Assembly: GCA_030390025.1 (NCBI GenBank)
Contig: CM059445.1
Span: 40,424,001 to 40,488,000 of the forward strand
Reading direction: 5' to 3'
DNA from: Squalus acanthias
Taxonomy: Eukaryota
DNA: 64,000 bases
Below are positions 1 through 64,000 of the stretch, one piece after another. The translations under genes and the position numbers were made by a program. How positions within the stretch are numbered: position 1 is the stretch's first letter; every line of letters starts with the position of its first letter. The notes below the pieces were generated by a model that was given only the letters and a program-made list of their open reading frames with translations, did no database searches and was not told where the DNA came from.

Positions 1-599
1 CGAGGTTTAGTTTAGAATGCCCACCTGAAACGGGTGTTAGGCCCTTTGAATATGCTGTTTCAGGACCCCAATGTCAACTTGGGCAAAAACTGGATGGACC
101 ATGTGCTGAGCATGCTCCGCTCAGTTTTTCTGGGCCGACAGCGGCCTAAACCGCGGTGCTTTAAGGGACTGCGGGAGGCCGGCAAAGATGAGGTAGGTTT
201 TCCAGTTTCCACTTACCTTACCGTGAAGTGAGGCGGGCCAGGGGTGCTCCTCCTGGCTCTCCAGCAATACTAGGGGCTGCTGGCTGCATGTGCTCGTCCC
301 CTTGCCGTTCGCCGCCCCCTTTCCCCCAGGAGCTCCAGGAGTTACCTGTGGGTTGACTCGGCGTCCAGGCTGGCTGATTTTCGGATGGCCCAGACTGGCG
401 AGCTGCATCGGGACGGCCGATAGGCCTCCGCAGCTCGCCAGCATTATGGAAATGAATTCAAGGCCCAATGTGGGGCGAGCAGCAGGCCCCCATCTTCAGG
501 CGGCATTTTTAACGCATCGCTGTTTTCGCGCTGGTTCCACTCGAAAATCTACTTTCTCCCCTTATATCAGTAAACGTGAGGTGGTACGTTTTGGTTAAA

Positions 600-1059
600 A
601 AATGACAGTAATTATTATATATAAAAAAACTAATGGAATACTGGGTTTTATAAGAAATAGAATATAAAAGTTGAGATGTAATTGTGAATCTATATAAGGT
701 AGAGTACTGTATGCAGTTGTGTGCTTCACGTTATAGGAAGGATGTTGAGGCAACAGAGCAGCACAGCACAGATTCACGAGGCAGCTGCCTGGTATAAGGG
801 AATACAAATACAAAGAAAGACTTGGAAAATTGGGGCTATTTTCATTAGAACAGAGCAGATTACTGGGTGATTTGATAGAGGTGTTTAACATTATGAAGGG
901 TTGGGACAGAGTCGATAGAAATAGACTGTTTCCAGTGGTTGAGTGGCCTAGAACAAAGGGACATAGATAACAGATTTAGGACAGACAGCAGGAACTTTTT
1001 CTGTGTTGTGAGGTTGTGGAATGCATTATACCAGAGTTACTGACTGAAGCAGAGACCAT
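600..1059 (+). mobile_element. CR1 LINE 3' fragment (continues at 6012-6185 after Harbinger insertions)
   Basis: Degenerate CR1 ORF2 C-terminus (LGLFSLEQSRLLGDLIEVFNIMKG...VVECIIP); gaagcagagaccat joins gtcaacatttaagaataaattgg at 6015. Confidence 0.75.
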
Positions 1060-1773
1060 GGGCTGGATTTTGATACTGGGGCGGGCTTGGGTCGTGTCAT
1101 CCATTTTTTGTGTTATCCACCCGACTGCTATTGGATGTGGGAGATTGATGCGATTTTCACCTAATTGGGCAATTGAGTTCCAGCATGTGGGAACCCATGA
1201 CCCAATTAGTGTTTTCAGTCTGAAAGTCGCCTCTGATGATGTCATCATTGCTGCTGCATTGAAGGTCTGCAAACACTGCCTGGCCTTTGCTGTGAGAGGA
1301 CCTGGAGGCAAAATGAGCAGCAGCAGCCCTAAGTCTGCTCCCAGATATTTTTGTACCACCACCACTCCCAGATATTATTATTTCTTCTTCTTCTCCTTCT
1401 CCTCCCCCTTCCCCTCCTCCTCCTCCTCCTACTACTACTACTACTACTACTCCACAACATCTCCATTGTAATAGTGGACCTGCAGCTATCGAAATGTGCT
1501 CCCGCCAGGTTTCACATTTGTGGTTCAGAACAGGCGTGCTTCACGTAGAAAAAGGGTTAAAATCACAAAGGACTTTCAAAATGGCATTATAGAGGCAATT
1601 TAGTGCTTGTTAAGGGCCTTAACATCCTATCCCGCCTCTTAGAGGCGGGACCAACAGACACGATTTAATGAAAATTGCATGGAGGCGGGCTTGTGCCCGC
1701 CCGCCAGTTTTCGCAATTTTAACCCCCCACACGCCTCCAAACCCACCTCCACGGGTCAATGAAAATTCTGCCC
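1060..1773. mobile_element. Non-autonomous Harbinger derivative (MITE) with internal microsatellite
   Basis: Imperfect TIRs gggctggatttt / aaaattctgccc, 3-bp TSD CAT (1057-1059, 1774-1776); remnant Myb start MSSSSPKSAPR; (TTC/TCC/TAC)n at ~1372-1450. Confidence 0.7.
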
Positions 1774-2047
1774 CATGGCCGCGAATTTAATAGAGGAGGC
1801 AGGTTGGAGTCAGGTTGCCTGGTGGGCGGGTTCCGGTCCCACTTTCGGTTTCAGGTGCTCCTGATTTGCAAATTTAATTTAAGTGGTCTAATTAGGCCCG
1901 TTGTGCGCGCTGCCCGGTCCAATGAGTGGGAGCGTGTCTGTTGCTCTCCACTGATGACGTCATTGCTGCAGTTGTTTTTAAGGGGCCCATGTAGCCTCAG
2001 CTTCTCATTTCTCCTTTCTGCTGCAGTTTGAATGGGCCCAGGCTACA

Positions 2048-3933
2048 ATGACTGCTGCCAAAGCTAAGGCTGCTCCAAGGTTCAATGAGGACTCCCTCCA
2101 AGCTCTTGTGGAGGGAGTAAGAGGGCGCAGGGAGATTCTGTTCCCTCCTGATGGCCGGAGGAAGCATCCTCAGCAAACAAAGGCAGCCTGGCTGTACATT
2201 GCTGAGGAGGTAAGCGTTAGGTTCTTATGTTCATGCACCTGGGTCCAGTGCCAAAAACGGTTTAATGATCTTCTGCGATCATCAAAAGTGAGCATCACAT
2301 CACACTTACCTTCAATCTACTTCCCTTCTCTTCTCATCACCAGCACTCTGCTTTATAAGCCTGCTCCTCCACATCCCACCTTACCCTTACTTCCCTTGCA
2401 CCCTTACCTATCCATCTCTCTCTCTGTACTGAATCACTTCACCATCCTACTATGCACCCCTCACACTTGCTCTCACTCTTAGGCAATGACAATAACTAAC
2501 AATGCACAGGGAGGCAGCTTCCTCTTGGCACCTCACTCCATCTTCGTCTCCCTCTAAGCTTCTATGTTATGGATTCTTCAAAGTCACTCCATCACTCTCA
2601 CTGGAACTCCACTTGTGTCCTTCCTTGCAGGAAAAGATAGCCCACAATAAGAGGGAGAGAGCAAAGACAGGAGGAGGCCCACCATCCCTGGCGACATTGA
2701 CAAGTGCTGAGGAGGCTGCACACGAGATTGTGGGAGGTGGCGAGGAGCTGGAAGTGGGGGACAGAGAGACGAAGCTGGTGACAGATTAGATTTTCAACCC
2801 TCGCATTTAGATTTCATGATTGACAACAATGATATATGATGTTCATAGAGATTGACTTTGGATCATCTGCACAATAGGATGTGTCTGCTACCTAAAAATC
2901 AGATGTCTAACTCATGCCTTTACTCTCCCACAGGACCATCGAGAGCCCCCCCTCTGCACTGTCCAGGAGGAAGAGCCGGATGACTCCTCAGAGGAACCTG
3001 CAGCCTCTGAGGGAGCAGCGTCACCAGGACTCAGCGCACCCAACACCAGTGCAGAAATGTACACTTCGATGGGCCATCGCGACATAGGGTAGTGTTGTTA
3101 CCTGGTGTATCACAGCTCACAAGTGAGCATCAGCAGATGGTGGAGACAGTGATGGCAGTGGAGAGTCTTCGTCGGAGGTCACAAGACTCTCCCAGCTCTG
3201 CTCAGCTGCGTGTAGACGCTGTGCCTCTGGAGCCATCCAGAAAGAGAGCAGTGCTGGAACTCCAGGAACAAGTGCAGGTGTCTCTGACAGGGTTTGCATC
3301 CAGGGTAACTGCGAGTGTGGAGAGAATGGAGGAGTCCATCTCAAACATGAGCACTGCCTTTGTGGAGACAATGGCGCATGAACGTGCGCCATGGAGAGGG
3401 TGGCAACCTCCATGGAGGACATAAGTCGCCAGACTCAGGAGAGCATGGTGACTCTTCTAAATAGATGGTCCGTTATGGAGGATAGATGGGCATCTATTGA
3501 GGAGAAACACCAGAGGTACATGGATGTCCCCGTTATGAGGATTTTCAGTACAGAGACGGGTCCTCATGGCCCCACTGATGTGCAGCAAGGTTCTCTCCAG
3601 CCACTTGCTAGCACTGAAGTGCAGGTGTCCCATGAGAGGGATGTTGCTGGCAGACAACAAGGAAGTGTGGACTCCTCTCCAAGCGCTCATACGACCATGC
3701 CATTGCGGAGCCCTCGGTCAGAGCCCTAGATTCCTCACCCAACTGAAATGGCCGTCTCAGCCCCTGCACAGCCGCAGGAAGAGCAGGCTGTGGAGGAGCC
3801 CTCCCAGGTTCCCAAACCCAGAGGACGCCCGCCAAAGGCGTCTAAGCAGGCGCAGCATCAAAGTGAGCAAGGTGCCTCTACATCTGCTGAAGCCACAGGG
3901 GAAGCACCACGTAGAAGCATGCGTAAGAGGTAG
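2048..3933 (+). CDS. Harbinger Myb/SANT-like DNA-binding protein, spliced (exon1 2048-2287, exon2 2631-~2777, exon3 2934-3933 with stops/frameshifts)
   Basis: APRFNEDSLQALVEGVRGRREILF...AWLYIAEEVS...TWVQCQKRFNDL then EKIAHNKRERAKTGGGPP; GT/AG sites at 2288/2630; exon 3 broken into ORFs 3092-3424, 3391-3729, 3748-3933. Confidence 0.8.
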
Positions 3934-4233
3934 TTAACACAGAAATAGTCACAAGGGTATTCAATTGGGTGTTTTGTTCTGTTGTAAACTTTTGATTGTC
4001 ATCCTTTTGTGATGTGATTAAACAAAAGTGAAGGCAAAGAGTTGAAGTTCTGGCCTATGTGTTCTGGGAAATGGAAGTTGCACATTGAGGGCTCAGGGTG
4101 ACTTGCATTTGCAATGATGGTGCTGAGAGTGATAGGAAAGCTCCGTTTATTGGAGAGATGATGTATGGTGTGTTAAGAAGGTCGTCCACATATTCATAGC
4201 CATATGCCAGCCACTTGTGGTTGAAGCGTAAGC

Positions 4234-5493
4234 TTACACGAATCTGGCATGGATGAGTGCATGCCTTGCGTGATGGGCAGGAATGTGGAAAAGTGCTGCT
4301 GCATTGGCCACATCCGGCTCCGCAAGGCGTGCCTCCTCCACGTCCTCCTCCTCCTCCACCTCAGCCTCCTCCTCCTCATCCTCCCCCTCTTCCGAAGATG
4401 CTCTGCGCTGAGCCACTTGTTCCTCAGGCAGCGCTAAGCCACGCTGTTGTGCGATGTTGTGCAGGGCACAGCAGACGACGATGATTCTGGACACCCTGGC
4501 TGGTGCATACTGCAGGCCTCCACCAGATCTGTCGAGGCATCGGAATCGCATTTTGAGCAAGCTGATGGTTTGCTCTATGATGCTTCTGGTGAAAATGTAT
4601 CTCACATTGTACCACTCCTCAGCCTCGTTTGATGGCCATCTCATCGGTGTCATGAGCCACTTTTTCAGGGGATAGCACTTGTCGCCAAGTAGCCATCCGG
4701 AAAGTTGGATTGGCAGATTGAAGAACTGAGGCACCGTAGACTGCCGCAGGATGAATGAGTCATGGCAACTGCCAGGGAGCTTGGCGCAAACATGCATAAT
4801 ATTCTTCTTGTGGTTACACACCAGCTGGACGTTAAGGGAGTGAAAGCCCTTGCGGTTCACAAATACAGCTGGGTTGTGATGGGGTGCCCTAATGGCCACA
4901 TGTGTGAAGGCTACGATGCCCTGCACCCTTGGAAAGCCTGCCATATTTGCAAAGCCAAGTGCACATGCAGTTGCACTTGCTTCATCCGTGGAGAAGTGGA
5001 TGTAATTGTGCGCCTTTGTAAAGAGAGCATCGGTAACCTGCGTGATGCAAGTGTGTGCGGCCGACTGGGAGATGCTGCTGATGTCTGCTGCTGATCCCTG
5101 GAAGGACCCTGAAGCAAAGAAGTTGAGGGCAGTGGTGACTTTGACAGCCACCGGTAAGGAGTGTCCACCCGCTCCTCTGGGCTCCAGGTCTTGGTGCAGC
5201 ATTGCGCAGATGTCAGCGATTACGCCTCGCGGAAATCTCAGCCTCCTTTGGCACTGCTGCTCACTCATGTTGAGGAAGCTCATCCTCTGCCTGTAAACCC
5301 TGTGTTGGGGGTATCTCCTGCGGCGAGGTGGAGCCCTGTGCTGACATCCTCTGCCCTGTGCAGCATCAGGTGGCTGAGGAGAAGGTTGGCACTCCTGCTG
5401 TTGGTGCCGCTGCTGTGCCTGGTTGCGCTGCTGCCGCGGCTGCTCTTCCTCCGAATCTGACGACCAGGATGAGAGGATATAAATGGTTCCCAT
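4234..5493 (-). CDS. HARBI1-like DDE transposase (419 aa from ATG 5493), first catalytic Asp replaced by Ala
   Basis: Motifs [25 protein letters not shown] (canonical GAIDCTH), [45 protein letters not shown]. Confidence 0.9.
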
Positions 5494-7257
5494 ACCGCTG
5501 GTATATATCTCAGTCGAGGAATGGAGGTTGTGTGCGCTCAGACAAAGTGGCCAGAGGGTATTCCAAGGAGCGCACACTGCAGATGGAATTCAGCCTCAAC
5601 ACTCACAAGATTAGTAGAGCTGAAAAATGTCTCCCAAACCTCAAAGCACTAAGTTGTGAAAGAATGAGAGATTGCAGGACTGCTTTTAAGCTGTTCGAGC
5701 AGCTGCCAATAATTCAGGTCCTTGCTCATCCCGGCTCGATTCAGCTGGCGTGTTTTTCTGAAGGCGGGCAGCACGCAGAAAAAGCTGCAAAATCCGAACA
5801 GGATTATCCAACAGTTAACAAGCTGTTAACTGCCTTAACTGCCTCTCCCGCCGTTTGGTGTCGGGTCAGTTCGGGAGCGGCTGACCCGACACTTGCCAAA
5901 GTCGGGTGGAGGTGGGATGGCGGCAGGTTCGCAGCCCGCCATCAATTTTTCCGATTTTCACTACCGACCCGCCTCCAAACCCGCCCTCCGAGGTCTATTA
6001 AATTCGCGGCCCATGTCAACATTTAAGAATAAATTGGTTGAAGGAAAAGGGAATAAAGGAATCTGGGAATAGAGTGAGCACATGGGATGAGGACTACTGC
6101 TCGTGTGGAGGATAAACACCAACAAGGACTGGTTGGGCCGAACGGCCAGTTTCTGTGTTATAATTTCTGTGTAATTCGATGTAAAGTGTTCCATTCTCTT
6201 GCAATCACACCCCTCACCTTAATGAGCACAAAATTCACAGAAAAAAATTGAGTGACACAACCTTGTGACCGTCAGATCAGCATGTGAGCTGGCAATTCTC
6301 ATTTGTTGCATTCTAAATCGCCTGCTAGCAATTCAGTGGAAGAGCCGCGGAAAAAGCTGGAAAAGAGGCGTAAACAGCATTTACACCGTTTTTTCCAGAT
6401 TGCAGGGGCTCCAGAGCTGAGGTTCTGATGGATGAACGAGAGAAACGAGTGGAAATCCACCCCCTCATTCTCTAGATGACTTTATTCTTCTGGTAAATAG
6501 ACAAACTAGCAACAGAGATATCCAATACTGCAGTTAAAGTGCAGCTATTGCACTCTGCTTACACTGCTCTCTTCTCCATAAAGAGAGATCCCTGTGCACA
6601 TGTATAAACTGCAGGTAGATGGAGTTAAGATACAGATCCGCCGTGATCTAATTGAATGGCGGAACAGGCTAGAGGGGCTGAATGGCCTACTCCTGTTCCT
6701 GATGTACCAACGCCAGAGGAAATCTTACACCTTAGAGAAGAGTCGATGGCAACCAAAGTGAGACTGAAGCAATGTGAGACAACTTACTGAAAGTGTTCTC
6801 ACGCCACCCTGAACAGTGATCGGAATATGTTGCTCAGGGACTCCAGGGGAAAATAACCACTGAGTGAATGACAGGCTGCAAAATGCACACTGACAGTCCA
6901 CAAAAGCAGTTGTTGAGGTCAAGCTTCCTGCCCGCAGTAGGCAACTTAAACACACAGCAGCACAGCGCACAGGAAGCCCCATGGGTTAATACAACTCGCA
7001 AATACATAGACTAATTATACTTACTTTATTTTTCAGTTGTCCAGTGAATTTGAGCAAAACTCCGGAAATTGTGTCTTAAATTGTTAGGGGGAAAAATTGG
7101 GTTGCTTTGCGCCTCCCGTTAGCACCCACAAAGCCCTGCAGATATTTCATTTTCAAGTATATATCCAAGTTATGACTGCAACATTTCTGAACAACATTAC
7201 TGTCGTTCATTAATAATGGTTCCCGTGTTATCTCTGTAAACTTCTTGCTCATTCACA

Positions 7258-7735
7258 CTTTAGGAAGAATATCAAGGCCTTGGAGAGGGTCCAGAGGAGA
7301 TTTAATAGAATGGTGCCAGGGATCAGGGACTTCAGTTATGTGGAGAGACTAGAGATGCTGGGATTATTCTCCTTAAAACAGAGAAGGTTAAGGGGAGATT
7401 GAACAAAGGTGTTCAAATTTATATGGGATTTTGATAAAGTAGATAGGGAGAAACTTTTACTATTGGCAGGAGGATTGGTGACCAGAAGACACAGATTTAA
7501 GGTAATTGGTAAAAGAACCAGGGGGGAGATGAGAGAATTCTTTTTGTGCGGCAAATTGTTATGATCTGGAATGCACTGCCTGAAAGGAAGCAGATTCAAT
7601 AGTAACTTGGATATATTCTTGAAAATGAAATATATGCAGGGCTTTGGGGAAAGAGCAGGGGAGTGGAACTAATTGGATAGCTCTTTCAAAGGCGCAACGG
7701 GCTAAATGGCCTCCTTCTGTGCTCTATGATTCTAT
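7258..7735 (+). mobile_element. CR1 LINE 3' end
   Basis: ALERVQRRF.RMVPG...LGLFSL...R.TRRHRFKV homology; tatgattctat tail. Confidence 0.8.
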
Positions 7736-9457
7736 GGGGGGAATTTTTTGGGAGTCAGCGGGCGGGTTTGGTGGCGGGTCGGGTGGGAAATTTTTTTTGA
7801 CAGCGGGTAGGGAAATGGTTTTAACCCGCCACCATGCTAGTTTCCCAGATGTTGGGTCTGTCGTCGCTGAACAGACCCGACACCAAGCAGCAGGGGAGGC
7901 GATTTAGATGGTTAAGAGCTTGTTAACAGGCACTTAAAAACTATTTTAAGCTCACCTTTAAGTTTTACGAGGTCGCCCACTGGGTCCACGCTGCTCGGGG
8001 ATCACGTCAGGTAAGCAGGTCGGGAGTTGTGTCACCATGATATCATTTCTTTACTTGAAAGCTGCAAATGTGCTATAAAAGCTCCCATCTCACAGCTGTT
8101 CACTTTACAAGTTCAGAAGCTGTTGCTTACTGCATTTGGAAGACAGATTGAGCTTTATACAGATTGCAAGTGTTTGGAGCAAAAGCTCTATCCAGGTTCA
8201 CCTCATTGGAACAACCTCTCTCACTGTTGACAGATCGCTTCTGTCAGCTCAAGTTCACCTGCCATCTATTACATCAGCATAGGTGCTCTTGAAAATATCT
8301 CACCTTGGTCCTCAGAATTCCATCACGATCAGCCCCAACACCAGCAGCACCAGCAGCACCTTCTCCACAATCAACTGATGCTGCACAGGACACAGGGCAT
8401 CAACATCCAACCACATTGCTGCCTGGAACGCCAGGGATGGCATTACCACAGTCAGATTTACTTCACTTGATGCTGTACACCCTGGCTGCCACATGATGCG
8501 CCAGGTTGGCACCACCCCACACCAACACCATAAAGCATCCCTACAATGCCCAAGCCATTCCTTCCACACTCATCACCATTCACTGCAACTCACTAAGCCA
8601 CTTCCAAAGGTGCACAGAAATCTGTCCAAGAACGCAAAATGTTGAAAATAAAGATTTCAATGATTGACAACACATTAACAGAAACTTCACATAAACTTTG
8701 GATAAAACACACAAGTGCCAACCCTTGTGTGTTGTTACTTGGTATGATTGGACTAGGATGACGGTGAGTGTGAGGGGTGGTGAGTGAGATGGGGAAGTGA
8801 TAATGTAGCTAGAGAGGGATGGGTGGAGGTGCAAGGTAAGCTGGTGTGAGTAAGGATGTGCAGGAGTAGGGTAGGGAAGGCAGAGTGATGGGGATGTGAT
8901 GAGTGGCCACAGCAGGATGAGGTTGAGTGTGGCTTGGCAGTAATGTTTCGTGATCTACTGAGATCATTGAAATGTTTGTGCCACTGCAGCCTGGTCCTCC
9001 TAATAACATCCCTGCTTGTGTCCTCCTGTGCAATGTGCAACCAGGCTGTGTTGATCTCCTGGGGAGGTCTCTTCCACCTTTTGGAAGGGAAGAGAACCTC
9101 CCTGCGTGCTGTGACTCCCTCCATGAGCATACGGAGGGAGTCATGGGTGAGCCTGGGTGCAGCCGTGCACCTCTGTGCAGTGCTTGTCAGTGTTAGCAGC
9201 ACCTCAATGCTGTAGACAGCATAACTGTCAAAATAAATTTGCGCACGGTCCCTTTAAGGAAACCGGCTGATGACGCGTCATCAAGTGATGTCATCAGACA
9301 CGCTTCTTTCAATTGGCCGGGAAATGCGCTGGGCAGGCTTAACAAGCCCAATCAACGTAAGATCACTTTGGACAGCAGGCTGTATCAGGCAGCGGTGTCG
9401 CAACCCGCCACCGACCCCGGCTGCCCTGGACCCGCCGAGGTAGGGGAAATCGCGGAT
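7736..9457 (-). mobile_element. Internally deleted non-autonomous Harbinger element (family copy 1)
   Basis: Degenerate Myb exon 1 on - (AAPRLTHDSLRMLMEGVTARREVLF), nuclease N-terminal remnant on + (QSTDAAQDTGHQH); GC-rich subterminal arms; TAT flanks. Confidence 0.8.
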
Positions 9458-10969
9458 TATGATTCTATAAAAAGTGCCAGTTAACATCAATATGACTGCA
9501 ACATTTCTAAACAACATTACTGTAGTTCATTAATAATGGTTCCAGTGGCTGGTATCTCTGTAAAAGTCTTGCTCATTCAAGCCAAACCTTGTCATACACT
9601 TTACATTTGTGCTCACCCTGATCCTTCCCTCCCTCCACTTCACCTCTGTCCCTCCCACTTTATCATACTTGGACAGAGTGCAGGATACAAATATAAGTAC
9701 AGTGATGCATAACTGAGGTCTCTGTCAGTAAAATGCCTGAAAATATGGCCTTCCATAGAATGATATTCCACGATTACTGTTGTAAAATAACATACGCTGC
9801 ACTTCATTATAAAAGTTGTAACATAATTTGAGATTGTATAATTTGGAGAGGTTCATTCTTTATTTTGCCAATGTTTTACTCTCAGAAGTGCCACCAAGCC
9901 GTACACATAATGCAGTAGAGAGGGCAAGACAGTGACTAGCTCTGAGGCCATTGCCAATGTTTGCAATTAGCTGGCAGGCAGGAGCTGGCAGGAGCTGGCA
10001 AGGGTAGTCATGCCACAGGTATCCCACATGACTTCCCCTGTCTCTGTCCAATATTGCAGCTGAACCTTTTGTCACAAGCCTTCTCAGGTCTTTCTGCCCC
10101 ACACACAAATCCATAACTGAGAGCACAGGGTATGCCCATTTTCCTAGTGTTTAGTGCCAATAAAAATCTTCAAAGAACCATCTTCAAAGAACCTGCTTTT
10201 ACCAGCATAAGAGTTTAACAAAAATTAAAAAAAAAATTTTCATTCATTTATAATTTTAAAATACTTTAAAAAAGGTAAGTTTATTTTTAGCCTAGTAAAA
10301 AACTGAAATTATTTTTTCAAAAGTTAAATTTTTGTTTAAAATATTGAATTTAATGTAATTTTAACTAATTTTAAATACGTGATTTAAAAAAAAATTATTT
10401 AATGTTTAACTCTGTTTTAAATGTGATCCCCATTCATACGTTTGACAGATCTGTGCGGAGAGACCTGTCAAAAGTAAGAAGGGGGATTCCATTCTTTGAT
10501 TGGTTCCCCATGGCCCACGTGAGCCCAGGGACGTTTGCGAACCGCCTCTGTGCGCGCGCACCAGAAGAGGCCCAGCATCGGAAGTCTCGGATATACGGAG
10601 CCAGCAGGTAAGTTCGTAGATTTTTTCCGATCGGAGACATCCGCAGGCAGGAAGCCTCCGATCGAAAAATCCGGCCAAATGATCCTGCCCTCTGGAACTT
10701 TCTACTCATTTGCATCCACATTGCCATTCCCTGTTTTGAAAAACCTTTACAAAATCCTCCTGATCAATTGTGTCTTCAATTTCCTATCATATGTTCTCCA
10801 TTTTTATCCACCCTTCCCACTCAGTATTCACCATATCATAGAAACATAGAAACATAGAAACTAGGAGCAGGAGTAGGCCATTCGGCCCATCGAGCCTGCT
10901 CCACCATTCAATACGATCATGGCTGATCATCCAAATCCAGTACCCTGTCCCTGCTTTCTCACACAGAAT

Positions 10970-11290
10970 CCCCATCGAGCCTGCACCGACACATATCCCA
11001 CCCTATCCCCGTAACCCCACGTATTTAATTCCCCCTAACATATCCCATCCTATCCCCGTAACCCCACATATTTAATCCCCACCGAACACGAAGGGGCAAT
11101 TTATCATAGCCAAATCAACCTAACCCGCACATTTTTGGACTGTGGGAGGAAACCGGAGCACCCGGAGAAAACCCACGCAAACACGGGGAGAATGTGCAAA
11201 CTCCACACAGACAGTCACCCGAGGTCAGATTCGAACCCGGGTCCCTGGCGCTGTGAGGCACCAGTGCTAACCACTATGCCACCGTGTTAC
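10970..11290 (-). mobile_element. HE1-type V-SINE (elasmobranch), preceded by a CR1 tail at 10838-10965
   Basis: ttggactgtgggaggaaaccggagcacccggag...gggagaatgtgcaaactccacacagacag...ttcgaacccgggtccctggcgctgtgaggc = reverse of V-domain and tRNA-derived head. Confidence 0.8.
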
Positions 11291-12070
11291 CCAATACCCA
11301 ATATCCTTTCCCCTCATATTATAAAGCACGTTGACATTTCCCTCAGTGCCTCATGAGCACTGCCTACATGCAAGTTCTTGTTGCTTTATCTGAAATTAGT
11401 ATTTTTCGTTGCAGCAGCTGCTCCATATTTCCATCAAATGTTGAATTCTATAAACTATCAGCACACTAAGAATAGACATTTGCTGCTTCCCTCTGCCAAA
11501 GGAGAGGTTAGGTTTATAATTGTTGTTTAGAGTTTTAATTACAGTCTCCTTGTTACACTCAGTCCCTCTCTTTACATTGAAATAACGCACACTAAAAATT
11601 CAACCCTCTCATTATCGCCTTTTGCACAAAATAAATGTCAAACAGATTAATGCAGAAAAACGTAAAAGAAATATACACAAATAAATATCCATTCTATAGA
11701 AGCATTACTTGTATTATTGGTGAATATATAATATACTAAAACAGCTCATTGTTTCTCTATTTATTAATTATGTATTTGTTTTAGCCAAAATCAGTGGTTT
11801 CTGTGGGGAGTATTTTTTTTACTATTTCCATTGCGTCACAGGTCTATTTACCAGCCATTAACAAGTTAAAAATAAAACGCGTTTCCTTTCCCCTCTCATC
11901 AAACCTGGTTTATGAAAGGAAGCGGGTGTGTTTTAAAAAAAGCAGCTCGACCCTTACACTGGAGGAATAAGCACGAATAATGGAGAGAAGACACCCTTGT
12001 GTATAAAACATTTATGAAAACAGGATTATAGTTCAATAAAATATAATATCTGAAAGGAAGGATCAGTAAA

Positions 12071-12128
12071 ATGGGAAGCAAATTGCTGCAACTGATTGTG
12101 CTCCTACTTCCAGGGACGGGTTTAGTGG
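12071..12128 (+). CDS. Gene A exon 1, signal peptide MGSKLLQLIVLLLPGTGLV(G)
   Basis: ATG in aaaATGg context, hydrophobic leader, donor G|gtaagt, phase 1. Confidence 0.85.
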
Positions 12129-12274
12129 GTAAGTGATCTGTTTAAAGTCCTTTAACATTCAATCCTTGAATTGAATTCACTGGCTTCGGACTGAGAGTTA
12201 TTACAAGTAGATGTTACCCGGTGTGGACTATTCTAAAGTATAGCTGAAGAATTGATCAATAACAGTGTTCAGAA

Positions 12275-12525
12275 TAAAAAATAACAACAGAAAACGCTGG
12301 AAAAACTCAGCAGGCCAGGCAGCATCCGTGGAGAGAGAAACAGAGTTAACGTTTCAGGTCGAAGACCTTTCGTCAGAACTGGAAAAAAGCAGGAAATGAA
12401 ATAGATTTAAAGCAAGGATAAAGCTGGGAAAAGGGGGAGGGGATGAAAGAACAAAAGGAGAGATTAAGAGACATTGAGAGACATTAAGAGATAATCAAGG
12501 CAAGAGGAGGTGTTAATGTGACAGG
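12275..12525 (-). mobile_element. Penelope-like element 3' tail/pLTR (same family as 36398-38617)
   Basis: Reverse complement matches 38340-38590. Confidence 0.8.
12344..12380 (-). ncRNA. Minimal type I hammerhead ribozyme motif (intact core)
   Basis: Minus strand: agtt-CTGACGA-a-aggtc-ttc-gacct-GAAA-cg-TT-aact; stems I and II pair, palindromic ACGT in place of stem III. Confidence 0.7.
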
Positions 12526-12661
12526 TTGTAAGTTTGTGTAGTTGAATTAATTTGAATAATTGTTCAAAGCCCCTCACCACGTTGGGTTACATCTCCTCTA
12601 TATAACTGATATTTAGGTTGAGATACTGTTGTGCATTATTGATTGTGAATCCTTACACTGA

Positions 12662-12923
12662 TATAAGAACATAAGAGGTCAGAGCAGAAGTAGGCCATAC
12701 GGCCATTTGCGCCTGCTCCGCCATTCAATAAGATCATAGCTGATCATCGACCTCAACTCCACTTTTCCGCCTGATCTACATAGCCCTTGATTCCCCTTGA
12801 GTCCAAAAATCTGTCGATCTCAGCCTCGAATATACTCAAAGACTCAGCATTCACAGCCCTCTGGGGCAGAGAATTCCAAAGATTCACAACCCTCTGAGTG
12901 AAGAAATTCCTCCTCATCTCAGT
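12662..12923 (-). mobile_element. CR1 3' fragment inserted in gene A intron 1
   Basis: ataagaacataag tail; empty site present in gene B paralogous intron (ccttacactgatataagggtcggg, ~41710-41733). Confidence 0.8.
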
Positions 12924-13317
12924 AAGGGTCGGGGTTGTTTAAAGTTGTGTCGATCTTGGGTAAAAGTGGATCGTTGACTGAACATTTTTCAAAGAGATAG
13001 CAGCTACTTCACAGAACTGGAAGCATAGATTATTATGGCGACATCCTGATCTGTCTGCAACAGTTTCTGTCAAATAAACAAAATACAAAACAGTAAAAAA
13101 AATACTGCAGTATATTAGGTTTCAAACCGTTGCATAGTTTAGAATTAAGTCTGAAATAGACAAATATTTTAACAGGTTTTCTTTACATTAGATCCAATAG
13201 GAAGGATATCTCAAATTCAACACTGTTTAAATTGAGTTTTTGATGTTTCTCATTTATGTTGCAAGAATTGCTAACTGGACCCCAAACTGAAAATGACAAC
13301 TTATTTTATTCCATCAG

Positions 13318-13661
13318 GTGTCTCGCTGATTGAGGAGGTGACTCAGCCGCGTCTGGTCAGTGTCCTGAGAGGAGAGTCAGTCACAATAAACTGTACATTT
13401 ATTTATAATGGAAGTAATGATGACTTGCTCCATCCAGCCTGGTACAGGAGTTCTCCAGGGCTCCCTGATACTCCATTGACGTTAAACCGGCCTGCATTCC
13501 TGACGTTACTCCGGTTGGTTTGAGACGCTGTGTTGCACCACTGAAGATTGAAAATGTTTCTTTTGGTCACTCTGACTATAATTATACCTGTGTGGTGAAG
13601 GAACCGACAAGCTACCCGCCAGTAGCGAGAAAGGGGCAAGGAACACGGATACAGATTTATG
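13318..13661 (+). CDS. Gene A exon 2, germline VJ-type Ig V domain (1-bp deletion at ~13473)
   Basis: ccatcag| acceptor, G|gtaaag donor; VTQPRLVSVLRGESVTINC...WYR...LKIENVS...YTC...GQGTRIQIY. Confidence 0.9.
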
Positions 13662-13796
13662 GTAAAGTATTGTATATGTTATTGCAGTTAGCTAACAACA
13701 TTTATTTTTTACACACACATAAATATAACTACAGACCAGTCTCAGGCGTAGTGCAATGTACACTAGCAAGTTGTAGGACAGGCTGTGCTTATTCAG

Positions 13797-15273
13797 CTCG
13801 GTGACCATTGCCGCTGGTTTTCCCTACCGTATGCTTATGGAGGGAGTCACAGCACGCAGGGAGGTCCTCTTCCCTTCCATGGGCAGAAGAGACCTCCTCA
13901 GCAGATCAACACAGCCTGGTTGCACATTGCAGAGGAGGGCACAAGCAGGGATGTGGTCAGGAGGACCTGGGGGCAGTGCCACAAACCTTTCATTGATCTC
14001 AGTAGATCACAAAAATGTTAGTACAAAGCCACACTCAACCTCATCCTGCTGTGCCACTCATCACATCCCCATCACTCTGCCTTCCCTACCCTACTCCAGC
14101 ACATCCTTACTCACCATCTTACCTTGCACCTCCACCTATCCCTCTCTTTGTATCTACATTATCACATCCCATCTCACTAGCCACTCCTCACACTCACCCT
14201 CATCCGAGTGCAATCATACCAACTAACAACACACAAGCGTAGGCAGTTGGGTGTTTTATGCAACGTTCATGTAAAGTTTCTGTTAATGTGGTGTCAAACA
14301 TTGAAACCTTTATTTTCAACACTTTGCATTCTTGGACAGATTTGTGTGCACTTTTCGAAGTGGCTTAGTGAGTTGCAGTGAATGGTGAGACGTAGCAGTA
14401 CCCCCCACAGTGGTGATGAGTGTGAAAGGAATGGCTTGAGCATTGTAGGATGCTTTATGGTGTTGGTGTGGGGTGGTGTCAACCTGGCGCATCATGTGGC
14501 AGCCAGGGTGTACAGCGTCAAGTGAAGTAAATCTGGCCACGGTGAGGCCATCCCTGGCCTCCTGGGCAGCAATGTGGTCGGGTGCTGATGCCCTGTGTCC
14601 TGTGCAGCATCAGTTGATTGCAGAGAAGGTTGGCATTTTTGTTGGTGCTGCTGTTGTGCCCGGTGATGCTGGTGTTGGGGCTGATCGTGGTGGGATTCTG
14701 AGGACCAAGGTGAGAGAGTATAAAGGGCTGCACCCAGGGATGATGGAATAGATGGCAGGTGAAGTAGAGATGACAGAAGCAATCTGTCAATGGTGAGCGA
14801 GGTAATGAGGTCACTGGATGGAGACTTGTGTAACGACTTGCAGCATGGTGAATCTGTTGTGGAAATGCAGTGAGGAAGAGCTTGTGGCTGAGGGAAGATA
14901 TCTCTTTAAGGTGGGAGCTTTTACTTGACATTTGAAGCTGTCAACTCATCAGCTGATTCAATGGCAATTGAACTCCAGCCTCAGCTTAACAGTCGTGATC
15001 ACCGAGCAGCAAGGACTCCCTGGGAGAGCACGTAAAATCAAAAGGTGAGCTCAAATGTGTTCTTAATCATCTCTAAACAAGGTCATAATGACCTGAATTG
15101 GGTCCCCCGCCGCTGCATGTTGGGTCAGTTCAGCGCTGACAGACCCGACATCGGGGAAAGGCACGTGGCGGCGGATTTACATTGGGGTCCTGACTCGTTC
15201 GGGAAAAAAAACACTTTCCCACCTGACCCGCCACCGATCATGCCCGCTGACCCCCCCCCGGAAAATCCAGCCC
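13797..15273 (+). mobile_element. Non-autonomous Harbinger derivative (family copy 2, left end truncated)
   Basis: Homologous to 27106-28858; right TIR gaaaatccagccc. Confidence 0.8.
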
Positions 15274-15789
15274 AGTGTTTCAGCTGACTTACTAAGAGCA
15301 ATGACAAGGGAGAGCTCTGGTAACATTTAAAGATCCTTACGCCCAGGCACTTTTCAAATGTGAATCATGAGGGTCTAGAGTTGACCGACACCTGATGCTC
15401 CAAGTAAGTAAAAACTATCCACATGAATTTCAAAACTCCTTTCCCTAATTTACAAATCCTTTCATGTTTTCACCCAATGCTACCTTTCCAATCTCCTCCA
15501 GTCTTAAATCATAGCCTATGTCCTTTGATCCACCAATCATGGCCTCTTTTACATGCCCCCCCCCCCCCCCCCATCTATATTCCATTGTTGCAAAGCCTTC
15601 AGCCATCTTGAGCCACATTCTGGACACCATTGCTAAATCTCTCCACCTTACTACATCCTAACTTTTTTATTACTGCTTGGTGTCCATGCTGTGAAGTTCC
15701 TTCGGACTTTTTATTACATTAAAGGCAAGTTGTTGTTGGAGGTGATCTCATAATTCTTGCTGTAATGTATTAGGGAGTCATACGGCTTC

Positions 15790-16875
15790 TCTTCCCGCTC
15801 CCATATCATTACCTCTGGTGTCCACCAAGGATCTATCCTTGGCCCCCCTCCTATTTCTCATCTACATGTTGCCCCTTGGTGACATCATCCAAAAACACAG
15901 CATCAGTTTCCACATGTATGCTGATGACACCCAGCTCTACCTCACCACAACTTCTCTTGATCCCTCCACAGTCTCTAAATTGTCAGACTGCTTGTTCGAC
16001 ATCCAGTTCTGGGTGAGCAGAAATTTTTTCCAATTAAATATTGGGAAGACCGTAGCCATTGTTTTCGGTCTCCGCCACTAACTCTGTTCCCTAGCCACTG
16101 ACTCCATCCCTCTCCCTAACATCTGTCTTAGGCTGAACCACACTGTTCGCAACCTTGGTGTCATATCTGACCCTGAAATGAGCTTCCGATCACATATCCA
16201 CGGCATAACTAAGACTGCCTATTTTCACCTCCATAACATCGCCAGTCTCCGCCCTTGCCTCAGCTCATCTGCTGCTGAAATTCTCACTCATGACTTTGTT
16301 AGCTGTAGACTTGACTATTCCAACGTGCTCCTAGCTGGCCTCCCACATTCTACCCTATGTAAACTTGAGGTGATCTAAAACTCAGCTGCCCTTGTCCTGA
16401 CTTGCACCAAGTCACGTTCACCCATCACCCCTGTGTCCACTGACTTACATTGGCTCCTGGTTACGCAACGCCTTGATTTCAAATTCTCATCCTTGTTTTC
16501 AAAATCCCTCCATGGCCTCACCCCTCCCTATCTCTGTAATCTCCTTCAGCCCCTCAACCCCCCGAGATATCTAATCTCCTCTAATTCTGCCCTCTTGAGG
16601 ATCCCTGATTTTAATCGATCAACCATTGGTGGTCGTGCCTTCTGTTGCCTAGGCCCTAAGCTCTGGAATTCCCTGCCTAAACCTCTCCACCTCTCTACCT
16701 CTCTTTCCTCCTCTAAGACGCTCTTTAAAACCTACCTCTTTGACCAAGCTTTTGGTCACCTGCCCTAATTTCTCCTTATGTGGCTCGGTGTCAAATTTTT
16801 TGTTTGATAATACTCCTGTGAAGCGTCTTGGGACGTTTTACTACATTAAAGGTGCTATATAAATACAAGTTGTTG
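15790..16875 (+). mobile_element. L2 LINE 3' fragment
   Basis: PLLFLIYMLPLG...FHMYADDTQLY; RLDYSN; GPKLWNSLP...KTYLFDQAF; gctatataaatacaag tail. Confidence 0.85.
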
Positions 16876-16975
16876 CAGATAGCCAGTCTGACTCCTGAGT
16901 TATACTGGCATTTTGGCATTAAAGCACACAGAAAAAAACTGTAGCCCACTGACATGACTGCTGACTGTTGCCCAT

Positions 16976-17210
16976 CCTCCTGAAGGTTCTACCATGGATG
17001 GTACTTTGGTTGCTGGACATTAGTCCACCCTGACCTGCTCTACTAAAGGGTTCTAATCTGACAATATCTCTTTTACTTGTCTAGATCATGGAACAAACAT
17101 CTCTATGCTCGTCACTACACTGACCACAAAAAGAGCTGGTGGTGGTACATCTGTTGCCACCAGCCAGCTTGAGATTGTCCCTAATGTGGGAGACCACAAA
17201 CAGTCTGTAG
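16976..17210 (+). pseudogene. Decayed extra C1-domain exon copy in gene A intron 2
   Basis: PPEGSTMDGTLVAGH*STLTCSTKGF*SDNISFTCLDHGTNISMLVTTLTTKRAGGGTSVATSQLEIVPNVGDH; stops at 17021 and 17054; no acceptor. Confidence 0.85.
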
Positions 17211-17551
17211 GGCATCTAGAGTGACATTGGTGTAATTCTCTAACATATATTTTGTTTCTTCATTCTTTTGATCAAGAGGAAAGGCTGATTTATCGACCGA
17301 TGTGATTCTATTTCACCAAAATAACGGGTTCTGCATGAAAGTACGGCAAAGTGTATTTTAATTTAGAATTAACTATTCAATCAGCAATAAATGATTTTAC
17401 ATTATGATATGCAATACATCTTCAGATTAGTGGCACTAAGAATCTCTAATAATGTTGCCATTCATGTCAACGTACATTATGTTAATAAATATTCACAGCG
17501 CAAGATATGGTGTTTATAGTTTCATATATTATCTTTTGTCCTCTCTCTCAG

Positions 17552-17854
17552 GACCTCCTGAAGTTTCCACTGTGGATGGTGATTTGGTTGCTGGACGTCA
17601 GTCCAGCCTGACCTGCTCTGTCAAGGGATTGTACTCTGAAAATATCTCCTTTACCTGGGCATGCCTTGGAACAAACATCTCCATAACCGTCACTACACTG
17701 ACCTCGAAAAGATTTGGTGACGATACATCTGTTGCCACCAGCCAGCTTCAGATCGTCCCTAAAGTGAGAGACCATGGATCTATCTGTAGATGTCAGATCA
17801 ATCATGAGACTTTCAGGCAGCCAGTAATAAATGAGATCCAACTGAATGTTATGT
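17552..17854 (+). CDS. Gene A exon 3, C1-like Ig domain (303 nt)
   Basis: ctctctctcag| acceptor, T|gtgagt donor; LTCSVKGLYSENISFTW...SQLQIVP...CRCQINHETF; extra Cys pair (WAC, SIC). Confidence 0.92.
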
Positions 17855-18454
17855 GTGAGTATGATCTTTAATCTTTTAAATACTTTGTTTTATTCTCTGT
17901 AATGCTAAAGATTCTGACTTTAACTTTGGACTCCCTCTTATTGTCTCCTCCCTATTCTCCTCTACAACCAAGACATATCTATCCTCATCTTTGCCATGCC
18001 TATGTAACCTGAATTTCCTCTGTGTCCATTTTGGCTGCTGTTCCAGACGCAATCCCATTACTTCTATCTCCCTTTTCCTTTCTCTTTTCTTTACCCCTCT
18101 TGAACCCTTCTCTCCTGTCTTCCTCCCTTCCTGTTACCCAATCATACCTCCTTTCATTTCTTCACTTTGTTCATCCGAATCCCTGCATCAACCCTTCATT
18201 ATTCCTCTACCCTCTTATTCTCCTGCTGCTCTCCCAGGCTTGAGTCCTTCTTAGATAATCCCACAGCTTCCCTCTGTGCCTCTCTCAGCAATCTCTGGAG
18301 GGCACATCGAGACACTTGTTGCTGCCTCCATATGAGCAGCAAACCTAACTATTCCATCCTACTCTCTTGCCTAGCTTCCCACCGAGCGCACCTGCTGGAG
18401 GCTAATCCTACCAACCTCCTCCCTGTCCTGTTCACTCTCCCACTGCTGACCTTG

Positions 18455-19130
18455 TGGACTCTGCCAGCCAATCAATAATCACCGCCCCTCTCCACATCTT
18501 CCTCCAAAATATCTTTTCATTCGTGAACAAGGCCCTTGCCATCCATGACCTTATTGTGGATGATTGTATTGATCTCATGGCCTTGACAGGAACTTGGTTC
18601 ACGGATGACACCTTGCCCCTTACTGAAGCCTCTCCGCCTGGCTATACCCTCCACCACCTGTCCTGCCCAAACTGCCGCAGTGGCGGTGTGGCCCTTATCA
18701 CCAAATCTCACCTTGGTCTGTCCATTTACACTTCTGGCACCTTTCGCCCCTCACCTTGTTCTACCCCTCTTGCCCCTCCTTTAAGATCCTCATTCTCTAC
18801 CACTCACTGAAGCCCCACTACTTTCCTCCTTCAGCTTTTGCAGCGAGCAGCTTCTCATCCTTGGTGATTTCAACCTTCATCTCAACAACCCACCTTGACC
18901 TCGCTCCACTGAGTTCACTGTCCTCCTGTCCTCCCTCAACCTCTCCCTCCATATATGCTCTTCTATATGGAGGTAACCGTATCAGGCCGTGAAGAAATAT
19001 ATGCCCGTATTCACGACTACCACTTCAACATTGCCATCTCATGTGGCCTCTCTGGTCACTGTCTCAGGCTGAATCAGACATTTTGCATCCTGGCGTCCTA
19101 TTTGATGCTGAGCTTCCAACCCCATCTCCT
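18455..19130 (+). mobile_element. L2 LINE fragments (APE endonuclease start), shared with 50740-51660
   Basis: LQNIFSFVNKALAIHDLIVDDCIDLMALTGTW...GGVALI. Confidence 0.75.
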
Positions 19131-19377
19131 CTGACCTGCTCTGCCAAGGGAGTGTACTCTGAAAATATCTCCTTTACCTGGGCATGCCTTGGAACAAACA
19201 TCTCCACAAACATCACTACACTGACCTTGAAAAGATCTGGTGACGATACATCTGTTGTCACCAGCCAGCTTCAGATCGTCCCTAAAGTGAGAGACCATGG
19301 ATCTGTCTGTAGATGTCAGATCAACCACGTGACTTTCAGGCAGCCAGTAATAAATGAGATCAAACTACATGTTATGT
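19131..19377 (+). pseudogene. 5'-truncated third C1 exon copy with intact donor, inserted in L2
   Basis: LTCSAKGVYSENISFTW...NEIKLHVM|gtgagt; its 3' intron differs from both intact C1 exons; absent from gene B intron. Confidence 0.85.
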
Positions 19378-19489
19378 GTGAGTATGATCCTCAACATTAT
19401 TGTTATTTTCAGTAATGTTTAAGAGCATAAGGTATAAGAAAAATGCTCACTGTCCAATTAGCAATTCTTTTTTCGTCAGTGGTTTACAA

Positions 19490-19920
19490 CTGTGTCAGCT
19501 TGGTTCAGTTAGTAGCACTCTCAGCTCGATATGAGAAAGTTGAGGGTTTGAACTGCACGCCAGGACTTGAGTGCATAATCTAGACTCACACTCGCATGCA
19601 ATACTAAGAATATACTACATTGCTGGTGGTGCCGTCCATCGGGTATGTTAAACCAAGGTCCTGGCTGCTGGTTCAGGTGGATGTTGAAGATCCCATGGCT
19701 CCGTTTCAGGAAAAGCAGGGAGTTACCCAGTGTGCTGATCAATATTCCCCCTAGCAGCCAATACCATCAGTAAACAGGTTAACTAGTTGTTCACCTCATG
19801 GCTGGTTTGGAACACCTCTGCCACTTTCAACTCCATAAAAACAGTCACTTACTCTAAAAGCATCACTCATTTTGTGATGTGCCTGGGAAACATTACGTTA
19901 TATAAATGCAAGTATAATTA
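19490..19920 (+). mobile_element. Degenerate DeuSINE (SacSINE1-like)
   Basis: tRNA-like head tgtgtcagcttggttcagttagtagcactc, Deu-domain similarity, tatataaatgcaag tail. Confidence 0.6.
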
Positions 19921-20114
19921 TAATATTATTTATTAGTTACACTTCCTAATATTTTCTTCTTTGGCTCAGTGTCAATGTTTGTCTGATTAGACTCCTGTGA
20001 AGCACCTTGGGATGTTTTCCTATCAGAAATGCGCTATGTAAATGCAAGTTGTTAAGATTACTGTATTCATATTGTTTCTATGTAAAATTAAGTGTACATT
20101 ATCTTTACTGTTAG

Positions 20115-20429
20115 ATGGACCAAAATATCCCACAATAATGCACAGGTTGAACAACAGCGACAGTTACCATCCTGGGACGAGTAGCCCCATCACTGTCCCC
20201 ATTGACTCATTCCTGGAACTGAGATGCTCTGTGGATAGTAACCCAGCCTCCTCTGTGATCTGGGCGAAAGACAGAGAAAACCACACTGAGATGTTACAAC
20301 TTGCAGCTGGATTAAATAGTTCAAAAGTAACCATAAGAAAGTTCCAGTCTGAAGATAGAGGAGTCTACTGGTGTATGGCAAACAACAGCTATGGCCGGGG
20401 TTACAGAAGTGTTTGGATAAAAGCTGAAG
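20115..20429 (+). CDS. Gene A exon 4, I/C2-type Ig domain (315 nt)
   Basis: ctgttag| acceptor, G|gtaaat donor; YGPKYP...LELRCSVDSNPASSVIW...EDRGVYWCMANNSYG. Confidence 0.92.
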
Positions 20430-20557
20430 GTAAATAGAAATTAAAAGATTAATGATAAATTTGATGCATGAATTATTAAGGGGACGTTCTGGGACATAGA
20501 CTACAAAAAGCTCCCTATCCAGTAATTTAATTTGCAAAACAATGTATGATTTATAGG

Positions 20558-20728
20558 GCATGATGCAGAGATGCCGGTGTTGGAGTGGGGTGGACAAAAG
20601 TGAGAAGTCGCACAACACCAGGTTATAGTCCAACAGATTTATTTGAAATCACAAGCTTTCGGAGCTGCTCCAAAAGCTTGTGATTTCAAATAAAACTGTT
20701 GGACTATAACCTGGTGTTGTGCGACTTC
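20558..20728. mobile_element. Fold-back Penelope-tail mini-element, copy 1
   Basis: ~60-bp inverted arms; 11-bp TSD tgatttatagg (20547-20557, 20729-20739). Confidence 0.8.
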
Positions 20729-20998
20729 TGATTTATAGGTGTGATAGATGTGGGGTGCATTCTGCATCAGATAGAACATATTTCTATTTTATATCTTGCT
20801 CATATAAAATCATAGCTCAGATATTGTGCTGTGAGTTTATAATGGAGCTCTATCAATTGCTTTAAAGGAATTTATTTTGCCTTTGCCTTGAAGACAAATA
20901 CACAAAATGGTCTGGAGAATAACTGCTAGATTATGAGAACATCTGACAGATTAAGAAGCGGTGACTCGCCTCTAGTTATGAGAAGAATGGAAATTGTT

Positions 20999-21620
20999 GG
21001 CCCAGATTTTGCAAGAGCAGGGCATCTCACGGCATGCCCTGTTAGCCTGACTTGTTTGTGCATGTTTAGGTTTGAACATTTTTGTCCGACAAAGTTGCTG
21101 GAAGTGTGAGCTGGTACTGGCGCAGTGAGGGCAACAGGGAATCTGTGACCTTGGTGAACAACGGCACGAAAAGGGTATCTCCTTAACCAATGAGAATAAA
21201 TGATTGAGAATTTAAAATTTTACATTGTTAAAATATCCAACAACAATTCACTGCCTGAAGGAATGAGACCCAACACTTTTAATTGTTTACTTACTGGGCA
21301 AGAGAGATTGATTGGCAGCCATTGACAATTATCACATCATTAAAAGGGTACTTGATGTTAAATACTTGACTTAACTTTCTGTGACCAGTTTACTGGGCAA
21401 TTAATATGCAAATGCAGCAACTTCATGAAAATCATGGGGTGGTTAAGGGCATGATGCCGTTTTTGTGAAGCTAACGGCAGAGAGGTGCAAATGGGCCAGT
21501 AACTTGAGGTGATTCTCAATTCACGGGGCATCTCTTCCTCACCAGAAGTTGCTGGCCAATTTGCACATTAATAATGGAGTGCTTCGTTCACACACTTATT
21601 TTTTCAGCAAAATCTGGGCC
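20999..21620. mobile_element. Harbinger-type MITE
   Basis: 14-bp TIR ggcccagattttgc / gcaaaatctgggcc; TSD not evident. Confidence 0.65.
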
Positions 21621-21880
21621 TACGACTGTGATTGTTACATTTGCCAGACAGAAATTCCAAAAGACCTTGGGGGGGGGGGGGGGAATTTAAGCCCCCCACG
21701 ACGGGTGGGAGAGGGTCCAGTAAGACATTTAAATTATGTGTTTCTATCCATCAGTTTGAACATTTTTCCTGTGGCATGCACTGAAGTAGATGGAATCTGT
21801 AGGCTCAGTATTGTGTTTTAAACTATCTGAAGGCTCCTCGTTTAAAAATACCACACTGATCTTTCACAAACTTCTTCCAG

Positions 21881-21981
21881 ATGACACTTGGATTCAGATT
21901 TTTGTTATAAGATCTTTTGCTGTTGCTGCATTCATTTTCATTCTAACCACACTGAGCTGCTTGGTTAGTTGCTGAATAAAG
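21881..21981 (+). CDS. Gene A exon 5, transmembrane with Arg: DDTWIQIFVIRSFAVAAFIFILTTLSCLVSC*IK
   Basis: cttcttccag| acceptor in phase 1, AAG|gtaaga donor; hydrophobic span with one Arg near its N-terminus; in-frame TGA 21973-21975. Confidence 0.8.
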
Positions 21982-22249
21982 GTAAGAATGTGAAGCTTAC
22001 GTCTCCAAGAAGTATTAAGGTATTGATGTTTTCCTTTCAATCAGTAATGATAAAATAATGCAGTTCTCACACCTAATGTAATCATTGTGGTCTTTTAGAA
22101 ATAAGTCTCAGTAAATGAATTGCTCTGTAGGGGATCAGTTGTTGCTCACTTTGAAATAGCTTTCTGTTAAATTGCTTTGTTGAAGATATTTGAGTGTATT
22201 TATGTACACGTGCAAATTTTTTGAAAATTATCACTTTGTTCATAACCAG

Positions 22250-22292
22250 GAGGAAGGTCAAGTTCGAAGAGGTAGAATTGATCTGGGGAAAG
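22250..22292 (+). CDS. Candidate gene A cytoplasmic micro-exon EEGQVRRG(RIDLGKG)
   Basis: tttgttcataaccag| acceptor phase 0; donors after 22271 or 22292 both give the phase 1 needed for the 23767 exon. Confidence 0.35.
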
Positions 22293-22365
22293 GTGGCCAT
22301 TTTGTTCCTCTCTGCTTGTTTTTGAAACTGCCTCACAATGCATACCAGAGGCATATGTGAAGTTA

Positions 22366-22745
22366 CATAAGAAAATAAGAGCAGAAGAATTAGGAGCAGG
22401 AGTAGGCCATTCGGCCCCTCGAGCCCACTCTGCCATTCAATAAGATCATGGCTGACCTTTGACCTCAACTCCTCTTTCCCGCCCGATTCCCATATCCCTT
22501 GATTCCCCTAGAGACCAAATATATATCTATCTCAGCCTTGAATATACTCAATGATTCAGCATCCACAGCACGTTGGGGTAGAGAATTTCAAAGATTCACA
22601 ACCCTCTGAGTGAAGAAATTCCTCCACATCTCAGTCTTAAATGGCCGACCCTTTATCATGAGACTATGCCCCCTAGTTCTAGATTCTCCAGCCAGGGGAA
22701 ACAACCTCTCAGCATCTGTCAATTCCCCTCAGAATCTTATGTTTC
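22366..22745 (-). mobile_element. CR1 3' fragment
   Basis: acataagaaaataag...ggagcaggagtaggccattcggcccctcgag tail. Confidence 0.8.
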
Positions 22746-23766
22746 AAGACAATATGGTGTCCAAATCTAGTACTAAATGAGGTACAAATTCATCAATCAT
22801 ATCAGGAAAAATGTGGGCACAAGTCCACTCAAAGGATAGTAAAATGGCATATACTCTTTATTATCAGAGAATGAGAGAAACCTGGGTCTAAAAATCTCAT
22901 TAGCTAAACCTTAATATACAGGGCAGTGCTTGTTATTCATAATTGTATATGACAGGGCTAAAGTTCAAAGAATGAATAAGGCCCGGTTCAACAACATCTT
23001 TCACGTCCCTTTCAACATCCCGTGCAGTCTTTAAAGGTTTTATTAAGAATCCTTTTGCACAAAAAATAGTACAGGAAATCTTATGTTGTTTATAGACCAG
23101 TAACAAGAGTCAAAGTGCAGCAGGGTGGGGCTTCCACCCATGCTTAGACCAGCCATTGACCCTGTTCCAAATTGTGGGGATGGGGTAATTTGCATCCTCT
23201 GGGCCGGTGGTCTGCACCTATAGAGGTGCAACAGACGCATCGACCCTGATGAAGTGGCACCTCATTGCTCCAATGTGGGACTCCTTTGGGAAAGGACAAA
23301 CAAAAAATGGCTGCAATTTTTTTTGGTTTGCCCTTTAGGGAGCAGTGGGATGAGGGATCAATTAACTGTACTTCCAGCTTTATTGGGGCTTTCGTACAGG
23401 ACCTATAGGACCTACACCTACTCTCCAACAGATGTGGATCCCACTGGGCTTCTCAGATGGTGAGCTGGACAGAATTGCTGAGGTAGCCTGGGAACTCCCC
23501 CTGACACGCTCTGAAAGCAGTAACATGGGACGGGCCTAAGAAGCACCTGCTCAATTTGTGGTACTTAAACTTTGGGGAGGAACTCGGTGGATTCAGGTTC
23601 TGCCCAAACCGTAGCCTACCATCTGGGAGCAGAGCACAATTCCAGCCTCACTGGACCTGAGAATTTTGGACCTATTGTATTTCTTTTCTGTTCTGGTTTT
23701 CTTTGTTATTAAAATCATTTTTACTGATTTTCTGCAAACTAAACAGTCTTCAATTTTATATTTTAG

Positions 23767-23969
23767 GAGCTGACTACTTTCACGGTGATAATGATATGGT
23801 TTACATGAACAGCTCTTTCTTACAGAGTGTCGTCATCAAACATTTGAAACTTAATCTGCATTGTCCAAAAGAACTGTACTGGGGGGGAAAAAAGTATGAA
23901 CAAAAATACTTGAAAATGTTTTATTTTTACTTTCTTACTTTCACTCCCTGCTGTGGAAGAAATCATTGA
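23767..23969 (+). CDS. Candidate gene A last exon GADYFHGDNDMVYMNSSF... (YxN motif)
   Basis: ttttatattttag| acceptor, open in phase 1; AATAAA at 24256. Confidence 0.4.
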
Positions 23970-25038
23970 ACACTCTTGAAAGTTGCCATGCTCCAAAATT
24001 TACTGAGTGATCTGTGATCAGTACAATGTGACTGACAACATGGTAAATTCTTCTGCCCCTCCATCTTTGCGCAACCAATTATCTGTGCTGATAAAATCTC
24101 AAAGACTTCATTTAAAATACGTCATATCATTAAAAGAACTTTTGCTCTCATTATTTTATTGATATTTCAAATGTTTTAATTTGTCACCAGAACTAACAAT
24201 TCAATTCTGCTCGCTCTTCATGAGCATTTGTGCTCAGTAATAGAAGTTGAATTGTAATAAAATGTTCAATGCCTGCACATAAGGGGCGTTTTGTTTTAAT
24301 CAATGTGGGATTGCAAAACAAAAAAATAAACAACAATTTTCTCCTGCTGCTGAAAGGCACCAACTCATGCTAAGATACAGGTACATGGGCACTGGCACCT
24401 CTTCAGTATCTCAACCAATTGGTCATTTTTCACGTGAGAATGGCAAGAGGCTATTCAATGATAGAGGGCCTCATAAATTAGCCTGATCCTCCAAGCTCTC
24501 TGCATATGAAAAGGAACCCTGGCTGATCTTTTCTCTCCCTAGGACCGGGATGATGCCTGTAACATTTACTCTTTAAGACAATGGGGGAGTTTATACATTG
24601 TGGTGCATAATCCTGACAGGTTAGGGTTAGGTTATATTTCATGTGCTTACATTTATTTTCTTCAAAACAAGTGAAGGAAGGCTGGGTATACTTGCAGCTT
24701 AAACTTAAAAACCTGTGTACCTACCTGTTTTCACATGTCATAGACCTATAACCAGGGCTGTACTTGAGCTGTCAGTTTTTTGAAGAAAAATATAATAAAT
24801 TCAGAAATCCCAATATCAGAACTGGAACTAAGAAGCACTACCACAATGCTGTTGTCGCACACAGCATTTACTCAGTAACACAATGTGGGAGTTTATACAT
24901 TGTGCTGCACAATCCTGACAGAAACTGGAGATGAACTGCTAATAAAACTAGACTGGAAAGTGGTCAACAACTGACGTATAATAGCAAAAGTGGGAGAGGA
25001 GTTGTGGTAGGACTTACAGATCAACTTAATTAATGTAC

Positions 25039-26143
25039 ACCGATGGACACCTACGGACACTGAAAGATGCCCTCGTAAGAACGGGATATGACGCTCGACT
25101 CGTCGATCGACAGTTCCGACGGGCCACAGCGAAAAAGCGCACAGACCTCCTCAGAAGACGAACACGGGACACAACCAACAGAGTACCCTACGTCGTCCAG
25201 TACTTCCCCGGAGCGGAGAAACTACGCCATGTTCTTCGCAGCCTTCAACATGTCATCGATGACGACGAACACCTTGCTAAGGCCATCCCCACGCCTCCAC
25301 TACTCGCCTTCAAGCAGCCGCCTAACCTCAAAAGTACCATCGTTCGCAGCAAATTACCCAGCTGTCAGGAGAACAGCGACCACGACACCACACAACCCTG
25401 CCACGGCAACCTCTGCAAGACATGCCAGATCATGAACACAGATACCGTCATCGCACGTGAGGACACTACCCACCAGGTACATGGTACATACTCATGTGAC
25501 TCGGCCAACGTTGTCTACCTGATCCGTTGCAGTAAAGGATGCCCCAGAGCATGGTACATCGGCGAGACCATGCAGACACTGAGACAACGTATGAACGGAC
25601 ACCGCGCAACAATCGCCAAGCAGGATGGTTGCCTCCCAGTCGGGGAACACTTCAGGAGTCAAGGGCATTCAGCCTCGGATCTGCGGGTCAGCGTTCTCCA
25701 AGGCGGCCTTCGTGATACACAACAACGCAAAATCATCGAGCAGAAACTGATAGCCAAGTTCCGCACTCATGAGGACGGCCTCAATCGGGATATTGGGTTC
25801 ATGTCACGCTATAGAACGTGACTTGACATCGTTGCCGGTCTTTCCAGTTTAAAAAAAACCAAACAAACACAAGAAACAAACACAAAAAATGGAGAGGATA
25901 TGCAGCCAGCAGGTGTTCTGACGCGTTGGACCCCGTGGGACACATCTCATTGTCTTGGCTGTGCTCTTAGTGTGTCTTTGATGTAAGGAAAGATTTAATC
26001 TATGCATTTTCTCTGTGTTTTTATATTCTGTGAATTCTGATAGATTCTCTCACAGTAACTTTGCCTGACGAAGGGGCGACAGCTCCGAAAGCTTGTAATT
26101 TTAAATAAATCTGTTGGACTATAACCTGGTGTTGTGCGACTTC
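25039..26143 (+). mobile_element. 5'-truncated Penelope-like element (GIY-YIG endonuclease ORF 25033-25821)
   Basis: NVVYLIRC...WYIGET...LRQRMNGH...EQKLI...GLN; 12-bp TSD taattaatgtac (25027-25038, 26144-26155). Confidence 0.9.
26061..26098 (+). ncRNA. Minimal type I hammerhead ribozyme motif in PLE 3' tail
   Basis: ttgc-CTGACGA-a-ggggc-gaca-gctcc-GAAA-gc-TT-gtaa; palindromic AGCT. Confidence 0.7.
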
Positions 26144-27105
26144 TAATTAATGTACCTCATCTGTATGCAGGGTAAGATAGTCAAACTCTGTTTTAGTTAT
26201 ACAGTGTGTAATTTGATTCTGGGTAAATCATACATGCTGACCATCTGTGTTTTGAGAGTCCAGTCAAGAATCAGCATGGACTGGACCTATCTCCCCTTAA
26301 TGCCGAGTCCAGCTACGAATGGAAGTGGTTCTGTCTTCTGTATGCTGTGGATAGGAATTCTCCTGAAAACAGGGATTTGTGTTAACAGTATACAGTGGCT
26401 GGCATCACTTCAAGTAACAGGGCTGATGTAGATATGGCCTTGAAGGGAAAGGAAAGAGGGAGAGTGGAGGGGACCGGGACAAATGGATGGCAAAGGGAGG
26501 AAGGAAAGAAAGGTGAAAGGGAAGAAGGCAGAAGCCGGCAGTGGTACATTGAGAGGGAAGGGAGAGAAGGTTAAAAGCTGTTGGGAGGGCAGAAGCTGGG
26601 AGTGCTGTTTTGGGATGGGGAGGGAAGAGAGACACCGCATTAGCTGATCAGCTTTTCTCCCTCCAAGCCCATCAGTAGAAGCTGGCACTGTCGCTCTCCA
26701 CTTCCTTTCAGTTAACACTGGCACTGCCCTTTCCCTGCTCCCTCAGTTAATACTGAGGGAAGGAGAGTACCAGCAACAACAGAGGGAGTGGCTGGAAAGA
26801 GAATGCCAGTATTCACTGAGAGGGAGTAGGTAGGGAGAATGCCAGCTTGAGCTGAGAGACTTGGAGGAGGAAGATAATGCCAGCATGAACTGAGTGGGAA
26901 GCTGAGGGGTGAGGAGGGTGTTGGAAGAAGAGTGTCAGTATGAATCGGGAGGGTTGGAGAAGGACAGATTGTCTCTATGAAAGGTGAGTTAGATGGGGTA
27001 GAATGTCTTTATAACAGATCTGGAGTGAGTAGAATGCCTAAGTGAACTGAGATGAAGAGTTGGATATGAGAGAGTAAAGGTCTGCTCGATCTGTTGAAAA
27101 TCCAT

Positions 27106-28858
27106 GGGCTGGATTTTACGAACCACGGCAGCTCTATGGCGGGTGACATCGGTGGCGGGTCACGACCCCGCTGCAGTCTTTCTCCCGGCCTCTGAAATTA
27201 ATTTACCATGATTGGACTTGTTAAGCCAGCCCAGCGCGTTTCCTAGCCAATTAGAGGAAGCGGATCTGGTGACATCATTTGATGACGCGTCAACAGCCGG
27301 TTTCCTTAAAGGGACCATGGCCAACTTTCTTTTGACATTTGTGCTGTCAGTGTTCTACAGCATTGAGGTGCTGCAAACACTGACAAGCACTACACAGAAG
27401 TGCAGGGCCGCACCCAGACTCTCCCATGACTCCCTCCATATGCTTATGGAGGGAGCCACAGCAAACAGGGAGGTCCCCTTCCCTTCCCATGGGCGGAAGA
27501 GATCTCCCTAGGAGATCAACACAGCCTGGTTGCAGATTGCAGAGGAGGGCACAAGCAGGGATGTGGTCATGAAGACCTGGCTGCAGTGCCACAAACATTT
27601 CAATGATCTCAGTAGATCACGAAATGTTTGTATAAAGCCGCACTCAACCTCATCCTGCAGTGCCTCTCATCACATCCCCATCACTCTACCTTCCCTACGC
27701 CACTCCTGCACATTCTTACTCACACCAACTTCCTTGCACCTCCACCTGTCTACATTATCAGATCCCCATCTCACTAGCCAGCCCTCACACTCACACTCAT
27801 CCTAGTGCAATCATACCATCTAACAATACACAAGGGTAGGCACTTGGGTATTTTATGCAGTGTTCATGTAAGGTTTCTGTTAATGTGGTGTCAAACATTG
27901 AAACCTTTATTTTCAACACTTTGCATTCTTGGACAGATTTGTGTGCACCTTTGGAAGTGGCTTAGCAAGTTGCAGTGAAGGGGAGACATAACCAAAACCC
28001 CGCAATGGTGATGAGTGTGAAAGGAATGGCTTGGGCATTGTAGGGATACTTTATGGTTTTGGTGTGGGGTGGGGCCAACCTGGCACATCATGTGGCAGCC
28101 AGTTGTACATTGTTAAGTGAAGTAAATCTGGCCATGGTGAGGCCATCCCTGGCCTCCCGGGCAGCAATGTGATTGGGTGCTGATGCCTTGTGTCCTGTGC
28201 AGCATCAGGTGATTGCAGAGAAGGTTGGTGTTGTTGTTGGTGCTGCTGGTGTGCCTGGTGATGCTGGTGTTGGGGCTGATCGTGGTGGGATTCTGAGGAC
28301 CAAGAGAGTATAATGGGCATCATTGCTGATGGAATAGATGGCAGGTGAAGTAGAGATGACAGAAGCGATCTGTCAATGGTGGGAGAGGTAATGAGGTCAG
28401 ACTGGATGGAGACTTGTGTAAAGACTAACAGCATTCTGAATCTGTAGTGGAAATGCAGTTTAGAGAAACTAGTGGTTAAGGGAACATTTCTCAATCAGCT
28501 GGGAGCTTTGACTTGACATTTGAAGCTGTCAACTCCTCAGCTGATTCAATGGCCACTGACCTCCCGCCTCAGATTCACAGACGAGGCCAAGGCACAGCGG
28601 GAAACCGGTGAGCGACCTGTCAAATCCAAAAAGCTGGGGGGAAAAAATTGATAAATGGCTGTAAACAAATCACTAATGATTTTAATTGCCTCCCCCGCCG
28701 CTGCGTGTCGGGTCTGCTCAGCGCTGACAGACCCGACATTTGGTAAAGGTGCGTGGCGGCAGGTTCACAGCGGGGTCCCGACCTGCTGGGGAAAAAACAC
28801 TTTTCCCACCTGACCTGCCACCGATCCCGCCCGCTGACCCCCCCGCAAAATCCAGCCC
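27106..28858 (+). mobile_element. Non-autonomous Harbinger derivative (family copy 3, both ends intact)
   Basis: Perfect 12-bp TIR gggctggatttt / aaaatccagccc; flanks cat/caa; Myb exon 1 and nuclease remnants. Confidence 0.85.
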
Positions 28859-29768
28859 CAAAAGTCACTTATTTTTTCTTTCTAAAAACAATCTAGCAAG
28901 TGTGAGGTATAGAAGTGCTTAAACTGGAGTGCAACCGTTTTAATGTAAAAATTCATTTTTATTTCAGGGAAACCTAAGCTCCCTGGAAATACACAGCCGA
29001 TTTTATGCCTTCAAGTTATATTTGCCCCTCAAGATTTTATGTAAGGAAGTTTGTTTTCCTTCAATACAGTGGGTATACTTGCGGCTTAGATTACAAAACA
29101 TGTGTACCTACTTGTTTCCACATGTCATAGACCTGTAACCAGGGCTGTCAGCTTTTTGGGAGCTGTATCAGCTTTTTTGAAGATAAATATAATACATTTG
29201 TCAATCCCAAAAACAGAACTGGAGCTAAAATCCAAAACCACAATGATGTTGTCACATACAAAACAGGAACTGATTTTCACCATGTAGACAGTACCAACTA
29301 TTAATAGGGTGATTGAAGCTTTCTAGTTGCGTTATTTGCTTCTAATAATTTATGAATCATAGAGAGAATGGAATCCCTTATGATTGCTGAATAGTTATTC
29401 CTGATAATCCAATAACACAGCAAAATGGGCATTTAGTGCTAAAAAAAACCAGTTTGATTAGATAATTTGAATTAAATGACTTTGATTTAGGAGGAATAGG
29501 ATATTTTTTATTTGTTCTTGGGATGCGGGCAACAATGACAAGGCTGCATTTATTGCCCATCCCTAGTTAACCTGAAAAGGTGGTGGTGGGCTTTCTGCTT
29601 GAACCACTGCAGTCCTTGTTGTGATACTGCTCCCACAATGCTGTTAGGTAGTAAATTTCAGGATACTGACCCAGCAACAATAAAGGAACAGCAATACAGG
29701 TCCAAGTCAGGGTAGTGTGTGACTTGGAGGGGAACCTGCAGGTGATGGTGTTTCCACAACATTGCTAG

Positions 29769-30655
29769 TGTAAGATCTTAATGATCTCTGAGTTCTTGGA
29801 CAAGACACCAATAGGCAGCAGCCAGTATGTTTGAGCAATAGATCAAGATTTATTAAACATACAGCGTAATATACTTAATATTAGGCGATAGTTTTAACGA
29901 GTAGCTCGCAGCCCTTGGTCTCTGAAACCTCTCGGACACAGAGGACGTCGTCTTAAGTCTGTTCCTTTGTTCTCGCAGTATGTCTGTGTAAAGTTGTTCT
30001 TTGAGTATCGAGGTTTTAACCTTTTTCTTATCAACAGTTCGTTTGGCCAGTGTCCATATATGGTCTTTAACAAAATCACCTTTTATAATTGGTTCTAATG
30101 GTCAAAATACCATTGTCACTCAGACTAATGTTGCATCCCACTTTTCCACCAACTTTGCCATGTTCAGTGTTATCTTATTTATAGTTTTTCACCCCATTGG
30201 AATTTACTTTATCTCTTTCATTTCTAGCTTCCCTGGTACAAGGCCTTTATACCAAGGGCCCATATCAACGCTGTTTCACTAGTCTTGAGGTATCCAAACT
30301 ATCTCACTTTAATCTACCAGATAAATACCTTATCTCCATGATCTCTCTCATTTTATGTCCTTACACTAATTATTTTTTAAATATCGTTGCAATTAGTTTT
30401 GGTAAGCGAATTCTAATTTCTACTTAGCACCATAATATTTTTTTTTAGCAATTTAATCTTCACTCGCAGTCTGTGGCTGTTTGTTATCAAAACTTAATCA
30501 AAACTGTTTTTGACTGTCCTTCGCAGCTGCATTTTGAACAAGTCTTAGCTTTTTAGTTACCCAGGAGCAATTATGGGAAATATTATTTGGTCAATGGCTA
30601 CACTTGAAGTTATACATGTATGATTCTCGTCTACTAAATATCAGCCTTTCGTACA
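29769..30655. mobile_element. Probable solo LTR
   Basis: TGTA...TACA termini, 4-bp TSD CTAG (29765-29768, 30656-30659), interrupts an old CR1 fragment. Confidence 0.6.
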
Positions 30656-30849
30656 CTAGTTTTGTACTGCTTGGTGGTGGAGGCCAGAGGAAAGGGAGTT
30701 GCTGCAATGCATCCTGTAGATTGTTCATACTTCAGCCACCATGCAGAGGTGAGGGCAGGGTTGGAAATTGGGTCCAATAGTAGGAGTGAACTGCTTTGTG
30801 TGGATGGCATCAAAACTCGTGAATGCTGTTGAGGCTGCAAAAGAAATGA

Positions 30850-31300
30850 AAGAAAGAAAGACTTGCATTTATGTAGCACCTTTCACGACCTCAGGATGTC
30901 CAAAAGCACTTTACAGCCAATGAAGTACTTTTAAAGTGTAATCACTGTTGTAATGTAGGAAATGCTGTAGCCAATATGCACAAAGCAAGGTCCCACAAAC
31001 AGCAATGTGATAATGACCAGATAATCTGTTTTAATGATGTTGTTCGAGGCATAAATATTGGCCAGGACATCGAGGAGAACTCCCTTGCTTTTCTTTGGAA
31101 TAGTGCCATGGGATCTTTTACATCTGCCTGAGAGGGCAGACAAGGCCTCGGTTTAATGTCTCATCTGAAAAACGACACTACCGACAGTGCAGCACTCCCT
31201 CAGTACTACACTGAAGTATCATCCTAGATTTTGTGCTCTGGAGTGAGACTTGAACAACCCTCTGACTCGGAGGTGAGAATGCTACCACGACGCCACAGCT
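30850..31300 (-). mobile_element. DeuSINE (SacSINE1-like)
   Basis: gacttgcatttatgtagcacc tail; Deu domain gtctcatctgaaaaacgacactaccgacagtgcagcactccctcagtac. Confidence 0.8.
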
Positions 31301-32904
31301 GACTCTTCTGCACAGCTGCATGGTCTTCAGCTGGCAGGTGAGTGGGAAGTATTCCATCACACTCCTGACTCAAGTCTTGTAGATAGTAGAGACGTTTTGA
31401 GGTTCAGGGTCACAGAGTACCCAGCTTCTGTCTTGTTCTTATAGCCATGGTGTTTAACTGGCTGGTCTAACTAAGTTTCTGGTTAGTGCTGACACCCATG
31501 CTATCGATGGTGGAGGACTTGGTGGTGGTGCTATGGAAATTCAAGGGGAGATGGTTGGTCTTTCTCTTATTCAAGATGGTCATTAGCTGGCACTTAAGTG
31601 GCATGAATGTTACCTTCCACTTGTCAGCCCAAGCCTGGATGTATCCAGGTCCTGCTTAAGGGTGACATGGGCTGCTTCATTATTGAAGGAGTTGTGTATG
31701 AAGCTGAACACTGTAGAATGGTCAGTGAGCAGCCTTTATCCTGAACTTATGATGGAAGGAAGATCATTGATGAAGCACTTGAAGATGGTTGGGTTGAAGA
31801 CATTTCCCTGAGGAACTCCTGCAGTGATATCCTGGGGCTGTAATGATTGGCTGATGATAACCAGGACTATCTTCCTTTGGAGAGGATGGGTGGCTCGCAG
31901 TTGATATTTTCAGGAGGAAAGGAGACCATTGATGTTAGCTAGCATGGAGGCTACAAAGGGGACTTGAGTGATCAGGAGTTCAGTGGTTGTGTAAAAAGGA
32001 GCCTGGGGTTGTCTTTGCCACTTGTGGGTGGGAAATTGATGTGCGAAGAGAGAAGCTCAGGGAGAATACATGGCAGAAGGCTGAAGTCATGGGATAGCCA
32101 AAAGTCTAAAGCACTTTCAATCTGCGCCCTTGGTTGGTTGAGCTGGTAGTTGTCAGTGGTATGTGGTAAATCGTTTCCACCAGAAACATCCAGTGGACCA
32201 TTCAGAATGGCATAAAATCCATTTAAAAGTACTGTGCTCAAAATTCAATTTTCTGCCTAGGGGATATCATGTCTACAATTTACAAATCTTTATCTATTGA
32301 GCATTAATGGATGGAAATGTGGGATCTACATGCACCTGTTTAAAGAAGAAAAAAAAATTGTCAATGTGACAACAAGCCATGTGGCCCTGAAATAAATGAG
32401 CCTGTAATGATGTTGCGTATATGATGCAGATCAGTTCCAATGCTGTGTTTGATGGTGTCAGTCCGATACTCGAGTCTGGTATTGTTTTCTACCCCAGTTC
32501 TGCTATTGTGGTTTTTGGATTTACCAAGAATCAGAGCATAGTCTGAATAGTTAAAACAGAGTTCCCTACCTGATTGAGTCTTTTAATAAGTTTATTTTCG
32601 CTTAAAGTGAATCTGTGATATAAATTAAATACATTTGCATGGCCTTAATGCAAAAACCTGGAGCATATATGTTGGTAATTTGAGAATGTAAAGTTTATGA
32701 CTGAAAGCTGAAGGGAAAAAATAAGTCTGTGCCAGGGCTTTTCTCCACATCAGCCATCTCGTCTAATCCCACATTCCTGCTCACTTGCCTTTAGTATTCT
32801 TTTTCAAGCAACTATATAACCAAGTGACTAAACAACTCATGTTGGAGTGAAACAACACTGGCATAAAAGTTTACCCCAAATAGCGCATCCGGAGGAGGCA
32901 CATT

Positions 32905-33390
32905 TAAGAACATAAAACATAAGAAATAGGAGTAGGAGTAGACAATATGGCCCCTCGAGCCTGCTCCGCCATTCAATAAGATCATGGCTGAACTGCTACA
33001 TCAATTCCAATTTTTCACTCTATCCCCATATCTCTTGATTCACTTAGTGCCCAAAAACTATCGATCTCAGTCTTGAATATACTCATCGACTGAGCATCCA
33101 TAGCTTTCTGAGGTAGAAAATTCCAAAGAGTTACATCCCTCTGAGTGAAGAGATTTCTCCTCATCTCAGTCCTAAATGGCCGACCCCTTATCCTGAGACT
33201 ATGATTCCTAGTTCTAGACTCTCCAGCCAGGCGAAACAGCCTCTCAGCATTGAAATGTATAAAATTCTAAGAGGGTAGATGCTGAGAGGCTGTTTCCCCT
33301 GGCTAGAGAGTCTAGAACTAAGGGTCGCATCCCTTTGCAGTCTCTTTGCATCCTCCTCACAGTTTACTTTCCCACCTAGCTTTGTATCGG
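32905..33390 (-). mobile_element. CR1 fragments with internal inversion
   Basis: CR1 tail on -, inverted arms ~33208-33250 / 33279-33320, DTKLGGKVNCEEDAKRLQRD piece. Confidence 0.7.
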
Positions 33391-33391
33391 T

Positions 33392-35922
33392 ATGTTGGTA
33401 TGCTGCCTCCCTGGTGCCAGGGTCAAGGATGTCACTGAACGGCTGCAGAACATTCTGAGGGGGAAGGGTGAACAGCCAGAGATTGTGGTCCATATCGGTA
33501 TCAACGACAAAGGTAGAAAGAGGGATGAGGACATGCAGGCAGATTTTAGGGAGCTAGGAAAGAGATTAAAAAGCAGGACCTCAAAGGTAGTAATCTTCGG
33601 ATTACTCCCGGTGCCACGAGCTAGTGATTATAGGAATAGGATGATAGAGCAGAAGAATGCATGGCTGGAGAGGTGGTGCAAGAGGGAGGGCTTTAGATTG
33701 TTGTGGCATTGGGACCAGTTCTGAGGGAGGTGGGATCTGTACAGGCCAGATGGGTTGCACCTCAACTGAGCCGGGACCAATATCCTCGCTGGGGTTGTTT
33801 GCTAGTGCTGCTGGGGAGGGTTTAAACTAATTTGGCAGGGGGATGGGCACTAGGATGTAGCATTAGAAGAGATAAACAAAGTGCACAGAGGATTGGGAGA
33901 GACTAGAGCAAGAAATAGTACGGTATTAGGTGGGGTCAGACTAAGAGAGAATACAAGGTCTAAGACAGGTTTATAGTGCGTGTGTGTAAATGCATGAAAC
34001 GTGGTAAATAAGGTTGGTGAGCTGCAGGCGCAAACAGCCACATGGGAATATGATGTTGTGGCGATAACGGAGACCTGGCTCAAAAAAAGGCAGGATTGGG
34101 TATTAAATATGCCTGGATATAAGGTGTTCAGGAAAGATAGGGAATGAAAGAAAGGAGGTGGGGTGACAGTATTGGTTAAGGAGAATGTTACAGCGCTGGA
34201 GAGAGAGGATGTCCTGGAGGGATCAAGGACAGAATCTATTTGGTTACAGCCAAGAAATAATAGAGGTGCCATTACACTACTAGGTGTATTATATAGGCCG
34301 CCAAATAGTGGGAAAGATATGGAGGAACAAGTTTGTAGGGAAATTACAGGAGGTGCATGAACTATAGAGTAGTGATAATGGGGGCCTTCAACTATCCTAA
34401 TATAGACTGGGATAGTAATAGTGTAAAGGGCAGAGAGGGGGAAGAATTTCTGAAGTGTGTTCAGGAGAACTTTCTTGATCAGTACGATTCCAGCCCAACG
34501 AGGAAAGAGGCATTGCTGGATCTGGTTCTGGGGAATGAGGTGGGCAAGTGTCAGTAGGGGAACATTTAGGGAACAGTGATCATAGTATCATAAGGTTTAG
34601 ATTAGCTATGGAAAAGGACAGGGAGCAATCTAGAGTAAAAATACTTAATTGGAGGAAGGCCAATTTCTGTGGGTTGAGAACGGATCTGACCAGAGTAAAT
34701 AGGAATCAAAGATTGGCAGGCAAAACTGTAATTGAATAATGGGTTGCCTTTAAAGAGGAAATGGTTGGGATATAGTTGAGGTACATTCACACGAGGGGGA
34801 AAGGTAGGGTAACCAAAGTCAGAGCTTCCTGGATGACGAAAGAGATAGGGAGTAAGATGCAGCAAAAAAAGAACGCATATGACAGATGTCAGGTTGAGAA
34901 TACCAGTGAGAATCAGGCTGAATATAGAAAGTTCAGAGGGGAAGTGAAAAAGAAAATAAGTGGGGCAAAGAGAGAGTATGAGCATAGATTGGCAGCGAAC
35001 ATAAAAGGGAATTCAAAAGTCTTCTATAGGCATATAAATAGTAAACGGGTAGTAAGAGGAGGGATGGGGCTGATTACGGACCAAAAAGGAGACCTATGCA
35101 TGGAGGCAGAGGGCATGGCTGAGGTACTAAATGAGTACTTTGCATCTGTCTTTACCAAGGAAGAAGATGCTGCCAAAGTCATAGTGAAAGAGGAGGTAGT
35201 GGAGATACTGGATGGGATAAAAATTGATAAAGAGGACATACTAGAAAGGCTGGCTGTACTTAACGTAGATAAGTCACCAGGACCGGATGGGATGCATCCT
35301 AGGATGCTGAGGGAAGTTAAGATGGAAATTGCGGAGGTACTGGCCATATTCTTCCAATCCTCCCAAGATACAGGTGCAGTGCCAGAGGACTGGAGAATTG
35401 CAAATGTTAAACCCTTGTTCAAAAACAGGTGTAAGGATAAACCCAGCAACTGCAGGCCAGTCAGTTTAACCTTGGTAGTGGGGAAGCTTTTAGAAATGAT
35501 AATCAGGGACAAAATTAACAGTCACTTGGACAACTGTGGATTAATTAAGGAAAGCCAGCACAGATTTGTTAAAGACAAATCGTGTTAACTAACTTGATTG
35601 AGTTTTTTGTTGAGGTAACAGAGAGGGTTGATGAGGGCAATGGGGTTGACGTGGTGTACATGGAGTTCCAAAAGCCGTTTGAGAAAGTGCCACCTAATAG
35701 GCTTGCCAGCAAAGTTCAAGCCCATGGAATAAAAGGAACAGTGGCAGCATGGATACGAAATTGGCTAAGTGACAGAGAGTAGTATTTTTCGGACTGGGGA
35801 AGGTATACAGTGGTGTTCCCCAGGCGTCGGTACTAGGACAACTGCTTTTCTTGATATATATTAATGACTTGGAATTGGGTGTACAGGGCACAATTTCAAA
35901 ATCTGCAGCTGACACAAAACTC
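33392..35922 (+). mobile_element. Large degenerate CR1 LINE (ORF1 SGNH-esterase end plus ORF2 APE/RT, many stops)
   Basis: CLPGARVKDV...VVHIGIND...; GDFNYP-like; KSPGPDGMHPR...VPEDWRIANV.PLFK...RPVSLT. Confidence 0.9.
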
Positions 35923-36397
35923 CACAGCGTGCGTGCGACATCAGGGGCGGGTTCCTCGCCTGGAAGTCAGCCTGATTGACAGACTGTCTTTCAGTTGTGC
36001 GGGGAACTCGGAGGAGGCCACAGCAAAAGGTAAGTGTTGGGCCCTATATGGTGTGGGGGGGGAGGGGAGCTCCAAGTCTTGGGGTGGTCTGATCCCCCGG
36101 GGGGTCCAAGCGGAGTCGCGATCCCCGGGGGGGTGGTGTTCGATCTTTGACCCCGGGGCCGAGTTGCGATCCTGGGGGTGGGGTTCCAGGCCTGGGGTGG
36201 GTGTCCGATTCCTGGGGGTGTCAGATCCCCGACCCCGGGGAAGGCCAGGCTGATGGTGGGGGAGCTTGGGGGGCCGGGAGGAAGCACTCCTGCTCCTGCC
36301 ACAAGGATTGCTCCCCAAGGCTGAGGCCACTTCGTTGCAGACACTGGGAATCCCGAGCCCAGGGATCCCTGGCCGCCTGCAGTAAAACCTGCAAAGC

Positions 36398-38617
36398 AGG
36401 TTTGGCATACCGACCTCTACCTAGTGGAAGCTGAACGCCAACTCTCCGACACCTCTTCCTACCTCCACCTGGACCATGACCCCACTACCGAACATCAAGC
36501 CACCATTTCCAAGACTGTCACTGACCTCATCTCCTCTGGAGATCTTCACTCCATGGCCGCCAACCTCATAGTTCCCCAACCCCGCACAGCCCACTTCTAC
36601 CTCCTTCCCAAGATCCACAAACAGGACTGCCCTGGTAGACCCATCATTTCAGCCTGTTCTTGCCCCACGGAACTTATCTCTTCCTATCTCAACTCTATTT
36701 TTTCTCCCCTTGTCCAGTCTCTTCCCACCTACATCCGCGACTCTTCCGACGCCCTCCGCCATTTTAACAGTTTCCAGTTTCCTGGCCCCAACCGCCTCCT
36801 TTTCACTATCGACGTACAATCCCTCTACACCTCCATCCCCCACCAGGATGGCCTGAGGGCGCTCCGCTTCTTCCTTGAACAGAGGCCAAACCGGTCCCTA
36901 TCCACCACCACCCTCCTCCGCCTGGCTGAACTTGTTCTCACATTGAACAACTTCTCCTTTGACTCCACTCATTTCCTCCAAATCAAAAGTGTTGCTATGG
37001 GTACCCGCATTGGTCCTAGCTATGCCTGCCTTTTCGTGGGATATGTGGAACACTCTTTGTTCCAGTCCTACTCGGGTCCCCTCCCTCACCTCTTTTTCCG
37101 GTACATTAATGACTTTGTCGGTGCCGTCTCCTGCTCTCGCCCTGAACTAGAAAATTTCATTCACTATGCTTCCAATTTCCACTCTTCCCTCACCTTCACA
37201 TGGTCCATCTCCAACTCTTCCCTTCCCTTCCTCGACTTCTCTGTCGCCATCTCTGGGGATAGGTTATTGACTAACATTCACTACAAGCCCACTGACTCCC
37301 ACAGCTACCTGGACTATACTTCCTCCCACCCCGCCTCCTGTAAGGACTCTATTCCATTCTCCCAGTTTCTCCGTCTCCGCCGCATCTGCTCTGACGATGC
37401 CACCTTCCATACCAGTGCTTCCGACATGTCTTCCTTTTTCCTCAACCGAGGATTCCCCTCTACTGTGGTTGACACATCCCTCGACCGTGTCCGTTCTATC
37501 TCCCGCACTTCTGCCCTCACCCCTGCCCCTCCCTCCCGGAACCACGATAGAGTTCCCCTTGTCCTCATCTTTCACCCCACCAGCCTCCACATTCAACGGA
37601 TCATCCTCTGCCATTTCCGCCACCTCCAGCGTGATCCCACCACCAAACGCATCTTCCCCTCACCTCCCTTTTCAGCATTCCACAGGGACCGCTCCCTCTG
37701 CGACACCCTAGTCCACTCCTCTACCACCCCCAGCACCCCTTCCCCTTCACCTGGCACCTTCCCGTGCAAGCGCAGGAGATGCAACACATGCCCTTATACC
37801 TCCCCCCTTCCCACTGTCCAGGGCCCCAAACACCCCTTCCAGGTGAAACAGCGATTTACTTGTACTTCTTGCAATTTAGCATACTGTATTCACTGCTCAC
37901 AATGTGGTCTCCTCTACATTGGGGAGACCAAACACAGATTGGGTGACCGCTTTGCGGAACACCTCCATTCAGTCCGTAAGGGGGACCCCGAGCTCCCGGT
38001 GGCCTGTCACTTTAATTCTCCGCTCCACGACCACTCTGACCTCACCGTCCTCGGCCTCGTGCATTGTTCCACGGAAGCTCAGCGTAAGCTCGAGGAACAG
38101 CACCTCATCTTTCGATTAGGCACGCTACAGCCCTCTGGACTCAATATCGAGTTCAACAATTTCAGATCATAACCCCAGCCCCTACCACATATATATATAT
38201 TTTTATTTTATTTTTTCATCCATCCTTTTGTTTGGCCTTTTTTTCTTCCCTCCCAGAAGCTGGCAGCTGTCCTTCATTCTGCCAGCGCATTTCACACTTC
38301 ATCTAGCCTCAACCTGTCACATTACCACCTCCTCTTGCCTTGAATATCTCTTAATATCTCTCAATGTCTCTTAATCTCTCCTGCTTTCTATCCTACCACT
38401 GACCTTCCCTTTTGTTCTTTCATCCCCTCCCCCCTTTTCCCAGCATTGTACTTGCTTTAAATCTATTTTATTTCCTGCTTTTTTCCAGTTCTAACGAAAA
38501 CTCTTCGACCTGAAACGTTAACTCTGTTTCTCTCTCCACGGATGCTCCCTGGCCTGCTGAGTTTTTCCAGCGTTTTCTGTTGTTATTTCGGATTTACAGC
38601 ATCTGCAGTATTTTGCT
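36398..38617 (+). mobile_element. Penelope-like element, RT + GIY-YIG ORF 36424-38172 (582 aa, 5'-truncated)
   Basis: YLLPKIHK, GRPIIS, DVQSLYTSIP, AMGT..GPSYACLF, RYIND (YIDD mutated), HYKPTDSHSYL, LYIGETK, GLN; tail with hammerhead remnant at 38487-38523. Confidence 0.92.
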
Positions 38618-38669
38618 ATCTTAAAGGAGATGCTTCAGGCCTCATTATCATATGTAAATTGCCAACCCA

Positions 38670-39415
38670 CCTCCTTTAGGAAGGATGTGAAGGCCTTAGA
38701 GAGGGTGCAGAAAAGATTTATGAGAATGCTTTCAGGGATGAGGGACTTCAGTTATGTGTATAGACCAAATAAGCTGGGGTTGTTCTCCTTGGAGCAGAGA
38801 AGGTTGAGAGGAGATTTGATAGAGGTGTTCAAAATCATGAGGGGTCTAGACATGGTAGATAGAGAGAAACTATTCTCATTGGCGGAAGGGTCGAGAACCA
38901 GAGGTCACAGATTTAAGGTGATTGAAAAAAGAACCAAAGGCGACATGAGGAAAAACGTTTTTACGCAGCGAGTGGTTAGGATCTAGAATGCACTGCCTGA
39001 AAGGGTGGTGGAGGCAGACACAATCGTGGCTTTCAAAAGGGAATTGGATAAGTAACTGAAGGAAAATAAATTGCAGGGCTACGGGGATAGGGCAGGGGCG
39101 TGGGACTAGCTGAAGTGCTCTTGCAGAGAGACGGCACGGGCTCGACGGGCCGAATGGCCTCCTTCTGTGCTGTAACCATTCTATGATTCTATCGTCCGCA
39201 AACTTGGATATATTACACTCGGTCCCCTCATCTAAGTCATTGATACAGATTGTAAATAGCTGAGGCCCCAGCTCTGATCTTTGAGGCACTCCACTAGTTA
39301 CACCCTGCCATCCTGAAATTGATCCGTTTATTCCTACTCTCTGTTTTCTATCCGTTAACTAATCCTCAATCCATGCTAATATATTACCCCCAATCCCATG
39401 AGTCCTAATCTTGTG
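38670..39415. mobile_element. CR1 3' end (+, 38670-39190) abutting a CR1 RT piece (-, 39190-39415)
   Basis: KDVKALERVQKRF...; [16 protein letters not shown]...SKFADD. Confidence 0.8.
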
Positions 39416-40057
39416 TTAACACTGGAACTGCTGAAAACTGCAACTATTGACCATTACAAAGAATAACAGATTCCTAATTGAAATTCCCTTGTTTTGTCAA
39501 ACCAGAATTAACTTTCTTGCCTAGTTTCCTCCCCTCTCTGAAAGCATTGCTTCTTTGCCAGAATACTTTAGCACGTGCCCACATAGCCATTGCTCAGGAG
39601 TGAGCACAGGCTGTGAGTGCCAATGGGCTAATTTACCACAGGGGACATTTACAAGAGAGCCCCATCAATTCATCAGAAACTTAGCAATGCTATGCTGAAG
39701 TTATGCACAAGGTGGAGCACTGGTAGTTAGCATAGGGACAGCGCCGACAGTGCCATTAGGCTGCAGTTATACTGTGACTTTGTGCCAATACAAAACAGTT
39801 TCAGATATGCATTGATGCCAATGTGGCAGTGTAAGTAAGGGGTCAGCTCACAATCCGACCCCGGAGTGCACTAAAGGCAAGTGGTGTGAAAGTCCGACCA
39901 GGACAGCCATCTCACACGCTTTGAGTTCACACAGACTTCACGGTGAGAAGCCACAGTCTAAAGGTACAATACCTTCCATCGGAGTCTTTTTAGTGTTACG
40001 AGGAAGTTGATGCTCCCACCCACCCACCAGTCAAAACCAGAGGGTAGGGCTCTAAAC

Positions 40058-40400
40058 ATACATAAGAACATAAGAATATAAGACGTAGGAGCGGAGTAGG
40101 TCATTCGGCCCCTCGAGCCTGCTCCGCCATTCAATAAGATCATGGCTGATCTGATCTTGGCCTCAACTCCACTTCCCTGCCCGCTCCCCGTAACCCTTGA
40201 CTCCCTTGCCTTTCAATAATCTGTCTATCTCCACCTTAAATATATTCAATGACCCAGCCTCCACAGCTCTCTGGGGAAGAGAATTCCAAAGATTAAACGA
40301 CCCTCTGAGAAAAGAAATTCCTCCTCATTTCTGATTTAAAAGGATGCTCCCCTTTTCTGAAATTATGCCCCCTAGTTCTAGATTCCCCCACGAGGGGAAA
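40058..40400 (-). mobile_element. CR1 3' fragment
   Basis: acataagaacataag tail and MRRNFFSQRVV homology. Confidence 0.8.
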
Positions 40401-40552
40401 CAAGCATCGAAGCACAGAGCTGTTCTTACTCAGAGCTCCAGGGATGCACTGAGGCGGTATAACTCCAATCTGCAGGCGGCGCATCACACTCCACAGGTAC
40501 TGGCCTGACACTGCTATCTGCAGGATCACTGCAGTCTCAGTGCTTCCACAAG

Positions 40553-40778
40553 AATGAGAAGTCGCACAACACCAGGTTATAGTCCAACAGTTTTATTTGA
40601 AATCACGAGCTTTCGGAGCGCTGCTCCTTCGTCAGGTAAAGTGAAGTCCCACTTTACCTGACGAAGGAGCAGTGCTCCGAATGCTCGTGATTTCAAATAA
40701 AACTGTTGGACTATAACCTGGTGTTGTGCGACTTCTCATTTTTGTCCACCCCAGTCCAACACCGGCATCTCCGCATCA
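40553..40778. mobile_element. Fold-back Penelope-tail mini-element, copy 2, with hammerhead motifs on both strands
   Basis: 91-bp inverted arms 40553-40643 / 40650-40740; 12-bp TSD tgcttccacaag; intact HHR on - at 40603-40639, + copy has GAAA>GAAT. Confidence 0.85.
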
Positions 40779-41218
40779 TGCTTCCACAAGGGCAGGGAAG
40801 TGTCATGTGTAAGGAGCTTAAGCAAGGATAATAATGCACACATGCCTCTGAGCAATTTAACTGATGCAATTCTGGGAAGTGAGGAATTTGTTCTGTAAAA
40901 GTGTGTGCAGGTAGAAAATAACAATTGTATTCGTGGGAATCCATGGTAATTTGAAGCAGTACAAACTGTGTTTGTGAAATTTGTGACACGCCCACAGTAT
41001 TGTACTTGAAGTGATAGAAGTGGCATTGGAGTGATTCCAATGCAGCATTCAGAGCTCCAGGCTGTGGAGCTGAAACTGTCTTGGATACTCTGGCAGGATT
41101 CAGTTCTATTTGACCCACGCTCTCAGATCTTACCTTTCTTTACACAGATCCTCTCGTCATCTGCTCGAACTTGGCAGAACAGTCACTCAGAAAAAAAAAA
41201 CCTTTCTTCGCTTCCCAC

Positions 41219-41232
41219 GTAACTTCCTCCCT
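41219..41232 (-). promoter_or_regulatory. Possible ETS/PU.1 site upstream of gene B
   Basis: gggaggaagttac on minus strand ~180 bp upstream of ATG; motif match only. Confidence 0.25.
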
Positions 41233-41407
41233 CACTGTGGCAAAAGCCATGGCTTTTCGCATTTTCTGCCGGTCTCGGTGTGAAGTGCAGGTCATTTACT
41301 GGGCGGAACATCCGCGCTGATGTCTGAAATACACCGAGAAACAGTTTTGTAACTGGTTACAAGTCTGGAGTTGAAGCAGCTTTAGAAACGTTCAGGAACA
41401 GTGAAAG

Positions 41408-41456
41408 ATGCAACTCTTGCTGAAGCTGCTTTTGATTTTACAGACAGGAGCTCAAG
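41408..41456 (+). CDS. Gene B exon 1, signal peptide MQLLLKLLLILQTGAQ(G)
   Basis: Hydrophobic leader, CAAG|gtaagt donor, phase 1; unrelated to gene A leader. Confidence 0.85.
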
Positions 41457-42120
41457 GTAAGTTTGATCGGGAGATCTGTACATTAGCGTGGCGCCTGGGT
41501 GTGGATTTTACAGGCAATTTCTCCCCCTTTTAGAATACTTCAGCATTTTAATAGTTGTGGAACTGCAGAGTCTAAGTGAGAAAGCTGTGTAACTTGGACA
41601 CTAGATTAACGTCAGTGTTCAAAGCCCCACATCACATTGTTTGGGTTAAGTCTCCTCTATATAACTGATATTTAGGTTGAGATACTGTCGTGTATTATTG
41701 ATTGTGAATCCTTACACTGATATAAGGGTCGGGTTATTTAAAGTTGTGTCGATCTTGGGTAAAAGTAGGTCATTCACTGAACAGTGTTCAAAGTGATAGC
41801 AGCTACTTCACAGAACTGGAAGCAAAGATCTCCCATAGATTATTATGGCGACATTCTGATCAGTCTGCGACAGTTTGTGTAGAATAAAACAAATTCAAAA
41901 CAGTAAAAAAAATTACTTCAGAATATCAGGTCTCAAACCGTCACATAGTTTAGAATTAAATCTGAAAAAGACAAATTTTTTTTTTTTACATTAGATCCAA
42001 TAGGAAGGATACCTCAAATTCAACACTGTTCAAATTGCGTTTTTGATGTTTCCCATTTATGTTGAATGAATTGCTAACTGGACCTCAAACTGAAAATGAC
42101 AACTTATTTTATTCCATCAG

Positions 42121-42463
42121 GTGCCTCGCTGATTGAGGAGGTGACTCAGCCGCGTCTGGTCAGTGTCCTGAGAGGAGAGTCAGTCACAATAAACTGTACA
42201 TTTATTTATAATGGAAATAATGATGACTGGCTCCGTCCAAACTGGTACAGAGTTCTCCAGGGCTCCCTGATACTCTCATTGAAGTTAAACCGACCTGCAT
42301 CCTGACGTTACTCCGGTTGGTTTGAGACGCTGTGTTGCACCACTGAAGATTGAAAATGTTTCTTTTAGTCACTCTGACTATAATTATACCTGTATGGTGA
42401 AGGTACCGACAAGCTACCCACCAGTAGAGAGAAAGGGGCAAGGAACACGGATACAGATTTATG
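42121..42463 (+). CDS. Gene B exon 2, germline VJ-type V domain (1-bp deletions after 42250 and 42300)
   Basis: ~96% nt identical to 13318-13661; same splice sites. Confidence 0.9.
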
Positions 42464-42514
42464 GTAAAGTATTGCATACCTTGTAATAAGTAGAAAGACA
42501 GTGGCTACATCTTT

Positions 42515-42905
42515 GGAACAGAGGAGGCTGAGGGAGACCTAATTGAGGTGTATAAAATTATGAGGGGCCTAGATAGAGTGGATAGGAAGGACCTATTTCC
42601 CTTAGCAGAGAAGTCAATAACCAGGGGGCATAGATTTAAAGTAATTGGTAGGAGGTTTAGAGGGGATTTGAGGGGAAATTATTTCACCCAGAGGGTGGTG
42701 GGGGTCTGGAACTCGCTGCCTGAAAGGGTGGTAGAGGCAGAGACCCTCATCACATTTAAAAAGTACTTGGATATGCACTTGAAGTGCCGTAACCTGCAAG
42801 GCTACGGACCAAGTGCTGGAAAGTGGAATTCGGCTGGATAGCTCTTTGTCGGCCGGCACGGACAAGATGGGCTGAATGGCCTCCGTCTATGTTGTAAATT
42901 TCTAT
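42515..42905 (+). mobile_element. CR1 3' end
   Basis: EQRRLRGDLIEVYKIMRG...FTQRVVGVWNSLP. Confidence 0.85.
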
Positions 42906-43839
42906 GTACGTACTGAGTGTATTAATTATGGATGCAATAACATTTGCACCAAACCATTTACGGGAACATACACTATTAAGTAGCACACCCAATGTAGGAC
43001 CAGATTATTTAAGCAAATTGTATTGCTACCACGAAGAACGCAAGAGGTAAATCAGTGCTCATCTTTGGAATTATGTTCTCTGTAGCGGTTTGTGATCACT
43101 TGCTGTTTAGAGTCAATAGTGAGGGGATCATGAGTGAGGTATGAAGGCCATCAGTGACATGACTTTTGTATCTCCTTCACTTTCATTGTCTATTGCATTC
43201 ATACCACATGATATTAGTTTTACATTTGTTAAAACAATTACTAGATTGGCTAGTTTTATACTTGTTTATGTTACCCCCATGCTCAGTTACCTTTTTGAGA
43301 CATTGTTCTCTAATGTCTCCAGTTCCAATTAATACTCTAAATACTTAGAGTTGTTCCATTATAAAACCAATAATATCAAATTAATAGTCCAATAAAATGA
43401 AAAAACCTTGCAAATGTTGAAAATATACAGCAGGTCAGTCAGTGGCTGTAAAGAGAAGAGCTAGGTTAATGTTTTGGTTCGACCCCATCATCAGAACTCA
43501 AAACTAAGTCATATAATCAACAAATGACAACTAAAATGGACAAAAAGTGTGATAAATAGTTAGTTTTGAAAACAGATATGAGACTTGTCATGTAAAGAGT
43601 ACAGCTTCAGGTTGCGAGGGTACATGCCAGGCATCACAATCTGTTGGCAGTGCCTACTGACATCATAAAATGCTGATCCTGATACAGGTGGAGTGATTCA
43701 ATAATGAATAATAACCAATGAATGCAGTCAAGGTGCTTTATTGTGTCACATATATGGACGTATTGGTAACATGAGAAACTCAGTTGTCAGAGAAGCAATG
43801 AAGTTGAACTGCACTGGCAATAATATAATGCAGTTGATC

Positions 43840-44695
43840 ATTACAGGAGGACATTAATAAACTTGCAGAATGGGCATATCATTGGCAAATGAAGTTCAAC
43901 ACAGATAAATATGAGGTATTACATTTTGGTAGGAAGAATAGGGAGGTCACTTATCACTTGGAGGGTGCGAGTCTAGGTGGGGTAGAGGAACAAAGGGATC
44001 TCGGAGTACAAATACACAAATCACTAAAAGTTGCTACACAGGTTAGCAAGGCCATAAAAAAAGCAAACCAAGCACTAGGGTTTATTTCTAAAGTAGGGAA
44101 GTTATGCTAAACCTGTATCGAACCTTGGTTAGACCACACTTAGAGTACTGTGTACAGTTCTGGTTGCCATATTATAAAAAGAATATAGAGGCACTGGAGA
44201 GGGGGCAGAGAAGATTTACAAGGATGATACCAGAAATGTGAGGGTATACATATCAGGAAAGGATGAACAGGCTGGGTCTCTTTTCTCTTGAAAAAAGATG
44301 GCTGAAGGGTGACCTAATAGAGGTCTTTAAAATTATGAAAAATTTTGATAGAGTGGATACAGAGAGCGTGTTTCCACTTGTGGGGAAGAGCAAAACTAGA
44401 GGCCATCAATATAAGATAGTCACCAAGAAATCCAATAGGGAATTCAGAAGAAACTTCTTTACCCAGAGAGTGGTGAGAATGTGGAACTCGCTACCACAGA
44501 GAGTGGTTGAAGCGAATAGTACAGATGCATTTAAGGGAGGCTGGACAAGCATATGAGGGAGAAGGGACTAGAGGGTTATGCTGATAGATTTAGATGAGGA
44601 AAGATGGGAGGAGGCTCGAGTGGAGCATAAGCGCCGGCATGGACTGGTTGGGCCGAATGGCCTGTTTCTGTGCCATATATCCTGTGTAATCCTAT
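43840..44695 (+). mobile_element. CR1 3' portion
   Basis: WQMKFNTDKYEVLHFG...RDLGVQI...LVRPHLEY...FFTQRVVRMWNSLP. Confidence 0.85.
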
Positions 44696-44949
44696 GTAAA
44701 ATAGCTGTGTTGATGGCAAATGGTAGTTATTCAAAGATTTCTATAATTGTTTTGGCTAATTATTTCCTTTTGAGTTTCGTATCTTGCAGTGTACTATTTG
44801 GATTATATGTAATTTTCTATTAATTATCCATTGACTCTCTGAGCAAACATTTTATTTTATTTTTTACATTACCATATCTGTAGCATATAAAAGAGTAGAG
44901 TTTCTGAGCCCTCGCCTATGGTGAAGGATCTTTCACAACGCATATCCTA

Positions 44950-45375
44950 AATCACACCAAGTTCGTTCACCTATTACTCCTGTGCTTGCTGACCAACATT
45001 GGCTCCCGGTTTATCCACACCTTGAATTTAAAATTCTCATCCTTTTGTTCAAATCCCTCCATGCCCTCAGCCCTCCCTATCTCTGTAACCTCCTCCAGCC
45101 AGATATCCGCGTTCTTCCAATTCTGACTTCTTGCTTTGCCTCACCATTGGCAGCCGTGTCTTCAGATGCCTAGGGTCTAAGCTCTGGAAATTCCTCCCTA
45201 CACCGCCCCATCTCTCTTTCTCTTTCTCCTCTTTAAGATGCTTCTTAAAACCTACTCACCTTTCCTAATATCTCCTTATGTGGCTCAAGATCAAATTTTG
45301 TCTGATAACACTCCGTGAAACACTTTGGGACATTTTACTACATTAAAGGTGCTTTATTAATGCAAGTTTTTGTTG
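44950..45375 (+). mobile_element. L2 3' fragment
   Basis: PVLADQHWLPV...FKILILLFKSLH; similar to 16400-16875. Confidence 0.7.
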
Positions 45376-45569
45376 TTCTACATCGGAAAATCAGCCAATC
45401 AATGAATGAAAATTGCTGGCACTGGGCCCACAATGTTTGATTCACAATTGCGAGATGTGACAAGGACCCAGAGATTTTATCTTGTAGTGTGTAGAACAAT
45501 ATCACTGGTGATTGGCACTAAGCAAGTGGTAATTCCAAATTCAACCTTTATTTTATTATTTACTTTAAA

Positions 45570-46040
45570 AAGAAAGAAAGACTTGCATTTATTTAGAGCC
45601 TTTCATGACCACCGGATGTCTCAAAGCGCTTTACAGCCAATGAAGTACTTTTTGAAGTATAGTCACTGTTGTAATGTGGGAAATGCGGCAGCCAATTTGC
45701 GCACAGGAAGGTCCCACAAACAGCAATGTGATAATGACCAGATAATCTGTTTTTGTTATGTTGTTTGAGGGATAAATATTGGCCAGGACACTGGGGATAA
45801 CTCCCCTGCTCTTCTCCAAAAGAGTGCCATGCGATCTTTTACGTCAACCTGAGAGAGCAGAGGGGACCTCGGTTTAACGTCTCATCGAAAAGACGGCACC
45901 TCCGACAGTGCAGCACTCCCTCAGCACTGCACTGGAGTGTCAGCCTAGCTTTGTGCTCAAGTCCCTGGAGTGGGACTTAGAACCCACAACCTTCTGACTC
46001 AGAGGCGAGTGTGCTACCCACTGAGCCACAGCTGACACCA
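45570..46040 (-). mobile_element. Full-length DeuSINE (SacSINE1-like)
   Basis: tRNA-like head (rc tgtcagctgtggctcagtgggtagcac), Deu domain, L2-type tail. Confidence 0.85.
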
Positions 46041-46577
46041 CTTTATCGTAATACCATTCCATTTCATTCCTAATTGGTGATCCAACACTGCGCACCATCC
46101 ATTACCAACTGCGTGACCGGCTCCCAGAGCTTGGCCAGTCCATCAGTGAAGATGCCTGCTAGCGAGTGCATAGCAGCAGCTCCACAATGATTTTCACTCT
46201 AATTTTCCCACCCTGTCTCCCGGGGCTTAATGCCCAGCCTCTGCTTAGCACATAGGCCCAGCCGTGCAGTTCAGATAAGGGACTCAAGGGTTTGCGGTAT
46301 TGAAAGCATCAGCTCACTCCCACCACTCCATGAATTATATTTCAGTTAATTAGGTGCAAGTAGTGGCAGGCATGCTAGATACAAGACTTTTATTTTAAGT
46401 ATTGACAGGTAGTAACTAAAGAGCCTACATATTAATGCCTGATTTCCCAGCTGATAAGATATTCAAGTGAGTTTCGCTCTTTGCTTTAAGAACTGTATTC
46501 ACAGGAACTATGGGGAAAAGAGCATAAACACACACACCACGTATTTATGAAGTTGATCTCCACTGTATTTATAAGAG

Positions 46578-46785
46578 CCATGATGTGGAGATGCTGGTGT
46601 TGGACTGGGGTGGACAAATACGAGAAGTCGCACAACACCAGGTTATAGTCCAACAGCTTTATTTGAAATCACAAGCTTTTGGAGCGCTGCTCCTTCGTCA
46701 GGTGAAGTGTGAAGGAGCAGCGCTCCAAACGCTTGTGATTTCAAATAAAGCTGTTGGACTATAACCTGGTGTTGTGCGACTTCTC
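46578..46785. mobile_element. Fold-back Penelope-tail mini-element, copy 3
   Basis: ~75-bp inverted arms; 13-bp TSD gtatttataagag (46565-46577, 46786-46798); HHR GAAA mutated. Confidence 0.85.
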
Positions 46786-46914
46786 GTATTTATAAGAGTT
46801 CATGCTAAAAGAAAATATTTCAACAGATGCTTTACCCATCCATAAATATTTTGTAACAATAAATGGTTTCCAGCTTTAACATGCAAGATGGCAAACAATT
46901 CTACTTATACATAG

Positions 46915-47318
46915 AAGAATGAGAGGGGATCTCATTGAAACGTATAAAATTCTGACTGGGCTAGACAGACTGGATGCAGGGAGGATGTTTCCCCTGGCTG
47001 GGGGGTCTAGAACGAGGGGGTCACATTCTCAGGATATGGGGTAGGACATTTAGGACTGAGATGAGGAGAAATTTCTTCACTCAGAGGGTGGTGAACCTGT
47101 GGAATTCTCTACCACAGAAGGCTGTGGAGGCCAAGTCACTGAATATATTTAAGGAGGAGATAGATAGATTTCTAGACACAAAAGGCATCAAGGGGTATGG
47201 GGAGAGAGCGGGAATATGGTATTGAGATAGAGGATCAGCCATGATCATATTGAATGGCGGAGCAGGTTCGAAGGGCCGAATGGCCTACTCCTGCTCCTAT
47301 TTTTCTATGTTTCTATGT
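46915..47318 (+). mobile_element. CR1 3' end
   Basis: EMRRNFFTQRVVNLWNSLP; ttctatgtttctatg tail. Confidence 0.85.
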
Positions 47319-48049
47319 AGTAAACATGCTAAATTTAGTTTATGGTAAAAATCTTATTAAAGCAGTCATGTCATCAAAGTTGAATGCTGCCAAAAACTGC
47401 AAGGGCAGACTTTTCCAAGGCCAAGTAGCATTGACGGGGCCTCACATGCAGCAGCCAGTATATTGGAAAATTGCAGGTGCACTACACATGATTTTCTGTC
47501 CATTGATATTAATGAGTGGAAACCAGTGGCAGTGTACTGCAGCTTTCTGATAAGCTGCCCGCTGTGTTTGGTTCTGCCTTTTGCACAAGGCTTTGAAAAT
47601 TCCAGTTCATGTGCCCGTTGTTGATGTCACTGGAGCAGAACTACAGGATGTCGCATCAGGGGAATTTAACACAAAATAACTGGTCCCAGGGTAAGCATGA
47701 AGCAATGTAACAAAAGGTGACAGAAATACACCATCTGCAGTATTCAGCACACTCAATGGTAAAGCACCTTATATGGACCTGGCTTCTCTTGTAGTTAGTC
47801 ACAGAGAAGATCCCAATATATACTCATTCTGCTACCATTAATCCACCATTAAATTGTCTTTGTGTGACATTAATGCTGCCCAGTAGGTAATGTAGAACAT
47901 AGGACTATGGTACATGAGCTACTCTGATCAGATGATTGCTATTGAGAAATCCCAGTATAAGATCCTGATTGAGCAGCTATCTAGAGTGATATTAGTATAA
48001 TTCTCTAACATATGTTTTGTTTCTTGATTTTTTTCATCTAAAAGACTAT

Positions 48050-48670
48050 GGGGCAAAAATTGGCTCATGCTCTCTTCGGGGCGATAACTTCGCCGGGCAA
48101 AGTTAGTGTCCCCGTGCCCGAAATTGAATGGTAGCGCCTCAAGCAGGAGGCGAGGCACTACTAGAAGTGCACCCCCTCCCTCTTGGGGTGCTCCCATTCA
48201 ATATCACGGCTCTACGTGCAGCAGCGCCACGCGCGTCGGCACGTAGTGCTACGGTACTGCAGGGGAGGGCCCTGCTGGACCACCGGGGAGCAGGGTGCCG
48301 GCAAAAGAGCCTGGCACTCGAGGAGTGCCGGGCTGCTCGATCGCGGCCGGCACCCGGCAAGAGGAGGTGAGAGGGGGCAGGTGCTGGCAGGCAGCCCGAG
48401 GAAAGATGGCCGCCCGGCACCTGCCCTTTAATTTGCGCCGCCGCGGCTGCAGAAACGCCCCCCTGACCCTGTCGGACATAGCGTCTGGCAGTAGGTCAGG
48501 GGCGCGAGCCAAGCTTGCGGCCGGGGCGCGAGCTAGGTGTTGTGCACGGCGATGACGTCATCGGCGGAGGCGCAGCGCCACGGGGTGCTACCGGCTACCG
48601 CCGCCACCGCTAACCTCCCGCTGAATTCGGGGAGCTAACGGGAGGCGCAAATCAACCCAATCTTTCCCCC
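48050..48670. mobile_element. GC-rich Harbinger-type MITE
   Basis: ggggcaaaaattgg / ccaatctttccccc termini, flanks tat/tac; absent from gene A paralogous intron. Confidence 0.7.
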
Positions 48671-48936
48671 TACTTTAACTACCTATGTGACTCTATTTTA
48701 CCAAAATAACAGGTTCTGCATGAAAGTATGGCAAAGTATATTTTAATTTAGAATTAACTATTCATTCAGCAATAAATGATTTTACATTATGATATGCAAT
48801 ACATTTTTAGAATAGTGGCACTAAGAATCTCTAATAATGTTGCCATTTACGTCAATGTACATTATGTTAATATATATTCACAGAGCAGGATATGGTGTTT
48901 ATAGTTTCATATATTATCTTTTGTCCTCTCTCTCAG

Positions 48937-49239
48937 GACCTCCTGAAGTTTCCACTGTGGATGGTGATTTGGTTGCTGGACGTCAGTCCAATCTGACCTG
49001 CTCTGCCAAGGGATTGTACTATGAAAATATCTCCTTTACCTGGGCATGCCTTAGAACAAACTTCTCCACAACCGTCACTACACTGACCTCAAAAAGATTT
49101 GGTGACGATACATCTGTTGCCACCAGCCAGCTTCAGATCGTCCCTAATGTGAGTGACCATGGATCTATCTGTAGATGTCAGATCAATCATGAGACTTTCA
49201 GGCAGCCAGTAATAAATGAGATCCAACTGAATGTTATGT
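48937..49239 (+). CDS. Gene B exon 3, C1-like Ig domain (303 nt, intact)
   Basis: 93/101 aa identical to gene A exon 3; same splice sites. Confidence 0.92.
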
Positions 49240-49300
49240 GTGAGTATGATCTTTAATCTTTTAAATACTTCGTTTTATTCTCTGTAATGCTAAAGATTCT

Positions 49301-50197
49301 GGGGGAAAAATTTAGTTGGTTGCGCCTCCCGTTAGTGCCTTAAGAGGGCGCTAATGGGGCGCAAAGCATCTAGCGCCCAGGCGCGGCGATTTTTGCGCCG
49401 CTCGCGAAATTAACTAGACATTTTGCGGCGGCGCTAAACACTACCGCCACGATCTCCTGCGCCGGCAGATCGTGACGTCAGTCGACTGCGCAACGCCCCG
49501 GTATCGCCCCGGAGCGGATATTGAGTGGCGCCCCCTGCCTTACCGCCTGACGCTAGCAACGACAGTTTGAGTGGAGCGTTCTGCAGTCATGAAGGGAAAG
49601 GGGGAGCGCTATTTAAAGGTGACCGCTTCCTGCCTTTTATTGTTGGTGCCATTTTTGAACTACGCATTCTGAGAGAGAGAGAGAGAGAGAGACTTCTGGA
49701 GAGTTTCAACGTTGTGTGAAGGAGTTTTGGGTACTGAGCAGCACTTTGCAGGTTCATTTTGATTTGCGATTCCTTGTATCGATTTAGAAGAGACTGTTTG
49801 GGCTGCACTCTGAGCTCTTTGCCTGGTACTCTCCATTGTTCTTCCCAGCAGATTTGATGTGCAGGTCTCTCCAGGCCGAGATTCAAGGCTGCAATTAGTA
49901 GGATGTGGATGGAAAGTGAGATTAACCATCCCCTTTAAGAACTGGCCCATGCCATTGTCTGTGTGTTCCATTGCTGACTGACATTACATGAGCTTCGCCA
50001 GCGCTCTGAGATAGCGCCTCGCTCCTCGGCCTTTGTGCCTTAAGACAGGAGTGAAGCGCCTGATTTAGCGCTCCAATCACCTCCAGGGGCGATAAAAGTC
50101 AAGTTTGCAGTCGGTGGCGATAATTAGTGCCAGGCGCTAATCTTTGCGCCCGGCCGATAATTGCGCCCCCAATGGGGTGATACTGAATGTCTCCCCC
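49301..50197. mobile_element. Harbinger-type MITE with 3-bp TSD TCT
   Basis: ggggg...ccccc termini; empty site aaagattctgactttaac in gene A at ~17907-17924. Confidence 0.85.
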
Positions 50198-51725
50198 TCT
50201 GACTTTAACTTTGGACTCCCTCTTATTGTCTCCTCCCTATTCTCCCTCTACAACCAAGACATATCTATCCTCATCTTTGCCATGCCTATGTAACCTGAAT
50301 TTCCTCTGTGTCCATTTTGGCTGCTGTTCCAGACGCAATCCCATTATTTCTATCTCCCTTTTCCTTTCTCTTTTCTTTACCCCTCTTGAACCCTTCTCTC
50401 CTGTCTCCCTCCCTTCCTGTTACCCAATCATACCTCCTTTCATTTCTCCACTTTGTTCATCCAAATCCCTGCATCTACCCTTCATTATTCCTCTACCCTC
50501 TTATTCTCCTGCTGCTCTCCCAGGCTTGAGTCCTTCTTAGATAATCCCACAGCTTCCCACTGTGTCTCACTCAGCAATCTCTGGAGGGCACATCGAGACA
50601 CTTGTTGCTGCCTCCATATGAGCAGCAAACCTAACTATTCCATCCTACTCTCTTGCCCAGCTTCCCACCGAGCGCACCTGCTGGAGGCTAATCCTACCAA
50701 CCTCCTCCCTGTCCTGTTCACTCTCCCACTGCTGACCTTGTGGACTCTGCCAGCCGATCAATAATCACCGCCCCTCTCCACATCTTCCTCCAAAATATCT
50801 TTTCATTCGTGAACAAGGCCCTTGCCATCCATGACCTTATTGTGGATGATTGTATTGATCTCATGGCCTTGACAGGAACTTGGTTCACGGATGACACCTT
50901 GCCCCTTACTGAAGCCTCTCCGCCTGGCTATACCCTCCACCACCTGCCCTGCCCAAACTGCCACAGTGGCGGTGTGGCCCTTATCACCAAATCTCACCTT
51001 GGTCCGTCCATTTACACTTCTGGCACCTTTTGCCCCTCAGCTTGTTCTACCCCTCTTGCCCCTCCTTTAAGATCCTCATTCTCTACCACTCACTGAAGCC
51101 CCACTACTTTCCTCCTTCAGCTTTTGCAGCGAGCAGCTTCTCATCCTTGGTGATTTCAACCTTCATCTCAACAACCCACCTTGACCTCGCTCCACTGAGT
51201 ACACTGTCCTCCTGTCCTCCCTCAACCTCTCCCTCCATATATGCTCTTCTATATGGAGTTAACCGTATCAGGCCGTGAAAAAATATATGCCCGTATTCAC
51301 GACTACCACTTCAACATTGCCATCTCATGTGGCCTCTCTGGTCACTGTCTCAGGCTGAATCAGACATTTTGCATCCTGGCGTCCTATTTGACGCTGAGCT
51401 TCCAACCCCATCTCCTCGCCACATCATTGGTGGCCCTGCCTTCAGCCTTTTAGGCCCTAAGCTCTGGAATTCCTTCCGTAAACCTCTCCACCTCTCTCTC
51501 CTCTTTAAGATATTCCTAAAAACCTAACTCTTTGACCAAGCTTGTAGTTACACTATCTAATATTTTCTTCTTTGGCTCAGTGTCAATGTTTGTCTGATTA
51601 GACTCCTGTGAAGCACCTTGGGATGTTTTCCTATCAGAAATGTGCTATGTAAATGCAAGTTGTTCAGATTATTGTATTCATATTGTTTCTATGTAAAATT
51701 AAGTGTACATTATCTTTACTGTTAG

Positions 51726-52046
51726 ATGGACCAAAATATCCCACAATAATGTACAGGTTGAACAACAGCGACAGTTACCAACCTGGGATGAGTAGCCCCA
51801 TCACTGTCCCCATTGACTCATTCCTGGAACTGAGATGCTCTGTGGATAGTAATCCAGCCTCCTCTGTGATCTGGGTGAAAGACAGGGAAAACCACACTGA
51901 GATGTTACAACTTGCAGCTGGATTAAATAGTTCAAAAGTAACCATAAGAAAATTCCAGTCTGACGATGGAGGAGTCTACTGGTGTATGGCAAACAACAGT
52001 TACGGCTGGGGTAACACAAGTGTTTCGATAAAAGCTGAACAGAAAG
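51726..52046 (+). CDS. Gene B exon 4, I/C2-type Ig domain (321 nt, intact)
   Basis: ~90% aa identical to gene A exon 4; ends KAEQK G|gtaaaa. Confidence 0.92.
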
Positions 52047-52625
52047 GTAAAAAGAAATGTAATAATGCATGTGTAAAGATCACAATGTCTGTTGCAGTGG
52101 AGTCACTTAAAAAAAAAATGGGAGCACAAATTAACTGTTTCAAGCATTTTCTCTTCTGGTCTCAGAAGTAGATGGACTGTAATATTTGTTCAATTTTAAA
52201 ATACACTTGTGTAGTAAATAACACATACCGTTCTCAAAACATTATCAATGTTAAGCCACTTACAGAATAAAGCACATTTGTACATGATTAACACCACTTG
52301 TTTACAGCTATAAGACCAGTGATTTGCTTTTCCACAGAGCTTTTTAATGTTGGGCAAAGAAAATGGAAAATTAAAGTCCTTCTATTTTATCTATTAACAG
52401 CAGTGTACACCAGGCACGATACTTTCTTTGGAATCTGAAGAAAATAGCTATGCTGCTGTCAAAGAAAAATGTAAAAATTGCATTTGTATAACATCTTTTC
52501 ATGTCTTTCAGAAATATCTCCAAGAATTTCAAATACAATAAATTGTGTTTAGGTGCGATGACTGTTGTCATTAAATGTGATTTTATTATTATTTATGATT
52601 TTATTATTTATTATCTCTTTCACAG

Positions 52626-52727
52626 ATCATTGGTTTCTTCCTCTTCTGGTTCTACTCATTGCTCTCAGTGGATTAATCGTTGTGGTAACAATATACCTTT
52701 GTCTGATCTGGAGGAGGCAGTTGAAAG
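52626..52727 (+). CDS. Gene B exon 5, uncharged transmembrane DHWFLPLLVLLIALSGLIVVVTIYLCLIWRRQLK(G)
   Basis: ctctttcacag| acceptor, AAAG|gtaaat donor, phase 1-1, basic stop-transfer RRQLK, no stop codon. Confidence 0.9.
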
Positions 52728-52899
52728 GTAAATCTGAAAATAAATAATTGGTTGTAGGTGTTAACCTTACCATTGACATCAATAGCGAACTGTAAAATGA
52801 TGTGGTTTTCACTAGCCGGTGTGATTATACAGTCCTTTGCAGTAACGTGTTTGTAAGTGTTCTTGCTTGTTGGGTTATTTTCATGTCCCAATCTCTCTC

Positions 52900-53245
52900 T
52901 GCTGCACTGTCGGAGGTGCAGTCTTTCGGATGAGACGTTAAACCAAGGCCCCGTCTGCTCTCTCAGGTGGATGTAAAAGATCCCATGGCACTATTTTGAA
53001 GAAGAGCAGGGGAGTTATCCCCGGTGTCCTGGCCAATATTTATCCCTCAACCCACATAACAAAAAAACAGATCATCTGGTCATTATCACATTGCTGTTTG
53101 TGGGAGCTTGCTGTGCGCAAATTGGCTGCCGCATTTCCCACATTACAACAGTGACTCCACTTCAAAAAGTACTTCATTGGCTGTAAAGCGCTTTGAGACG
53201 TCCGGTGGTCGTGAAAGGCGCTATATAAATGCAAGTCTTTCTTTC
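52900..53245 (+). mobile_element. 5'-truncated DeuSINE
   Basis: gctgcactgtcggaggtgcagtctttcggatgagacg...gcgctatataaatgcaag. Confidence 0.8.
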
Positions 53246-53539
53246 TCTGTTATATAGGCTGTTCATACCAAGCTAGGGCATTATAGAAGATCATTTAAAC
53301 ATTCTCCAAATTTCATCACTTATGTTCTGAATGCCATACCAGAACTATGGTATGCTATACCAGAAAATTAAATAATATATTGGGTTTTTGCTAAAGACCA
53401 AATTATTATATTATTTTTGCAGCAAATATGTGACCAACATTTTCTATTAGTTACCGAATGGCATCCTTTCAAATATTTAGCAGTCACGGTTGGATTAGGA
53501 TACAGGAGGTAAATTAACTGTACGCCAATATTTATATCT

Positions 53540-55030
53540 CTGTAATACTCTCCAGTGTTTGACTAGAAATGGTGCTTAAGAACATGCCGAAACTAAAGTT
53601 AAACAAATTACAGGGACCTGGAGGTTTACATCTCAGGATCCTGAGGAAAGCTCGGAAAGTAATAGCAAAGGCTCTGACTATAATTTTCCAAAACGCATTG
53701 GGAAAGAAAGTTGCACCAGATGACTGGAGGGTGACAAAATTGATACCCTTCTTCACAAAATGAGATAAATCAGGACATTAGAGGCCAGTTACACTTATTT
53801 CAGTTGTTAGTAATTTTATCCTGTGTTATAGATTCTAGTAGTTTACTAACAGGAGTTAATCAGGGCCAGTCAACACAGATTTCTAAACGGCAGGTTGTGC
53901 TTTACCCAGCTCATAGTACTCTTTGACAACAAAGAGGAATTGTAGTGGATGCAAGTTATATGAATTTTCAAAAAGAATTTGTTAAACTGCCATATAGAGC
54001 CTTATGGCAAAGGCAATGGCACATGTAATTGGCTCCAGGGATTGTTGGAGAGTAGAAAGCAAAGAATCATGGTAAAAGGCAGTTTCTTGGACTGGAACGG
54101 TTTGGTGACTGGTGTTCCATAGAAATCTGTATTGGGTCACTATTATTTACTATATATAGAAATGATCTGGATTTAGGAATTAAGGAAATAATATCAAAAT
54201 TGGCTGATCACGTGGAATTGGAAGATATGGGAAATTTTAATCAGGATTGTGAAACACTGCAGAATATATAGATAGGCTAATGGGATTGGTATATAGGTGG
54301 CAGATGCAATTCAATGCAGAAACATATAAGTTAATACATTTTGGAAGTAAAAGCAGAGACTTTTTATGGGAATATTTTAGATTAGAGGAGCAGGGTGACT
54401 TGGTGTGCAGAAACATAAGTCATTTAAACCACAAGTAGATAAGGCCAAAGAACTAAACTGAATCCATGGTTTTGTATCGGGAGGCATAGAATAGAAAAAG
54501 AGGTAATGTTGAACTTTTCAGTTTGGCCAAAGTTAGAGCATTGTGTCTAGATTTGGGCTCCCCATTAGAGGAAGAGTAAAAAAAGCAATGGAAAAGGTGC
54601 AGCAAGGATTCACTGGGATGTTAGCGGGAATGAGGAGTTACTGTTAAGAAGAGACTTAAGAAGATAAGGCTTTTTTTGACTACAGCTGCGAAGGTTAAGA
54701 TGGTTATGATAAGGTAAGTAATGAGAGATTGTCTCAACTGATCACTGCGACAGTAACGAGAGGGCATAAAGTTTAAGATAATCGCAAAAGAATTGAAGGG
54801 GAAGTTAGAAAAATAGATCTTTACACAGTTGCTGCTTCGTATGTGGAATTGTCTGCCACAAACCATTGTTGGGACAGAGTCCATGAATTCTTTTAAAAAG
54901 GATAGTTGCTTGAAGAAGAGGGATATTAAAGAATATGGAGAGTGAACAGGAGAGTGGGAATAGATTATGTGGCGATAAAACACTGGCACAGACTTAATTG
55001 GGCAAACAGTCTGTTTCTATATTGTAACAT
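53540..55030 (+). mobile_element. Old degenerate CR1 LINE
   Basis: QGPGGLHLRIL...PDDWRVTKLIPFF; WQMQFNAE; many stops. Confidence 0.7.
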
Positions 55031-56186
55031 ATGATCTTTTGTATATTCAGCTTTAACTGTCTCTCAGAATAATAAATCTATGCAGTGGAATTAAAGCTTA
55101 AATGACGCAGATGCTATTGGAACTTTTTGTTGCGGTGCATCAGAAACTATTTAACTTTACATTCTGTTGCGATTGTTTGTTGTTTTGTCATTGATGCCAC
55201 TCTCAACTTTCCTCTCTTGGTCCTCTAAAGATCCTAATACATTGTCCTACATGCACTTCCTGTTCTCAGCACTGACAGTGAATTGAAATCAAAACTTGGC
55301 ACCTCTAAACCTCAGAACTGTGGAATGCCTTACTGTGTTTCCTTTCTCCTACAATATACAGGCTTTTATAACTAAAGCGTGATGTCATCTAACCACTAAT
55401 TCTTGATATTTCTCATCCTCTCGCCGACTTTCAACATTAATATCCATCACTGGCTCAAAAAATGCAGACGTCCAAAATTACATCAGAGCACCTAAGATTG
55501 TAAACGCAGAGTTTACAATTAGCAATTAGTAGTCAAATGCTTATTTTGTATGACATCCCTCTGTCCACTACTTCAATGAAGGCATTAACCTTTGTACTTG
55601 AAATGGTATAATGCCAGCGTGAAAACAGTCAACAAAGGAATATCACACTAATGTGTTAAGCGTTTGTCCACTAATATCGCTAATAGTAATGTCTAGGCTT
55701 AGCTCTGTGATGGATAAACATCTGCTTTGACAGAGAGAGCAGAGATTGTAGTAATAAAAATAAATCACCTCAACTCTATAAAAACTCTTGAATTCATTTC
55801 CATCCTTTTCAGCTTGTGCTACGGAACATATCGTCAGCATAATGTGTATTCAACATAATATAAAAATATTGTAACCAGTTGAAAATATTAAAGGATTTGT
55901 GACTCACATTTGCTGAAATTTAGCTGGGTGTTGGTCAGGGTTAACAGAAAATGTTGCTGCATTCATTACCTATACACATTGACTCATCAGCTCAAAGTGA
56001 AACAGCGATGCAAATTGTGTGGTATTAACTATTCACTGGTAGTTTCTTCTTGCTGGTAATTTTTTTTATTGCTGCACCTCTAACTGCTGTGGCATTATAG
56101 TAGTTCGATAGTTTTCATATTTCACTAAGGTTTAGAGTAGATGCTGTGAAGTACAAAATATTATAGGAAGAAATGTGATTTGAGTA

Positions 56187-56422
56187 ACAAAGCTGGGAAT
56201 ATTTGACGGCACAGAGCTGGGAATATTTGACGGCACAGAGCTGGGAATATCTGATGGTCATGATGCGGAGATGACAGAGCTGGGAATATCTGATGGCACA
56301 GAGCTGGGAGTATCTGATGGCACAGAGCTGGGAGTGTCTGATGGCACAGAGCTGGGAGTGTCTGATGGCACAGAGCTGGGAGTGTCTGATGGCACAGAGC
56401 TGGGAGTGTCTGATGGCACAGA
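56187..56422 (+). repeat. 24-bp minisatellite (acagagctgggagtgtctgatggc, ~9 units) with a 15-nt foreign insert
   Basis: Direct tandem repeats visible; insert catgatgcggagatg at 56259-56273. Confidence 0.9.
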
Positions 56423-56539
56423 TAAGGAAATACTACAGCAACCCTAAATCTAAATTCTGTGTAATAAGGTCTCTGTTTTCCATTATGTAATGGTGCATGT
56501 ACACAAGAGCTTTAATATCTCTGCAACCAGAGTGTGTTA

Positions 56540-57475
56540 CTACTGAATATATGGGTTCCACCAGAACCACTTGAGTCCAGACCTTATTACAGCCTTGGTC
56601 CAAACATGGACACAAGATCTGAATTCCAGAGTGATTGCCCTTGACATCAAGGCAGAATTTGACCGACTGGCATCAAGGAACCCTAGTAAAATTGAAGTAA
56701 ATGGGGATGAGGGGAAAACTCTCAAGTGACTGGAGTCCTATCTGGCACAAAGAAAGATGGTTGTGGTTATTGAGGCTAATCATCTCAGCCCAAGGTCATT
56801 GCTGCAGGAGTTTCTCAGAGCAGAGTCCTAGGTCCAACTCCCTTCAGCTGCTTCATCAAAGACCTTCCCTCCATCATAAGGTCAGAAGTGGAGCTGTTCG
56901 CTGATGATTGTAAGGTGTTCAGCTCCATTCACAATTCCCAAGATAATGAAGTAGTCCATGCCCGCATGCAGCAAGACCTGGACAACATTCAGGCTTGGGC
57001 TGATAAGTGGCAAGTAACAATTGTGCCATACAAGTGCCAGACAATGACCATCTCTAAAAAGAGAGCGTCTAACCACCTCCTCATGACAATTAATGCCTTT
57101 ACCATCACCAAGTCCCCCACCATCAACATCCTGGGAGTCACCATTGACCAGAAACACAACTATATCACTTAAATGCCATGGCTACGAGAGCAGAGCAGAG
57201 GCTGGTATTGCCTCCTAACTCTCCAAAGCATCTTCACCACCTACAAGGCACAAGTCTGGAGTGTGATGGAATACTCTTCACTTGCCTGGATGAGTGCAGC
57301 TCCAACAACACTAAGGAAGCTCGATACTATCCAGGACAAAGCAGTCCACTTGATCATCAGCCCATCCACCACCTCAAACATCCACTCCCTCCACCACCAG
57401 CGTACCGTGGGTGCAGTGTGTACTATCCACAGGATGCACTCTAGCAACTCGCCAAGTCTTCTATGGCAGCATCTT
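56540..57475 (+). mobile_element. Degenerate CR1-group LINE RT fragment (similar old family at 29500-29760 and 31340-31880 on -)
   Basis: LDIKAEFD; LFADDCKVF...QQDLDNIQAWADKWQV; YKAQVWSVMEY. Confidence 0.75.
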
Positions 57476-60400
57476 TATGTCTCTATTAATTCAGGGATAT
57501 CAAGTTTGGTGATTCCTCAGTTAAAGCTAATAAATTAGTATAAAAATAACAATTAAATGCTGTTGATTGCCATTGAGAACACTCATTTCATAATGTAATG
57601 AAATCACATTAGGATGTTCTTAACATTAATTAATTTCAAATGGTGATGTGTTCCCCTATGCAACGTACTCAAGCAGGAAAACAGCTTCTCTTCAATAAAA
57701 ATTGAAATTTTTAGTAAAGAGGTTTAGATTAGTGTGACTCCATGGGTGAGTGACAGTGCTAAACCGATAGTCATTATGCAGCAGTTCCTGGCTAGCTATC
57801 AGTAATCATTTATCATATCTTGACTCAAACTGCGAGGTGTATTTTAATTAAAATATTATTAATTTCACTCCATAAACTTTTGAAACTGGAGGAAGTTGTT
57901 TCAATAGTAATTTCTGAAGACCGGGTATCCTCTTATGTTCTGTATATAAAACAAGGCCAAGGTCAGAGGAAATTGTGCCTGAGTTACATCTACGTACAGT
58001 ACACGGATGTGGGAGGAAACTGTATTAATGCTAATCCAATATGGGCATTGATGTGCAGCCCACAAGAGGTTGTTTAGAATATATTTGGGGAATATATTTT
58101 TTTGAAAAGCTCCAAATTTAATATGTAAAGCATATTCAGTTACAGTGTGTTTTTTCTAATTCACTGCTTGCTTGCTTGCTGTACTCCAGCCACAAAGGGA
58201 ATAGAAGCTCATTTCATAAGACTTTGTGTTTCTTTCAAGAGAAGTCAAAGGAATTCCTGTGTTATTTCTGGATCTCAAATGTTCTTATGCAATTCCAATT
58301 TAGTGGATCAGTTTCAATCCTGACCTATTGTCCCAACTTCGGCAGAGTATTCTAGAATTTTGAAATGTCAAATTTTGTATTTGGCTCTCCAAACCTCTCC
58401 CCAAAAATTCCATGGATCTCCTGCCTTCTGATGATAATCTCTCTGCTGTTGTTCCTTTCTGGATGAGACTCTCTACCCTACTGCTATAGCTGAGGAGTTT
58501 CTGGCTGCCCTTATTCTCTACCAAAGATTAATCTCTTTCACCCTCCTGGGCCTCAGTGCTGTTTGTTTAAATCTCTGATGGAGTAAAATCCAGTGGATGG
58601 CAACAGCAGGGTCTGAATCACCTATTTGTCATTCAAGCGCTTTTTAGATAAGCATTCTTTTTTAAGAACAAAATGGGGTAGAAATACATCGAGCAGTAGC
58701 AGCAAATGGATGCTATCGCATCAGCCAATCGTATACTGACTATCAGGCGGGGTGTATAACAGGGGCCGATGCAGTACCGCCCATTTTGTGCTTCTAACCG
58801 AGATGAATTTCTACATCAAATGACTGTGCAACTCAAGGAAAATAAATTATAAAATATAAATGGGGATTAAAATCCCATATATAACAATGCACAGGGTTCG
58901 AGTCTCCGATTTGCTATCAAAGGAATTTATATAATAATTTTAAATAGTGCATCATACAATTTAATACTTTTCTGTTAGAATGTGGAAGGACTCTTTCAAC
59001 ATAAAAACACTATACTGTAACTTATTACATTAATTTATGACACAAAAAATCCCATAACAGCAAACTCAGAGATTCAAATTTTATGGGGCATCAAAGCCAA
59101 ATGGGTTTCTGTCCCCCCTCTGTAATTACTGAGGCAAATAAAGAACATTTTTCATCGCAGCCATATTTGGAAATTTGTGGTGTTGCACACGGTAAAGTGC
59201 CCCTCGTATCCAAACAGCGCACATTACAATAGTGCCCTCTGTACATTCAGTCATGTGTGCTTCCTTGCAATGAGCAGTTACATGAAACCACTGAAAATGA
59301 ACTCTGCAAAGATTGAAAAGGTCAGTAGTTATGCTTTTGCATTTCTTATGCTTGTTTGAAGCAACAATTCTATAATTTTCGGAAACGTGGTTTACTGCAG
59401 CCTTTGTAAGTGAGAAGCAGTGTGCAGTAGGAGGTCGGATTTACCTTCAGTACAGGCCTGGGTGACCACAATAGAAATCCGCAGACCTCCATCAGTGAAC
59501 TATCAAGCTGTAAAGCTTTATATTTTAATCATTTTTATTTCAACGTTGACTCAACTAAACATAAACCAGTTTTTCCTTTTGTAAAGTTCAGCGTCCCTGT
59601 GTATATAGAGCTGTTTATATTCAGGGAAATGTTTGGAGTGAGATTTATGATCAGAGAAAGTGACAGGTTGTAAATCTGATTATTTTTCAGAATCGGATAA
59701 ATTAAGATGGATGACCTCCAAAATTAAAATGAGTGCGTTTCACTGCTAATGATTACGAGTTGCCAGGCGTCTGTATGTCAATATTTTTATATGAACGTGG
59801 CTGGCTCAGTAGCAAGTTACTGGAATGTTCCATGACTGACTAAAATTGGTTTGAAGCCAAACAACCAATTATTATAAAGAAATACTCAGAACAGGATAGA
59901 TATAACAGTAAAAATTATCAACTACCCCACCAATACTTTATTAATGGAGATAGTTGATTGGAGACTGTAATTTTTGCAGCCATTATTTATTATCACTTAT
60001 AAATTATTTTGCAGTGGTCAATATTGAACTCAAGAAGACAGTCATGTAAATAAAAGCTATTAATTTTCTGCCAATGTTCAGCCCCTCACTCCTCTCCTCT
60101 CCTGAAACTTTGACTCATGGCTAGAATAAGGGCCTTCAGGAGATAATAGTTTTCAGATACCTTTCCAGAGTGACTGTTCTTCATGGATAGTGAGTGTCGA
60201 CAGGCTATTTGACTGTTGAGAGCATCAAAGCGGAGTCAACTCCTGTCATTGCCCGATACCAGTGTACATGCACTTCCAGGAGTTGTTACTGGACAGCAAT
60301 CTGAAGTTTGCTCCTGACTGATTTTCTCCTCCATAACAAGGGCACTAAGACCTGGTACCACCACCTTGACTTAGATCAGCTAACTCAGCGTAGACTGGGG

Positions 60401-62876
60401 ATTACATTTGAGAACATCCTCGTCTGTATGACTGAGTTCCCTTCTGCCTTAATGAGCTGAGCCATTGAGGGAAACATCAGGGAAATGAAGCCTATTTTTC
60501 TTTAGTAAAGATTGAAAGAGTCATACAGAGACATATCATTCTATGAAAAAGAACTTTAAAGGGGGTTCACATTAACAAAAGTTAATGATCACTTTATGGT
60601 TGAGTTCCATTTGAACCGTTTATAATATAGTTGGTTAATTCTTGCTAATCTCAAAATAACTGCAAAATGACATATGTAAAGTATCACTACAAGAGCATTA
60701 CAGAGCACGCTGTCCTCCTGTATTGAAATAACTGGTTTAATAGATTTTAATGGTCAGATATCAAAGCATTGTATCCGTGCTATTTCGTACAGGGAATTTC
60801 ATGAAATACTTGTTCATTAGCTAGAAAAGTGACTGATTATAATGCACCTGTACTAATGCTCCTTTCACATTTCTCAAGCAACTAAATTTCTAAAAAGGTT
60901 TAACTGATGCAAAGTTTGTGAATCCTGATATGAATACCTGTGTCTAATGATTTCCATGAATATTGGGAAAATCCCAGTTCGTCCACAAGGGGCATAGCAC
61001 ATATAAACATAGCTAAAAAGGCCGTCAGCACACAGATCTCATGGTAAAGTACATCTGACTACAGAATAACCAATTAGTTGAAGCAATTAAGTGACCATGG
61101 AAGTAACTTGATGACGAATGTCTCACTTATTACATTAAAACACTTGTGATTTTTTGTTCCATTTGTATATCTGTGCTGACATATATTGTAAACTAAAGAC
61201 ATTTTTGCATTCACACACATGTCCCAGAGACACTTGAGTCAGAATGTAATTAAATTAAAGGTTAAATAATTGAACACCAAAGGAAAGAGAGAAAAAGATG
61301 AATAGCAAATTTTTTATTTTGTACACTTCAGTACTGGCCAGCGATTAAATCAGGAAACAACAACACTTGGGGCGTGAAATTGGTCATGGGCAGGACCATA
61401 TGACTTCAAGAGAACTGAATATCAGGCGCATAGTATATCGGGCAGCAAATGCGATTCTGCCTGTTTTGCCTCCCGCCCACGTCTTGTTTCACCCCCTTGT
61501 AGTTTTCGCCTTGGAGATTTTCGACCTGCAAAAAAAAAAAATCACCTCTGTTTGTATTCACAGATAGCTTCAAATATTTAAATTAAAAACAGATTTGGGG
61601 TGATTGAAATTTCGGTAATACATATTTTCTGTTTTTTAAGCCTTCAATATTAATCATACCATGACATCTATAAGGCAGTCACAGGCTTCTCCGGGATGCA
61701 TTCTCCTTCTCTATGTTGGTATGTCCCCCAGAGAGGTGTCTTTTTATCCTTACGTTTTTTTTTTGTTGTTTACCATGATATTCATCTTTTTTGGCAAGTT
61801 CTCAGGTTTCCACTGAAGTATATTTTCCCCTCATCTCCGATTTAAATATTCCCTTTTAACTACACGCAGGTTCTCTTTTATTAAGTGTGCCTCCAAACTC
61901 TAATCTCTTATAAAGATATCAATCTGACCATATGAAACTTATGTCCATCCTCAGCCTTTAACCATGGGCCTATATTATCTTACATTTTCTGCACATAACC
62001 TCAAGCTTCACTAACTTTTTTCTTAGACTTAAGTTATACTGATGTTTGTCTAATTTTTTCTAAATGATACCCGCTGTTAGGTCCTTGGTTACTAGTTTTA
62101 CTTCTTGATCTATCACCTCCTGTTCACCCTCTGATCTTTCATTCTCCATTTAATGCTTCTCCTGGTACCTCCCTCCAGAGTTTATTAACGTTTCCAATTG
62201 AAGTAAATTATATTTTCTATTCCTATTCTGATGCATATTTAGTTTAATCCATCTTTAAACTAACTTATGCCTTACAACAAAACCAATCCAAAAGCTAAAC
62301 TACAACTATCTAATCATGTGAACGGAATTCTGCATATCAATGCTTGGGTAATAGTGGTGGGGACTGCTGTGATCAATTCAAGGTTTTTGATATGCTAATG
62401 AAAATATTATGGGTTAACTGAGTAAAGCACTGATTTATATTTTCTCATTCATATAAAATGGTAAATTATGTTGCAGATCTCAAGTTAAGATTGTAGGAAA
62501 GACTGTGGTAATACCTAGAACTGTGTCTGCTAAATAACATCAGTTCAGCTGACTAACTCCCATTCTGCTTCTATTGCCTTCTGTGCAATTCTGCATATGC
62601 TTCTCATGTCTGGCCTTTAACAAGGCCTTTACAAATAGGTCATTTGATTTGCAGGTTTTATTTCTAAGAGTGATCTGCGCCGACTAGCAAACTGTATTGG
62701 AATCAGAATCTTGAGGAAACCTCTTTTGGACTGTATTTGCTTCATCAAGATTTTTTTTAAAAATAGTGACATTTTTAATACTTTCCCATGCAGATAAAAT
62801 GCATCGTCTATTTATTCACACACTGTTTTGTTTCTGCTACGTTCCTATCATCGTTTAGGATGGGAGTGAGACTCAG

Positions 62877-64000
62877 AGGCTGCGCTTTCGCCGACCGAGG
62901 CGGGTCCGGGGAGGCCGGGGTCAGTGTCTTGGCCCCAGCCCGCTCCCAGCTCTGGCTCACTCTCTGAGTGATTTTACATAATTGGGCTTGTTAAGCCCGC
63001 CCTGCGGGGTTCCCGGCCAATTAAACGGAAGCGGGTCTGATGACCTCAATTGATGACACGTCATCAGCCGGTTTCCTTAAAGGGGCCATTTTGACAGTTG
63101 TGCTGTCAGTGTTCTACAGCATTGCAAACACTGACAAGCACGGCACAGAGGTGCACGGCTGCACCCAGGCTCTCCCATGAGTCACAGCATGCAGGGAGGT
63201 TCTCTTTCCTTCCAAGGGTGGAAGAGACCTCCCCAGGACACCAACACAGCCTGGTTGCACATTGCACAGGAGGGCAAAAGCAGGGATGTCATCAGGAGTA
63301 TCTTTCAATGATCTCAGTAGATCACGAAACGTTACTGCAAAGCCTCATCCTGCTGTGCCACTCATCACATCTCCATCACTCTGCCTTCCCTACCCTACTC
63401 CTACACATCTTTACTCACACCAACTTAGCTTGCACCTCCACCCATCCCTCTCGATCTACATTATCACTTCCCCATCTCACTAGCGACCCCTCACACTCCC
63501 CCTCATCCTACTCCAATCATACCAACTAACAATACACAAGGGTAGGCACTTGGGTGTCTTATGCAATGTCCATGTACATTTTCTGTTAATGTGTTGTCAA
63601 ACATTGAAATCTTTATTTTCAACACTTTGCCTTATTGGACAGATCTGTGCTCACCTTTGGAAGTGTCTTAGTGAGTTCCAGTGAATGTTGAGACATAACT
63701 TCTCCCCCCACCCCAACAAATGTGATGAGTGTGAAAGGAATGACTTGGACATTGTAGGGATGCTTTATGGTGCTGGTGTGGGCTGGTGTCAACCTGGCAC
63801 ATCATTTGGCAGCCGGGATGTACAGCATCAAGTGAAATAAATCTGGCCAGGGTGATGCCATCGTTGGCCTCCTGGGCAGCAATGTGGTCGGGTGCTGATG
63901 GCCTGTGTTCTGTGCAGCATCAGGTGATTGCGGAGAAGGTTGGTATTGTTGTTGGTGTGCCTGGTGATGTTGGTGCTCGGGCTGATCATGGAGGGATTCA
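62877..64000 (+). mobile_element. Non-autonomous Harbinger derivative (family copy 4, runs off window)
   Basis: Homologous to 27106-28858 and 7736-9457. Confidence 0.8.

Follow-up and report, generated by a model that had tools for sequence, protein, structure and literature searches.

The window, a 64,000-nt stretch of the Squalus acanthias genome, holds two receptor genes, A and B, that share the exon order leader, V (J-like), C1-set, I-set and transmembrane (TM). Gene A, on the + strand, comprises a leader exon (12071..12128, from the ATG to a phase-1 donor), a V exon (13318..13661; 344 nt, one base short near 13472 in the assembly), a C1-set exon (17552..17854; open, phase 1/1), an I-set exon (20115..20429; open), and a TM exon (21881..21975) that is single copy genome-wide. 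The TM exon places an arginine in the N-terminal third of the helix and has a stop directly past it, leaving no tail. Gene B, likewise on the + strand, consists of leader (41408..41456), V (42121..42463; 343 nt, lacking two bases in the assembly, near 42252 and near 42299), C1-set (48937..49239), I-set (51726..52046) and TM (52626..52727) exons. Its TM helix lacks a charged residue, and five further tail exons lie 18-42 kb past the window (contig coordinates ~40,505,741-40,529,763). These tail exons contain three ITIM-like motifs of the pattern [SIVLT]xYxx[ILV]; judged at the sequence level, the two genes appear to carry opposite signalling motifs. A Pfam scan of 150 of the 420 unmasked ORFs in 464 kb yielded no usable neighbour gene; apart from a weak dynamin-type match, all it detected was retroelement domains.

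Self-BLAST and segment alignments place all non-repeat homology between A and B in two tracts totaling 3.26 kb. The first-pass annotation had confined the homology to ectodomain exons; no other exons are indeed covered, but most of the length, ~2.29 kb (70%), is intron. Tract 1 (12561..13673 in A, 41616..42475 in B, both +) takes in the end of intron 1 and the V exon in two blocks (12561-12667 = 41616-41726; 12923-13676 = 41723-42478) that are ~90% identical, and identity stops at 13673/42475, about 12 nt past the V donor as originally placed. Tract 2 (47979..52039 in B, +) is divided in A into tract 2a (17214..19130, +; end of intron 2, C1 exon and LINE-derived intron 3), which equals 47979-51416 minus two insertions in B, and tract 2b (19934..20428, +; LINE tail and I exon). 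Its aligned blocks are 17214-17273 = 47979-48038, 17289-17913 = 48674-49298, 17914-19130 = 50199-51416, and 19934-20428 = 51545-52039. Previously described as one block, tract 2 keeps its coordinates and its end at the aaagctgaa motif closing the I exon, but it is interrupted by the two B insertions and an A-only segment of 803 bp. The I-exon donors remain alignable to ~20441/52058. Beyond the tracts, blastn at word size 7 detected nothing 3' of the I exon and, elsewhere, a single 25-nt match (E 0.005) besides dispersed repeats, which have 24-54 copies in 464 kb. Repeats aside, the promoters, the V-C1 intron interior and all sequence 3' of exon 4 are as unalignable as had been reported; the leaders, included in the same claim, are faintly alike (DNA shuffle p=0.0025).

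Together the tracts differ at 130/3240 sites, plus gene-specific insertions, and divergence by segment ranges from 1.6 to 12%. Equal divergence across the whole genes, named by the first-pass annotation as the pattern contrary to its reading, is not what we observe (intron heterogeneity p=3e-11). In tract 1, mismatches number 41/489 in intron and 13/342 in exon; the LINE-derived block of intron 3 has 19 in 1217 sites (Fisher p=1e-10 for the two introns), and mismatches cluster along the tracts (p=4e-4). The LINE-like piece (17914..19130, +) is 98.4% identical to its B copy (~98.4-99% across comparisons), in agreement with the near-identical intronic repeat noted earlier. Over a 601-bp part of it, other copies in the genome reach 74-78% at best, and we therefore reject a young transposable element (TE) as the cause of the 98% intron identity.

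Insertions add a relative chronology. A SINE-like repeat (12663..12923, +; 261 bp, short target duplication) splits tract 1 in A, where B retains the empty site. In B, a MITE-like repeat with inverted GGGG..CCCC ends (48050..48670, no strand assigned) corresponds to a locally diverged site in A, and a young MITE-like element (49301..50198, no strand assigned) has a 3-bp target duplication, closest genome copies at 98%, and a clean empty site in A. The A-only segment (19131..19933, +) replaces 128 bp of B and interrupts a LINE that is continuous there. It begins with an extra, 5'-truncated and more ancestral copy of the C1 exon (19131-19377, +) that has a donor and a different intron: A and B agree against it at 13 sites, the remaining patterns accounting for 6 and 2, and 5/5 outgroup proteins lie closer to it. 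On the 5' side, a second and degenerate C1 exon copy (16972..17213, +; ~80%, with stops and no acceptor) abuts the start of tract 2. The unequal divergence, the old LINE common to both genes at ~99%, and the later gene-specific insertions show several events. Copying of tract 2a from B to A is somewhat more likely than not, given that B has the LINE uninterrupted whereas A has it cut where the tract ends and retains an older C1 copy there. Positive selection on the pair is unsupported, with an overall pN/pS of 1.10 (p=1.0); the V exons differ by 12 nonsynonymous and 1 synonymous changes, a number too small to demonstrate selection and one that assembly errors may have raised.

Both gene types are present in Heptranchias, Pristiophorus and Scyliorhinus. 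Of the 13 other species with matches, these 3 are the ones in which A-type genes were found, and absence from the remainder may reflect annotation gaps or loss. Amino acid identity between A and B over V/C1/I is 90/92/90% within S. acanthias and 88/99/94% within Pristiophorus; orthologous ectodomain domains of these two species are 69-80% identical. The TMs of A and B from one species are 19-34% identical, vs 52-71% for same-type TMs of different species; the TM of S. acanthias A is 62-71% identical to the A-type TMs of three other sharks and 23% to that of B. Its leader, outside both tracts, shares 75% of residues with the Heptranchias A-type leader. In protein trees (LG+G4), an A clade is rejected for the ectodomain (19 rows; AU p=2.7e-5, delta lnL 325) and for each domain (V 1.6e-5, C1 8.5e-46, I 3.3e-6). 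Within-species sister pairs are recovered for S. acanthias and Pristiophorus (each 100/100) and, on C1, for Scyliorhinus (98/96); on the I domain alone, support for the S. acanthias pair is only 65/94. The TM tree, built from 36 columns only, rejects an A+B pair (AU p=6.6e-5), does not reject an A clade (p=0.43), and supports a B clade at 85/100. The predicted contrast, ectodomains clustering by species and TMs by gene, is thus borne out by AU tests, although homogenisation is incomplete in Heptranchias V and I (59% and 75% within-species identity) and Scyliorhinus I (49%), none of which form sister pairs. With orthologous TMs across sharks and species-wise ectodomains, the proposal of old paralogues is supported, in a partly homogenised form. 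The A/B pair is older than the divergence between the two main lineages of sharks. Squalomorphs and galeomorphs separated ~250-300 million years ago.

A third paralogue, gene C, bears on the history of A. At the DNA level, the leader of A scores 91 against that of C (p=2e-4) and just 34 against that of B, indicating that A is a mosaic. TM exon homology between A and C is not significant (protein p=0.15; DNA p=0.66), so we claim the leader link alone; the DNA comparison of C and B TM exons gave p=2e-4. GC3 is 0.45-0.48 in the converted C1 and I exons vs 0.35-0.36 in gene C, a hint of GC-biased conversion.

We consider it highly likely that A and B are an old shark Ig-superfamily receptor pair, likely activating and inhibitory, whose outer exons have likely been re-matched by repeated gene conversion. 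Conversion is the most likely route to the matching outer parts; double unequal crossover gives the same pattern. It is very improbable that collapsed or cross-polished repeats created the likeness during assembly. We compared public sequencing runs with tract 1 of A. Both V exons are frameshifted in the assembly, which the first-pass annotation had missed; the one-base deletions are absent from other runs, and some letters of gene A are matched by none of them, suggesting consensus errors or private alleles. However, two DNA runs from different samples (X1 and X5) each yield separate A-type and B-type intron-1 contigs, one contig continues from the V exon of A into A's own intron, the tracts carry the mismatches and gene-specific insertions described above, and Pristiophorus repeats the pattern. 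The same frameshifts, together with the degenerate C1 fragments in A, might instead mean that conversion is real but neutral and that A or both genes are decaying pseudogenes, as in human SIGLEC16P. No A-type transcript was seen in the run comparison over tract 1 of A, and relaxed constraint is reported for Siglec-11/16 (PMC5701461). We find this reading unlikely. Contigs of runs X1, X6 and X8 are free of the break in gene A, and a B-like contig of X8, spliced from V to C1, is free of both B gaps, so the V exon breaks are probably assembly errors and a pseudogene reading of them is disfavoured; that X8 is RNA is a guess supported solely by its splice junction. Gene A, moreover, keeps an open frame between C1 and its stop codon and has canonical splice sites, and the TM arginine is retained in 4/4 A-type genes.

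Alternatively, one whole gene could simply have been duplicated in recent times, with everything outside the tracts then diverging fast or being replaced by TEs. TE-dense introns (67% of 464 kb masked) could wipe out alignability, but the sharp tract ends, the TM tree, and the closeness of A's TM to other A-type TMs rather than to B speak against it. It is refuted by the A-type orthologues in other sharks (TM and leader in Heptranchias, TM in Pristiophorus and Scyliorhinus), and we give it almost no credence. A repeated birth of the activating gene is a less remote, though still improbable, explanation: in each lineage, a new duplicate of the B ectodomain would have been joined to a leader and TM of activating type that were already there, through a single unequal crossover or exon-shuffling event and with no continuing conversion. 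The mosaic structure of A, with its C-like leader, would fit, and the duplicated C1 exon scars resemble insertion events. A single event, however, predicts one divergence level rather than the range among segments, domain ages differ within each species, and V alleles are a patchwork between individuals. This alternative differs from repeated conversion chiefly in molecular route and frequency.

Domain calls for the shark proteins are V-set, C1-set (scoring above C2-set_2) and I-set, where Siglecs, as type I membrane proteins, have one V-set followed by C2-set domains; the J-like motif GxG[TS]x[IL]x[IVS] closes 21/21 V rows. SIRP germline V domains also have a J-like G-strand motif. SIRP alpha/beta/gamma share the order of a J-like V followed by C1, but their ectodomain is V-C1-C1, and the shark third domain is I-set/ig with no C1-set match. 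A search with V only gave 12 matches at E<=0.05, comprising TCR, antibody chains and SIRP-beta1, the last a weak match (E 0.038). Whole-ectodomain Foldseek top matches were MAG Ig1-3 and CD22; VIA-align put SIRP-gamma on top but tied (Z 15.1, rmsd 6.0, 278 aligned, identity 16%), and as SIRP-gamma, nectin-3, Necl-4 and MAG fall within 1 Z, we reject a family assignment by fold. Comparison with the ESM Atlas returned generic Ig clusters. V plus C1 matches Ig lambda chains best (E 3e-13), and also UrIg2, both germline-joined VJ-C1 genes; unlike these, the shark genes have an I-set third domain, a TM, and ITIM or arginine signalling, and the passages searched in PMC12227049 do not treat this family. 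The automatic name "Siglec" fails the arginine test: Siglecs have an essential arginine in the V-set YxFR motif (PMC13358205), and YxFR is found in 0/21 shark V rows (one row partial). Also unlike Siglecs, the shark V has the canonical F-strand cysteine (20/20 complete V domains) and ends in the J-like motif.

The parallel with SIGLEC5/14 and SIGLEC11/16 drawn at first nevertheless holds as an analogy. These are adjacent inhibitory (ITIM) and adaptor-coupled activating genes whose N-terminal Ig exons and introns are partly converted, a pattern recurring per species (PMC4042635, PMC5701461). Conversion in the shark pair reaches all three Ig domains but not promoter or leader; in the Siglecs it covers the first two domains and, in 11/16, also upstream DNA. 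Another difference is the age of the shark pair, which goes back beyond the divergence of the two main shark lineages. Similarly, the merohomogenization of KLRC, KLRI, KLRB, Ly49 and PIR pairs, as described in PMC3210942, combines orthologous signalling parts with species-wise ligand-binding parts and was recognized by the same test; those are unrelated lectin or LILR-type mammalian families with known ligands. Among cartilaginous fish, skate MDIRs also have activating and inhibitory members, but they are multigenic with CD300/TREM/pIgR-like domains (PMC3031540), and no MDIR-named protein is among the matches of shark A/B proteins. Our literature search, which took in few subscription journals and main texts only, listed no paper that describes this family or gene conversion within a receptor pair of sharks.

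By analogy with known families, the ITIMs of B would recruit SH2 phosphatases, and the TM arginine of A would engage an adaptor carrying an ITAM, with FcR-gamma or zeta the likeliest. Siglec-14 uses a comparable TM arginine with DAP12, so the arginine does not fix the adaptor. Two PF11628 (FcR-gamma/zeta-type TM) exons are present in this genome. CD89, NKp30 and NKp46 bind FcR-gamma or zeta through an arginine near the top of the TM (PMC13107469). Conversion may begin in the homologous Ig exons and extend into flanking intron, and conversions reaching leader, TM or tail may be selected against or prevented where homology is missing. Keeping the ligand-binding parts matched, as we infer, predicts that both proteins bind one common ligand and that A could counter microbes exploiting B. 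More tentatively, A may come from the gene-C lineage, with which it shares the leader and a TM arginine, its ectodomain having been overwritten by B and re-matched since before the squalomorph-galeomorph split to variants now segregating, within an undescribed VJ-C1-I family mislabelled "Siglec". If true, the pair would be among the longest-lived conversion-coupled receptor pairs known, pointing to a ligand that persists while changing fast, for instance a pathogen mimic or polymorphic self molecule.

The homogenisation mechanism itself is already known from mammalian paired immune receptors. The present pair adds cartilaginous fish to mammals and Xenopus, in which partial homogenisation has been described, and does so in a two-gene system simple enough for TE insertions to reveal tract ends, donor direction and relative ages, and it provides shark immunology with a candidate activating/inhibitory pair with a predicted shared ligand. 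Sialic acid binding should not be read into the RefSeq names "Siglec-12/13/14" that these shark proteins bear. Finally, frameshifts in converted exons of such genes can be assembly errors.

The two neighbouring immunoglobulin-superfamily receptor genes in this window, A and B, share non-repeat homology in two tracts only, and window self-BLAST with global alignment of each segment reproduced both at the coordinates put forward in the first-pass annotation. In tract 1 (A 12561-13673, B 41616-42475), homology runs through the 3' part of intron 1 and the V exon, breaking off, as had been claimed, 12 nt beyond the V donor. Tract 2 (A 17214-20428, B 47979-52039) takes in the 3' part of intron 2 and both the C1 and I exons with intron 3 between them; it is interrupted by two B-only insertions and an 803-bp A-only segment. 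Together, they span 3,255 bases of gene A, ~70% of them intronic. Outside the tracts, a sensitive comparison of the promoter with the leader, the inner part of the V-C1 intron, and the region 3' of the I exon recovered dispersed repeats and a single 25-nt match (E 0.005) between the genes, and nothing else.

Both reading frames are open from C1 on, with canonical splice sites. Homologous proteins guided placement of the transmembrane (TM) exons (A 21881-21975; B 52626-52727; both plus strand) and of the B tail, which consists of five exons 18-42 kb past the window end. The A helix carries an arginine in its N-terminal third and is immediately followed by a stop; the B helix is uncharged, and B encodes three ITIM-like hexamers. 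Members of a short palindromic repeat family occur at 20549-20737, 26058-26148, 40548-40780, and 46567-46794. Retroelement remains, which by eye we take to be Penelope-like and CR1-like, lie between the genes (25051-25812, 33300-35920, and 36400-38170), and the long B intron holds a short tandem array (56187-56422; unit ~24 bp).

Homologues are found in sharks and rays, with V-set, C1-set, and I-set domains by Pfam. Heptranchias, Pristiophorus, and Scyliorhinus canicula each encode both A-type and B-type proteins; the remaining 10 species with matches have only B-type and/or C-type proteins, the latter resembling an upstream paralogue, gene C. Identity of A to B across V/C1/I is 90/92/90% in Squalus acanthias, 88/99/94% in Pristiophorus, 59/85/75% in Heptranchias, and 87 (23 residues only)/80/49% in Scyliorhinus. 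TM identity is 19-34% for A versus B inside a species and 52-71% for same-type genes across species. In an ectodomain tree of 19 aligned sequences (without the second copies from Mustelus and Rhinoraja; window V exons entered with X at frame breaks), A and B are sisters at 100/100 in both S. acanthias and Pristiophorus. An A clade is rejected by the AU test (p=2.7e-5) and by V, C1, and I each taken singly (20-21 sequences). For the TM (36 columns), the A+B pair is rejected (p=6.6e-5) and an A clade is not (p=0.43). The predicted clustering of ectodomains by species and TMs by gene therefore holds, but incompletely: A and B do not pair for the V and I domains in Heptranchias or for I in Scyliorhinus, and I alone supports the S. 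acanthias pair at only 65/94. Since A-type TMs occur in squalomorph and galeomorph sharks alike, the A/B pair predates the divergence of these two lineages (~250-300 million years ago). Mustelus (P0021/P0036) and the skate Rhinoraja (P0022/P0037) each have two 95-99% identical genes, all with B-type leaders; the second copies, without an ITIM tail as annotated, could represent decoy-type duplicates of independent origin, or else incomplete gene models.

These trees, along with unequal divergence within the tracts, uphold the earlier interpretation of old paralogues with ectodomains matched most likely by conversion. Judged from segment divergence, an old shared LINE, and gene-specific insertions, the exchange history is one of several events rather than one. 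Intron divergence by segment is 1.6% (19/1217), 8.4% (41/489), and 11.7% (7/60), counts that may contain some errors (heterogeneity p=3e-11; mismatch clustering p=4e-4 over 3,240 sites). The shared intron piece, an old LINE-like copy, is 99% identical between A and B and 74-78% identical to 38 other full-length copies scored from 4,273 candidates. A B-only MITE-like element has relatives at 98% and a cleanly empty site in A, and a SINE present in A is absent from B; most simply, both inserted after local exchange. In A, the LINE stops at 19130 (the 19130/19131 junction is assembly-based) and restarts at 19934; in B, it is uninterrupted. The intervening A segment (19131-19933) contains an additional copy of the C1 exon, truncated at its 5' end, that has a donor of its own. 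Intact A and B exons agree against this copy at 13 sites, and all five outgroup proteins are nearer to it than to the intact exons. Because the LINE is split in A around an older C1 copy and continuous in B, we lean towards copying of a B tract into A, with the truncated C1 as A's leftover older exon. The B C1 exon (48939-49238) has six sites unlike both A and the extra copy, mostly amino-acid changing, which are possibly escape changes or errors.

The V exon is 344 nt in A and 343 nt in B, where 345 would be in-frame. Contigs from four of 20 public sequencing runs were compared over A tract 1; X1, X6, and X8 have one extra base at 13472, and X5 coverage stops short of the V exon. Two X1 contigs across A's break have a single gap each, so that neither contains B's deletions. 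The X8 contig, with one gap and 10 substitutions, nine of them B letters (B itself has 12 there), runs on into the first C1 exon bases and is a spliced, in-frame, B-like transcript. Given these intact frames, the V exon breaks are probably assembly errors, or else private alleles. Mis-assembly as the cause of tract 1 likeness, an alternative raised at the outset, is disfavoured by the distinct A and B intron contigs in X1 and X5. At 13298-13443, where A and B differ at six sites, X1 yields one contig (depth 49); just upstream, A and B each have a contig of their own (depths 23 and 33). X8 has B letters absent from X1. This combination suggests that V exchange tracts vary between individuals, bearing in mind that contigs can drop variants.

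Own-genome searches, whose counts are lower bounds, detected one more relative, gene C, which lies on the opposite strand ~200 kb upstream (G000:C22, chromosome coordinates, about 40,220,000-40,240,000, minus strand; L023-L025). Its V, C1, and I exons are open, its TM arginine occupies the same position as A's, its tail is short, and its leader is A-like; orthologues occur in Pristiophorus, Hemitrygon, Hemiscyllium, and Scyliorhinus. Identity to A/B is 55-57% in V and only 39-43% in C1 and I, which suggests an older exchange of V alone. The A leader and flanks align to gene C with a score of 91 (p=2e-4) versus 34 to B; A may thus be a C-lineage gene carrying a B-type ectodomain, with mixed evidence from the TM exon. 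The same chromosome carries a partial V-like fragment (about 40,233,650; L004), a second, isolated gene C TM exon copy (about 40,297,770, plus strand; L031), and a retroviral-type element (40,344,001-40,364,000; L036-L037) with ORFs for RT, RNase H, and integrase domains, plus one of 666 aa that lacks a Pfam match.

To the observed gene anatomy, signalling-part orthology, and patchy homogenisation, established families add a putative mechanism in which B would inhibit through its ITIMs and A would activate through an adaptor. In CD89, NKp30, and NKp46, as described in the available text, an arginine near the helix top contacts FcR-gamma/zeta (PMC13107469). Two zeta/FcR-gamma-family TM exons (PF11628) are present in this genome (L059, G000:C5; L060, G000:C1222), whereas the accessible portion of a report on shark data of 2014 lists no FcR-gamma (PMC4016189). 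Alternatively, the adaptor may be DAP12. pN/pS between A and B is 1.10 overall, and V has 12 nonsynonymous and one synonymous changes, too few to show selection. The least supported step, modelled on Siglec-5/14 as excerpted in PMC4042635, is that A would counter microbes exploiting B.

In way of working, the pair resembles Siglec-5/14 (PMC4042635), Siglec-11/16 (PMC5701461), and the 'merohomogenized' KLR and PIR pairs (PMC3210942), as far as the excerpts describe them. Partial homogenisation of paired receptors is thus already known as a phenomenon, and a literature search, outside supplements and most subscription journals, returned no description of this shark receptor family; its value lies in the shark lineage, apparent age, readable tract history, and corrected Siglec label. 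Homologues are automatically named 'Siglec-8 to -14', 'MAG-like', or 'sialoadhesin-like'. We do not class the pair as Siglecs: the YxFR arginine, a Siglec V feature in the text available (PMC13358205), occurs in 0/21 aligned proteins, and the V end is J-like in all 21. With a predicted Heptranchias A protein (pLDDT 77.7, pTM 0.50), Foldseek ranked MAG and CD22 top, and VIA-align tied SIRP-gamma, nectin-3, Necl-4, and MAG; the V domain alone matched TCR-alpha, antibody chains, and SIRP-beta1 weakly. SIRP identity was rejected on domain order. The Hemiscyllium B-type protein (P0015) has its V domain duplicated in tandem.
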